A stretch of DNA of 64,000 bases from Octopus sinensis (GCF_006345805.1 NW_021835993.1:124001-188000); one strand, 5' to 3'. Positions 1 through 64,000 are shown, counted from the stretch's first letter. The notes: a model not told the origin generated them from the sequence alone. A program made the numbers and translations.

Positions 1-1504
1 AAGGCGGAATGATGTCCCCAGACATGGACTTGCCCACCAATCCGAGAAAGCAGTCCAGTCGGCTGTGACTCAACACACTGACCTGATCCCCCTCAGACTG
101 GAGTAAGCACACACACCCACCCGCAGTAGTCCACACATCACCAGAATGTCATTGGCATTACCCACGGCGACCTCCCTCGAAGACATGACGAGTAAGTGAG
201 TGAGGACGTGGTCTATGTACAATTGAGGGACACTACTGAATATGGCCTGCTGTGTGGGGGAGGGGGGCAGGCCTATGCACTCCTTCAACACCTCAATTCC
301 CACAGAGGATGAGTCCCCCACCACTGCCTCCTCAAACTCGTCCTCACTGTCCAATTAAATGCATGCACAACTCGAATGGGCCAATCTGGTCGGACTTGAA
401 GCCAAGATGGAATAATTTCTCACGCACTTGCTCAATTCCGGCCTCCCCCAACTCATTCCCGTTCAAGTTGAGCCTTCCACCACAGGATTCCCCCAAACCT
501 CCAAAAAATGGAGTATGTGTGATGTGGACAGACCGCAGTGGCTAAAGTCCAGTGTCTAAACATATCACAACAGGGAGACGTCGAAATGTGCTTCTGAATA
601 GGAGAAGGCCAGTCCGAAGGCGGGGAAAGCAACTCCCGGGTAGTTATCACTGATATTCAACGACTTTAGTCTGTTCATTCCATAAAGAGACTGACATGAT
701 TAGTGTGGTTAACCAAGGATAATAAAATGGCGCCAGTTTTGTGCATGTTGTTGTCAGAGACGTCCAGTGACTCCAACGTGGAGGACACCGAGGACAAGGC
801 CAGGGACAAATGTCTGAATCCCTCGTCCACCACCGAATTTCCCTTCAACTCCAAATTTCTCAGCCTCTTTAGTCTCTAGCACATTCTGGGGGGAAATTAA
901 TACGGAAATAATTCTGCTCATTTTGGCCGCCCCAGCATCCCCCAGTCTGTTTCTGGAAATATGAAAATTGACAATTTCAGAGGACTGAGTGAGCCAATAC
1001 TCGTCCAACATCTGGGAGTGGCCCACCAACCCAACCTTGGCACCCTCCGGTCCCAGTCCAGTGTTGTTGAGGTTGAGAGTCTCCAATTTGTGAAAGACCT
1101 TCGACTGGAAGTACTCCCGCAGTCCCGGGAGTGCCAAAGGACCGATTGCGTTGTCGGACAAGTCGACCTCCCGAATGGACTGGATGACTGACATGGACTG
1201 GCCGAGGAAGGTCTGGACTGATGGATGTGGCCTACCAGGGCTGCCGGGATCTCTGTGCTCGACCGGCGAGTGAACATGTTGGACAGGTTGAGGACTCGCA
1301 GTGACTTGCAGTGAAGGAGGGCCTCCGAGATTTCCCTACAGGCATCGACGCTGTAGGAATTGCCGGAGAGACTGAGGGAGAGCAGAGTTGGACTGTTCTC
1401 TCGGATTTGCTCACATATTGGTTGTGCTGTCGATTAATTATATTTGTACCCTCCTCTACGGTGTTGATGAATGTTCCCGAGTCAAAACACAGAGTCTCAC
1501 ACAT
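1..1504 (-). CDS. RANGAP1: Ran GTPase-activating protein 1 (LRR domain plus acidic region; 3' end runs off the left edge), multi-exon
   Basis: Exon pieces SNMFTRRSSTEIPAAL, IREVDLSDNAIGP, LNLNNTGLGPEGAK, ISRNRLGDAGA, LNLNGNELGEAG and acidic DSEDEFEE follow the RanGAP LRR pattern; ATG at 1504-1502; frames joined by short GT-AG introns. Confidence 0.85.
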
Positions 1505-1569
1505 GATATGAAATATTAGTCTAATTAATTCAAAGTTATATAAATATTAATATAATAATTAATTAAGTG

Positions 1570-2263
1570 ATGGAGTGTATCTCGTGCTATGTGTCTGAGA
1601 GTGACAGTCCTTCCAGCACGGAGGAGACGCCCCTCAAAATCCGTTCAGTTCCCCACGTGATCGGGAATTGGTCAGTGCACGTGTATATAGACTGCACTCA
1701 ATGGGGAGGGAGGAGAGTGGTCCCCCACAAGTGGGAATGCGTGGACAGTCCCCACATCAGTCTCTCTCGGACTGTCTACACGACGAGGCAGTGCATCAAC
1801 CCAATCTGCGAGTCCCTCCACCGGGCACTCTCTCCACTCACACTTCCACGTCAAACTCGACGACCAACTCACTTACTTCACCAACGACAGCCACAATCGG
1901 TTCCCAGAGAGTGCACATTCTTAGAGAGTTCGCCGCCCTGGTGGTTGTGGAGGGGACGCGGAGACTCGCCCAACTGGTGGGGGATGTGGACAGAGTATTC
2001 CACAAGTACCAATTGGAAGAATACTACCAGTGAGGGGGACTGTCATGTTTGCAGGACCCGACCTTCCACGTCAGTCTACTGTGGAGGAACAGAGGAAGGA
2101 AGGACTATTGCCTGAATGGATATGAGGTGGTGGTGGACTGTTATGGTAGGACATGATTGGGGAGTATTTGGGGGAGGAGTACTCCGTGAGGTATGTCCAC
2201 GTCAAACTGGGTGGGAGACGACATTTTGTCATCCAATTGGCTACCAAACAGTCATTTGATTAA
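1570..2263 (+). CDS. USB1: U6 snRNA 3' phosphodiesterase USB1 (2H family); apparent frameshift near 1830-1845
   Basis: IRSVPHVIGNWSVHVY, first 2H motif HISLS, YFTNDSHNREF, VGDVDRVFHKYQLEEYYQ-DPTFHVSLLW (second 2H motif) and VHVKLGGRRHF match the USB1 layout; 25-nt intron gttccc...cttag. Confidence 0.85.
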
Positions 2264-2283
2264 TAGTTAATAACAATCCAAGA

Positions 2284-3400
2284 CTAGATAAGTAGAATAG
2301 AGAAGGCATCCATTATGTACTGGGCGTGAAGGAGGACACACAACCTGCTGGTACCCCACCCGTGACTTTGTCCCCAACTGGGAGGGCCACTTGGAGAACA
2401 CATCCCAACAGTCCATTACGATCTTCCTAATCAGACAGAACTGATCCAGTTTGACACTATTCCGTAGCACAGTGGCACAGAAGGCGGAGTAGTCGTGTGA
2501 ACTGGAATGAGACGGGAGGAATACAGATTGTAGCCCAGGGCAGTCCTCAACTCACCTGCATTGAGCACTACTCTGTCGGTCGAGTTGGCCGAGAAGAGGG
2601 TGACACATTCTGACACGTATTGCTTCAGTCGGACAAAGTCCTGCATGTTCAATTGGTCAGGACTTGGCTGGTGGGGAGTGAGGGATACCTGTGAGTGCAG
2701 AATCGCTTTACGAGTATCCGACATACACGCTCGTCGAATGGACGCTTGTCTGAGTTGACGAGTGCGCTCTGCAATTCTTGGACGGATATCAATCCCGATC
2801 GGTTCACGTCGATCGACTGCATGTGGACAAATAACCAATACAGTGAACCACGCCTCATAGGAGTCCTGGGAGTGTGAGGAGGCGGGATAGGCAGTCGGAC
2901 CCCCCATGTAGTTCTGTTGAGGGTTTGGAAAGTTTGAGGTGGGATAGGCAGGCGGTCCTCCCATGTAGTTCTGTTGGGGGTTTGGAAAGTTCGAGGTATT
3001 TAGAGGATTAGATGTAGAATAGGCAGATGGACCTCCCATGTAGTTTTGTTGGGGATTTGGCAGGTTCGAGGTGGGATAGGCAGGCGGGCCTCCCATGTAG
3101 TTCTGTTGTGGGTTTGGGAGGTTTGAGGTAGAATAGGCAGACGGACCTGGCATGTAATTCGGTTGAGGGTTTGGGCAGTATGACTGGTTGGGGTTCTGGA
3201 ATTGTCCGGAAAACTGTCCGTGCGAGGAAGGGGGCTGGTATGGGTAGTTATGCGGATTTGCTATAACTTAATTGCAAATGACTACATGTGTTGGGGTTGT
3301 CGTAGGCAAAGTTGTAGGGCTGAGTAGAGCGGGGGAGTGAGTTGGGATTTCCACTTTGATTCCATTGGTTATCGTACGGGCCACCACCAGGATTATTCAT
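2284..3400 (-). CDS. Penta-EF-hand protein (peflin/ALG-2/sorcin family) with long Pro/Gly/Tyr/Gln/Asn-rich N-terminus
   Basis: ATG at 3400; EF-hand IDVNRSGLISVQELQSAL, PFDERVCRILV, LNMQDFVRL, LNAGELRTAL; C-terminal QYIMDAFSILLI* reached through a 22-nt intron. Confidence 0.75.
2878..3174 (-). repeat. Coding tandem repeat, five copies of a ~57-nt (19-aa) unit PNPQQNYMGGPxAYxTSNx
   Basis: Units read directly in ORF 2431..3153 and its upstream extension; one unit carries a short PLNTSNF insertion. Confidence 0.95.
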
Positions 3401-3431
3401 TGATATTTTAATAGATTTGATTTAAATACAC

Positions 3432-4487
3432 TTAATCATATCCAAACATCCAGGTGAAATAATTCGACAGAAAAACGAGGGTTGCAATTAATGAGAACTT
3501 TATGGAGGCGCAGTTTGCCAAATTCACAATTTTTCCTCCGTCGCCTAATGAGGGAGCTCTTGAAGCTACAAGAAGGCCTTTAAAAGCAGCCGAAGCTAAA
3601 AGGATACGCCAATAAATACGGGCCATATATCTGGAGGCATTTCCTTAGATCAGGAAACCTTCCATACAGCCCTGGGACTCTCTCCACACTCAAGTCGAAA
3701 CATTCGAGGACATTTTTATCCGCCTAATATCATTCCATTGGGGGCTCTCCAGCACCTCCTGAGGTTTGGAGAGGCTAAGAAGTGTGCACGTCCGTGGTCT
3801 GATGTTTAGGGCCGCAGGGAAAACTTAATATGATCGTCAAAATATTTAATGGTATGCCCTTTCGCCTGGGATCTGATTTTTACTCATTATTCACTACAAA
3901 TATTCTGCCAAGTATTTTTTCTCAGAAATTTCGGTCTGAATAACTAAAAAAACTTTCAATTTTCAAAGAACATACTCGACATAGAATGATCCTAATCCTC
4001 TTGCTTCTTGATAAGTATTTCTTGCAGGTCGGAGATGTATTTGACGTTCCATTAATTTGGATCGAATTATTCTATCAACTACTTGAAACAAAATAGCAAG
4101 AGGATTTGAAGATAAGAATTTCTTTTGCCACTTAAGGATATTGGGTAATAATAGACAACTAAGTGGATCCATTGTCTAAATAGAGATAAACTATTAACCT
4201 ACTCTATTCAGAATTTGCCAAAACTTTATTGGCAGGTTCAACGGTCTTGTTTAAGTCAATCCAAACAGCAAACAACCATAATTCGTCATTTGATGCATAA
4301 CAAAATCTCTTAGTCTCCATTCCATTGTATCCACAGAATCAGTAGAGGAAAGGAATTGTTGAAAAAAGTGGTGTTGGCATTGTGGCTGAGTTTTCAAAAC
4401 CATAATAAATCTGGACAAGTCCTGTCTTTTTATGGGTTTTATTGTATTTAGTGATGCAGTCGAGGAATGGGGATTGAGGAACACCAC
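3432..4487 (-). CDS. Unidentified multi-exon protein with a hydrophobic C-terminal segment
   Basis: Track ORFs 4251..4487, 3963..4172 and 3432..3626 join into one frame with 21-32 nt GT-AG introns; ends FSLIATLVFLSNYFTWMFGYD*; family not recognised. Confidence 0.55.
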
Positions 4488-4567
4488 GACTAAATTTAAT
4501 AAAATTATATTTTGATAGTGATTGAGTGATTGGTGAACGAATGGATTGTTGCTATAGCAACGTTATT

Positions 4568-5226
4568 ATGGTTGACTGAATGGTTGTCATTGCAGGGATT
4601 GATGAATTTTTTGACTCGATTCAGTTTCGGAAGAAAAAAGAATCTCAAGATTCTAATGCTGGGACTCGACAACGCAGGAAAGACAACAATTCTCAAGACA
4701 CTCGTCCTGGAAGACATTTCCACGACCTGTCCGACTCTGGTGGGTGGTCGCAGTCTGATTGCAGGGGTTCAACATCAAGCACGTGAAACAGAAAGGACTC
4801 AACATGACGGTGTGGGACATTGGGGGACAGAGGAAGATTCGGCCGTATTGGCGAAACTATTTGGAGAACACGGATGTGATGGTGCAGTTGGGGGGTCATT
4901 GTAGATATACGTCATCGACAGCACTGACCGGAAGAGACTGGAGGAGAGTGGTTATGTAAGTCCCCGACTGATTCCAGGAGTTGTTCGAAATCCTGGACGA
5001 GCAGATGCTGAGGAATGTGCCTGTGCTGGTGTTCTGCAATAAACAGGATCTGGTGACTGCGTGCCAGACTGACGAGATTGTGAGGTCGCTCAGTCTGTGC
5101 AACCTGAAAGGGCATGCCTGGCAAGTCCAGCCTTGTTCTGCCAAAGCAAACGAGGGTTTAAAGGTAGTCCCCGATTAGTGTCTGTAGGAGGGGTTTGACT
5201 GGATTCTCCAGGTCATGAAGAGGTGA
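4568..5226 (+). CDS. ARL3: ADP-ribosylation factor-like GTPase 3, six exons
   Basis: MG start, [33 protein letters not shown]. Introns 4571-4595, 4740-4764, 4882-4904, 4956-4977 and 5164-5187 (25, 25, 23, 22, 24 nt). Confidence 0.93.
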
Positions 5227-5328
5227 CTCAAATAAATATTCTACTTATTTTTTAATTAACGGCCGGGTCATGACTACTGGTGGCCATTCTAAGACAAAAT
5301 CATCTGTTTAAGCCATAAATAAATCCAA

Positions 5329-7201
5329 TTAGGCAACCTTAACTTGGGTATCAGTATAAACCACTGCCTCAAACACCCACTTTTGTGAACCGTCCCCCGA
5401 ACAGTCCGATAATTTGACCTCGAATTCCCCATCCTTGGCAAGACATCGAACTTTGGTCCCTTCAACATATTTCAGCAAGTGAGTCCCCTTGGAATAGAAC
5501 AGGAGCGACAGACTGAGTCATAACTCCACGGCCCTTCCCCGAAGTATTGATAGTCCAGTCGCATGACGGCGTCGTCCTGGGAGTACAGTCCCCTCTCCGA
5601 CACCCCAATGTGTCCTCTCGAGTCCAGTCGGAAATACTACCACCTCCCTCAGCCAGTCAACCATGTTCATGCAGGGCAGTTCAGGACAGCGGGCGAGACT
5701 GACACGACTGTTGACATCCTCATTGCCCGAAGTGAGACACAATGTCGAGTCCACCAACCGAATCTGAGGAGTCAGACTAAGTGCACACATTTCCGAAATG
5801 GATGTTCTCATGAGGGTACGGGTAGCTGTCCAGTAAGAAAGGGGCCACGTCTTTCATAAACCAGGAGAAGGATTTGCACTGCAGTCGATTCTTCAATGCA
5901 ATCTGGTCCCTCACATCCACACTGAACCCATCCAATTCGGGATGTCGTCGATAAAAGTATTTCCTGTGCTCCTCATCAAACCAGGTGTCGACCACACGTT
6001 TGTGATTCTGTGTGTTCTATAAAGTTCTCGAATACTCCACCAGGTCAGACAAGGGGACTTGAGACGTGTATTTGCTACTCGCCGTGGATCGTCCAGGACC
6101 GCGGTAAACGTGTCCAATGCGGGAACAGGGAACCCACAAGACAGCCCCATGACACATCCACACTTTAAAGGACAGTTCGTATTGCTCTCCTCCCCAGACA
6201 AGCAGTCCCTGGTCATAGTACCCCAATTCTTTAAAGAAGTGTCGATCAATTGCCAACAACCCCCCTGCATGGGTGGGAGAATGGTATGGCTCGCTTGACA
6301 GTTTTCCTTTCTGGAGGGGCAGATTGGCCTCCTTGTAGAAGAATCCCCACTCAAATATGCCCACGGGATTGTCACGGGAGGAGTAGACAGAAGAATACTC
6401 GAACGTGGCCCAGTCAATCCCATCGATGACAGGCACAGCAATCGCCCGACTGAATGTCATTCTCGATTATACCTGTTCTCCTTTATTACCGAAAGAAGAG
6501 GTGGCAGCCAGTTTGTGTTGACTTCGCAGTGAGCATCCAGGAAGATGACGACTCCCCCAAGGCAGCCTTCGCTCCCCTCGTCCTCGCTGCGATTAGTCCC
6601 TCATTCTCCTTGTTTCGAATCATCCGCACGAGTCCTCCATACTCCAACACCTTCAGTTGGAAACTAGTCACCAAAGCCTCTAAATAATCGAATTATGCAC
6701 ACGACCGTCGGATGTTCCGTCGTCCACCAAAATGACTTCTTTCAGCAAATTGGGAGGGCTTCTGTCGATGATGGAAGTCACTGTTCTGAACACCACAGAG
6801 AGCGACTCGTAATAAAACACCAGAATGACTGAAGCTGTGGGCAACTCTTCCGGGTAGTCCCAGAATTTGCATCTGTGAATGAATATACATTCGTACTCCT
6901 CATTCCGCGTGTCCAATATTGTTCTGTTTAGAGCAATCATTCTACTTATCTCGTCCTTGTACCCAAATGGATAGGAGGGGGCCTCTGGGTTCGTCTTAAC
7001 CCCTCTCCCATTCTCCCCCGGGCCACTTTGAAATGCAATTTCCTGCGGTTCGTAGTTGCCATACACACCATGGTGGTAGGCTGGTGATAGGACTGGGTGG
7101 GTCGAGTGTCTGAGAAGTGTCAGACTAAAGACGGCCACAACTGATAGTATCACGATTGATATCTTTTTTCGGAAGCTCAGGAAACCAAACACACGAAACA
7201 T
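5329..7201 (-). CDS. GALNT: Polypeptide N-acetylgalactosaminyltransferase, copy 1 (1-nt deletion near 6553, just before the DxH motif)
   Basis: Type II TM anchor, [52 protein letters not shown], ricin-like C-terminus; copy 2 reads FLDAHCE in frame. Confidence 0.9.
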
Positions 7202-7978
7202 TGATAACAAATTTAAATACTTGTCCAACTAAATAAATTAATAAATCAAAATACTCTCAACGTAGATGACTCAATCAGAACGTAAGAATTGTAATATGAT
7301 AGAAAGTATGTGGATTGAGTAGAACGTGGGTTGATGGACATATCCGTGTCAGCAGAATGGAGTCAATAAAAAGACTTTAACGGAGGAGGTGGACAATAAA
7401 CTGACTCTAAGAAGTGGACAGGAAGATTCAATTGGATGTCTTTGTTAGCCCTTGTGATGAGGGAATACCTGCAAGAGTAGACCGCTCTTTACGTTTCTCC
7501 TTTTATAATTCTTAATTTTACAAACCAGGTTCTCAACCATTTTTGGCTCAAGGGCCAGATCGATCATTTTTTCAAAAATAACGACTTGAATCGAGAGGCA
7601 GTCTCCGTGGAGAATTGAGACCGAGACGCCTGGAAGAGAATCGATACTTATGAGTACAAAAATATTTTATTAATTCGTGTACGAATATCAAGAATCAGAT
7701 CAGGCCAACATCCCCTCCTCACTCCCAGATGACCTCTTTCCATTCCCTAAGCAATCTCAGTCGTCTCATCGCACTTCGTGACCTTTACTTGCTGTTGATT
7801 TTTTTAAATAGGAAAACCGGGGATCAACTAACTAACTAAACGTTCCCCAATAAGGACAATGACATGAATTGGTGAAACAAGATCAATTATGGGGCTAATC
7901 AAATGATATAAACTACATGTTTAACAATCGCAATATAATCCACTGCTATTTGTGAATTTACTTATAACACGAAGCATA

Positions 7979-8960
7979 TTAGACAAGCATATCAGCAAAA
8001 AAGTCATCAAACTCCTCCTCCCTAAACGTGGACAGACACCCCAACCTCGTCTTGTCGTCCGTCAGTACGAGTGGGCCACGCCAAATGGAGTTGTCCTCCT
8101 CGGGCTCACGTTCCTCGACTGCCTTCACTTGTTCTGGCTCACTGGCGGGTTCCTCCTTGACTTGTGGTCTGATGACTTGTCGGTGCTTTCGATGGTAGTT
8201 CAACAACTCCGAACAGTCGACGCACAGTCCTGTGGACATTACCCAACATGTCACTCAGTTTGATCAATGCCTGCTTCTGAACGGCCTCCTCCGTGTAGAC
8301 AAAGTTGACTTCCCAACTGCGAAGTCCATCCTGGCGAGTACATCGAAGTGACCCGCATATGAACTGTCCTTGAAGTACAAAAGAGGAGGATACCCTTCCC
8401 GTCGATGACCTCCGCCTCCGTCCTCCACCTCATCCCGATCTACCGTCACCCACCCCTCTCACCTTGTTGTGCTTGTAGTGCTTCAGGTTGGCCAGACAGT
8501 ACTCGTGGTATAACTTGTCGTAGTACTTCTTGGCTAGTTTCTTTCCCCTGGGAGTATAAACAGACAACCAACCAAGTATCCACTGCCTCGTCCTCGTCCC
8601 ACAAAAACTTGTGATTTTCCTTAATTGTGTCCAAATCCGACTTGAAGGCCCCCACTCTACACGTCAGGCCAATTCCTACTCCTTTCGCTGATAGGGGCCC
8701 AGTGTCCCTCCGTGGTAACGAAAGTAGTCATTCACGAGTTGTTTGTGTCGGGAATACTGGGAATGATGGTGAGGCATTACAGCATCCATGCTCATGTATT
8801 TCGCACGAATCCCCTTCGCAGGTCTGAGTTGGTCATCGACGAGATACCTTTCTGAGTCGATGACTTGCGTCCGCCGTTTTCTTCCAAAGTCGTCCACCAA
8901 GTCTGCCTTTCGTCTAATTGTGTATTTTATTTGCTACTTTGATTTATTCGTTGAATCCAT
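7979..8960 (-). CDS. FRA10AC1: FRA10AC1 spliceosome-associated protein, copy 1
   Basis: Spliced frame gives RHKQLVNDY, DLDTIKENHKFLW, LAKKYYDKLYHEYCLANL, GMRWRTEAEVIDGKGQFICG, LRSWEVNFVY, ALIKLRLCVDCSELLNYH. Confidence 0.9.
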
Positions 8961-10197
8961 TTCCTTTAAAGTTGAATTAAACTGGCATGCTACCCAACAA
9001 AACACTTTTTAAATATTAATTATTATATTTTTAATACTCCTCTCATTTATTAGAATTACAAATATTGTTATTTATAAAGAATGAAAAAACAAACGATCTT
9101 CTGAGGGAACTATCGGGGAACAGAGGGAATTAGAAGGGATTGATAAAAAATATTCGGGAAGGGTGGCACATGTGAGGTAACTTTACTAACGTTGTTTTAC
9201 GGTGTGTTTATTAATAATAGTGTCGGAGAGGCCGACGAATACCTCAAAAGTCGATAAAGTCAACTCAAAAATAAGTAATTATTTTTTCATAAAAATATTA
9301 GAAATACAATTTCAAAGTTTTTTAGGTCAACTTTGTCAATTTTTGTGTCATTTTTTAATTTTCCGTCTTAATATTTTTAAAAAATATAAATATCAAATTT
9401 TGAGCCGCACCGACTTATTTAATTGTTGTTATGTTTTCTAAGTCGAAAAAATGGTACTTTTTGTAATAAATAATGAAAAATAATTAAAATCTATTGTTTA
9501 TACGTCAAGATTTATACATTGACTAAAATTGTAGATTACCCTAAATCCTACTGAAGCATTTGTATCAGCAAATATTTCCTTGTATGAACTAAGGAATACT
9601 GGGTTAATCAATTTTTTCAATACTCAGAATTCAAATGTCGAAATAATGTCAAAATTTTGGTAGAACGACGTGTCGATGAGATAATCAGCTTGTTAATTAA
9701 CGAAAAGATGTTCTTATTTGTGAATATATTCTTACTGGGAAAATAACGGATACTCAAATCAACTAAACCTTATCCCCTAAAACGGAAACCATATTGATTC
9801 GGAGAGCAATGAAATCAATTAAAAATAAAGGACTTTTTAATGATTTAAAGGAGATATGGAATAAATATTCCCCACTCGTTGATGTTCTTAGTGAAATTGA
9901 CTCGATTTAAAAGAAGATACATGTAAAATAAATGAATATAACGAGAAGAGATTGAGCTCGAATGAAATTCTAAAAATTGTCAACGGAGATGGAATTTTTT
10001 AGCCTTTGGAAAAGTTTAAACTACTACAGTGTCAGGCTACTGGGTGTTCGGTGGAGCCCTTGTTTTAAGTTTTTCATACAATTTTGGCCAAAGACCAAAA
10101 TTTTAAAACTGAAAAGGTCAAATACTATATGATTGTATATAATTGTTGTTTCTAGAAAAAATTATTGCTTAAAATTTATCTGTAAAACTTCTTTTTA

Positions 10198-10328
10198 TGA
10201 TCAAACTGAGTGACATCCTGGGTAATGTCCCAGGACTGTGCGTCGACTGTTCGGAGTTGTTGAACTACCACCGAAAGTCAAGGAGGAACCCGCCAGTGAG
10301 CCAGACCAGGTGAAGGCCGCCGAGGAAC
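10198..10328 (+). pseudogene. Inverted, diverged ~130-bp fragment of FRA10AC1 including its intron (also at 22556-22686 and 52335-52464)
   Basis: Matches the reverse complement of about 8110-8265; retains the gtgacat...cag intron; has a 25-nt internal deletion. Confidence 0.9.
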
Positions 10329-10628
10329 ATTTTGGTCAACTTTCCTCTTTTTGAATCAATTTTGTTGACTTAATGGAGGTCAATTTTTGCTTTTCTGGAC
10401 AACTTTGTGGTTGCCCTACTTATAAAATTTGAGCTAAAATGTTGTGTGATTCATTACCAAGTCAAATAAACAGGTGAACCAACCTAACCTAAGACAGAGG
10501 GACGGTTTTCCCGTGTGGTTGTGACCAAGAGTGATAGCGAGGGTTATCAACTGGACTGATATATCAACCACTTTTTGATAGCCCGGGGGTGACGCCATTA
10601 GTAAAATTAAAGTCCAATTAGTAATAGT

Positions 10629-12610
10629 TTAATTTCCACTGAAATGTGTGGAAATGTCCCTGAAGCATCTGGAAATCTTGTGGAGAATATGAATTGCCGA
10701 GTCGAGAGATTCAATGTTTTTGGAGGCAATCATTTTGTTGACCAGTTGCCCAAACGCTCGAATTTCTAAAATAGGAAGGACTGGAGAACGAGAGGCGGCG
10801 ATGGACATATCCGTGGTTATCCCCGAGTCCTCCTGCTCAGTGTAATTGACGAACTCTCCAATGAGTGATAAACAGCAGTTTGCTCGCTGGTAGGCATATC
10901 CACAAGTCTTAATGACTGCGATGGGCGAGTCTCTTTTCTCGAACTGACGTGTCACCTCCTCCAACTGTGAGGCTGCGACTAAATCTGGGAGGCCAACCAC
11001 AGACGGACAGGAACTGGGCAAAGTCGAGAGCGTCGAGTCCCAGGGTAACTGAATAGCGGAATTGGTTTCGCCAGAGTTGTACTGCTTTGGTCATTTCCTC
11101 TGATTTGCCACAAGACAGGACATTCTCCATGAGGAGTTCCAACGAGCCAACCGACCGAATCAGTTTGAGGGCGACTGGGAGTGAGGACAGGTGGCCAACC
11201 GTCCTTCTTTGTGCTGGTGATGGCCAGGAAGTAGAGGGCGTTGAGGAGTTCTTTATTGAGAAGTCTGACGGAAGTGGATTGTGAGTCCCAGTCTTCTTCC
11301 TACCATCCAAACACACCACCACCGATTTCAACAACTGGTCGACTTGTTCCACTGGCTGGGGAATGCGGAAGACCAGGTCCACCATTTTGTGGCAGGTAAG
11401 GAGTGAGAGGTTGTCGCGGAGTGTGGAGAAGAGGGTGTAGAGGGTGTTGAGGGACTTGATGCTGGGGGTGAGGACGAGAGCCAACCTGATGAACTCGTCC
11501 TTGGCCTGGAGAGAGGAGTAGGTGGAGGACTTGACGACCTGCGTGATTGAATAATGGCACTTGTTGGCATGTGTGGAGAATAGTCAGTCTGAGTGTGTCA
11601 TCTGTGCACTGACTGGTCATGAAGATGGTGATGGGGACTGTCCGCTCGATTATTTCCCGTAGTTGGAGTGACTTGACCATGTAGGACGCCGACTCGTTCA
11701 TGGAGACAATCTCCCTCAACTGCAGTCAGCCACTCACCCCACCTTTTCGTGACACTGACTGAAGATGGCCGCATTCCGTGGACAGTAGTCGTTGTAGTAG
11801 TGCTTGTGCTTGTACGACAGGGCCAACTGTCGCAGATTCTTCTTCATTTTGGCCAATATCAAATCCACGTGACCCTGACATGTCGGACGAGTATTACTTG
11901 ACATGTGTCGTCGAAAGGGGATAGGGTTGTGTAGTTGGACACACTGTTCATCAGTTGGATGATTCCCGCCAGAATATTTGATATTTTGGCAGACTGGTTG
12001 ATTGAGAGGAGTTCCTTCTGTCGAGTCTCGGCATCCCGAATGACCTGCATGATCATTCCCTTGAATTCCTAGACGTCGCCCAAGTCCCTTGCCTCGAAGG
12101 ACGCCCTGCAGAACTTGCCCCCCAACAGACTCCGCTGAATGAGTGCCGAACTGTGAGCACAGCGCAGTGCAAACACTCTGCACTTCTTGTCGTCCATAAG
12201 CAGGAGGATCTACCAATCACAACACCCCCAACGTGTGATATCGATATTACAATCTTCTTGTTTATCTCAAACAGTCTTCCAATGTCCAACTCCGACGTGT
12301 TCGTGGACAGTCCCTCCAACAGGGAGTCCAATATTCGGCATGCCTTCGACGTCTCCTCTGCCAGAATCTGCGAATGACCCATATGGACGACCGGGTCTGC
12401 TTTCGAGGTGTCGACAAGTGCGATTTCGGTTATTTTTTTAGCCGACTGGATGATGGAGTAGAAAGCCGATGCCTCTGTGCCTGCTTTTCCGCTTTTGCTG
12501 TCAAAAGTCTTGATCCAGAATTCGCACATCTGGAATGTTGGATTAAATACTTTCATATAAATTGGGTCGACAATTTTTTGGAGGGTCTTCAGTTCGTAGC
12601 CGCAGTCCAT
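10629..12610 (-). CDS. Vinculin/alpha-catenin family protein, copy 1
   Basis: ELKTLQKIVDPI, SKACRILDSLL, ISHILLLMDDKKCR, DAETRQKEL and IIQLMNSVSNY resemble the vinculin head (D1) helices; multiple ~23-nt introns. Confidence 0.65.
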
Positions 12611-12789
12611 TGCTCTACATTGGAGTAGTCAGGGGAGGAGGGCAGCCAGTAAAATAATATATTTGCAGCATTTAAACATACCCGATTACCAAGTTCTGAG
12701 TTTAAATAAATGTATTTCATTTTGGGCCATATAAATAATTAACTAACAAATTAAATAAATATAAATTAACAAATAAATGTTCCATAATC

Positions 12790-13240
12790 CTTGTTTATAG
12801 CAGCTCGTGTGTGTTAGCTCAAAGTAAATAGGATCAGAGCAAAGGAGACCTGAATGTAGAGAGAATTCAACTTTGGAGTAGTTTGTCTATTCTCAACCAT
12901 CGTCATGGATACAGAAAATCGAATTTGACAAGGTGGCGAGTGCACTACTATTCAGAGAGAGAACAATGGCGAGTATTTGCTCGTCCAACAGCCTTAAATA
13001 GTCCCCCACTTATTCGATTGATTGGGAGAGGAGTGTTCTAAATAGTGGGTTTCATTTATATAAAGTAGGGCATGTATGCGGAAAGTTGCGGGGTGGAGTT
13101 GGCCTGTTCTGTTCTCGCATAGATCATTGGCATATTCGTGAATAATCAGCTAATTGGGCTCGTCAACAGAAACCCCTCAACAGCCACCACAAGACCAGTC
13201 CTCCGGCAATCTGAGGACCAACTAAATCAAGGAAACTAGC
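12790..13240 (+). CDS. Possible small multi-exon gene, unidentified (also in copies 2 and 3)
   Basis: Higher-GC island between AT-rich spacers with several GT...AG segments of intron size; no unambiguous reading frame could be reconstructed. Confidence 0.25.
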
Positions 13241-13310
13241 CAATCCCCCTAATGGTACCCCAAAGTAGTACTCGATATGCTTAACATCTCGGATTATATA
13301 TTAGAATTTG

Positions 13311-13938
13311 TTATTTTCTTAAAGATTTAATAAAATTGGAGATTTTCTTTTCGCCCATTTTTATGTCGTTGGCGACAGTGCCCAGCACGCCGGCCTATGA
13401 ATGCAGCAGACGACCAACCTCCGACTTTTCTGCCCTGTCGTTGTCGGCGATCCTTTTGAGGATTTCAGTTTTGGATATCTCGAGGACGAGTCCGCCCATT
13501 ACAATTTCGTTGAGAACTTGATGGACCTGCCAGTGAGACACAAGCGAGGACAGTATCGACGTGGAAGACCAAGTCGAGTTCACACACATTGGTGAAGAGG
13601 GCGTCCAGAATTTCGACAAACACTTGAATTAGGTCGATTATGGCGAGAGGGCTTTCGAGTGAGTCAATGTAGAACACAAAGTGGAGAGTGGCATATGTCC
13701 TGTACACCAGAATGCCGTCCTTGCCGCACAGTCTGGCAATGAGAGAGCACTTACTTTCCCCCCTCCACGAACGAGCAGTCCTCGGGAGTCCGGCCAGTGA
13801 TGAGTATGTACGTGTCCTCTACTAACTCCCGCTGTTCTCGCTCAGACTGGCTAATCAGTGCATGTTTACGTAGTGCTCGTAGAATTTGGTCAGACGAGGT
13901 TTCCCACTTCGGTTGAACACGAGAACTGCCTTAATCAT
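13311..13938 (-). CDS. AP3S1: AP-3 complex subunit sigma, copy 1
   Basis: MIKAVLVFNRSGKPRLTKFY, YRTYATLHFVF, VFVEILDALFTNVCELDLVFHVD, VHQVLNEIVMGGLVLE, EKSEAG. Confidence 0.93.
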
Positions 13939-14026
13939 TCGACTAATTAATTCTATTTTATTCAAACAGTCCTTTAATACATTGTTCAAAAATACACTAC
14001 AATCCAATATAAAGACATTAGCGGTT

Positions 14027-15969
14027 ATGAGTGAACATGTCGGCTTTTGGGTGAATTTCACGAAATACAACATCCACTTGGTCAGACTGATTGCCGAAGG
14101 TAGCCGCCGTATTTCAGTCCAGGCGCATTCGGACTAATCTACTTGGGAGTGGACGTCCGAACCAAGTCGAAATATGTGGTCAAGAAACTGGTCAAGGGCG
14201 ATAAAATGCGAGTCGAAAATGAAATCAGAATTCAAGTAGTCGTGGTAGAATAACACCTGAGAGTCTGTTCAACAAGTGCGACAACATTGTCCATCTCATC
14301 ACGTGGAATCAAATCCACATCCTCGGGGAAACTCACTTTAATTTGCTGATGGATTTTTGCCAGGGTCTCACTTTGTTGGCATTGAAGGCGGCTCCCTCCA
14401 CGACTACTTTGCCAAGCCCAGAAAACTCAGCCACCTCGAAATTTACTACATTTTCATCTCCGTTCTGAAAGCCCTGGAGAAACTCCACTGCATGGACCCG
14501 CCGATCATACACCGAGACCTCAAGGTGACTGACCCTTTATAAGACAGCTCGAAAACATTATGGTCGCGAACGGACGTGTCAAACTGGGAGACTTTGGCAG
14601 TGCAACCACCAATGTTTACAGACCCTCTGCAAACTGGACAGAAGAGGAACTAAAGGGACTCGAGAGAGAAGTAGAAACAGCCTATAAGTCTAGATCAAGT
14701 GCTGCACCACTCCCTGCTATCGGTCCCCAGAAATGGTGGACGTCCGACTATTCCTGGAATTGGGACTGGGACAGGACATTTGGGTATTCGCTCGGCCAAA
14801 CTCAGGCTCTTGGATGTCTCCTGTACTTCCTGTGCTTTTCCTCGCTCCCCTTTGACATTTATTCCGCTCGACGAATCCTCAACTTGGAATACGACTTGCC
14901 TCCCTCCAGACACCCGACATGTCTCACATTACTCATAAGTTCTCATGTGCTCGCTCACCCTAGAACACATTTTTGTCCTCAAACCCCAACAAAGGCCCAC
15001 CGTGACTGATATCCTGACAAAACTAGTCGCGTCGGCCAACGCTTTCAAATTCAATCTTTGGAAGCCCCCTTCCTCTCTTTTCAGTGGGGTCTCGCGGAAT
15101 TCCGATCTGATCTCCAAAATGGTTGACGACAAGCCGTCTCATCGGTGCGGCCACATTGCCCTGACGTCGAGAGTGCACGGTTATGCTGACATGCTCAATT
15201 GCAGCATATTTTACTTGGAGCAAAATAGGGGACAAACATCTGTCGAACATACTCACGTCGTGCATTAGTCAAGGAATACTTAACCCCTGCATTTCCGACC
15301 TGTGCATTATCAACATGACAGGACACACACTCGACACACCTCTCAGGATAAAGGTCCACTCACCCTACACACATTTTAGATCGTTCAAGTTCTCTTCAAA
15401 TCACATCAATTCCACTCGATCGAGTTGGTGTTGAAACACTTGTCGGTGGTGCTCGAAGTGCTTTCTTCTGGGAAGACGACACTGTTTATATCGAAGGTGG
15501 TGCCTGCTCATATAGACTAGCCCGACGACTCCACCATCCACTTCTTCTTTGTGCTGATTCTGCTTTCTTCAAAGATTTTCACAGATTTGAAGGAATGTGA
15601 AAAATACCTGAATTCTAATAATTTCCAATCTCTTTTGTCACCTGCCGAAAAAGAGTATCCTACCTAAACATCCCCAGACAAATAACTGCACTGACCAACC
15701 AAGTCCTATATGTCAATAATTTGTCGAGCAAGTCCCTTTTTATTTGTCCGTTGGACGTTGCCTGTCTGGAAGAATTGAGGGACTTGGAGCACCGGCACGG
15801 TAATCAGCTTTCTCGTATTCAGATGTGTCGTCGAATGTTCGGGATCTGATTGGGAAGAGAACAAACAACATTGGTGATACAACACAGAATGGACCTGATG
15901 ACAAAACATTCGATGATTTCCCAATTTGTAGAAATTATTTGTATATTTTTAGTTAACACTGATTTCTGA
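14027..15969 (+). CDS. GAK: NAK-family Ser/Thr kinase, GAK-like (kinase plus degenerate PTEN-like region), copy 1
   Basis: LIAEGAFGLIY, YVVKKL, PPIIHRDLK-LEN, VKLGDFGSATT, TTPCYRSPEM, QDIWALGCLLYFLCF; the downstream segment resembles the GAK/auxilin PTEN-like domain. Confidence 0.75.
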
Positions 15970-16051
15970 ACAGTGTTCTTTTGATGTTTATTTAGTAGTT
16001 CTAATTACAGAAAAGACTTTTACAGATTAGATTCGACTCACTGTCCAAACA

Positions 16052-16255
16052 TGTAAACCGACTTCAAAGTCACGCCTTCTGTCAAACGGGGTTCCGGAAG
16101 GTTCCTCTCTCTCGCTCACCCTGTTTAATTTTTTCATCGCTGATCTGCCTGTACCAGATAATAAAAACAACATTCTGATTTCCTGCGCCGACGAAATTGT
16201 CATTGCTTTAAAGACTGGTACATCCTGGCTGCTTCATCAACGCTACATTAAATAA
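16052..16255 (+). mobile_element. Degenerate non-LTR (LINE) reverse-transcriptase fragment; copies near 28416, 31616, 34815 and 58191
   Basis: Translates SNGVPEGSSLSLTLFNFFIADLP...ISCADEIVI, a decayed GVPQGSxLSPxLF...YADD. Confidence 0.8.
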
Positions 16256-16266
16256 CTGGACCACTG

Positions 16267-16860
16267 CTAACCGCCTATTAAAATGTCTAAAAAATCGGAG
16301 ATCTCCCTCTTCATCTCGGATAAAAGAGTTCGGAAGAAATCATTGCATCTTACACTGGATAACAATAAAATTCTTTTTGCAGTGGATGGATCCGAAAGGT
16401 TATGTTTGATACTCACACATGCTTTTTTCATTTCGTTTCTAGTAAAGACCATCATCTCTGAAAATACTTGTAGTTTCGAGAATTCACATAATTGATCCAT
16501 TTGTCTGATGAGAAGGATAAATGTAGCATTTCTGGACCTCAACACAGTGCATTACTTCTACGAAGTAACATAAGTGAATTAACAACTGAATTTCAGACGA
16601 GGAGTAGCCAATGTCCAGAAACTATCAATCTGAAATCATTGGAAAACTATTTTGGTTGGTTAGAAAGTAACTAAATCGGTGTTTATAAGGAATTTCCATC
16701 GTCTGAAGTGAATAAGGAACTGGCCGACACTTTTGTGGAGTTAGTTTTGAAATCTGCCAGAGTTCTCAGAAGTCATCGAAGAAAGACGGAGATTGTGGGG
16801 ACAAATGAAGCAAAAGTGTCAAAAAGGATTTGTAGTTTGACTTTTCCGTATTTGAGTGAA
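16267..16860 (-). pseudogene. Coding-like, unidentified minus-strand exons (five copies in the window), probably the 3' part of a gene hit by the RTE insertion
   Basis: 92-aa ORF 16267..16545 plus an open stretch that continues across the RTE target-site duplication; no clean splice path found. Confidence 0.3.
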
Positions 16861-17107
16861 TATAGTCGAATTACGACAAAAAAATAGTCGAATTACAAAT
16901 TTCTTCTTGTTGCCTTGCAAATTCTTCTGACAAATCCTTCACGGATCCTTCCAAAGCTCACAGCAAAAGAGTGGACTCACTGGAATTATGGTGCTGGCGC
17001 AAACTTTTGAACATAAATCGGTACGACAAAGTGTCAAATGTCGTTGTTCTCGAAAGGATTAAACCTACACTGTCGCTTGTGGCGAAAGTTTGGAAGAAAC
17101 AATTATC
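16861..17107 (+). mobile_element. RTE-clade LINE 3' remnant, cut by the 12.4-kb duplication junction
   Basis: KRVDSLELWCWRKLLNINRYDKVSNVVVLER...KKQLS matches the RTE ORF2 C-terminal motif; the sequence switches to ARL3 at 17107. Confidence 0.85.
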
Positions 17108-17598
17108 TCTGGTGGGTGGTCGCAGTCTGATTGCAGGGGTTCAACATCAAGCACGTGAAACAGAAAGGACTCAACATGACGGTGTGGGACATTGGGGGAC
17201 AGAGGAAGATTCGGCCGTATTGGCGAAACTATTTGGAGAACACGGATGTGATGGTGCAGTTGGGGGGTCATTGTAGATATACGTCATCGACAGCACTGAC
17301 CGGAAGAGACTGGAGGAGAGTGGTTATGTAAGTCCCCCACTGATTCCAGGAGTTGTTCGAAATCCTGGACGAGCAGATGCTGAGGAATGTGCCTGTGCTG
17401 GTGTTCTGCAATAAACAGGATCTGGTGACTGCGTGCCAGACTGACGAGATTGTGAGGTCGCTCAGTCTGTGCAACCTGAAAGGGCATGCCTGGCAAGTCC
17501 AGCCTTGTTCTGCCAAAGCAAACGAGGGTTTAAAGGTAGTCCCCGATTAGTGTCTGTAGGAGGGGTTTGACTGGATTCTCCAGGTCATGAAGAGGTGA
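17107..17598 (+). pseudogene. ARL3: 5'-truncated ARL3 copy lacking the start codon and P-loop
   Basis: Begins at the last codon of exon 2; the remainder matches 4735-5226. Confidence 0.92.
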
Positions 17599-17695
17599 CT
17601 CAAATAAATATTCTACTTATTTTTTAATTAACAGCCGTGACTACTGGTGGCCATTCTAAGACAAACTCATCTGTTTAAGCCATAAATAAATCCAA

Positions 17696-19569
17696 TTAGG
17701 CAACCTTAACTTGGGTATCAGTATAAGCCACTGCCTCAAACACCCACTTTTGTGAACCGTCCCCCGAACAGTCCGACAATTTGACCTCGAATTCCCCATC
17801 CTTGGCAAGACATCGAACTTTGGTCCCTTCAACATATTTCAGCAAGTGAGTCCCCTTGGAATAGAACAGGAGCGACAGACTGAGTCATAACTCCACGGCC
17901 CTTCCCCGAAGTAGTGATAGTCCAGTCGCATGACGGCGTCGTCCTGGGAGTACAGTCCCCTCTCCGACACCCCAATGTGTCCTCTCGAGTCCAGTCGGAA
18001 ATACTACCACCTCCCTCAGCCAGTCAACCATGTTCATGCAGGGCAGTTCAGGACAGCGGGCGAGACTAGCACGACTGTTGACATCCTCATTGCCCGAAGT
18101 GAGACACAATGTCGAGTCCACCAACCGAATCTGAGGAGTCAGACTAAGTGCACACATTTCCGAAATGGATGTTCTCATGAGGGTACGGATAGCTGTCCAG
18201 TAAGAAAGGGGCCACGTCTTTCATAAACCAGGAGAAGGATTTGCACTGCAGTCGATTCTTCAATGCAATCTGGTCCCTCACATCCACACTGAACCCATCC
18301 AATTCGGGATGTCGTCGATAAAAGTATTTCCTGTGCTCCTCATCAAACCAGGTGTCGACCACACGTTTGTGATTCTGTGTGTTCTATAAAGTTCTCGAAT
18401 ACTCCACCAGGTCAGACAAAGGGACTTGAGAAGTGTATTTGCTACTCGCCGTGGATCGTCCAGGACCGCGGTAAACGTGACCAATGCGGGAACAGGGAAC
18501 CCACAACACAGCCCCATGACACATCCACACTTTGAAGGACAGTTCGTATTGCTCTCCTCCCCAGACAAGCAGTCCCTGGTCATAGTACCCCAATTCTTTA
18601 AAGAAGTGTCGATCAATTGCCAACAACCCCCCTGCATGGGTGGGAGAATGGTATGGCTCGCTTGACAGTTTTCCTTTCTGGAGGGGCAGATTGGCCTCCT
18701 TGTAGAAGAATCCCCACTCAAATATGCCCACGGGATTGTCACGGGAGGAGTAGACAGAAGAATACTCGAACGTGGCCCAGTCAATCCCATCGATGACAGG
18801 CACAGCAATCGCCCGACTGAATGTCATTCTCGATTATACCTGTTCTCCTTTATTACCGAAAGAAGAGGTGGCAGCCAGTTTGTGTTGACTTCGCAGTGAG
18901 CATCCAGGAAGATGACGACTTCCCCCAAGGCAGCCTTCGCTCCCCTCGTCCTCGCTGCGATTAGTCCCTCATTCTCCTTGTTTCGAATCATCCGCACGAG
19001 TCCTCCATACTCCAACACCTTCAGTTGGAAACTAGTCACCAAAGCCTCTAAATAATCGAATTATGCACACGACCGTCGGATGTTCCGTCGTCCACCAAAA
19101 TGACTTCTTTCAGCAAATTGGGAGGGCTTCTGTCGATGATGGAAGTCACTGTTCTGAACACCACAGAGAGCGACTCGTAATAAAACACCAGAATGACTGA
19201 AGCTGTGGGCAACTCTTCCGGGTAGTCCCAGAATTTGCATCTGTGAATGAATATACATTCGTACTCCTCATTCCGCGTGTCCAATATTGTTCTGTTTAGA
19301 GCAATCATTCTACTTATCTCGTCCTTGTAGCCAAATGGATAGGAGGGGGCCTCCGGGTTCGTCTTAACCCCTCTCCCATTCTCCCCCGGGCCACTTTGAA
19401 ATGCAATTTCCTGCGGTTCGTAGTTGCCATACACACCATGGTGGTAGGCTGGTGATAGGACTGGGTGGGTCGAGTGTCTGAGAAGTGTCAGACAAAAGAC
19501 GGCCACAACTGATAGTATCACGATTGATATCTTTTTTCGGAAGCTCAGGAAACCAAACACACGAAACAT
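17696..19569 (-). CDS. GALNT: Polypeptide N-acetylgalactosaminyltransferase, copy 2 (frame intact through the DxH motif)
   Basis: ORF 18824..19042 reads [18 protein letters not shown]; other motifs as in copy 1. Confidence 0.92.
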
Positions 19570-20337
19570 TGATAACAAATTTAAATACTTGTCCAACTAA
19601 ATAAATTAATAAATCAAAATACTCTCAACGTAGATGACTCAATCAGAACGTAAGAATTGTAATATGATAGAAAGTATGTGGATTGAATAGAACGTGGGTT
19701 GATTGACAGATATCCGTGTCAGCAGAGTGGAGTCGATAAAAAGACTTTAACGGAGGAGGTGGACAATAAACTGACTCTAAGAAGTGGACAGGAAGATTCA
19801 ATTGGATGTCTTTGTTAGCCCTTGTGATGAAGGAATACCTGCAAGAGTAGACCGCTCTTTACGTTTCTCCTTTTATAATTTTTAATTTTACAAACCAGGT
19901 TCTCAACCATTTTTGGCTCAAGGGCCAAATCGATCATTTTTTCAAAAATAACGACTTGAGGATCAGTGGAGAATTGAGACCAAGACGCCTGGAAGAGAAT
20001 CGATACTTAAGAGTACAAAAATATTTTATTAATTCGTGTACGAATATCAAGAATCCGATCAGGCCAACATCCCCTCCTCACTCCCAGATGACCTCTTTCC
20101 ATTCCCTAAGCAATCTCAGTCGTCTCATCGCACTTCGTGACCTTTACTTGCTGTTGATTTTTTTAAATAGGAAAACCGGGGATCAACTAACTAACTAAAC
20201 GTTCCCCAATAAGGACAATGACATGAATTGGTGAAACAAGATCAATTATGGGGCTAATCAAAGGATATAAACTACATGTTTAACAATCGCAATATAATCC
20301 ACTGCTATTTGTGAATTTACTTATAACACGAAGCATA

Positions 20338-21318
20338 TTAGACAAGCATATCAGCAAAAAAGTCATCAAACTCCTCCTCCCTAAACGTGGACAGACACCC
20401 CAACCTCGTCTTGTCGTCCGTCAGTACGAGTGGGCCACGCCAAATGGAGTTGTCCTCCTCGGGCTCACGTTCCTCGACTGCCTTCACTTGTTCTGGCTCA
20501 CTGGCGGGTTCCTCCTTGACTTGTGGTCTGATGACTTGTCGGTGCTTTCGGTGGTAGTTCAACAACTCCGAACAGTCGACGCACAGTCCTGTGGACATTA
20601 CCCAACATGTCACTCAGTTTGATCAATGCCTGCTTCTGAACGGCCTCCTCCGTGTAGACAAAGTTGACTTCCCAACTGCGAAGTCCATCCTGGCGAGTAC
20701 ATCGAAGTGACCCGCATATGAACTGTCCTTGAAGTACAAGAGGGGAGGATACCCTTCCCGTCGATGACCTCCGCCTCCGTCCTCCACCTCATCCCGATCT
20801 ACCGTCACCCACCCCTCTCACTTGTTGTGCTTGTAGTGCTTCAGGTTGGCCAGACAGTACTCGTGGTATAACTTGTCGTAGTACTTCTTGGCTAGTTTCT
20901 TTCCCCTGGGAGTATAAACAGACAACCAACCAAGTATCCACTGCCTCGTCCTCGTCCCACAAAAACTTGTGATTTTCCTTAATTGTGTCCAAATCCGACT
21001 TGAAGGCCCCCACTCTACACGTCAGGCCAATTCCTACTCCTTTCGCTGATAGGGGCCCAGTGTCCCTCCGTGGTAACGAAAGTAGTCATTCACGAGTTGT
21101 TTGTGTCGGGAATACTGGGAATGATGGTGAGGCATTACAGCATCCATGCTCATGTATTTCGCACGAATCCCCTTCGCAGGTCTGAGTTGGTCATCGACGA
21201 GATACCTTTCTAAGTCGACGGTTTGCGTCCGCCGTTTTCTTCCAAAGTCGTCCACCAAGTCTGCCTTTCGTCTAATTGTGTATTTTATTTGCTACTTTGA
21301 TTTATTCGTTGAATCCAT
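20338..21318 (-). CDS. FRA10AC1: FRA10AC1, copy 2 (1-nt deletion at the exon/donor boundary near 20821)
   Basis: Same exons as copy 1; reads tctcacttg where copy 1 has tctcaccttg. Confidence 0.85.
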
Positions 21319-22990
21319 TTCCTTTAAAGTTGAATTAAACTGGCATGCTACCCAACAAAACACTTTTTAAATATTAATTATTATATTTTTAATACTCCTC
21401 TCATTTATTAGAATTACAAATATTGTTATTTATAAAGAATGAAAAAACAAACGATCTTCTGAGGGAACTATCGGGGAACAGAGGGAATTAGAAGGGATTG
21501 ATAAAAAATATTCGGGAAGGGTGGCACATGTGAGGTAACTTTACTAACGTTGTTTTGCGGTGTGTTTATTAATAATAGTGTCGGAGAGGCCGACGAATAC
21601 CTCAAAAGTCGATAAAGTCAACTCAAAAATAAGTAATTATTTTTTCATAAAAATATTAGAAATACAATTTCAAAGTTTTTTAGGTCAACTTTGTCAATTT
21701 TTGTGTCATTTTTTAATTTTCCGTCTTAATATTTTTAAAAAATATAAATATCAAATTTTGAGCCGCACCGACTTATTTAATTGTTGTTATGTTTTCTAAG
21801 TCGAAAAAATGGTACTTTTTGTAATAAATAATGAAAAATAATTAAAATCTATTGTTTATACGTCAAGATTTATACATTGACTAAAATTGTAGATTACCCT
21901 AAATCCTACTGAAGCATTTGTATCAGCAAATATTTCCTTGTATGAACTAAGGAATACTGGGTTAATCAATTTTTTCAATACTCAGAATTCAAATGTCGAA
22001 ATAATGTCAAAATTTTGGTAGAACGACGTGTCGATGAGATAATCAGCTTGTTAATTAACGAAAAGATGTTCTTATTTGTGAATATATTCTTACTGGGAAA
22101 ATAACGGATACTCAAATCAACTAAACCTTATCCCCTAAAACGGAAACCATATTGATTCGGAGAGCAATGAAATCAATTAAAAATAAAGGACTTTTTAATG
22201 ATTTAAAGGAGATATGGAATAAATATTCCCCACTCGTTGATGTTCTTAGTGAAATTGACTCGATTTAAAAGAAGATACATGTAAAATAAATGAATATAAC
22301 GAGAAGAGATTGAGCTCGAATGAAATTCTAAAAATTGTCAACGGAGATGGAATTTTTTAGCCTTTGGAAAAGTTTAAACTACTCCAGTGTCAGGCTACTG
22401 GGTGTTCGGTGGAGCCCTTGTTTTAAGTTTTTCATACAATTTTGGCCAAAGACCTAAATTTTAAAACTGAAAAAGTCAAATATTATATGATTGTATATAA
22501 TTGTTGTTTCTAGAAAAAATTATTGCTTAAAATTTATCTGTAAAACTTCTTTTTATGATCAAACTGAGTGACATCCTGGGTAATGTCCCAGGACTGTGCG
22601 TCGACTGTTCGGAGTTGTTGAACTACCACCGAAAGTCAAGGAGGAACCCGCCAGTGAGCCAGACCAGGTGAAGGCCGCCGAGGAACATTTTGGTCAACTT
22701 TTCTCTTTTTGAATCAATTTTGTTGACTTAATGGAGGTCAATTTTTGCTTTTCAGGACAACTTTGTGGTTGCCCGCCCTACTTATAAAATTTGAGCTAAA
22801 ATGTTGTGTGATTCATTACCAAGTCAAATAAACAGATGAACCAACCTAACCTAAGACAGAGGGACGGTTTTCCCGTGTGGTTGTGACCAAGAGTGATAGC
22901 GAGGGTTATCAACTGGACTGATATATCAACCACTTTTTGATAGCCCGGGGGTGACGCCATTAGTAAAATTAAAGTCCAATTAGTAATAGT

Positions 22991-24972
22991 TTAATTTCCA
23001 CTGAAATGTGTGGAAATGTCCCTGAAGCATCTGGAAATCTTGTGGAGAATATGAATTGCCGAGTCGAGAGATTCAATGTTTTTGGAGGCAATCATTTTGT
23101 TGACCAGTTGCCCAAACGCTCGAATTTCTAAAATAGGGAGGACTGGAGAACGAGAGGCGGCGATGGACATATCCGTGGTTATCCCCGAGTTCTCCTGCTC
23201 AGTGTAATTGACGAACTCTCCAATCAGTGATAAACAGCAGTTTGCTCGCTGGTAGGCATATCCACAAGTCTTGATGACCTCGATGGGCGAGTCTCTTTTC
23301 TCGAAATGACGTGTCACCTCCTCCAACTGTGAGGCTGCGACTAAATCTGGGAGGCCAACCACAGACGGACAGGAACTGGGCAAAGTCGAGAGCGTCGAGT
23401 CCCAGGGTAACTGAATAGCGGAATTGGTTTCGCCAGAGTTGTACTGCTTTGGTCATTTCCTCTGATTTGCCACAAGACAGGACATTCTCCATGAGGAGTT
23501 CCAACGAGCCAATCGACCGAATCAGTTTGAGGGCGACTGGGAGTGAGGACAGGTGGCCAACCGTCCTTCTTTGTGCTGGTGATGGCCAGGAAGTAGAGGG
23601 CGTTGAGGAGTTCTTTATTGAGAAGTCTGACGGAAGTGGATTGTGAGTCCCAGTCTTCTTCCTACCATCCAAACACACCACCACCGATTTCAACAACTGG
23701 TCGACTTGTTCCACTGGCTGGGGAATGCGGAAGACCAGGTCCACCATTTTGTGGCAGGTAAGGAGTGAGAGGTTGTCGCGGAGTGTGGAGAAGAGGGTGT
23801 AGAGGGTGTTGAGGGACTTGATGCTGGGGGTGAGGACGAGAGCCAACCTGATGAACTCGTCCTTGGCCTGGAGAGAGGAGTAGGTGGAGGACTTGACGAC
23901 CTGCGTGATTGAATAATGGCACTTGTTGGCATGTGTGGAGAATAGTCAGTCTGAGTGTGTCATCTGTGCACTGACTGGTCATGAAGATGGTGATGGGGAC
24001 TGTCCGCTCGATTATTTCCCGTAGTTGGAGTGACTTGACCATGTAGGACGCCGACTCGTTCATGGAGACAATCTCCCTCAACTGCAGTCAGCCACTCACC
24101 CCACCTTTTCGTGACACTGACTGAAGATGGCCGCATTCCGTGGACAGTAGTCGTTGTAGTAGTGCTTGTGCTTGTACGACAGGGCCAACTGTCGCAGATT
24201 CTTCTTCATTTTGGCCAATATCAAATCCACGTGACCCTGACATGTCGGACGAGTATTACTTGACATGTGTCGTCGAAAGGGGATAGGGTTGTGTAGTTGG
24301 ACACACTGTTCATCAGTTGGATGATTCCCGCCAGAATATTTGATATTTTGGCAGACTGGTTGATCGAGAGGAGTTCCTTCTGTCGAGTCTCGGCGTCCCG
24401 AATGACCTGCATGATCATTCCCTTGAATTCCTAGACGTCGCCCAAGTCCCTTGCCTCGAAGGACGCCCTGCAGAACTTGCCCCCCAACAGACTCCGCTGA
24501 ATGAGTGCCGAACTGTGAGCACAGCGCAGTGCAAACACTCTGCACTTCTTGTCGTCCATAAGCAGGAGGATCTACCAATCACGACACCCCCAACGTGTGA
24601 TATCGATATTACAATCTTCTTGTTTATCTCAAACAGTCTTCCAATGTCCAACTCCGACGTGTTCGTGGACAGTCCCTCCAACAGGGAGTCCAATATTCGG
24701 CATGCCTTCGACGTCTCCTCTGCCAGAATCTGCGAATGACCCATATGGACGACCGGGTCTGCTTTCGAGGTGTCGACAAGTGCGATTTCGGTTATTTTTT
24801 TAGCCGACTGGATGATGGAGTAGAAAGCCGATGCCTCTGTGCCTGCTTTTCCGCTTTTGCTGTCAAAAGTCTTGATCCAGAATTCGCACATCTGGAATGT
24901 TGGATTAAATACTTTCATATAAATTGGGTCGACAATTTTTTGGAGGGTCTTCAGTTCGTAGCCGCAGTCCAT
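22991..24972 (-). CDS. Vinculin/alpha-catenin family protein, copy 2
   Basis: Duplicate of 10629-12610 with a few substitutions. Confidence 0.65.
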
Positions 24973-25673
24973 TGCTCTACATTGGAGTAGTCAGGGGAGG
25001 AGGGCAGCCAGTAAAATAATATATTTGCAGCATTTAAACATACCCGATTACCAAGTTCTGAGTTTAAATAAATGTATTTCATTTTGGGCCATATAAATAA
25101 TTAACTAACAAATTAAATAAATATAAATTAACAAATAAATGTTCCATAATCCTTGTTTATAGCAGCTCGTGATGTATTAGCTTAAAGTAGATAGGATCAG
25201 AGCAAAGGAGACCTGAATGTAGAGAGAATTCAACTTTGGAGTAGTTGGTCTATTCTCAACCATCGTCATGGATACAGAAAATCGAATTTGACAAGGTGGC
25301 GAGTGCACTACTATTCAGAGAGAGAACAATGGCGAGTATTTGCTCGTCCAGCAGCCTTAAATAGTCCCCCACTTATTCGATTGATTGGGAGAGGAGTGTT
25401 CTAAATAGTGGGTTTTATTTCTATAAAGTAGGGCATGTATGCGGAAAGTTGCGGGCTGGAGTTGGCCTGTTCTGTTCTCGCATAGTTCATTGGCATATTC
25501 GTGAATAATCAGCTAATTGGGTTCGTCAACAGAAACCCCTCAACAGCCACCACAAGACCAGTCCTCCGGCAATCTGAGGACCAACTAAATCAAGGAAACT
25601 AGCCAATCCCCCTAATGGTACCCCAAAGTAGTACTCGATATGCTTAACATCTCGGATTATATATTAGAATTTG

Positions 25674-26301
25674 TTATTTTCTTAAAGATTTAATAAAATT
25701 GGAGATTTTCTTTTCGCCCATTTTTATGTCGTTGGCGACAGTGCCCAGCACGCCGGCCTATGAATGCAGCAGACGACCAACCTCCGACTTTTCTGCCTTG
25801 TCGTTGTCGGCGATCCTTTTGAGGATTTCAGTTTTGGATATCTCGAGGACGAGTCCGCCCATTACAATTTCGTTGAGAACTTGATGGACCTGCCAGTGAG
25901 ACACAAGCGAGGACAGTATCGACGTGGAAGACCAAGTCGAGTTCACACACATTGGTGAAGAGGGCGTCCAGAATTTCGACAAACACTTGAATTAGGTCGA
26001 TTATGGCGAGAGGGCTTTCGAGTGAGTCAATGTAGAACACAAAGTGGAGAGTGGCATATGTCCTGTACACCAGAATGCCGTCCTTGCCGCACAGTCTGGC
26101 AATGAGAGAGCACTTACTTTCCCCCCTCCACGAACGAGCAGTCCTCGGGAGTCCGGCCAGTGATGAGTATGTACGTGTCCTCTACTAACTCCCGCTGTTC
26201 TCGCTCAGACTGGCTAATCAGTGCATGTTTACGTAGTGCTCGTAGAATTTGGTCAGACGAGGTTTCCCACTTCGGTTGAACACGAGAACTGCCTTAATCA
26301 T
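25674..26301 (-). CDS. AP3S1: AP-3 sigma, copy 2
   Basis: Duplicate of 13311-13938. Confidence 0.92.
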
Positions 26302-26389
26302 TCGACTAATTAATTCTATTTTATTCAAACAGTCCTTTAATACATTGTTCAAAAATACACTACAATCCAATATAAAGACATTAGCGGTT

Positions 26390-28333
26390 ATGAGTGAACA
26401 TGTCGGCTTTTGGGTGAATTTCACGAAATATAACATCCACTTGGTCAGACTGATTGCCAAAGGTAGCCGCCGTATTTCAGTCCAGGCGCATTCGGACTAA
26501 TCTACTTGGGAGTAGACGTCCGAACCAAGTCGAAATATGTGGTCAAGAAACTGGTCAAGGGCGATAAAATGCGAGTCGAAAATGAAATCAGAATTCAAGT
26601 AGTCGTGGTAGAATAACACCTGAGAGTTTGTTCAACAAGTGCGACAACATTGTCCATCTCATCACGTGGAATCAAATCCACATCCTCGGGGAAACTCACT
26701 TTAATTTGCTGATGGATTTTTGCCAGGGTCTCACTTTGATGGCATTGAAGGCGGCTCCCTCCACGACTACTTTGTCAAGCCCAGAAAACTCAGTCACCTC
26801 GAAATTTACTACATTTTCATCTCCGTTCTGAAAGCCCTGGAGAAACTCCACTGCATGGACCCGCCGATCATACACCGAGACCTCAAGGTGACTGACCCTT
26901 TATAAGACAGCTCGAAAACATTATGGTCGCGAACGGACGTGTCAAACTGGGAGACTTTGGCAGTGCAACCACCAACGTTTACAGACCCTCTGCAAACTGG
27001 ACAGAAGAGGAACTAAAGGGACTCGAGAGAGAAGTAGAAACAGCCTATAAGTCTAGATCAAGTGCTGCACCACTCCCTGCTATCGGTCCCCAGAAATGGT
27101 GGACGTCCGACTATTCCTGGAATTGGGACTGGGACAGGACATTTGGGTATTCGCTCGGCCAAACTCAGGCTCTTCGGATGTCTCCTGTACTTCCTGTGCT
27201 TTTCCTCGCTCCCCTTCGACATTTATTCCGCTCGACGAATCCTCAACTTGGAATACGACTTGCCTCCCTCCAGACACCCGACATGTCTCACATTACTCAT
27301 AAGTTCTCATGTGCTCGCTCACCCTAGAACACATTTTTGTCCTCAATCCCCAACAAAGGCCCACCGTGACTGATATCCTGACAAAACTAGTCGCGTCGGC
27401 CAACGCTTTCAAATTCAATCTTTGGAAGCCCCCTTCCTCTCTTTTCAGTGGGGTCTCGCGGAATTCCGATCTGATCTCCAAAATGGTTGACGACAAGCCG
27501 TCTCATCGGTGCGGCCACATTGCCCTGACGTCGAGAGTGCACGGTTATGCTGACATGCTCAACTGCAGCATATTTTACTTGGTGCAAAATAGGGGACAAA
27601 CATCTGTCGAACATACTCACGTCGTGCATTAGTCAAGGAATACTTAACCCCTGCATTTCCGACCTGTGCATTATCAACATGACAGGACACACACTCGACA
27701 CACCTCTCAGGATAAAGGTCCACTCTCCCTACACACATTTTAGATCGTTCAAGTTCTCTTCAAATCACATCAATTCCACTCGATCGAGTTGGTGTTGAAA
27801 CACTTGTCGGTGGTGCTCGAAGTGCTTTCTTCTGGGAAGACGACACTGTTTATATCGAAGGTGGTGCCTGCTCATATAGACTAGCCCGACGACTCCACCA
27901 TCCACTTCTTCTTTGTGCTGATTCTGCTTTCTTCAAAGATTTTCACAGATTTGAAGGAATGTGAAAAATACCTGAATTCTAATAATTTCCAATCTCTTTT
28001 GTCACCTGCCGAAAAAGAGTACCCCACCTAAACATCCCCAGACAAATAACTGCACTGACCAACCAAGTCCTATATGTCAATAATTTGTCGAGCAAGTCCC
28101 TTTTTATTTGTCCGTTGGACGTTGCCTGTCTGGAAGAATTGAGGGACTTGGAGCACCGGCACGGTAATCAGCTTTCTCGTATTCAGATGTGTCGTCGAAT
28201 GTTCAGGATCTGATTGGAAAGAGAACAAACAGCATTGGTGATACAACACAGAATGGACCTGATGACAAAACATTCGATGATTTCCCAATTTGTAGAAATT
28301 ATTTGTATATTTTTAGTTAACACTGATTTCTGA
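26390..28333 (+). CDS. GAK: GAK-like kinase, copy 2 (1-nt insertion at 27173-27175 shifts the frame after QDIWA)
   Basis: Reads gctcttcgga; copy 1 has gctcttgga and the other copies gctctcgga. Confidence 0.75.
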
Positions 28334-29224
28334 ACAGTGTTCTTTTGATGTTTATTTAGTAGTTCTAATTACAGAAAAGACTTTTACAGATTAGATTCGA
28401 CTCACTGTCCAAACATGTAAACCGACTTCAAAGTCACGCCTTCTGTCAAACGGGGTTCCGGAAGGTTCCTCTCTCTCGCTCACCCTGTTTAATTTTTTCA
28501 TCGCTGATCTGCCTGTACCAGATAATAAAAACAACATCCTGATTTCCTGCGCCGACGAAATTGTCATTGCTTTAAAGACTGGTACATCCTGGCTGCTTCA
28601 TCAACGCTACATTAAATAACTGGACCACTGCTAACCGCCTATTAAAATGTCTAAAAAATCGGAGATCTCCCTCTTCATCTCGGATAAAAGAGTTCGGAAG
28701 AAATCATTGCATCTTACACTGGATAACAATAAAATTCTTTTTGCAGTGGATGGATCCGAAAGGTTATGTTTGATACTCACACATGCTTTTTTCATTTCGT
28801 TTCTAGTAAAGACCATCATCTCTGAAAATACTTGTAGTTTCGAGAATTCACATAATTGATCCATTTGTCTGATGAGAAGGATAAATGTAGCATTTCTGGA
28901 CCTCAACACAGTGCATTACTTCTACGAAGTAACATAAGTGAATTAACAACTGAATTTCAGACGAGGAGTAGCCAATGTCCAGAAACTATCAATCTGAAAT
29001 CATTGGAAAACTATTTTGGTTGGTTAGAAAGTAACTAAATCGGTGTTTATAAGGAATTTCCATCGTCTGAAGTGAATAAGGAACTGGCCGACACTTTTGT
29101 GGAGTTAGTTTTGAAATCTGCCAGAGTTCTCAGAAGTCATCGAAGAAAGACGGAGATTGTGGGGACAAATGAAGCAAAAGTGTCAAAAAGGATTTGTAGT
29201 TTGACTTTTCCGTATTTGAGTGAA

Positions 29225-29647
29225 TATAGTCGAATTACGACAAAAAAATAGTCGAATTACAAATTTCTTCTTGTTGCCTTGCAAATTCTTCTGACAAATC
29301 CTTCACGGATCCTTCCAAAGCTCACAGCAAAAGAGTGGACTCACTGGAATTATGGTGCTGGCGCAAACTTTTGAACATAAATCGGTACGACAAAGTGTCA
29401 AATGTCGTTGTTCTCGAAAGGATTAAACCTACACTGTCGCTTGTGGCGAAAGTTTGGAAGAAACAATTATCATATTTGGGGCACGTGCTAAACTGGACAT
29501 CTGAAGTAGTGAAACTTACTGGACATCATTTGTCGGAAATAGCAGAGCTGGTGGGGGATAGAGTTTCGTGGAGGGACCTGTCTTACAGAATCGCCAATGG
29601 CCGGAATCGGCTGAATATGGCTTAACTTTAACTTTATAGTCGAATTA
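29225..29647 (+). mobile_element. 5'-truncated RTE LINE with a 75-bp internal deletion (same allele at 32425-32847 and 35624-36045)
   Basis: RTE C-terminal motif, (TAACTT)2 tail and flanking TATAGTCGAATTA repeats; lacks RENG...RPKL relative to the 59-kb copy. Confidence 0.85.
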
Positions 29648-30109
29648 ATACGGTCGATTTACACTCACTAATGGTTGATTAAATTATGATTATAAACCAA
29701 CAGCCCCTCACAGTGAAATGCGTAAAGAAATCGCCATTTGTATAGCTGATTCGTATCTTTCGTTAAATATTTTGCTGAACAGCCTGATGACCTACTGGGT
29801 TGAAACCAATAATAGCGAGAACTACGGAATGTACATGCAAGGAATATATTCGTCGAATTATTTTAGGAATGAACGACCAAACATACTTTTTCGAACAATT
29901 TCCAAATGAGACGTGGAGAAGTTGCGTCGGCACGATGAATTGGATGAATGTGACCAATCTGGGCCTCTCAATTTCCACTTTTGCTTTGATGTTCGGAAAT
30001 AAATTCCCAGCTGTGGTGTTCGTCGGGCACATAATCTGCGGTCGTAGAGTACAGTTGATAAATAGATATTGTGAACATATTAGCCGGAGGAGTGTTAGCT
30101 CGACATATT

Positions 30110-31533
30110 AGCTCGAAAAAATTATGGTCGCGAACGGACGTGTCAAACTGGGAGACTTTGGCAGTGCAACCACCAATGTTTACAGACCCTCTGCAAACTG
30201 GACAGAAGAGGAACTAAAGGGACTCGAGAGAGAAGTAGAAACAGCCTATAAGTCTAGATCAAGTGCTGCACCACTCCCTGCTATCGGTCCCCAGAAATGG
30301 TGGACGTCCGACTATTCCTGGAATTGGGACTGGGACAGGACATTTGGGTATTCGCTCGGCCAAACTCAGGCTCTCGGATGTCTCCTGTACTTCCTGTGCT
30401 TTTCCTCGCTCCCCTTCGACATTTATTCCGCTCGACGAATCCTCAACTTGGAATACGACTTGCCTCCCTCCAGACACCCGACATGTCTCACATTACTCAT
30501 AAGTTCTCATGTGCTCGCTCACCCTAGAACACATTTTTATCCTCAAACCCCAACAAAGGCCCACCGTGACTGATATCCTGACAAAACTAGTCGCGTCGGC
30601 CAACGCTTTCAAATTCAATCTTTGGAAGCCCCCTTCCTCTCTTTTCAGTGGGGTCTCGCGGAATTCCGATCTGATCTCCAAAATGGTTGACGACAAGCCG
30701 TCTCATCGGTGCGGCCACATTGCCCTGACGTCGAGAGTGCACGGTTATGCTGACATGCTCAACTGCAGCATATTTTACTTGGTGCAAAATAGGGGACAAA
30801 CATCTGTCGAACATACTCACGTCGTGCATTAGTCAAGGAATACTTAACCCCTGCATTTCCGACCTGTGCATTATCAACATGACAGGACACACACTCGACA
30901 CACCTCTCAGGATAAAGGTCCACTCTCCCTACACACATTTTAGATCGTTCAAGTTCTCTTCAAATCACATCAATTCCACTCGATCGAGTTGGTGTTGAAA
31001 CACTTGTCGGTGGTGCTCGAAGTGCTTTCTTCTGGGAAGACGACACTGTTTATATCGAAGGTGGTGCCTGCTCATATAGACTAGCCCGACGACTCCACCA
31101 TCCACTTCTTCTTTGTGCTGATTCTGCTTTCTTCAAAGATTTTCACAGATTTGAAAGAATGTGAAAAATACCTGAATTCTAATAATTTCCAATCTCTTTT
31201 GTCACCTGCCGAAAAAGAGTATCCTACCTAAACATCCCCAGACAAATAACTGCACTGACCAACCAAGTCCTATATGTCAATAATTTGTCGAGCAAGTCCC
31301 TTTTTATTTGTCCGTTGGACGTTGCCTGTCTGGAAGAATTGAGGGACTTGGAGCACCGGCACGGTAATCAGCTTTCTCGTATTCAGATGTGTCGTCGAAT
31401 GTTCGGGATCTGATTGGGAAGAGAACAAACAGCATTGGTGATACAACACAAAATGGACCTGATGACAAAACATTCGATGATTTCCCAATTTGTAGAAATT
31501 ATTTGTATATTTTTAGTTAACACTGATTTCTGA
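30110..31533 (+). pseudogene. GAK: 5'-truncated GAK-like copy starting after HRDLK (second such copy at about 33310-34732)
   Basis: Starts at the LEN exon; lacks the N-lobe and the catalytic HRD. Confidence 0.9.
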
Positions 31534-34500
31534 ACAGTGTTCTTTTGATGTTTATTTAGTAGTTCTAATTACAGAAAAGACTTTTACCGATTAGATTCGA
31601 CTCACTGTCCAAACATGTAAACCGACTTCAAAGTCACGCCTTCTGTCAAACGGGGTTCCGGAAGGTTCCTCTCTCTCGCTCACCCTGTTTAATTTTTTCA
31701 TCGCTGATCTGCCTGTACCAGATAATAAAAACAACATCCTGATTTCCTGCGCCGACGAAATTGTCATTGCTTTAAAGACTGGTACATCCTGGCTGCTTCA
31801 TCAACGCTACATTAAATAACTGGACCACTGCTAACCGCCTATTAAAATGTCTAAAAAATCGGAGATCTCCCTCTTCATCTCGGATAAAAGAGTTCGGAAG
31901 AAATCATTGCATCTTACACTGGATAACAATAAAATTCTTTTTGCAGTGGATGGATCCGAAAGGTTATGTTTGATACTCACACATGCTTTTTTCATTTCGT
32001 TTCTAGTAAAGACCATCATCTCTGAAAATACTTGTAGTTTCGAGAATTCACATAATTGATCCATTTGTCTGATGAGAAGGATAAATGTAGCATTTCTGGA
32101 CCTCAACACAGTGCATTACTTCTACGAAGTAACATAAGTGAATTAACAACTGAATTTCAGACGAGGAGTAGCCAATGTCCAGAAACTATCAATCTGAAAT
32201 CATTGGAAAACTATTTTGGTTGGTTAGAAAGTAACTAAATCGGTGTTTATAAGGAATTTCCATCGTCTGAAGTGAATAAGGAACTGGCCGACACTTTTGT
32301 GGAGTTAGTTTTGAAATCTGCCAGAGTTCTCAGAAGTCATCGAAGAAAGACGGAGATTGTGGGGACAAATGAAGCAAAAGTGTCAAAAAGGATTTGTAGT
32401 TTGACTTTTCCGTATTTGAGTGAATATAGTCGAATTACGACAAAAAAATAGTCGAATTACAAATTTCTTCTTGTTGCCTTGCAAATTCTTCTGACAAATC
32501 CTTCACGGATCCTTCCAAAGCTCACAGCAAAAGAGTGGACTCACTGGAATTATGGTGCTGGCGCAAACTTTTGAACATAAATCGGTACGACAAAGTGTCA
32601 AATGTCGTTGTTCTCGAAAGGATTAAACCTACACTGTCGCTTGTGGCGAAAGTTTGGAAGAAACAATTATCATATTTGGGGCACGTGCTAAACTGGACAT
32701 CTGAAGTAGTGAAACTTACTGGACATCATTTGTCGGAAATAGCAGAGCTGGTGGGGGATAGAGTTTCGTGGAGGGACCTGTCTTACAGAATCGCCAATGG
32801 CCGGAATCGGCTGAATATGGCTTAACTTTAACTTTATAGTCGAATTAATACGGTCGATTTACACTCACTAATGGTTGATTAAATTATGATTATAAACCAA
32901 CAGCCCCTCACAGTGAAATGCGTAAAGAAATCGCCATTTGTATAGCTGATTCGTATCTTTCGTTAAATATTTTGCTGAACAGCCTGATGACCTACTGGGT
33001 TGAAACCAATAATAGCGAGAACTACGGAATGTACATGCAAGGAATATATTCGTCGAATTATTTTAGGAATGAACGACCAAACATACTTTTTCGAACAATT
33101 TCCAAATGAGACGTGGAGAAGTTGCGTCGGCACGATGAATTGGATGAATGTGACCAATCTGGGCCTCTCAATTTCCACTTTTGCTTTGATGTTCGGAAAT
33201 AAATTCCCAGCTGTGGTGTTCGTCGGGCACATAATCTGCGGTCGTAGAGTACAGTTGATAAATAGATATTGTGAACATATTAGCCGGAGGAGTGTTAGCT
33301 CGACATATTAGCTCGAAAAAATTATGGTCGCGAACGGACGTGTCAAACTGGGAGACTTTGGCAGTGCAACCACCAATGTTTACAGACCCTCTGCAAACTG
33401 GACAGAAGAGGAACTAAAGGGACTCGAGAGAGAAGTAGAAACAGCCTATAAGTCTAGATCAAGTGCTGCACCACTCCCTGCTATCGGTCCCCAGAAATGG
33501 TGGACGTCCGACTATTCCTGGAATTGGGACTGGGACAGGACATTTGGGTATTCGCTCGGCCAAACTCAGGCTCTCGGATGTCTCCTGTACTTCCTGTGCT
33601 TTTCCTCGCTCCCCTTCGACATTTATTCCGCTCGACGAATCCTCAACTTGGAATACGACTTGCCTCCCTCCAGACACCCGACATGTCTCACATTACTCAT
33701 AAGTTCTCATGTGCTCGCTCACCCTAGAACACATTTTTATCCTCAAACCCCAACAAAGGCCCACCGTGACTGATATCCTGACAAAACTAGTCGCGTCGGC
33801 CAACGCTTTCAAATTCAATCTTTGGAAGCCCCCTTCCTCTCTTTTCAGTGGGGTCTCGCGGAATTCCGATCTGATCTCCAAAATGGTTGACGACAAGCCG
33901 TCTCATCGGTGCGGCCACATTGCCCTGACGTCGAGAGTGCACGGTTATGCTGACATGCTCAACTGCAGCATATTTTACTTGGTGCAAAATAGGGGACAAA
34001 CATCTGTCGAACATACTCACGTCGTGCATTAGTCAAGGAATACTTAACCCCTGCATTTCCGACCTGTGCATTATCAACATGACAGGACACACACTCGACA
34101 CACCTCTCAGGATAAAGGTCCACTCTCCCTACACACATTTTAGATCGTTCAAGTTCTCTTCAAATCACATCAATTCCACTCGATCGAGTTGGTGTTGAAA
34201 CACTTGTCGGTGGTGCTCGAAGTGCTTTCTTCTGGGAAGACGACACTGTTTATATCGAAGGTGGTGCCTGCTCATATAGACTAGCCCGACGACTCCACCA
34301 TCCACTTCTTCTTTGTGCTGATTCTGCTTTCTTCAAAGATTTTCACAGATTTGAAAGAATGTGAAAAATACCTGAATTCTAATAATTTCCAATCTCTTTT
34401 GTCACCTGCCGAAAAAGAGTATCCTACCTAAACATCCCCAGACAAATAACTGCACTGACCAACCAAGTCCTATATGTCAATAATTTGTCGAGCAAGTCCC

Positions 34501-36049
34501 TTTTATTTGTCCGTTGGACGTTGCCTGTCTGGAAGAATTGAGGGACTTGGAGCACCGGCACGGTAATCAGCTTTCTCGTATTCAGATGTGTCGTCGAATG
34601 TTCGGGATCTGATTGGGAAGAGAACAAACAGCATTGGTGATACAACACAAAATGGACCTGATGACAAAACATTCGATGATTTCCCAATTTGTAGAAATTA
34701 TTTGTATATTTTTAGTTAACACTGATTTCTGAACAGTGTTCTTTTGATGTTTATTTAGTAGTTCTAATTACAGAAAAGACTTTTACCGATTAGATTCGAC
34801 TCACTGTCCAAACATGTAAACCGACTTCAAAGTCACGCCTTCTGTCAAACGGGGTTCCGGAAGGTTCCTCTCTCTCGCTCACCCTGTTTAATTTTTTCAT
34901 CGCTGATCTGCCTGTACCAGATAATAAAAACAACATCCTGATTTCCTGCGCCGACGAAATTGTCATTGCTTTAAAGACTGGTACATCCTGGCTGCTTCAT
35001 CAACGCTACATTAAATAACTGGACCACTGCTAACCGCCTATTAAAATGTCTAAAAAATCGGAGATCTCCCTCTTCATCTCGGATAAAAGAGTTCGGAAGA
35101 AATCATTGCATCTTACACTGGATAACAATAAAATTCTTTTTGCAGTGGATGGATCCGAAAGGTTATGTTTGATACTCACACATGCTTTTTTCATTTCGTT
35201 TCTAGTAAAGACCATCATCTCTGAAAATACTTGTAGTTTCGAGAATTCACATAATTGATCCATTTGTCTGATGAGAAGGATAAATGTAGCATTTCTGGAC
35301 CTCAACACAGTGCATTACTTCTACGAAGTAACATAAGTGAATTAACAACTGAATTTCAGACGAGGAGTAGCCAATGTCCAGAAACTATCAATCTGAAATC
35401 ATTGGAAAACTATTTTGGTTGGTTAGAAAGTAACTAAATCGGTGTTTATAAGGAATTTCCATCGTCTGAAGTGAATAAGGAACTGGCCGACACTTTTGTG
35501 GAGTTAGTTTTGAAATCTGCCAGAGTTCTCAGAAGTCATCGAAGAAAGACGGAGATTGTGGGGACAAATGAAGCAAAAGTGTCAAAAAGGATTTGTAGTT
35601 TGACTTTTCCGTATTTGAGTGAATATAGTCGAATTACGACAAAAAAATAGTCGAATTACAAATTTCTTCTTGTTGCCTTGCAAATTCTTCTGACAAATCC
35701 TTCACGGATCCTTCCAAAGCTCACAGCAAAAGAGTGGACTCACTGGAATTATGGTGCTGGCGCAAACTTTTGAACATAAATCGGTACGACAAAGTGTCAA
35801 ATGTCGTTGTTCTCGAAAGGATTAAACCTACACTGTCGCTTGTGGCGAAAGTTTGGAAGAAACAATTATCATATTTGGGGCACGTGCTAAACTGGACATC
35901 TGAAGTAGTGAAACTTACTGGACATCATTTGTCGGAAATAGCAGAGCTGGTGGGGATAGAGTTTCGTGGAGGGACCTGTCTTACAGAATCGCCAATGGCC
36001 GGAATCGGCTGAATATGGCTTAACTTTAACTTTATAGTCGAATTAATAC

Positions 36050-36760
36050 GGTCGATTTACACTCACTAATGGTTGATTAAATTATGATTATAAACCAACA
36101 GCCCCTCACAGTGAAATGCGTAAAGAAATCGCCATTTGTATAGCTGATTCGTATCTTTCGTTAAATATTTTGCTGAACAGCCTGATGACCTACTGGGTTG
36201 AAACCAATAATAGCGAGAACTACGGAATGTACATGCAAGGAATATATTCGTCGAATTATTTTAGGAATGAACGACCAAACATACTTTTTCGAACAATTTC
36301 CAAATGAGACGTGGAGAAGTTGCGTCGGCACGATGAATTGGATGAATGTGACCAATCTGGGCCTCTCAATTTCCACTTTTGCTTTGATGTTCGGAAATAA
36401 ATTCCCAGCTGTGGTGTTCGTCGGGCACATAATCTGCGGTCGTAGAGTACAGTTGATAAATAGATATTGTGAACATATTAGCCGGAGGAGTGTTCGTCCG
36501 AAATGGAATAGTCGAGTACTGTCATCAGTTGTGGAGTACAACCAAGATACCTGTAGTCTGTACCATCCGGGAAGGGCTTTCATACCACATTGGATTGTCC
36601 TTTCTCCACATTTTGTACTGCGCAATAGTCATGTTCCACTATACTTGCAAAAGACCTCACAAAGGATGACGCCCCTAATCACCATTTTAACTGAAATTGT
36701 GTTCATTTCCCACATGTAACGCCACAATTCATAAAATTAAACAATATCGGTAGGATAGTC
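36050..36760 (-). CDS. Unidentified coding-like minus-strand region (second copy about 59500-60190); may be the 5' part of the gene interrupted by RTE
   Basis: Long overlapping open frames and intron-sized GT-AG segments; the two copies differ by an in-frame 3-nt indel; no family recognised. Confidence 0.3.
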
Positions 36761-36858
36761 TCACACACAAAATGACCATCTCTGAACCGACAAGTAATAT
36801 TCCTAACGAGCAACAACAAAACATAGCCAAAATGATAACGGAAATTAATTTATGTCGA

Positions 36859-37704
36859 CTAAATCTGCCTGCGAGGACTACTGCGGGCATAAGCAATCAA
36901 AACTTACTCTGCACGACCATAACTTGCATTCCTCCTACGAATATATCAAATACACAGAGAATACACATATCCCCCATCACTGCAATTAAACAACAACCAC
37001 CAACCGACTTGGCGAATCACGGACTTTCCTCTCACTTCGGTCATACCATCTACAATAGAGAACTTGAATAACCTGAAATCACCACGGAACTGCCTCTCTG
37101 CTGATCTAAGACACACCAATTCATTATTTAGGAAGGAAACGCTAATATGGCACAGCAGACAACCTCCACCCCCCACAGTCGCGAGCAAAGTGTCCCCGAT
37201 TGCCACAATTATAACACCGCATGTCCAATCCGGGCTTCCCCCTCCCCTTCGTCCGCGGTTTGGCCACAGTCACTCGAATTCGACTCGACTTGATGACTCT
37301 GCACATATTCAGACAATACTCACGCCCCGTCCAGACTGATCATTGCTTCCGTCGCGTCCTCGTCCGTCCGGAAAATGACAAAACCAAAACACGGAGGGGA
37401 CTTGGCCACCCAAACGTCTTCCACATCTCCGTACACTTTGAAGGCAGTTATTAAATCCTTTTCTGTTATTTCCGGGCCGAGGTCGCCGATGTGGAGACGG
37501 TTTTGCGGATCTTCCTGAGGGAGGTCCTGAAACCGTTCCTTGCTGGTCGAACGACTGCGATTTGTCCGTCTTCGTCCGCTCTCTTCGTACCAGACTGGGG
37601 AACACCCGTGCTTTCGGGTTGAATTAGACTTGGATTGCTGAGGAGATACAGGGGGTGACATTATCACTAATAAATTGTGTAATTAGACCACCTTCATCCA
37701 CCAT
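36859..37704 (-). CDS. SRSF7: SR-family splicing factor, SRSF7/9G8-like (RRM plus CCHC zinc knuckle), copy 1
   Basis: RRM LHIGDLG...VWVAKSPPCFGFVIF...EAMISLDG; after a 25-nt intron, IRVTVAK...CYNCGNRGHFARDC. The 3' exons and stop are tentative. Confidence 0.75.
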
Positions 37705-37956
37705 GACAAAATGTTTCTTAGATATTTAAATTAATTTATTAATTAACGGATATAATTAGCAAAATTAAGTATCAATGTTTAAAATAATTGTTTTATAAAA
37801 TCTCCACCCAGATTCTGTAGGCATCTCCAGCGTTTCCGACCGTCTTGAAGACTCCCCTTACCTTCTTAAACCATCGCATCGAAGCCAATTACTGTATTTT
37901 AAATGGTGAATTTATAAACGAGCAGTTGCCTAGAAACGTAATCAAGCCAAGACGAC

Positions 37957-39148
37957 ATGGCTACAGAATCCTACGACACAGATCTGGAGAACATGAACGG
38001 TACACTTTTTGTTACATTTTAGGCAGCCAGTCTGAGGAGGGCAGAGAGGAAATGGAACCCGAGGGAGAGGAGGAAGAAAAAGACGTATGACTGTACTCTG
38101 ACTGATAGACTGAGGCCGTCCCTCTGTCTCCCTCCATTCTGGGAGAGGGCCTTTCCCTCATCAACAAAGTGTCCGACGGGTTCGCCCATGCCTATGTCCG
38201 CTTGTCACTCAGAGAGAGGTCACCCACTCACTGACTTGTAGGAGTCTGAATAACTTGGAGGGCATTCAGGGGTTCATCCACCTTCGATTCGTCGACCTTT
38301 CGAATAACTACATCAAAAGTCTGCAGCCGTTAGAGAATCTGACCACTCTGCTTGTCCTCAACTGCGACAACAACAAAATCACATCCATCGATCTGCCACC
38401 ACTCCAATTCCTGCAAATCCTCAGTCTCAGCAACAACAGAATCAAGTCGACAGAGGGACTGAACTTCCCCCTCTTAGAACAACTAATACTCAACGGTAGC
38501 TCGTCGAATGTAGTCCAGACAACGACATCACGGAGATTAGAGGACTGGACCCCACCATTTTCTCGAGTCTCCACTCCCTCGAACTGAGAGGAAACAAAAT
38601 TGCATCGACCGGAGGAATCAATCTCCCGAACTTGAGGAATCTGTACTTGGTATTTGAAGGGTTCCAATGTAGGCTGCCAACAGACTGACTGACCTGACCG
38701 ACGTGGATTGTCTTTCCAGTTTGCAGACCCTCCATCTGAGGGACAACAGTCAACTGAGCAACTTGAATGGATTGTCGGGGTCACTCTCTTCTCTCCATAC
38801 CCTCAATTTGCGGTTTGCTCGAATGTTCATGTCAGATCGACTGACGTGTCCACTTTCGCAGAAATAGTCAAATTGGAACAGCTTAGAGCACTAAAAAAAC
38901 TAACGCTTAGCGGTACCCCAAACTTGTTTATTTTCAGAGACCCCAATCGCAAGCGAGCCTACTTACCGTGCGGAAGTCCTCTCCTACATCAAGAGTCTTG
39001 CGACGTTGGACAAAGACAATATAACCGAGGACGAGGTTTTGGAAGCCCAGGAAATCAGGAATCTGAGAATGGAGGAGGACGCTCTCTCAGAAGTCATAAT
39101 ATTTCTTTATTTGGTTAGACCGAGCCACCTAAGGACATTGAGGCATGA
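37957..39148 (+). CDS. LRRC23: Leucine-rich repeat-containing protein 23 (motile-cilium radial-spoke associated), copy 1
   Basis: Acidic N-terminus, GEGLSLINKVSDGFAHAYVRL, FIHLRFVDLSNN, LRR repeats, C-terminal LATLDKDNITEDEVLEAQEIR. Confidence 0.85.
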
Positions 39149-39927
39149 CACATTCTCAAATCAAACTAACACGTTTTAAAGTAATAAAATTAGTTCAGTT
39201 GAGGAGAGTCCCCTTTTGAAGAAAGGAAACGTTCTCCTTCAATTAGTAGTGGCCCACACTTGGTCATAAACAGGTCAATTAATTAGTCTTTTGATGAGAC
39301 AAATCAAAGCATTTGTTTACACTTGTATTATATTGTTCAGATTAAGGTTATTTATGATTGTTCTAATTATTCGAGTTGTTTAGGCTAAATTTCTTTAGAA
39401 TTAATTTGAATTGACGTTAATTTATTTGTTGGAATAATATATAATGACTCATAAAAATGGATCAGCTAATAAAATTAATGCAAATTCCATTAATTATACA
39501 TTTTAATTATGTGTCGATCTTTGTAATTACAATTTGAGATTTGCTGTAGGTCAGGTGATAAAGAGACCATTTTCTGGCACATTGGTTTCGTGACATTGTG
39601 AATTTATCGCCCAATTATGGTTGTCTAGCAATACCCAAAACAATGCCCGAATTTTATAATATCAAGGAATCGAGCCGTCAATCAGTCTGCTTCCGCAAAC
39701 CGCATGGGAGTTACTGAATATTGGTTTATGGTTTCGATTTGGCAAAAGCAACCCTCATTTGAGGAGAGAAGCGGAAGGCATCAATTCATGATTAATTGGA
39801 AACATTTCAAAGAAAACTCGCATTGTCGTGCTGTCAATACATTGCCATTGGCGTTAATTGCGTTTCTCGCTTTCGAATAAGCACTCTGCGCGTTCGCGTG
39901 ATTTGAATATTGTTTTTTCTTCCTCTC

Positions 39928-42305
39928 ATGTGGTATATCTTTCTCCTCTGTCCTTGTTTCTCTACGGCAGTCCTAGTCTACTCCGTCCGGGAGGAGTTGC
40001 CAGTCGGCACCGTCATAGGCAATGTCTTTGAGGATCTTCGACTCGAAAATTCAGAATCTAGCCAATTAACATATGGAATATTCGAGAACTCTGCGGCAGG
40101 AGATCTTTTTGAAATCGACAAAACTGGAAATTTGATTACACTGGAAAGAATCGACCGGGAAGGAGTTTGTTCAGGATCTGCTGACGAATGTTTTGTTTTT
40201 CTTAGAGTTCTCATCGGTTTTTCGAATGGCAGGACCAACATTGCCGATTTAAAGGTGAAGATAACGGATATAAACGACAACAACCCGACTTTCGACCCTC
40301 CCTCCCTTACTGTTGATGTCCTAGAGTCGTCTAATATTGGGGAATTGATCCCAATCAAGTCCGCTGAGGATCGTGACTCCAAAGAATATGGAATCACGGA
40401 GTACAGAATTCTGAACAAATCAGAAATTCCATTTTCTCTGAAAAAGAGGGAAACTCATTATATTTGGAGTTGTTGCAGAAACTTGACCGTGAATCTCATC
40501 AGTCTTACTTTTTCGAAATTGTCGCCCAGGACAGTGGAGGGCAAGTGGGAGTGTTGAACGTGACGGTTAATATTTTGGACGAGAATGACAATGTCCCCAC
40601 TTTTGTCCGCCAGATTTTCACGTTTTATGTTTCGGAAAACGCGCCTGTGGGGTATGTCGTAGGCCGAGTCGAGGCCACGGACCCCGATGAAGGAATAAAC
40701 GCACTCATTCACTACAAAGTCGACTCTCGTGCCAACCCGAAAGTTGCAAAATTTTTCCAAGTCGATCAAAACTCTGGGAAGGTGATTTTATCGGCAAGAC
40801 TCGACTACGAGAAGATAAACTACTTTGAATTTCCAGTGGTGGCCTACAATCCTACGAAAAGTGGGATGCAGGCCACAGCATACATTTCTGTGTTCGTGGT
40901 CGATTTCAACGACAACAAGCCCCAGATTACCCTTCTTGGGAGCAGCACTCTTTCTGTCGCAGAAAATAGTCCAGATGGGACTGTTATCGGGAATTTGTTT
41001 GTTTCGGATGCCGACTCTGACTCAAATGGGAAATTCGAATGCACCGTCAACGACAATCGATTTAAACTAGCAACTTCAAGATCTGGAGGACTCTTGCTTA
41101 TAAAACGTGGCACTTTAGACAGAGAAGAGTCGGATAAAATCGAAATGTTAATAATTTGTCAAGACAAAGGTGTACCTACTTTATTCTCTTCTGAAAAGCT
41201 TGTGATTGAAATATTGGACTCGAACGACAATCCGCCAGTATTTGAACAAGCCTCTTATACTTGCTACGTAATCGAAAATGCAATTATTCAAAATGCAATT
41301 CTCAATGTAAAGGCGACAGACATTGATGCAGGAGTAAATGGAGAAATCAAATATTTTCTGAAGAATGGGACTCAATTCGGTTTTTCGATTGACCCAGACA
41401 GCGGGGATGTCTATCTCGGAACAAGTCTCGATCGGGAGTCACAGTCTTCCTACAGTCTAGAGGTGGTAGCAGTCGACGGAGGAGTGCCGCAGTTGTCTGC
41501 CTCCGTCATTCTACAAGTGTGGGTGGTTGATCAAAATGATTCGCCACCCGAGTTCGAAAGGCGCGAGTACTATTTCCGCGTCTTGAAAAATACACCAATC
41601 GGAGAGAAAATTGGCTCAATATTTGCATTGGATCCTGATTTGAATTCCCAGACCGAATATTCGATTGATTCTGCTTACTTCCAAGTGGACAAAAACACAG
41701 GAACTATTTATTTGAACAGGCCTCTCCGCAAGGCCTTCTCACATGAAGCAACAATAACCGCGACGGACGTCGACAAACCCAATTTGATAGACACTGCCAA
41801 GATCGTAGTAAATGTGTTCGAAGAGAATCCTCCCGAAATACTGTTTCCCAATTCCCAGCAAAATCATTTTCCCCTGAACTGTCGTGCCTCGGTCGGCACC
41901 CAAATATTTCGAATTACAATACGTGACCCTATTCTGGGCCCACTTACTTATGAAATTGACGAACCTGAATATTTTTCAGTAAACAAAACAGGTTCAGTCA
42001 GGCTGGCAAAAAGTCTGGACTTTGTGGGTGCTGTCGAATTCTCCATTAAAGTGACCGACAGTGGAATTCCTCCGCTATTCTCTATAACCAATGCAACTGT
42101 CCAAGTTATGTGCGAGACGCCATTTCTCTCCACAAATTCACTCAACCTGATGGCGGGGATCCTCACGATTATTGTTTTCGGAATGGTGATTCTCGTCCTT
42201 GTGTTTTTACGGAAAAATGCGATTAACAAAAAACCCAGTGAAATGACGAGTTTCCTTGCCACTCAAACTCCGCAATTTCCAGTTGTCAGACTGCAAATAT
42301 TTTAG
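39928..42305 (+). CDS. Protocadherin with seven cadherin repeats and a TM segment in one exon; 1-nt deletion at about 40458 in this copy; short 3' exons possible
   Basis: Signal peptide, VYSVREELPVGTVIGNV, repeated DRE/DxNDNxP motifs, paired Cys in EC1, TM LMAGILTIIVFGMVILVLVFL. Confidence 0.92.
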
Positions 42306-42835
42306 ATTTTGATTGACAACGGGGATGTCGGAAGAAACCAAAAAACCAAACTAAATTTGCCCAAAAAATCGGAAATAGGTATTTGCTCATTTTAGTTTCA
42401 TGCAACACCTGATTTATGTCCCAATTAGTTATAGTGCATTAATAATGTGTATTTCATGTTTGGCAGATCTTCAACTGGAGTCGTGGACCAGGAAAAAGGG
42501 AGAAATTTTAAAATCTGTGATCGTTTAATTTGAAAATCATTTTATTTTGAAATTAATAAAATCGATGGCGATAGGGCTTTAATGCAATGAGTTGATACGT
42601 GTTTGTTTATATTCAGTGTTTGCTATCACAAATAACTGGATACATAAATAAAACCCTATCCTTATATTGAGACTTGCTGTTATTTTGCGTAACTACTCAG
42701 ATTTACCTTTTCGTGATACAAAAAACCGGACTCCAACTTTTGTAATATTTTTTGTAATTGAATTTATTAATATTTCACTAAAGTCTAAAAACAATTATTT
42801 AAAAAATAATACTTAATAAAATAAATGACTAAATA

Positions 42836-44645
42836 ATGAAGTTGTGTTTTGTGTCTTCCTTATTATCGAATAATAAAATTGTGTTTTTTAATTTAAACAT
42901 TTCAGACCAATTTACGACATGGTTGTTTTAGCCAAAAAAGCAACAGAGCTACGGTTTTCTCAGGATTGTTAACCAAAAGAAACTTATCCGTGGGAATCAT
43001 TTGTGGAACACTCGGAATTGTGTGGGCCTACAACGATGTTATTCAAAATTATACTAATTCTGACTATTTGAACAACACCCCGCTTGCAAAACTCTCCAGT
43101 AACAAATCAATCGACAAAAGTGGACTTATCCACGAAAAAACTCAGGAAATATCACGTGAGGAGCTCAATTCAGTGAGTCTGAGTATATCCGAGGCCGAGG
43201 ATTCAGTGGCCTGCCTCGATGACCACAACGAAGCCTACAAAAACATTCTCATGGAAGATCCAAATATCAAGGATTTGGTGAGAGTTTTGAGGAATCGTCG
43301 ATCTGCCATGACTGAGGCAGCGGGGAAACTCAAAGCTGCCAGGTCCAGTCACATATTTTGTTGTAGGATTTGCTGTGCCAATTACTCGACCAATGGGGAG
43401 AAATGTGGGGGAGTTGATATTTCGGGACTCCAAGACAAACTGGCCACCATTCAGCAGTCGGTCTCCCCTTTCAATTTTATTTTAGTTTGTGAAAATAAGG
43501 TCAGATGGGATTGAGTTGGAAAACAAGTTATCGCAAAAGTCGAGGGAATATTTGTGTTCTGTCATAAATGGGAGTCATCCAGACTCTTCTCTTGTGGAAG
43601 AGGCCCTCCAATTAATGTTGAGTCTGCAAATCCAACAATCCACCGATGGCTGCACTGTGGAGTCCAGACTGGCCAGCAAATTAGCAAAAGACGCCAGAAA
43701 TCTAAAAAACGAGCGAGACAAGTCACTAAGAAGAGTGAATGAACGGGAGGTGGAGTGTTTCAGTCAAAGAAGGAAGGAATTGACCGAACAAGCAGATTTC
43801 ACGTTCAGAAAGGATTTGAGAGAAATGAAAGAGGAGATAGAAAGTTCAGCCAATGCACAACTGCCCATAACTCTACAAAGAGAAGAAATCACTCTGAGGA
43901 AATCAGGGGAGGTGTATTTACAGGATCGGGCGTCTGAACGGGATGAGTTGTGTAAAAATGAATTGAATGGGAGAGAAAGCCTATTGAGACGGGAGGCATC
44001 TCTCATGGCAGGTGATGAGGCAGTTTTGTTATACCAGAGAGGGCTCGAATGAGAGGTGAGACAATTGACTGGCTCAAATTGACGGGGATATGCAGCAGGG
44101 CTATTAGGGGGTTGCACTCTGATAGAGAGGTGTATGAATTGGTCCACTTGGGTTTGATATTGCAGGCACTCGAGGAAATGGTTAATGCAACGTCGGACGT
44201 CCCTTTTGCCGACACTGTTCTGAGGTCGATTGGGCCAGAACTGCACACTTATAAAGAGGTGGAGGAAAGGTAGTTCGTGTGGAGTAAACTTGTAGTTTCT
44301 GGGCCAAGAGTAGAGCTAGTTGGAGAGTTGCTTCACTAAATACGAGATTTGGGTTTTTTGAGTATATGATTGGGGGTGGTGGAGTCGTTCATTGTGGTGG
44401 AGTATATTACGGATGTGGAAAATGTAAGGGAAGGGGACATGTATGGGCATCTGGCATGTGCTAGAGAGTGCATGAGGAGGGGAGATATTGCGAGTGCAGT
44501 CAGGATATCAGGAAATATGATAGGGGAGGCTGGGTTTGTCATGGCTCCTTGGGTTGAGCAGGCTGTTAAGTTTCTGGAGAGGAAGCAAGCACTGACTAAT
44601 ATTAATGCATATGCTCGAATGTGTGTGCTGAGTACTGTTGATTGA
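42836..44645 (+). CDS. IMMT: MICOS subunit Mic60 / mitofilin
   Basis: Basic Ser-rich presequence after a 25-nt intron, TM SVGIICGTLGIVWAY, long coiled-coil, C-terminal RGDIASAVR...PWVEQAVKFLERKQALTNINAYA mitofilin domain. Confidence 0.75.
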
Positions 44646-44819
44646 TATATTTTATTCCTTTCTTTTAATATACTAATTCTCCATGACCCACTTTGAAAAC
44701 AGTCGAACACGGCTTAAATCAAATCTCACGTGGATAAGAGGTGGAAATTAAATGCACAATTACTTAAAATGATCAAATCTAGCATTTAAAATTGTAAAAT
44801 CTATAGCTTGAAATAATGA

Positions 44820-46270
44820 TCAATGACAGCCCGCTGTGTATTGAGTGGTACTTTCCGCGTAGCACGGGTCGACATTGACTCTACTTTTTTGTGCCTTTGA
44901 TAATTCCGTCAAATCACTTGCTAAATTTTTTTTAATTATCTTACGTTGAATGTGAGTTATTCTGCCAGCACTCTTCTTGCATTTCCATATTGCAAATAAT
45001 TTTATCTTCAAATCTTTCAATTTTTTCGGATTTTGCAATAATTTAGTCTTCATCATCGACCAATCATGCTTAATCGGATATCGATGTTTATTGGCACCGA
45101 TCGTGTCAAGCGTATAATTTTCTGTTAGGAATCTTTTTTGGCCATCCTAGGCCCAGTAGATTGCGTAGTTGTTTTCTGTGAAACGTGTCCATTTTATGTA
45201 ATGTACATTGCAGAGGTTAAAACTCTCCGGTACATCATGTCCTCACTATCACCAAGTAATGATCCTAATTTCTTTTTTTTCCTCCAATTTTCATCAATAT
45301 ATTTCGATTCCTTTGCGATTCTTACATGTTCAGTCTTTTCTTGATTAACGTGCAAACACCATCTCTCAAATTCGTTGGAATTTTCTTCAAAACAGATGCA
45401 AGTCCCTGATCATTTTCTGGCACAAAGTCTATGTCGTCTGCATATACAATTTCCATCGGCATCGATCCTTCTTACTTTGTTCTGAGATCTCTCAGTGCTG
45501 TCTTCGGTTATACTATTAATAGAACCGGAGATAGGGTTCCCCTGAGGTGTTCCAATTGTTGTTTCGATAGGATTTGATAACTCGGTTGTTTAATTTTTTA
45601 ATTGCCAAGTCAGTTTCCTTTGGGGATATTGCTAAGTTCAGACTTCTTGGTGATTTGTCAAACGGTTCAAGGGTCGAGGTATCATTCTTGTTTAAAAGGC
45701 CTGAAAAATATTCGTCAATAATCCCAGTTTTTTCTTTATTATCCAATACATTTCTTCCTTGACTGTCGTGTACACTCCTTTCTTAGGTTGCACTCCTCTC
45801 TGCAAAAGGCGAGCAGCACGAAACATTTTCGTTCCGTATCTCATCCTCTCAATTTCACTGACACTTTCATGTATTTTTCTGACATAAATTTCCTTCTTCC
45901 TTTTTTGATCTTCCTGACAGCACAACTCCTTTCTCTTCGTAGCACGTTATAAGTATCAGGATCTGTGGTAGATTCCATTTTGAGTCTTATTTTCTTCTGT
46001 TTATCGGATAAAAGTTCAATTTCCTTATCGAATACTCCTTTGAATCCGGACGGTTTTTTTCCCAAGCACATATTTTCTTTATTCCTTCAGCCACTGAATC
46101 CCAAACCACTGCAGGGGGATTTTCCATATTTACGTTCATAATTTCTTTCTTAATTGCCATACAATAATTTTCGCGAGTCTTCTCACATAAACATAATTGT
46201 TCCACCATAAAACGGTTTGTACTGATTTTTTTCTTTTGAACTCCATCTATTCCAAAGTATCTTTTCATTC
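44820..46270 (-). mobile_element. Decayed, internally deleted LINE ORF2 (linker plus RT)
   Basis: VWDSVAEGIKK, AISPKETDLAIKKLNN, GTPQGNPIS, YADD at 45444-45433, ERWCLHVNQEKTE, KKLGSLLG; many stops and frameshifts. Confidence 0.85.
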
Positions 46271-46379
46271 TGAATCTTACAACAAGCAGTTTATAATTTG
46301 CCCACCTGAGATCAAAACACCCGAATCTGTGTCTTGCACGCTCAACCCATCAGAAGATGAAATCAACTTCTCAATTCAA

Positions 46380-46670
46380 TCTTTTGGCGAAAGCACCTGC
46401 GGCGGACTTGATGGCCTCCGCCCGGGGCACATCAAGAACTTCACCTCTCCCTCAACTGGCGAGGCAGGCAACTCTCTGATATCCGCTATAGCCGCTCTAA
46501 TCGGCAAGATACTGAACGGGGATATCCCGCCGGATTGGACAGAGGGGACGGCAAACGCCCGGATGGGATGACTACCTCCCCATTCCGCTCACCTCATGCT
46601 TCATGAAAAACCTGGTACGGGGATCTTGCAAGGTGATTTCCTATTGCCCCAAATTATTTGTTTAGTAAGT
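46380..46670 (+). mobile_element. Fragments of other non-LTR RTs (CRE/R2-like and GILQGD pieces)
   Basis: GGLDGLRPGHIKN...LISAIAALIGKILNGDIP and GILQGDFLLPQIICL. Confidence 0.6.
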
Positions 46671-46925
46671 AGACATAATTATTCTCGGAATTCAACCGTT
46701 AAAAAAGATAGCTAAACTAATTAATGGCCTCGCGAGACACCCGGCCAGGCTAGCGAATGGCGAAGCGTTCCCTCGGATCACAGCAATCGACAGACGTTCC
46801 AGGAGCCCATGTAGCGGGTAAAGTTAACCCAATTGGCATGGTTGTAGTCGTATGGGGACTGCTTTTCTGAAAGTGGATTTGACTTGGACTTGACTATTGA
46901 CTATGGTCCCTCTCTAAGTCGTAGA

Positions 46926-47440
46926 TTACCTTCGATTAGTCAATGACACCAGGTTAGCAAAGCAAAGAGTCAGGTCGGGAAAAGTAAGTTTGTCCTTTCT
47001 CTTGTGTAGGGTTCTTGTGTTCAAAGACAGATTGTTGAGAATGACGAGGTTATCAAGTTGCTCAAGCAGGGACTTTCCTCTCGAGTCAAGTGTTTGTGAC
47101 TTAAGCCACTGCGGGTGCTTTGCATTCAGGTTCCCGCAAATAAGAAAGTTTTCAAGCTTGTCAACCGGGAGGAAATCTGAGTAAAGCTTTTCGGGCATAA
47201 TCCAATTGGTGGAATGTACATATTGCAAATAAGTTAATTTCCAACTAGAGTAGGTATGGTAATTGCAGAAGCCTCCAGGCATCCGTTTCGGTTAAGTTTA
47301 GCGTTAATGAATGCAGAACTTTCCTGGTAGTTGATATCCTTCTTAATGAGGGTCATAAGACCGGTTCCGCAGTCATAAGACTTCTCAGAAAAATTACCAG
47401 CATCGTTAAAAGTATCGAAGAAACCTCTTACGCAGACCAT
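46926..47440 (-). mobile_element. LINE apurinic-like (APE/EEP) endonuclease fragment, frameshifted
   Basis: GLMTLIKKDI, LEASAITI, LICGNLNAKHPQW, SRGKSLLE, LVILN, FPDLTLC. Confidence 0.8.
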
Positions 47441-47811
47441 TTACATTGTTTTTAGGCTTTAATATTTGTTTTAATATTTTAACTAAAATTTTGCGAGCTT
47501 TCTCTCATCATCTTAGGCTCTAAAAATGTCTTTGTTCATTAAGCATGTTATTCCCTCTCAGTTTTGGCGGGTACATTGGTCAAGAGATATATGATTCCTG
47601 CTTCCGTTTAAAATTTCAAACAACACCAAACATTAAACAGAAAAATAAAGAACATCCAGAAGCTCCAGAAAACAAATTTCTCGGTGCGCTCTCTGACAAA
47701 AAGAAAGCACCAAAACCAATGACGCAATCGACAATACAACTTGAATGTTTAATCATATCCCTTCTTACCAATAAAAATCCTGAAAATGGAAATTTTATTT
47801 AATAGATATAT

Positions 47812-49860
47812 CTACTCAATCTCGGAGGGTTTCTGATTTAAAAAACACCCACTCAGTGTGAGAGCCGAGAGGAAGAGAATCCCCGATCCAATATAAAAAG
47901 TAGTGGTCACTCCGATAGACTCGACAGATTTGCCTAAAATAAGACAAAGCATCCACCAAATCCAATAATCCCCAAAATGTAGCCAATCCCCTTAATAAAC
48001 ATGTGAATTGTCAAGGCGGGTGTGAGTTTCCTTATTCCAAGCACATTGCAGAATATCAGGGAAGGGTTGTAGAAAATTGCACCTAGCAATGACCATTTGA
48101 AAGTCAAACCATAGCAAAGTCCATACGCCAAACAGACGAGGACCATTGCAGGCAAAGACCCTCTCAGAATGGGCATGAGGAGTAGACTAACAAATATCAA
48201 GTAGAATGCCGCCCGGTTATATGAAAACACGTCTACTAATTTCCCGACTATGAAGCCACTGACAAGTCTGGAAACCATTCCACCGATGCCTAAAGGTAAT
48301 AATGAGATAATTACCCATAACCGATATGAGGATATCCCCGTGTTTGCAGGCATCGTTTGTAAGCTGAATCATAAATAAATAAGGTATCAAAACGACAAAG
48401 AACATGATAAAAGAGGCCACGTAGAATCGCACAATAAAATTTGAATTCCAAATGGACCTGTCAAAAAACATATCAGTCCTAGGACGGTTATGGATGACAT
48501 CATCCAAAGAGGGAATATTGATAAGACTGCGTATATCATGTTCGTTGTGAATAACTCCCATTTCCTGTAAACTTTGTCGACTTGCAACGTGAAAAAGTTC
48601 CAATTTGTTAAAAGGACTCAACACAATTCGTTTAATCCACTTCACCAATAGTTTTTTGGCCTTTTCTGTCACGCACTCAGAAACATTCTTTTGGACAAAT
48701 TTTGTTCTAAACAAATCGCCTTCACTTGCACTGATTAATGACTTGTCCGCCACTTTGTTCTCCATCAGGCGAATGAGTCGACTTAACAGTTCTGGGAAGT
48801 TGTTGCTGTCTCGCCGTATTGCTCTTATTTTGCTGTACGTACTTCCCTCACATGTGGTAGAGATGGCAGTAAGACAAGAAATGTTTCCATGAGAATATTC
48901 CGGCCTTTCCATCTTTTTCTGACAAGTCGTCAGTCCGCTTATGATCTTGTCGGCAATCGATTTGGTAGGTTTAGCGAGGAATGGGTGACTGGGAATGTCT
49001 CCGAGTGACCAGTGGTATGTCCTACTCTATTTAACTAAAATTCACGTTTGATGTTGAAATGAATTTTCTGTTTCCAGACTTTCAATTGAAGAGGAGACCA
49101 ATTTTATTGACTGGTGAGGGGAGAGAATTTCGAGCTGTTTTGCTTGTTCGGGTAGAGAGAGTGGTTTCATTGCGAGAGAGGCAGGAATAGAGAGTGTTAC
49201 CAGTGCTGCCACTATGAGAAGAGTGCCAGTCCAGTTATATTTGTGAAGAGCACTCGATAGGAGGACAGGGAAGACACTCGAACCAAAACTAGACCCCATG
49301 CTCGAAAGTCCCAAAGCTATTGGTCTCCGTCGATCAAAGTAGAAGCCCACCATGACCTGGGCACTGAGTGATAGTGTGCAGAAAGCAATCCCTAACATTC
49401 ATAAACATGGCCTCACCCGGAAATATTCCTAGAGTGAAAAACAGGATGACAATATTTGATACAAAATATGAAGAAATAAAGGCAGCGGACGCAAGAACTG
49501 CAGATAGTAAGCAGATCGGCCGCACTCCGAAACGGTCGAGAAGAAATCCAATCAAAGGTCCTGGTATAGGGGGTTGGATCGAACCTGAGGCGTATGTGAG
49601 GGAGTACATAATCGAAATAATCAAGGATACTGTTGAAAGAGACACATCGAAGGTGGTTTTAATTTTGGAATTAATACTCCAATTCCACCGAGAATTCCGT
49701 CCACAATCGTATTGAAAATGAATGCTGCGGACACAATCACCCATCCCCACCCTCCGTCAGGTGGAAGGGGAAGAGATACCATATTTGCTATAAGTTCCCG
49801 TTCTAATTGAAATTCTTCTGGAAACTGCAGCTGTCCAATTTCATCGAACGTGTCTTCCAT
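47812..49860 (-). CDS. SLC16A: Monocarboxylate transporter family (MFS, SLC16)
   Basis: PPDGGWGWVIV, GFLLDRFGVRP, YFDRRRPIALGLSSMGSS, multiple TM segments; last exon ends QKPSEIE*. Confidence 0.9.
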
Positions 49861-50401
49861 GATAAATAACAAGAATCGGCTTGCGGCATTATTAAAAAAT
49901 TGCATTATTTCAACGTAAAATGGTCGACCGCAAACACGCATGTCCAAGCACGGTCATTGATTAGATAATGAAAGTCGGACCGAAACATCGCTTCCAGACG
50001 CCTGCCACTTCGTACAATCGCCGTGGAGACGAGCGGCGTGATTGGGCCTCAGGAAAAGATGATTTTTCGTCGATCGTGAAGCACATTGGAAAGAAAACCA
50101 ATGACTCTCGGGAAACCAGCTGACTGTACCAGAGGGCATTGATAGCAATCTAGAGAGGTAACTCGCTTGCTTTCCGAAGTGCGGCCACTGCCGAATCCTG
50201 ATTTTCAAAATTAGCGAATAAATTTAATTAATTTCACACAAATAAACTAGTTAAGATAATCTAATCTAATTGCTTTAAACAATTAAAATAAATTAGATAT
50301 GAGTAAAATAAATAAATTTCAATTTCTTTTAATTTGACCGGGCAAAATGAAACAGGCCAATCAGAACAACTTAATGACTCACGGCCAATCAATAAACATG
50401 A

Positions 50402-51272
50402 CTAAACAGACTTTCTATACCTGAAATGTTAATGAAATAAATAATACTTTGAAATAAAAGGATGCTCGATTAACTGGACGGCACTCCACCTTTTAAGTGG
50501 ATCGTTGTCACACATCCTACCAAATATAGAGACGGAATTACATTTTTAACAAATCTTTGGCCTCATCCGAAAAAACATTGGGAGCACAGATCTCTATTTC
50601 GTTCACTTGAATAATGAGTTTTTCCACGGAGTACTGCAAATCCAACTATGATTACAAACCTGAGTAAGAGGGTTCCATCCTCTGAACAAATATTGGGAGA
50701 ATATAATCCCCAAAGAATAAATATCCAACTGAAATGTTGGTGGGGAATACCTTAGGGGTGTATGTCCCACTCCTCTTCCTCCGTTCTGGAGCCATGTAAT
50801 GAAAGGTCGTATTCATCGGCACTTTGGAGATGCCGCTGTGGATGGCACCGGCCGATCCAAAATCTATAATCCTTGGTGACCCATCCAAGGCGAGACAAAT
50901 ATTTCGAGGATTGAGGTCCCCATGAAAATACATTTTATGCTAAAATTAAATAAATAAATAAACAATGCGGATGAGAGCCGACAGCAAGTCTCCGATGACC
51001 AAGGAGGCTCTTCGCTCGAGACTGGCAGGACATGCGTTCTTCACTTCATCGGATTGGAAATATTTGTAGAGATCTAACTGTCAATCATCAAGAAATACCG
51101 TTCTCATAATACTCTGTGATTATTCCCTCACTAACATCTGTATTGAGGATCCTCACGACGTAGGGATGACAGCAGTGGGCCAAAATCCTCATTTCTCTAT
51201 CAAGGGAACTACAACAATATATTATTACATTTTTACTTATAATCCTTATTTATTCGAGTCTTTACACACACG
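50402..51272 (-). pseudogene. Protein kinase, 5'-truncated at the 23.4-kb duplication junction
   Basis: Spliced frame VCVK...LDREMRIL...HPYVV...FHGDLNPRNI...IIDFGSA...YMAPE...DIYSLG...DPLKRWSAVQLIEHPF; no Gly-rich loop or start codon upstream. Confidence 0.8.
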
Positions 51273-52766
51273 GGGATTGACAAAACATATTCGGGAAAGG
51301 GTGGCACATGTGAGGTAACTTTACTAACGTTGTTTTACGGTGTGTTTATTAATAATAGTGTCGGAGAGGCCGACGAATACCTCAAAAGTCGATAAAGTCA
51401 ACTCAAAAATAAGTAATTATTTTTTCATAAAAATATTAGAAATACAATTTCAAAGTTTTTTAGGTCAACTTTGTCAATTTTTGTGTCATTTTTTAATTTT
51501 CCGTCTTAATATTTTTAAAAAATATAAATATCAAATTTTGAGCCGCACCGACTTATTTAATTGTTGTTATGTTTTCTAAGTCGAAAAAATGGTACTTTTT
51601 GTAATAAATAATGAAAAATAATTAAAATCTATTGTTTATACGTCAAGATTTATACATTGACTAAAATTGTAGATTACCCTAAATCCTACTGAAGCATTTG
51701 TATCAGCAAATATTTCCTTGTATGAACTAAGGAATACTGGGTTAATCAATTTTTTCAATACTCAGAATTCAAATGTCGAAATAATGTCAAAATTTTGGTA
51801 GAACGACGTGTCGATGAGATAATCAGCTTGTTAATTAACGAAAAGATGTTCTTATTTGTGAATATATTCTTACTGGGAAAATAACGGATACTCAAATCAA
51901 CTAAACCTTATCCCCTAAAACGGAAACCATATTGATTCGGAGAGCAATGAAATCAATTAAAATAAAGGACTTTTTAATGATTTAAAGGAGATATGGAATA
52001 AATATTCCCCACTCGTTGATGTTCTTAGTGAAATTGACTCGATTTAAAAGAAGATACATGTAAAATAAATGAATATAACGAGAAGAGATTGAACTCGAAT
52101 GAAATTCTAAAAATTGTCAACGGAGATGGAATTTTTTAGCCTTTGGAAAAGTTTAAACTACTCCAGTGTCAGGCTACTGGGAGTTCGGTGGAGCCCTTGT
52201 TTTAAGTTTTTCATACAATTTTGGCCAAAGACCTAAATTTTAAAACTGAAAAAGTCAAATATTATATGATTGTATATAATTGTTGTTTCTAGAAAAAATT
52301 ATTGCTTAAAATTTATCTGTAAAACTTCTTTTTATGATCAAACTGAGTGACATCCTGGGTAATGTCCCAGGACTGTGCGTCGACTGTTCGGAGTTGTTGA
52401 ACTACCACCGAAAGTCAAGGAGGAACCCGCCAGTGAGCCAGACCAGGTGAAGGCCGCCGAGGAAACATTTTGGTCAACTTTCCTCTTTTTGAATCAATTT
52501 TGTTGACTTAATGGAGGTCAATTTTTGCTTTTCTGGACAACTTTGTGGTTGCCCTACTTATAAAATTTGAGCTAAAATGTTGTGTGATTCATTACCAAGT
52601 CAAATAAACAGGTGAACCAACCTAACCTAAGACAGAGGGACGGTTTTCCCGTGTGGTTGTGACCAAGAGTGATAGCGAGGGTTATCAACTGGACTGATAT
52701 ATCAACCACTTTTTGATAGCCCGGGGGTGACGCCATTAGTAAAATTAAAGTCCAATTAGTAATAGT

Positions 52767-54747
52767 TTAATTTCCACTGAAATGTGTGGAAATGTCCCTG
52801 AAGCATCTGGAAATCTTGTGGAGAATATGAATTGCCGAGTCGAGAGATTCAATGTTTTTGGAGGCAATCATTTTGTTGACCAGTTGCCCAAACGCTCGAA
52901 TTTCTAAAATAGGAAGGACTGGAGAACGGGAGGCGGCGATGGACATATCCGTGGTTATCCCCGAGTTCTCCTGCTCAGTGTAATTGACGAACTCTCCAAT
53001 CAGTGATAAACAGCAGTTTGCTCGCTGGTAGGCATATCCACAAGTCTTGATGACTGCGATGGGCGAGTCTCTTTTCTCGAAATGACGTGTCACCTCCTCC
53101 AACTGTGAGGCTGCGACTAAATCTGGGAGGCCAACCACAGACGGACAGGAACTGGGCAAAGTCGAGAGCGTCGAGTCCCAGGGTAACTGAATAGCGGAAT
53201 TGGTTTCGCCAGAGTTGTACTGCTTTGGTCATTTCCTCTGATTTGCCACAAGACAGGACATTCTCCATGAGGACTTCCAACGAGCCAATGGACCGAATCA
53301 GTTTGAGGGCGACTGGGAGTGAGGACAGGTGGCCAACCGTCCTTCTTTGTGCTGGTGATGGCCAGGAAGTAGAGGGCGTTGAGGAGTTCTTTATTGAGAA
53401 GTCTGACAGAAGTGGATTGTGAGTCCCAGTCTTCTTCCTACCATCCAAACACACCACCACCGATTTCAACAACTGGTCGACTTGTTCCACTGGCTGGGGA
53501 ATGCGGAAGACCAGGTCCACCATTTTGTGGCAGGTAAGGAGTGAGAGGTTGTCGCGGAGTGTGGAGAAGAGGGTGTAGAGGGTGTTGAGGGACTTGATGC
53601 TGGGGGTGAGGACGAGAGCCAACCTGATGAACTCGTCCTTGGCCTGGAGAGAGGAGTAGGTGGAGGACTTGACGACCTGCGTGATTGAATAATGGCACTT
53701 GTTGGCATGTGTGGAGAATAGTCAGTCTGAGTGTGTCATCTGTGCACTGACTGGTCATGAAGATGGTGATGGGGACTGTCCGCTCGATTATTTCCCGTAG
53801 TTGGAGTGACTTGACCATGTAGGACGCCGACTCGTTCATGGAGACAATCTCCCTCAACTGCAGTCAGCCACTCACCCCACCTTTTCGTGACACTGACTGA
53901 AGATGGCCGCATTCCGTGGACAGTAGTCGTTGTAGTAGTGCTTGTGCTTGTACGACAGGGCCAACTGTCGCAGATTCTTCTTCATTTTGGCCAATATCAA
54001 ATCCACGTGACCCTGACATGTCGGACGAGTATTACTTGACATGTGTCGTCGAAAGGGGATAGGGTTGTGTAGTTGGACACACTGTTCATCAGTTGGATGA
54101 TTCCCGCCAGAATATTTGATATTTTGGCAGACTGGTTGATCGAGAGGAGTTCTTTCTGTCGAGTCTCGGCGTCCCGAATGACCTGCATGATCATTCCCTT
54201 GAATTCCTAGACGTCGCCCAAGTCCCTTGCCTCGAAGGACGCCCTGCAGAACTTGCCCCCCAACAGACTCCGCTGAATGAGTGCCGAACTGTGAGCACAG
54301 CGCAGTGCAAACACTCTGCACTTCTTGTCGTCCATCAACAGGAGGATCTACCAATCACGACACCCCAACGTGTGATATCGATATTACAATCTTCTTGTTT
54401 ATCTCAAACAGTCTTCCAATGTCCAACTCCGACGTGTTCGTGGACAGTCCCTCCAACAGGGAGTCCAATATTCGGCATGCCTTCGACGTCTCCTCTGCCA
54501 GAATCTGCGAATGACCCATATGGACGACCGGGTCTGCTTTCGAGGTGTCGACAAGTGCGATTTCGGTTATTTTTTTAGCCGACTGGATGATGGAGTAGAA
54601 AGCCGATGCCTCTGTGCCTGCTTTTCCGCTTTTGCTGTCAAAAGTCTTGATCCAGAATTCGCACATCTGGAATGTTGGATTAAATACTTTCATATAAATT
54701 GGGTCGACAATTTTTTGGAGGGTCTTCAGTTCGTAGCCGCAGTCCAT
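52767..54747 (-). CDS. Vinculin/alpha-catenin family protein, copy 3
   Basis: Duplicate; its 1-nt deletion near 54362 lies inside an intron. Confidence 0.65.
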
Positions 54748-55449
54748 TGCTCTACATTGGAGTAGTCAGGGGAGGAGGGCAGCCAGTAAAATAATATATT
54801 TGCAGCATTTAAACATACCCGATTACCAAGTTCTGAGTTTAAATAAATGTATTTCATTTTGGGCCATATAAATAATTAACTAACAAATTAAATAAATATA
54901 AATTAACAAATAAATGTTCCATAATCCTTGTTTATAGCAGCTCGTGATGTATTAGCTTAAAGTAAATAGGATCAGAGCAAAGGAGACCTGAATGTAGAGA
55001 GAATTCAACTTTGGAGTAGTTGGTCTATTCTCAACCATCGTCATGGATACAGAAAATCGAATTTGACAAGGTGGCGAGTGCACTACTATTCAGAGAGAGA
55101 ACAATGGCGAGTATTTGCTCGTCCAGCAGCCTTAAATAGTCCCCCACTTATTCGATTGATTGGGAGAGGAGTGTTCTAAATAGCGGGGTTTTATTTCTAT
55201 AAAGTAGGGCATGTATGCGGAAAGTTGCGGGGTGGAGTTGGCCTGTTCTGTTCTCGCATAGATCATTGGCATATTCGTGAATAATCAGCTAATTGGGTTC
55301 GTCAACAGAAACCCCTCAACAGCCACCACAAGACCAGTCCTCCGGCAATCTGAGGACTAACTAAATCAAGGAAACTAGCCAATCCCCCTAATGGTACCCC
55401 AAAGTAGTACTCGACATGCTTAACATCTCGGATTATATATTAGAATTTG

Positions 55450-56077
55450 TTATTTTCTTAAAGATTTAATAAAATTGGAGATTTTCTTTTCGCCCATTTT
55501 TATGTCGTTGGCGACAGTGCCCAGCACGCCGGCCTATGAATGCAGCAGACGACCAACCTCCGACTTTTCTGCCTTGTCGTTGTCGGCGATCCTTTTGAGG
55601 ATTTCAGTTTTGGATATCTCGAGGACGAGTCCGCCCATTACAATTTCGTTGAGAACTTGATGGACCTGCCAATGAGACACAAGCGAGGACAGTATCGACG
55701 TGGAAGACCAAGTCGAGTTCACACACATTGGTGAAGAGGGCGTCCAGAATTTCGACAAACACTTGAATTAGGTCGATTATGGCGAGAGGGCTTTCGAGTG
55801 AGTCAATGTAGAACACAAAGTGGAGAGTGGCATATGTCCTGTACACCAGAATGCCGTCCTTGCCGCACAGTCTGGCAATGAGAGAGCACTTACTTTCCCC
55901 CCTCCACGAACGAGCAGTCCTCGGGAGTCCGGCCAGTGATGAGTATGTACGTGTCCTCTACTAACTCCCGCTGTTCTCGCTCAGACTGGCTAATCAGTGC
56001 ATGTTTACGTAGTGCTCGTAGAATTTGGTCAGACGAGGTTTCCCACTTCGGTTGAACACGAGAACTGCCTTAATCAT
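55450..56077 (-). CDS. AP3S1: AP-3 sigma, copy 3
   Basis: Duplicate of 13311-13938. Confidence 0.92.
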
Positions 56078-56165
56078 TCGACTAATTAATTCTATTTTAT
56101 TCAAACAGTCCTTTAATACATTGTTCAAAAATACACTACAATCCAATATAAAGACATTAGCGGTT

Positions 56166-58108
56166 ATGAGTGAACATGTCGGCTTTTGGGTGAATTTCAC
56201 GAAATATAACATCCACTTGGTCAGACTGATTGCCAAAGGTAGCCGCCGTATTTCAGTCCAGGCGCATTCGGACTAATCTACTTGGGAGTAGACGTCCGAA
56301 CCAAGTCGAAATATGTGGTCAAGAAACTGGTCAAGGGCGATAAAATGCGAGTCGAAAATGAAATCAGAATTCAAGTAGTCGTGGTAGAATAACACCTGAG
56401 AGTTTGTTCAACAAGTGCGACAACATTGTCCATCTCATCACGTGGAATCAAATCCACATCCTCGGGGAAACTCACTTTAATTTGCTGATGGATTTTTGCC
56501 AGGGTCTCACTTTGATGGCATTGAAGGCGGCTCCCTCCACGACTACTTTGCCAAGCCCAGAAAACTCAGTCACCTCGAAATTTACTACATTTTCATCTCC
56601 GTTCTGAAAGCGCTGGAGAAACTCCACTGCATGGACCCGCCGATCATACACCGAGACCTCAAGGTGACTGACCCTTTATAAGACAGCTCGAAAACATTAT
56701 GGTCGCGAACGGACGTGTCAAACTGGGAGACTTTGGCAGTGCAACCACCAACGTTTACAGACCCTCTGCAAACTGGACAGAAGAGGAACTAAAGGGACTC
56801 GAGAGAGAAGTAGAAACAGCCTATAAGTCTAGATCAAGTGCTGCACCACTCCCTGCTATCGGTCCCCAGAAATGGTGGACGTCCGACTATTCCTGGAATT
56901 GGGACTGGGACAGGACATTTGGGTATTCGCTCGGCCAAACTCAGGCTCTCGGATGTCTCCTGTACTTCCTGTGCTTTTCCTCGCTCCCCTTCGACATTTA
57001 TTCCGCTCGACGAATCCTCAACTTGGAATACGACTTGCCTCCCTCCAGACACCCGACATGTCTCACATTACTCATAAGTTCTCATGTGCTCGCTCACCCT
57101 AGAACACATTTTTGTCCTCAATCCCCAACAAAGGCCCACCGTGACTGATATCCTGACAAAACTAGTCGCGTCGGCCAACGCTTTCAAATTCAATCTTTGG
57201 AAGCCCCCTTCCTCTCTTTTCAGTGGGGTCTCGCGGAATTCCGATCTGATCTCCAAAATGGTTGACGACAAGCCGTCTCATCGGTGCGGCCACATTGCCC
57301 TGACGTCGAGAGTGCACGGTTATGCTGACATGCTCAACTGCAGCATATTTTACTTGGTGCAAAATAGGGGACAAACATCTGTCGAACATACTCACGTCGT
57401 GCATTAGTCAGGGAATACTTAACCCCTGCATTTCCGACCTGTGCATTATCAACATGACAGGACACACACTCGACACACCTCTCAGGATAAAGGTCCACTC
57501 ACCCTACACACATTTTAGATCGTTCAAGTTCTCTTCAAATCACATCAATTCCACTCGATCGAGTTGGTGTTGAAACACTTGTCGGTGGTGCTCGAAGTGC
57601 TTTCTTCTGGGAAGACGACACTGTTTATATCGAAGGTGGTGCCTGCTCATATAGACTAGCCCGACGACTCCACCATCCACTTCTTCTTTGTGCTGATTCT
57701 GCTTTCTTCAAAGATTTTCACAGATTTGAAGGAATGTGAAAAATACCTGAATTCTAATAATTTCCAATCTCTTTTGTCACCTGCCGAAAAAGAGTACCCC
57801 ACCTAAACATCCCCAGACAAATAACTGCACTGACCAACCAAGTCCTATATGTCAATAATTTGTCGAGCAAGTCCCTTTTTATTTGTCCGTTGGACGTTGC
57901 CTGTCTGGAAGAATTGAGGGACTTGGAGCACCGGCACGGTAATCAGCTTTCTCGTATTCAGATGTGTCGTCGAATGTTCGGGATCTGATTGGGAAGAGAA
58001 CAAACAGCATTGGTGATACAACACAAAATGGACCTGACGACAAAACATTCGATGATTTCCCAATTTGTAGAAATTATTTGTATATTTTTAGTTAACACTG
58101 ATTTCTGA
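56166..58108 (+). CDS. GAK: GAK-like kinase, copy 3 (apparently intact)
   Basis: Duplicate with the QDIWALGC frame intact. Confidence 0.75.
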
Positions 58109-58999
58109 ACAGTGTTCTTTTGATGTTTATTTAGTAGTTCTAATTACAGAAAAGACTTTTACAGATTAGATTCGACTCACTGTCCAAACATGTAAACCGA
58201 CTTCAAAGTCACGCCTTCTGTCAAACGGGGTTCCGGAAGGTTCCTCTCTCTCGCTCACCCTGTTTAATTTTTTCATCGCTGATCTGCCTGTACCAGATAA
58301 TAAAAACAACATCCTGATTTCCTGCGCCGACGAAATTGTCATTGCTTTAAAGACTGGTACATCCTGGCTGCTTCATCAACGCTACATTAAATAACTGGAC
58401 CACTGCTAACCGCCTATTAAAATGTCTAAAAAATCGGAGATCTCCCTCTTCATCTCGGATAAAAGAGTTCGGAAGAAATCATTGCATCTTACACTGGATA
58501 ACAATAAAATTCTTTTTGCAGTGGATGGATCCGAAAGGTTATGTTTGATACTCACACATGCTTTTTTCATTTCGTTTCTAGTAAAGACCATCATCTCTGA
58601 AAATACTTGTAGTTTCGAGAATTCACATAATTGATCCATTTGTCTGATGAGAAGGATAAATGTAGCATTTCTGGACCTCAACACAGTGCATTACTTCTAC
58701 GAAGTAACATAAGTGAATTAACAACTGAATTTCAGACGAGGAGTAGCCAATGTCCAGAAACTATCAATCTGAAATCATTGGAAAACTATTTTGGTTGGTT
58801 AGAAAGTAACTAAATCGGTGTTTATAAGGAATTTCCATCGTCTGAAGTGAATAAGGAACTGGCCGACACTTTTGTGGAGTTAGTTTTGAAATCTGCCAGA
58901 GTTCTCAGAAGTCATCGAAGAAAGACGGAGATTGTGGGGACAAATGAAGCAAAAGTGTCAAAAAGGATTTGTAGTTTGACTTTTCCGTATTTGAGTGAA

Positions 59000-59496
59000 T
59001 ATAGTCGAATTACGACAAAAAAATAGTCGAATTACAAATTTCTTCTTGTTGCCTTGCAAATTCTTCTGACAAATCCTTCACGGATCCTTCCAAAGCTCAC
59101 AGCAAAAGAGTGGACTCACTGGAATTATGGTGCTGGCGCAAACTTTTGAACATAAATCGGTACGACAAAGTGTCAAATGTCGTTGTTCTCGAAAGGATTA
59201 AACCTACACTGTCGCTTGTGGCGAAAGTTTGGAAGAAACAATTATCATATTTGGGGCACGTGCTTCGGGAGAATGGTATAGGAAAAGAAATCCTGCTGTC
59301 TTCGTTCGCTGGAAAAAGGAAACAGGGTAGACCGAAACTAAACTGGACATCTGAAGTAGTGAAACTTACTGGACATCATTTGTCGGAAATAGCAGAGCTG
59401 GTGGGGGATAGAGTTTCGTGGAGGGACCTGTCTTACAGAATCGCCAATGGCCGGAATGGCTGAATATGGCTTAACTTTAACTTTATAGTCGAATTA
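59000..59496 (+). mobile_element. 5'-truncated RTE LINE insertion, undeleted allele, with target-site duplication
   Basis: ELWCWRK...LSYLGHVLRENGIGKEILLSSFAGKRKQGRPKLNW; tail TAACTTTAACTT; TATAGTCGAATTA at 59000-59012 and 59484-59496. Confidence 0.88.
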
Positions 59497-60290
59497 ATAC
59501 GGTCGATTTACACTCACTAATGGTTGATTAAATTATGATTATAAACCAACAGCCCCTCACAGTGAAATGCGTAAAGAAATCGCCATTTGTATAGCTGATT
59601 CGTATCTTTCGTTAAATATTTTGCTGAACAGCCTGATGACCTACTGGGTTGAAACCAATAATAGCGAGAACTACGGAATGTACATGCAAGGAATATATTC
59701 GTCGAATTATTTTAGAAATGAACGACCAAACATACTTTTTCGAACAATTTCCAAATGAGACGTGGAGAAGTTGCGTCGGCACGATGAATTGGATGAATGT
59801 GACCAATCTGGGCCTCTCAATTTCCACTTTTGCTTTGATGTTCGGAAATAAATTCCCAGCTGTGGTGTTCGTCGGGCATATAATCTGCGGTCGTAGAGTA
59901 CAGTTGATAAATAGATATTGTGAACATATTAGCCGGAGGAGTGTTCGTCCGAAATGGAATAGTCGAGTACTGTCATCAGTTGTGGAGTACAACCAAGATA
60001 CCTGTAGTCTGTACCATCCGGGAAGGGCTTTCATACCACATTGGATTGTCCTTTCTCCACATTTTGTACTGCGCAATAGTCATGTTCCACTATACTTGCA
60101 AAAGACCTCACAAAGGATGAAAACGCCCCTAATCACCATTTTAACTGAAATTGTGTTCATTTCCCACATGTAACGCCACAATTCATAAAATTAAACGATA
60201 TCGGTAAGATAGTCTCACACACAACGTAATATTCCTAACGAGCAACAACAAAACATAGCCAAAATGATAACGGAAATTAATTTATGTCGA

Positions 60291-61136
60291 CTAAATCTGC
60301 CTGCGAGGACTACTGGGGTCATAAGCAATCAAAACTTACTCTGCACGACCATAACTTGCATTCCTCCTACGAATATATCAAATACACAGAGAATACACAT
60401 ATCCCCCATCACTGCAATTAAACAACAACCACCAACCGACTTGGCGAATCACGGACTTTCCTCTCACTTCGGTCATACCATCTACAATAGAGAACTTGAA
60501 TAACCTGAAATCACCACGGAACTGCCTCTCTGCTGATCTAAGACACACCAATTCATTATTTAGGAAGGAAACGCTAATATGGCACAGCAGACAACCTCCA
60601 CCCCCCACAGTCGCGAGCAAAGTGTCCCCGATTGCCACAATTATAACACCGCATGTCCAATCCGGGCTTCCCCCTCCCCTTCGTCCGCGGTTTGGCCACA
60701 GTCACTCGAATTCGACTCGACTTGATGACTCTGCACATATTCAGACAATACTCACGCCCCGTCCAGACTGATCATTGCTTCCGTCGCGTCCTCGTCCGTC
60801 CGGAAAATGACGAATCCAAAACACGGAGGGGACTTGGCCACCCAAACGTCTTCCACATCTCCGTACACTTTGAAGGCAGTTATTAAATCCTTTTCTGTTA
60901 TTTCCGGGCCGAGGTCGCCGATGTGGAGACGGTTTTGCGGATCTTCCTGAGGGAGGTCCTGAAACCGTTCCTTGCTGGTCGAACGACTGCGATTTGTCCG
61001 TCTTCGTCCGCTCTCTTCGTACCAGACTGGGGAACACCCGTGCTTTCGGGTTGAATTAGACTTGGATTGCTGAGGAGATACAGGGGGTGACATTATCACT
61101 AATATGTTGTGTAATTAGACCACCTTCATCCACCAT
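60291..61136 (-). CDS. SRSF7: SRSF7-like protein, copy 2
   Basis: Duplicate of 36859-37704; the two changes in the RNP1 codons (GGT TTT vs GGA TTC) are synonymous. Confidence 0.75.
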
Positions 61137-61375
61137 GACAAAATGTTTCTTGGATATTTAAATTAATTTATTAATTAACAAAATTAAGTATCAATGTTTA
61201 AAATAATTGTTTTATAAAATCTCCACCCAGATTCTGTAGGCATCTCCAGCGTTTCCGACCGTCTTGAAGACTCCCCTTACCTTCTTAAACCATCGCATCG
61301 AAGCCAATTACTGTATTTTAAATGGTGAATTTATAAACGAGCAGTTGCCTAGAAACGTAATCAAGCCAAGACGAC

Positions 61376-62564
61376 ATGGCTACAGAATCCTACGACACAG
61401 ATCTGGAGAACATGAACGGTACACTTTTTGTTACATTTTAGGCAGCCAGTCTGAGGAGGGCAGAGAGGAAATGGAACCCGAGGGAGAGGAGGAAGAAGAC
61501 GTATGACTGTACTCTGACTGATAGACTGAGGCCGTCCCTCTGTCCCCCTCCATTCTGGGAGAGGGCCTTTCCCTCATCAACAAAGTGTCCGACGGGTTCG
61601 CCCATGCCTATGTCCGCTTGTCACTCAGAGAGAGGTCACCCACTCACTGACTTGTAGGAGTCTGAATAACTTGGAGGGCATTCAGGGGTTCATCCACCTT
61701 CGATTCGTCGACCTTTCGAATAACTACATCAAAAGTCTGCAGCCGTTAGAGAATCTGACCACTCTGCTTGTCCTCAACTGCGACAACAACAAAATCACAT
61801 CCATCGATCTGCCACCACTCCAATTCCTGCAAATCCTCAGTCTCAGCAACAACAGAATCAAGTCGACAGAGGGACTGAACTTCCCCCTCTTAGAACAACT
61901 AATACTCAACGGTAGCTCGTCGAATGTAGTCCAGACAACGACATCACGGAGATTAGAGGACTGGACCCCACCATTTTCTCGAGTCTCCACTCCCTCGAAC
62001 TGAGAGGAAACAAAATTGCATCGACCGGAGGAATCAATCTCCCGAACTTGAGGAATCTGTACTTGGTATTTGAAGGGTTCCAATGTAGGCTGCCAACAGA
62101 CTGACTGACCTGACCGACGTGGATTGTCTTTCCAGTTTGCAGACCCTCCATCTGAGGGACAACAGTCAACTGAGCAACTTGAATGGATTGTCGGGGTCAC
62201 TCTCTTCTCTCCATACCCTCAATTTGCGGTTTGCTCGAATGTTCATGTCAGATCGACTGACGTGTCCACTTTCGCAGAAATAGTCAAATTGGAACAGCTT
62301 AGAGCACTAAAAAAACTAACGCTTAGCGGTACCCCAAACTTGTTTATTTTCAGAGACCCCAATCGCAAGCGAGCCTACTTACCGTGCGGAAGTCCTCTCC
62401 TACATCAAGAGTCTTGCGACGTTGGACAAAGACAATATAACCGAGGACGAGGTTTTGGAAGCCCAGGAAATCAGGAATCTGAGAATGGAGGAGGACGCTC
62501 TCTCAGAAGTCATAATATTTCTTTATTTAGTTAGACCGAGCCACCTAAGGACATTGAGGCATGA
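61376..62564 (+). CDS. LRRC23: LRRC23, copy 2
   Basis: Duplicate of 37957-39148 with a 3-nt indel in the acidic tract. Confidence 0.85.
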
Positions 62565-63330
62565 CACATTCTCAAATCAAACTAACACGTTTTAAAGTAA
62601 TAAAATTAGTTCAGTTGAGGAGAGTCCCCTTTTGAAGAAAGGAAACGTTCTCCTTCAATTAGTAGTGGCCCACACTTGGTCATAAACAGGTCAATTAATT
62701 AGTCTTTTGATGAGACAAATCAAAGCATTTGTTTACACTTGTATTATATTGTTCAGATTAAGGTTATTTATGATTGTTCTAATTATTCGAGTTGTTCTTA
62801 GAATTAATTTGAATTGACGTTAATTTATTTGTTGGAATAATATATAATGACTCATAAAAATGGATCAGCTAATAAAATTAATGCAAATTCCATTAATTAT
62901 ACATTTTAATTATGTGTCGATCTTTGTAATTACAATTTGAGATTTGCTGTAGGTCAGGTGATAAAGAGACCATTTTCTGGCACATTGGTTTCGTGACATT
63001 GTGAATTTATCGCCCAATTATGGTTGTCTAGCAATACCCAAAACAATGCCCGAATTTTATAATATCAAGGAATCGAGCCGTCAATCAGTCTGCTTCCGCA
63101 AACCGCATGGGAGTTACTGAATATTGGTTTATGGTTTCGATTTGGCAAAAGCAACCCTCATTTGAGGAGAGAAGCGGAAGGCATCAATTCATGATTAATT
63201 GGAAACATTTCAAAGAAAACTCGCATTGTCGTGCTGTCAATACATTGCCATTGGCGTTAATTGCGTTTCTCGCTTTCGAATAAGCACTCTGCGCGTTCGC
63301 GTGATTTGAATATTGTTTTTTCTTCCTCTC

Positions 63331-64000
63331 ATGTGGTATATCTTTCTCCTCTGTCCTGGTTTCTCTACGGCAGTCCTAGTCTACTCCGTCCGGGAGGAGT
63401 TGCCAGTCGGCACCGTCATAGGCAATGTCTTTGAGGATCTTCGACTCGAAAATTCAGAATCTAGCCAATTAACATATGGAATATTCGAGAACTCTGCGGC
63501 AGGAGATCTTTTTGAAATCGACAAAACTGGCAATTTGATTACACTGGAAAGAATCGACCGGGAAGGAGTTTGTTCAGGATCTGCTGACGAATGTTTTGTT
63601 TTTCTTAGAGTTCTCATCGGTTTTTCGAATGGCAGGACCAACATTGCCGATTTAAAGGTGAAGATAACGGATATAAACGACAACAACCCGACTTTCGACC
63701 CTCCCTCCCTTACTGTTGATGTCCTAGAGTCGTCTAATATTGGGGAATTGATCCCAATCAAGTCCGCTGAGGATCGTGACTCCAAAGAATATGGAATCAC
63801 GGAGTACAGAATTCTGAACAAATCAGAAATTCCATTTTCTCTGAAAAAGAGGGAAACTCATTTATATTTGGAGTTGTTGCAGAAACTTGACCGTGAATCT
63901 CATCAGTCTTACTTTTTCGAAATTGTCGCCCAGGACAGTGGAGGGCAAGTGGGAGTGTTGAACGTGACGGTTAATATTTTGGACGAGAATGACAATGTCC
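63331..64000 (+). CDS. Protocadherin, copy 2 (5' part, frame intact, runs off the right edge)
   Basis: Has TTT at 63861-63863, so KRETHLYLELLQKLDRE reads through. Confidence 0.92.
   Translation, partial: MWYIFLLCPGFSTAVLVYSVREELPVGTVIGNVFEDLRLENSESSQLTYGIFENSAAGDLFEIDKTGNLITLERIDREGVCSGSADECFVFLRVLIGFSNGRTNIADLKVKITDINDNNPTFDPPSLTVDVLESSNIGELIPIKSAEDRDSKEYGITEYRILNKSEIPFSLKKRETHLYLELLQKLDRESHQSYFFEIVAQDSGGQVGVLNVTVNILDENDNV

Follow-up and report, generated by a model that had tools for sequence, protein, structure and literature searches.

How does a genome come to hold five copies of one short segment within 64 kb, with copy number stepping down on both sides of it? The window analysed here (the whole 64-kb stretch, VCDQ01007225.1:124001-188000) belongs to a linear, 360-kb contig of the Octopus sinensis assembly. 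The first-pass annotation had taken its pyramid of nested tandem copies for a fragile or re-replicating site, and for the best candidate in the sequence for an undescribed genome-dynamics process. The explanation favoured here is that the locus is probably made of ordinary tandem segmental duplications, inherited and fairly recent, one stacked upon another, in the compact, gene-dense genome of what is most likely a dicyemid in the sequenced octopus.

Blocks, units and copies

Self-BLASTN of the window resolves the array into blocks in the order A BCD BCDE DE DEF(G) CDEF (Table 1). The block order and within-window copy numbers of the first-pass annotation are thereby reproduced (two copies of B, three of C, five of D, four of E and two of F), as are its three junction types, located at 17107, at 30097 and 33297, and at 51273, and with these its view that several independent rearrangements took place. 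All repeat matches of at least 300 nt are direct (head-to-tail), and pairwise identity between copies is 98.5-99.8 % across 0.6-12.4 kb, well beyond chance. The 64-kb window contains zero N gaps.

Unit 5 continues beyond the end of the window into G5 and then into a new sequence, H; the last 1155 nt of G (the G-tail, 50118-51272) are missing in this copy. The contig holds a sixth C-D-E-F-G copy (L001, hereafter copy 6), 93 kb downstream. A run of five or six 23.4-kb units reaching copy 6 is unlikely, since copy 5 enters H, and only three protocadherin paralogues are recorded for the contig. One member of the protocadherin cluster (L004, L005), a 51-aa ENA entry, proved spurious, having no nucleotide similarity to the window.

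Table 1. Position of blocks, genes and junctions, counted from the first nucleotide of the window.
Feature	Position	Strand	Remark
Unit 1	B1 4735-9135, C1 9136-14545, D1 14546-17106	+	99.1 % to 17107-29471
Unit 2	B2 17107-21493, C2 21494-26908, D2 26909-29488, E2 29489-30096	+	self-BLASTN
D3 E3 unit	30110-33296	+	3.2 kb; self-BLASTN
D4 E4 unit	33310-36494	+	self-BLASTN
F and G	36495-51272	+	single copy in that unit; self-BLASTN
Unit 5	C5 51273-56684, D5 56685-59264, E5 59338-59945, F5 59946-64000	+	self-BLASTN
ARL3-like GTPase	4602-5226	+	5 exons; introns 25, 23, 22, 24 nt
GAK/AAK1-like (NAK family) kinase	14027-15268	+	351 aa, 8 exons; homology-guided splicing
Further full kinase copies	26390-27632, 56166-57407		first with 1-nt frameshift
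5'-truncated kinase in D3	~30112-30832		exons 5-8
RRM protein	within F/G, 36495-51272	-
LRR protein	within F/G, 36495-51272	+
Protocadherin	39928-44270	+
MCT-like MFS transporter	47937-49953	-
Second kinase fragment	50655-50939	-
LINE fragment, D/E border	29238-29634	+	5'-truncated; 13-bp target-site duplication TATAGTCGAATTA
LINE copies	16874-17106, 32438-32834, 35637-36032, 59013-59483		first cut by J1
J1 (D|B)	17106/17107		head-to-tail; 1 nt (C) microhomology
J2 filler	30097-30109	+	13 nt, AGCTCGACATATT; junction comparison
Second J2 filler	33297-33309	+	identical to first; junction comparison
J3 (G-tail|C)	51272/51273		blunt, 0 nt microhomology

Genes and the source of the contig

The border between C and D (14546) coincides with the last 2 nt of intron 4 of the GAK/AAK1-like kinase, and D carries exons 5-8. 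Compared with unspliced DNA by tblastn, kinase homologues give weak, frame-hopping matches only. A generic scan for GT..AG segments joining neighbouring ORFs is too unspecific, nearly every pair of ORFs being joinable, and splicing was guided by homology instead. Removal of seven GT..AG introns (23, 41, 23, 23, 29, 22 and 25 nt) yields a product that aligns end to end with GAK-like kinases (E 7e-44); of six intron sites tested, four align without gaps and the other two have small gaps beside them. A pseudogene or retrocopy is rejected because each shift of frame coincides with a GT..AG segment, and splicing gives a full-length product. Once spliced, copies 1, 5 and 6, three of the four full copies, have an open frame, and all seven GT-AG introns are kept in them. 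The first-pass statement that D holds no intact gene thus survives in part: only exons 5-8 lie inside D, but they belong to an apparently intact kinase.

Altogether 14 introns, all GT..AG, of 21-41 nt and most of 22-25 nt, are found in three genes: the kinase and ARL3 together have 11 homology-defined introns of 22-41 nt, and the MCT gene has three of 21-25 nt. Among animals, introns shorter than 30 nt are reported in myxobolids and Dicyema only (PMC13644364), and the median intron of a Dicyema sp. is 27 bp (PMC6543705); dicyemid reference values were also drawn from PMC6736024. None of the three proteins searched (kinase, ARL3 and protocadherin) has a cephalopod near-match. The best identity of the kinase is 34 %, that of ARL3 is at most 62 % among the matches listed, with no cephalopods among these, and the protocadherin finds no homologue above 31 %. 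The tiny introns and the lack of a cephalopod near-match therefore suggest that the contig is most likely DNA of a dicyemid mesozoan, a parasite of the octopus kidney, filed as that of its host, an origin that the first-pass annotation had not recognised. Both traits sought in such DNA are present: introns mostly shorter than 30 nt, and fast-evolving animal proteins from cephalopod material that lack a close cephalopod orthologue. Dicyema japonicum inhabits octopus renal sacs, and 49 % of its genome is repeats, with LINE ORF2 copies (PMC6736024). Against this origin, the GC content of the window is ~43 %, higher than the 36.7 % reported for D. japonicum. The searches returned no sequence of a named dicyemid, and the nearest Logan hits to ARL3 and the kinase bear run numbers only.

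Proteins of the contig are annotated as octopus, for example XP_036356024.1, ‘protocadherin-7-like’. A misfiled contig of 360 kb would bear on studies of cephalopod protocadherin expansion and on contamination screening, and would provide long contiguous sequence from a group of animals whose genomes are hard to assemble and reportedly rearrange somatically. The apparent dicyemid identity of the contig, although incidental, is a more useful result than the duplications.

In such a parasite, which feeds by endocytosis, extra doses of the kinase, the clathrin adaptor sigma chain, the MCT transporter and the protocadherin might be beneficial. The adaptor chain adjoins the kinase in block C, the open frames of most full kinase copies would be in keeping with function, and in D. 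japonicum families linked to endocytosis are reportedly expanded, including an MFS transporter (PMC6736024). It is nevertheless doubtful that adaptation drove the amplification. D-E is amplified most, yet its extra copies bring no more than kinase halves truncated at the 5' end and a fragment of a LINE. ARL3 is truncated by J1: its exon 1 lies in A and the remainder in B, so that exon 1 is missing from the B2 copy, which begins at 17107. Frameshifts of 1 nt interrupt kinase copy 2 and protocadherin copy 4, and the copies differ too little for a dN/dS test. As the first-pass annotation held, selection for the dosage of one gene is not needed to account for the peak over D.

Junctions and divergence between copies

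Microhomology at the three founding junctions, all of which link non-homologous sequences, amounts to 0-3 nt. Compared with the unrearranged D2-to-E2 and A-to-B1 sequences, J1 has its D side inside the LINE fragment and its B side in ARL3 exon 1, 5 nt short of the exon's end. The J2 filler opens by repeating the 7 nt with which D begins (AGCTCGA). The rest of it, together with the next 3 nt of D, forms a 10-mer, ACATATTAGC, that occurs exactly at 30075 (in E) and at 30103 (running from the filler into D3); these 3 nt (AGC), common to E and D, are the microhomology that follows the filler. J3 was compared with the unrearranged G-tail of copy 6. Private changes in C5 lie at +9, +14 and +24 from J3, with the next only at +65/+687; three changes in 24 nt contrast with ~0.17 expected at 0.7 %. 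D3 and D4 carry one point change at +11 from J2, and no point changes occur near J1. The direct orientation, the short or absent microhomology, the templated insertion and the excess of point changes beside J2 and J3 are all expected of non-homologous tandem duplication. The junctions thus bear classic signs of end joining or of template switching, of the polymerase-theta or the FoSTeS/MMBIR type respectively, either of which may have founded them.

The second J2 tells a different story. A 25-mer across the filler is found at both 30097 and 33297. D3 and D4 are the same except for one 1-nt indel, and E2, E3 and E4 show zero substitutions among themselves. A repeated junction sequence between identical neighbouring units is what homology-driven expansion leaves, and the identity of the second junction to the first is as expected if the D-E unit was copied once more by unequal crossing-over or slippage. 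A search for exact matches to the 149-aa ORF that opens D3, aimed at other contigs with J2, found none on record.

These junctions also bear on whether the array exists at all. The long-read assembler could have strung together alleles, or variants of a mixed parasite population, in which case some or all of the extra copies would be absent from any one chromosome. Divergence between copies is 0.2-0.9 %, comparable to the heterozygosity reported for dicyemids (1.24 %; PMC6736024), and some ‘copies’ could be alleles or population variants. Parasite DNA would be by-catch in a 2.7-Gb host project, so its coverage was probably low, and difficulty in assembling dicyemid DNA has been reported (PMC6543705). 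The two 1-nt frameshifts resemble uncorrected long-read errors, and copy 6, which lacks the LINE, could be the other allele. An artefact is nonetheless unlikely. Misjoins based on overlap need shared sequence, whereas these junctions join non-homologous sequence and lie neither at gaps nor at shared repeats. The templated filler and the mutations next to junctions are biological signatures. There are at least five distinct D haplotypes, more than two alleles can supply. The differences between copies are almost all substitutions (ts:tv ~2:1), which outnumber gap events 3- to 18-fold, unlike the indel noise of raw long reads.

Beyond substitutions, the copies differ by a LINE insertion, two deletions (73 bp and ~1.6 kb) and the two frameshifts; the private deletions are flanked by 2-nt microhomology. 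Most copies therefore look like inherited paralogues of different ages and not like products of somatic re-replication. Site patterns among the D haplotypes are incompatible with one another, which points to gene conversion. D3 and D4 have four variants in common with D1 but the 73-bp deletion in common with D2, a combination that a simple order of duplication would fit only with gene conversion added. C6 is nearer to C2 and C5 than C1 is, though copy 6 lacks the LINE.

A somatic origin was weighed as well. Somatic cells of dicyemids reportedly rearrange and eliminate DNA, amplify parts of it selectively and form extrachromosomal circles. For Dicyema, developmentally regulated circular DNA is reported and selective amplification suggested (PMC6543705, citing Noto 2003 and Awata 2006). 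The array might be a trace of such amplification: the D-E units, and perhaps other junctions, would stem from developmental excision, rolling-circle or re-replication around D/E, and the assembly would mix germline and somatic DNA by joining circle junctions or onion-skin products to the chromosomal locus. Circles of 12.4, 3.2 and ~30 kb would yield head-to-tail junctions like these, D is present in all three units, and the lack of substitutions between D3 and D4, and likewise among E2, E3 and E4, would be in keeping with this origin. It remains improbable as a whole: the substitutions, LINE insertion and private deletions that separate most copies are unexpected from one template, reported dicyemid circles are mostly smaller than 2 kb and non-coding (PMC6543705), and a search at D/E turned up nothing origin-like or palindromic. 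Were the somatic reading true, a gene-bearing dicyemid amplicon would be seen at sequence level for the first time, and somatic D-E units would make the locus a test bed for an old claim of somatic amplification.

Breakage at the D/E border is in excess. A young LINE insert straddles this border, mostly within D; D1-D5 carry it with its 13-bp target-site duplication, and copy 6 has the empty site. The LINE insertion, the J1 break and the 73-bp deletion all fall within ~250 bp. The deletion begins 18 bp from the J1 break, inside the LINE, and removed from D2-D4 the 73 nt that unit 5 keeps (59265-59337). Two breaks 18 bp apart in the LINE hint at some local fragility. An inverted-repeat search at D/E found no hairpins or palindromes of note, and the window has no Rfam family match. 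In 12-60 % of simulations, three duplications of these sizes placed at random all cover a common segment, so the pyramid shape by itself is no proof of a fragile site. Of the fragile or re-replicating site first proposed, the extra breakage at the D/E border stands, whereas re-replication is at odds with the divergence of the copies. With known repair signatures at the junctions and overlap this frequent by chance, an undescribed process is not needed.

Under the preferred explanation of stacked inherited duplications, a larger duplication would first have split off the lineage of copy 6, after which the LINE would have inserted at the D/E border. J1 would then have come from a 12.4-kb duplication of B-C-D, J3 from a duplication of C through the G-tail, and J2 from a 3.2-kb duplication of D-E. 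Unequal crossing-over or replication slippage would have added one more D-E copy, and later gene conversion between copies probably mixed their variants.

Comparison with known systems

Somatic rearrangement and DNA circles of dicyemids (Noto 2003; Awata 2006; Zverkov 2019, PMC6543705) probably concern the same kind of organism, and the head-to-tail junctions of the locus are compatible with circles. The circles reported are small (median ~700 bp), mostly non-coding and have short motifs in common, whereas the units of the locus measure 3-30 kb, bear genes, have diverged and lie within a 360-kb linear contig.

Onion-skin re-replication, as in the chorion amplicons of Drosophila and in re-replication-induced amplification in yeast, likewise produces copy numbers that step down on both sides of a centre. 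Onion-skin copies would, however, be essentially identical, while those of the locus have diverged; its junctions do not lie at pre-existing repeats, and there are three steps and no origin identified. Arrays that grow by unequal crossing-over or slippage are matched by the third D-E unit, with a junction identical to the second and flanks without substitutions, but the locus shows one such step only, in a short array of three units.

A further parallel is with complex tandem duplications formed through FoSTeS/MMBIR or polymerase-theta end joining, which are known from human copy-number variants, C. elegans and Drosophila. The locus has the same head-to-tail units, unrelated junction partners, 0-3 nt of microhomology and nested events, with filler copied from within 30 nt of the break and point changes at most 25 nt from two junctions. 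It differs in its setting, a putative dicyemid genome known from one assembly only, and in that its events appear spread over time, with a different divergence for each junction, in place of one replication catastrophe. Measured against these systems, the locus is a clean but ordinary case of nested tandem duplications with readable repair scars.

Source organism of the contig

The GAK/AAK1-like kinase gene of the array keeps its reading frame only when seven GT..AG segments of 22-41 nt are removed. With the first six introns spliced, 98 % of the product's length aligns to GAK/AAK1-like kinases (E 7e-44), without gaps at four of the six intron sites and with small gaps adjoining the remaining two; the seventh intron was placed afterwards, at a 5-residue gap of this alignment, and with all seven out the product is 351 aa. 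Relatives of the kinase, ARL3 and protocadherin proteins were sought among 5.8 billion proteins, and no close relative and no cephalopod orthologue was found for any of the three. The best identity was 34 % for the kinase and 31 % for protocadherin; the ARL3 matches listed did not exceed 62 % and contained no cephalopod.

Among animals, introns below 30 nt are reported only from myxobolid myxozoans and Dicyema (PMC13644364), and the median intron of Dicyema sp. is 27 bp (PMC6543705). D. japonicum inhabits octopus renal sacs and has a genome with 49 % repeats, many LINE ORF2 copies and a heterozygosity of 1.24 % (PMC6736024). A cubic centimetre of renal organ can contain thousands of dicyemids, and prevalence is as high as 100 % (PMC12953835). 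From the tiny introns, the lack of close relatives and this literature, the contig is read as dicyemid rather than octopus: judged on its sequence, it is very probably parasite by-catch filed under the host. Its proteins carry octopus names, such as XP_036356024.1 'protocadherin-7-like'. A mislabelled parasite contig would be a more useful finding than the duplications themselves.

Layout and gene content of the array

Self-comparison of the window reproduced the block order and coordinates of the first-pass annotation, with between-copy identities of 98.5-99.8 %. The blocks are lettered A to G and numbered by copy; J1, J2 and J3 are the junctions between units. The window has a GC content of ∼43 % and contains no N.

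Positions and contents of repeat units, junctions and genes in the window
Feature	Position	Strand	Remarks
Unit 1 (B1 C1 D1)	4735-17106		self-comparison
J1	17106/17107		joins D1 to B2
Unit 2 (B2 C2 D2 E2)	17107-30096		self-comparison
J2 filler, first	30097-30109		13 nt, directly 5' of D3
D3 E3	30110-33296		self-comparison
J2 filler, second	33297-33309		identical to first, directly 5' of D4
D4 E4	33310-36494		self-comparison
F + G	after D4 E4, up to 51272		self-comparison
J3	51272/51273		start of unit 5
Unit 5 (C5 D5 E5 F5)	51273 to window end		self-comparison
LINE	29238-29634 and copies		5'-truncated, ∼400-470 bp, D/E border
ARL3-like gene	4602-5226		four introns of 25, 23, 22, 24 nt
GAK/AAK1-like kinase	14027-15268	+	spans C/D border; introns of 23, 41, 23, 23, 29, 22, 25 nt
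MCT-like transporter	47937-49953		in G; introns of 21-25 nt needed
Block B			ARL3 exons 2-5, FRA10AC1-like gene, glycosyltransferase-like ORF
Block C			DUF1765-like gene, clathrin adaptor sigma chain, kinase exons 1-4
Block D			kinase exons 5-8, most of LINE fragment straddling D/E border
Blocks F + G			RRM protein, LRR protein, protocadherin, MCT, second kinase fragment

Through the protocadherin ORF, three paralogous proteins were traced to a single contig, VCDQ01007225.1 (359,758 bp; Octopus sinensis assembly GCA_006345805.1), where two loci matching the window at 100 % place it at 124001-188000. A locus that reaches 14 kb beyond the window shows unit 5 running on through G, of which the final 1.2 kb is missing, and entering new sequence, H. 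A sixth copy, C-D-E-F-G-H, lies 93 kb downstream at ∼99 % identity (locus L001). There E and F follow D directly and H follows the G-tail, so this copy keeps the unrearranged sequence at the sites of J2 and J3.

The region is gene-dense. Block B starts (4735) inside ARL3 exon 1, 5 nt short of its end, and block D (14546) at the AG closing kinase intron 4, which is unremarkable given an intron boundary every ∼100 nt. Public annotation seems to have missed or mis-modelled the tiny-intron genes (kinase, ARL3 and MCT); the self match was absent from the kinase and ARL3 protein searches, and the annotated RRM gene model extends for 6.4 kb over D-E repeats (31304-37661), with the RRM ORF at 37323-37682. 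In C, a clathrin adaptor sigma chain (13468-13818, minus strand) stands head to head with the kinase, and the two are duplicated as a pair. Both proteins have roles in clathrin-mediated endocytosis, the proposed dicyemid feeding route. A homologue of FRA10AC1 ('folate-sensitive fragile site protein') lies in block B (8142-8429, minus strand), a coincidence of naming only. A 57/132-bp tandem repeat at 2879-3175 (∼2-3 copies, 81-90 % matches) sits within a long Pro/Gln/Asn-rich minus-strand ORF (2434-3267), for which no Pfam match was found.

Copies 1, 5 and 6 have an open kinase frame. Copy 2 is frameshifted by a 1-nt insertion in the region of window position 27174, and protocadherin copy 4 by a 1-nt deletion at 40457; each reflects either incipient pseudogenisation or a long-read error that was left uncorrected. 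D3 and D4 carry the kinase as 5'-truncated halves. Retention of the copies for gene dosage is improbable.

Divergence and the LINE insertion

The copies differ almost wholly by substitutions (0.2-0.9 %), with transitions about twice as frequent as transversions and few indels. These differences are biological divergence, not long-read noise. That an assembler stacked alleles or population variants is an unlikely origin for the array. D3 and D4 differ only by one indel, and E2, E3 and E4 show no substitutions among them. There are at least five D haplotypes with mutually incompatible site patterns, which implies mixing by gene conversion or recombination.

In D2-D5, a 13-bp target-site duplication borders the LINE, which ends 3' in an AACTTT repeat instead of poly-A; D1 retains its left half, cut by J1. 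The corresponding site is empty in the sixth copy (L001 ∼6140), a 99 % identical paralogue. The intact target-site duplication and this empty site point to recent LINE activity. Since D1-D5 carry the insertion and copy 6 does not, the five window D copies trace back to a single LINE-bearing ancestor, and the insertion predates all three junctions. Private changes in D6 (10 substitutions, 4 gap events) are confined to the final 600 bp leading up to the empty site (L001 5480-6146), and D6 is free of them over its first 1650 bp, a pattern that resembles gene conversion halting at the insertion heterology. By divergence, J1 would be the oldest junction, followed by J3 and then J2, an order blurred by conversion.

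Two deletions carry 2-nt microhomology: a 73-bp loss within the LINE, common to D2-D4, and the absence from copy 5 of a 1.6-kb segment at the G end (50118-51272 and a further 433 bp present in L001 alone; CC). The latter removed part of the second kinase gene (50655-50939, minus strand), and J3 interrupts the same segment in copy 4.

Junction anatomy and origin of the array

The first-pass annotation proposed a fragile or re-replicating site beneath a copy-number peak over D, and possibly an undescribed process. Nothing at the locus requires such a process. As to fragility, when 12.4-, 3.2- and 23.4-kb duplications were placed at random, the share of simulated trials with a segment common to all three ranged from 12 % in a 64-kb region to 60 % in a 28-kb locus. 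No notable palindromes were found at D/E, and an Rfam scan of the window gave no match; the sole hint of local fragility is the clustering of breaks in or next to the LINE. Duplicates already present are known to promote further duplications.

The array is best read, with somewhat better than even confidence, as the product of ordinary inherited tandem duplications in a dicyemid genome: a series of these would build the nested structure, and one unequal exchange would contribute an additional unit. That the second J2 junction is identical to the first is the mark of a later gain of one unit, driven by homology. Somatic amplification or circles, products that dicyemids are reported to make, have only a slim chance of being the source.

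Microhomology at J1 amounts to 1 nt, and on the D side the break falls within the LINE, 18 bp away from where the 73-bp deletion begins. The J2 filler, AGCTCGACATATT, contains a copy of D's first 7 nt; taken with the 3 nt that follow it, the filler also repeats a 10-mer of E situated 22 nt upstream of the break. It re-enters D via AGC, and D3/D4 have one private change, at +11 from J2. J3 is blunt; of the private changes in C5, three fall in the 24 nt next to it, and at least the following 40 nt are free of them. All of these are recognised signatures of end joining of the polymerase-theta type or of template switching during replication.
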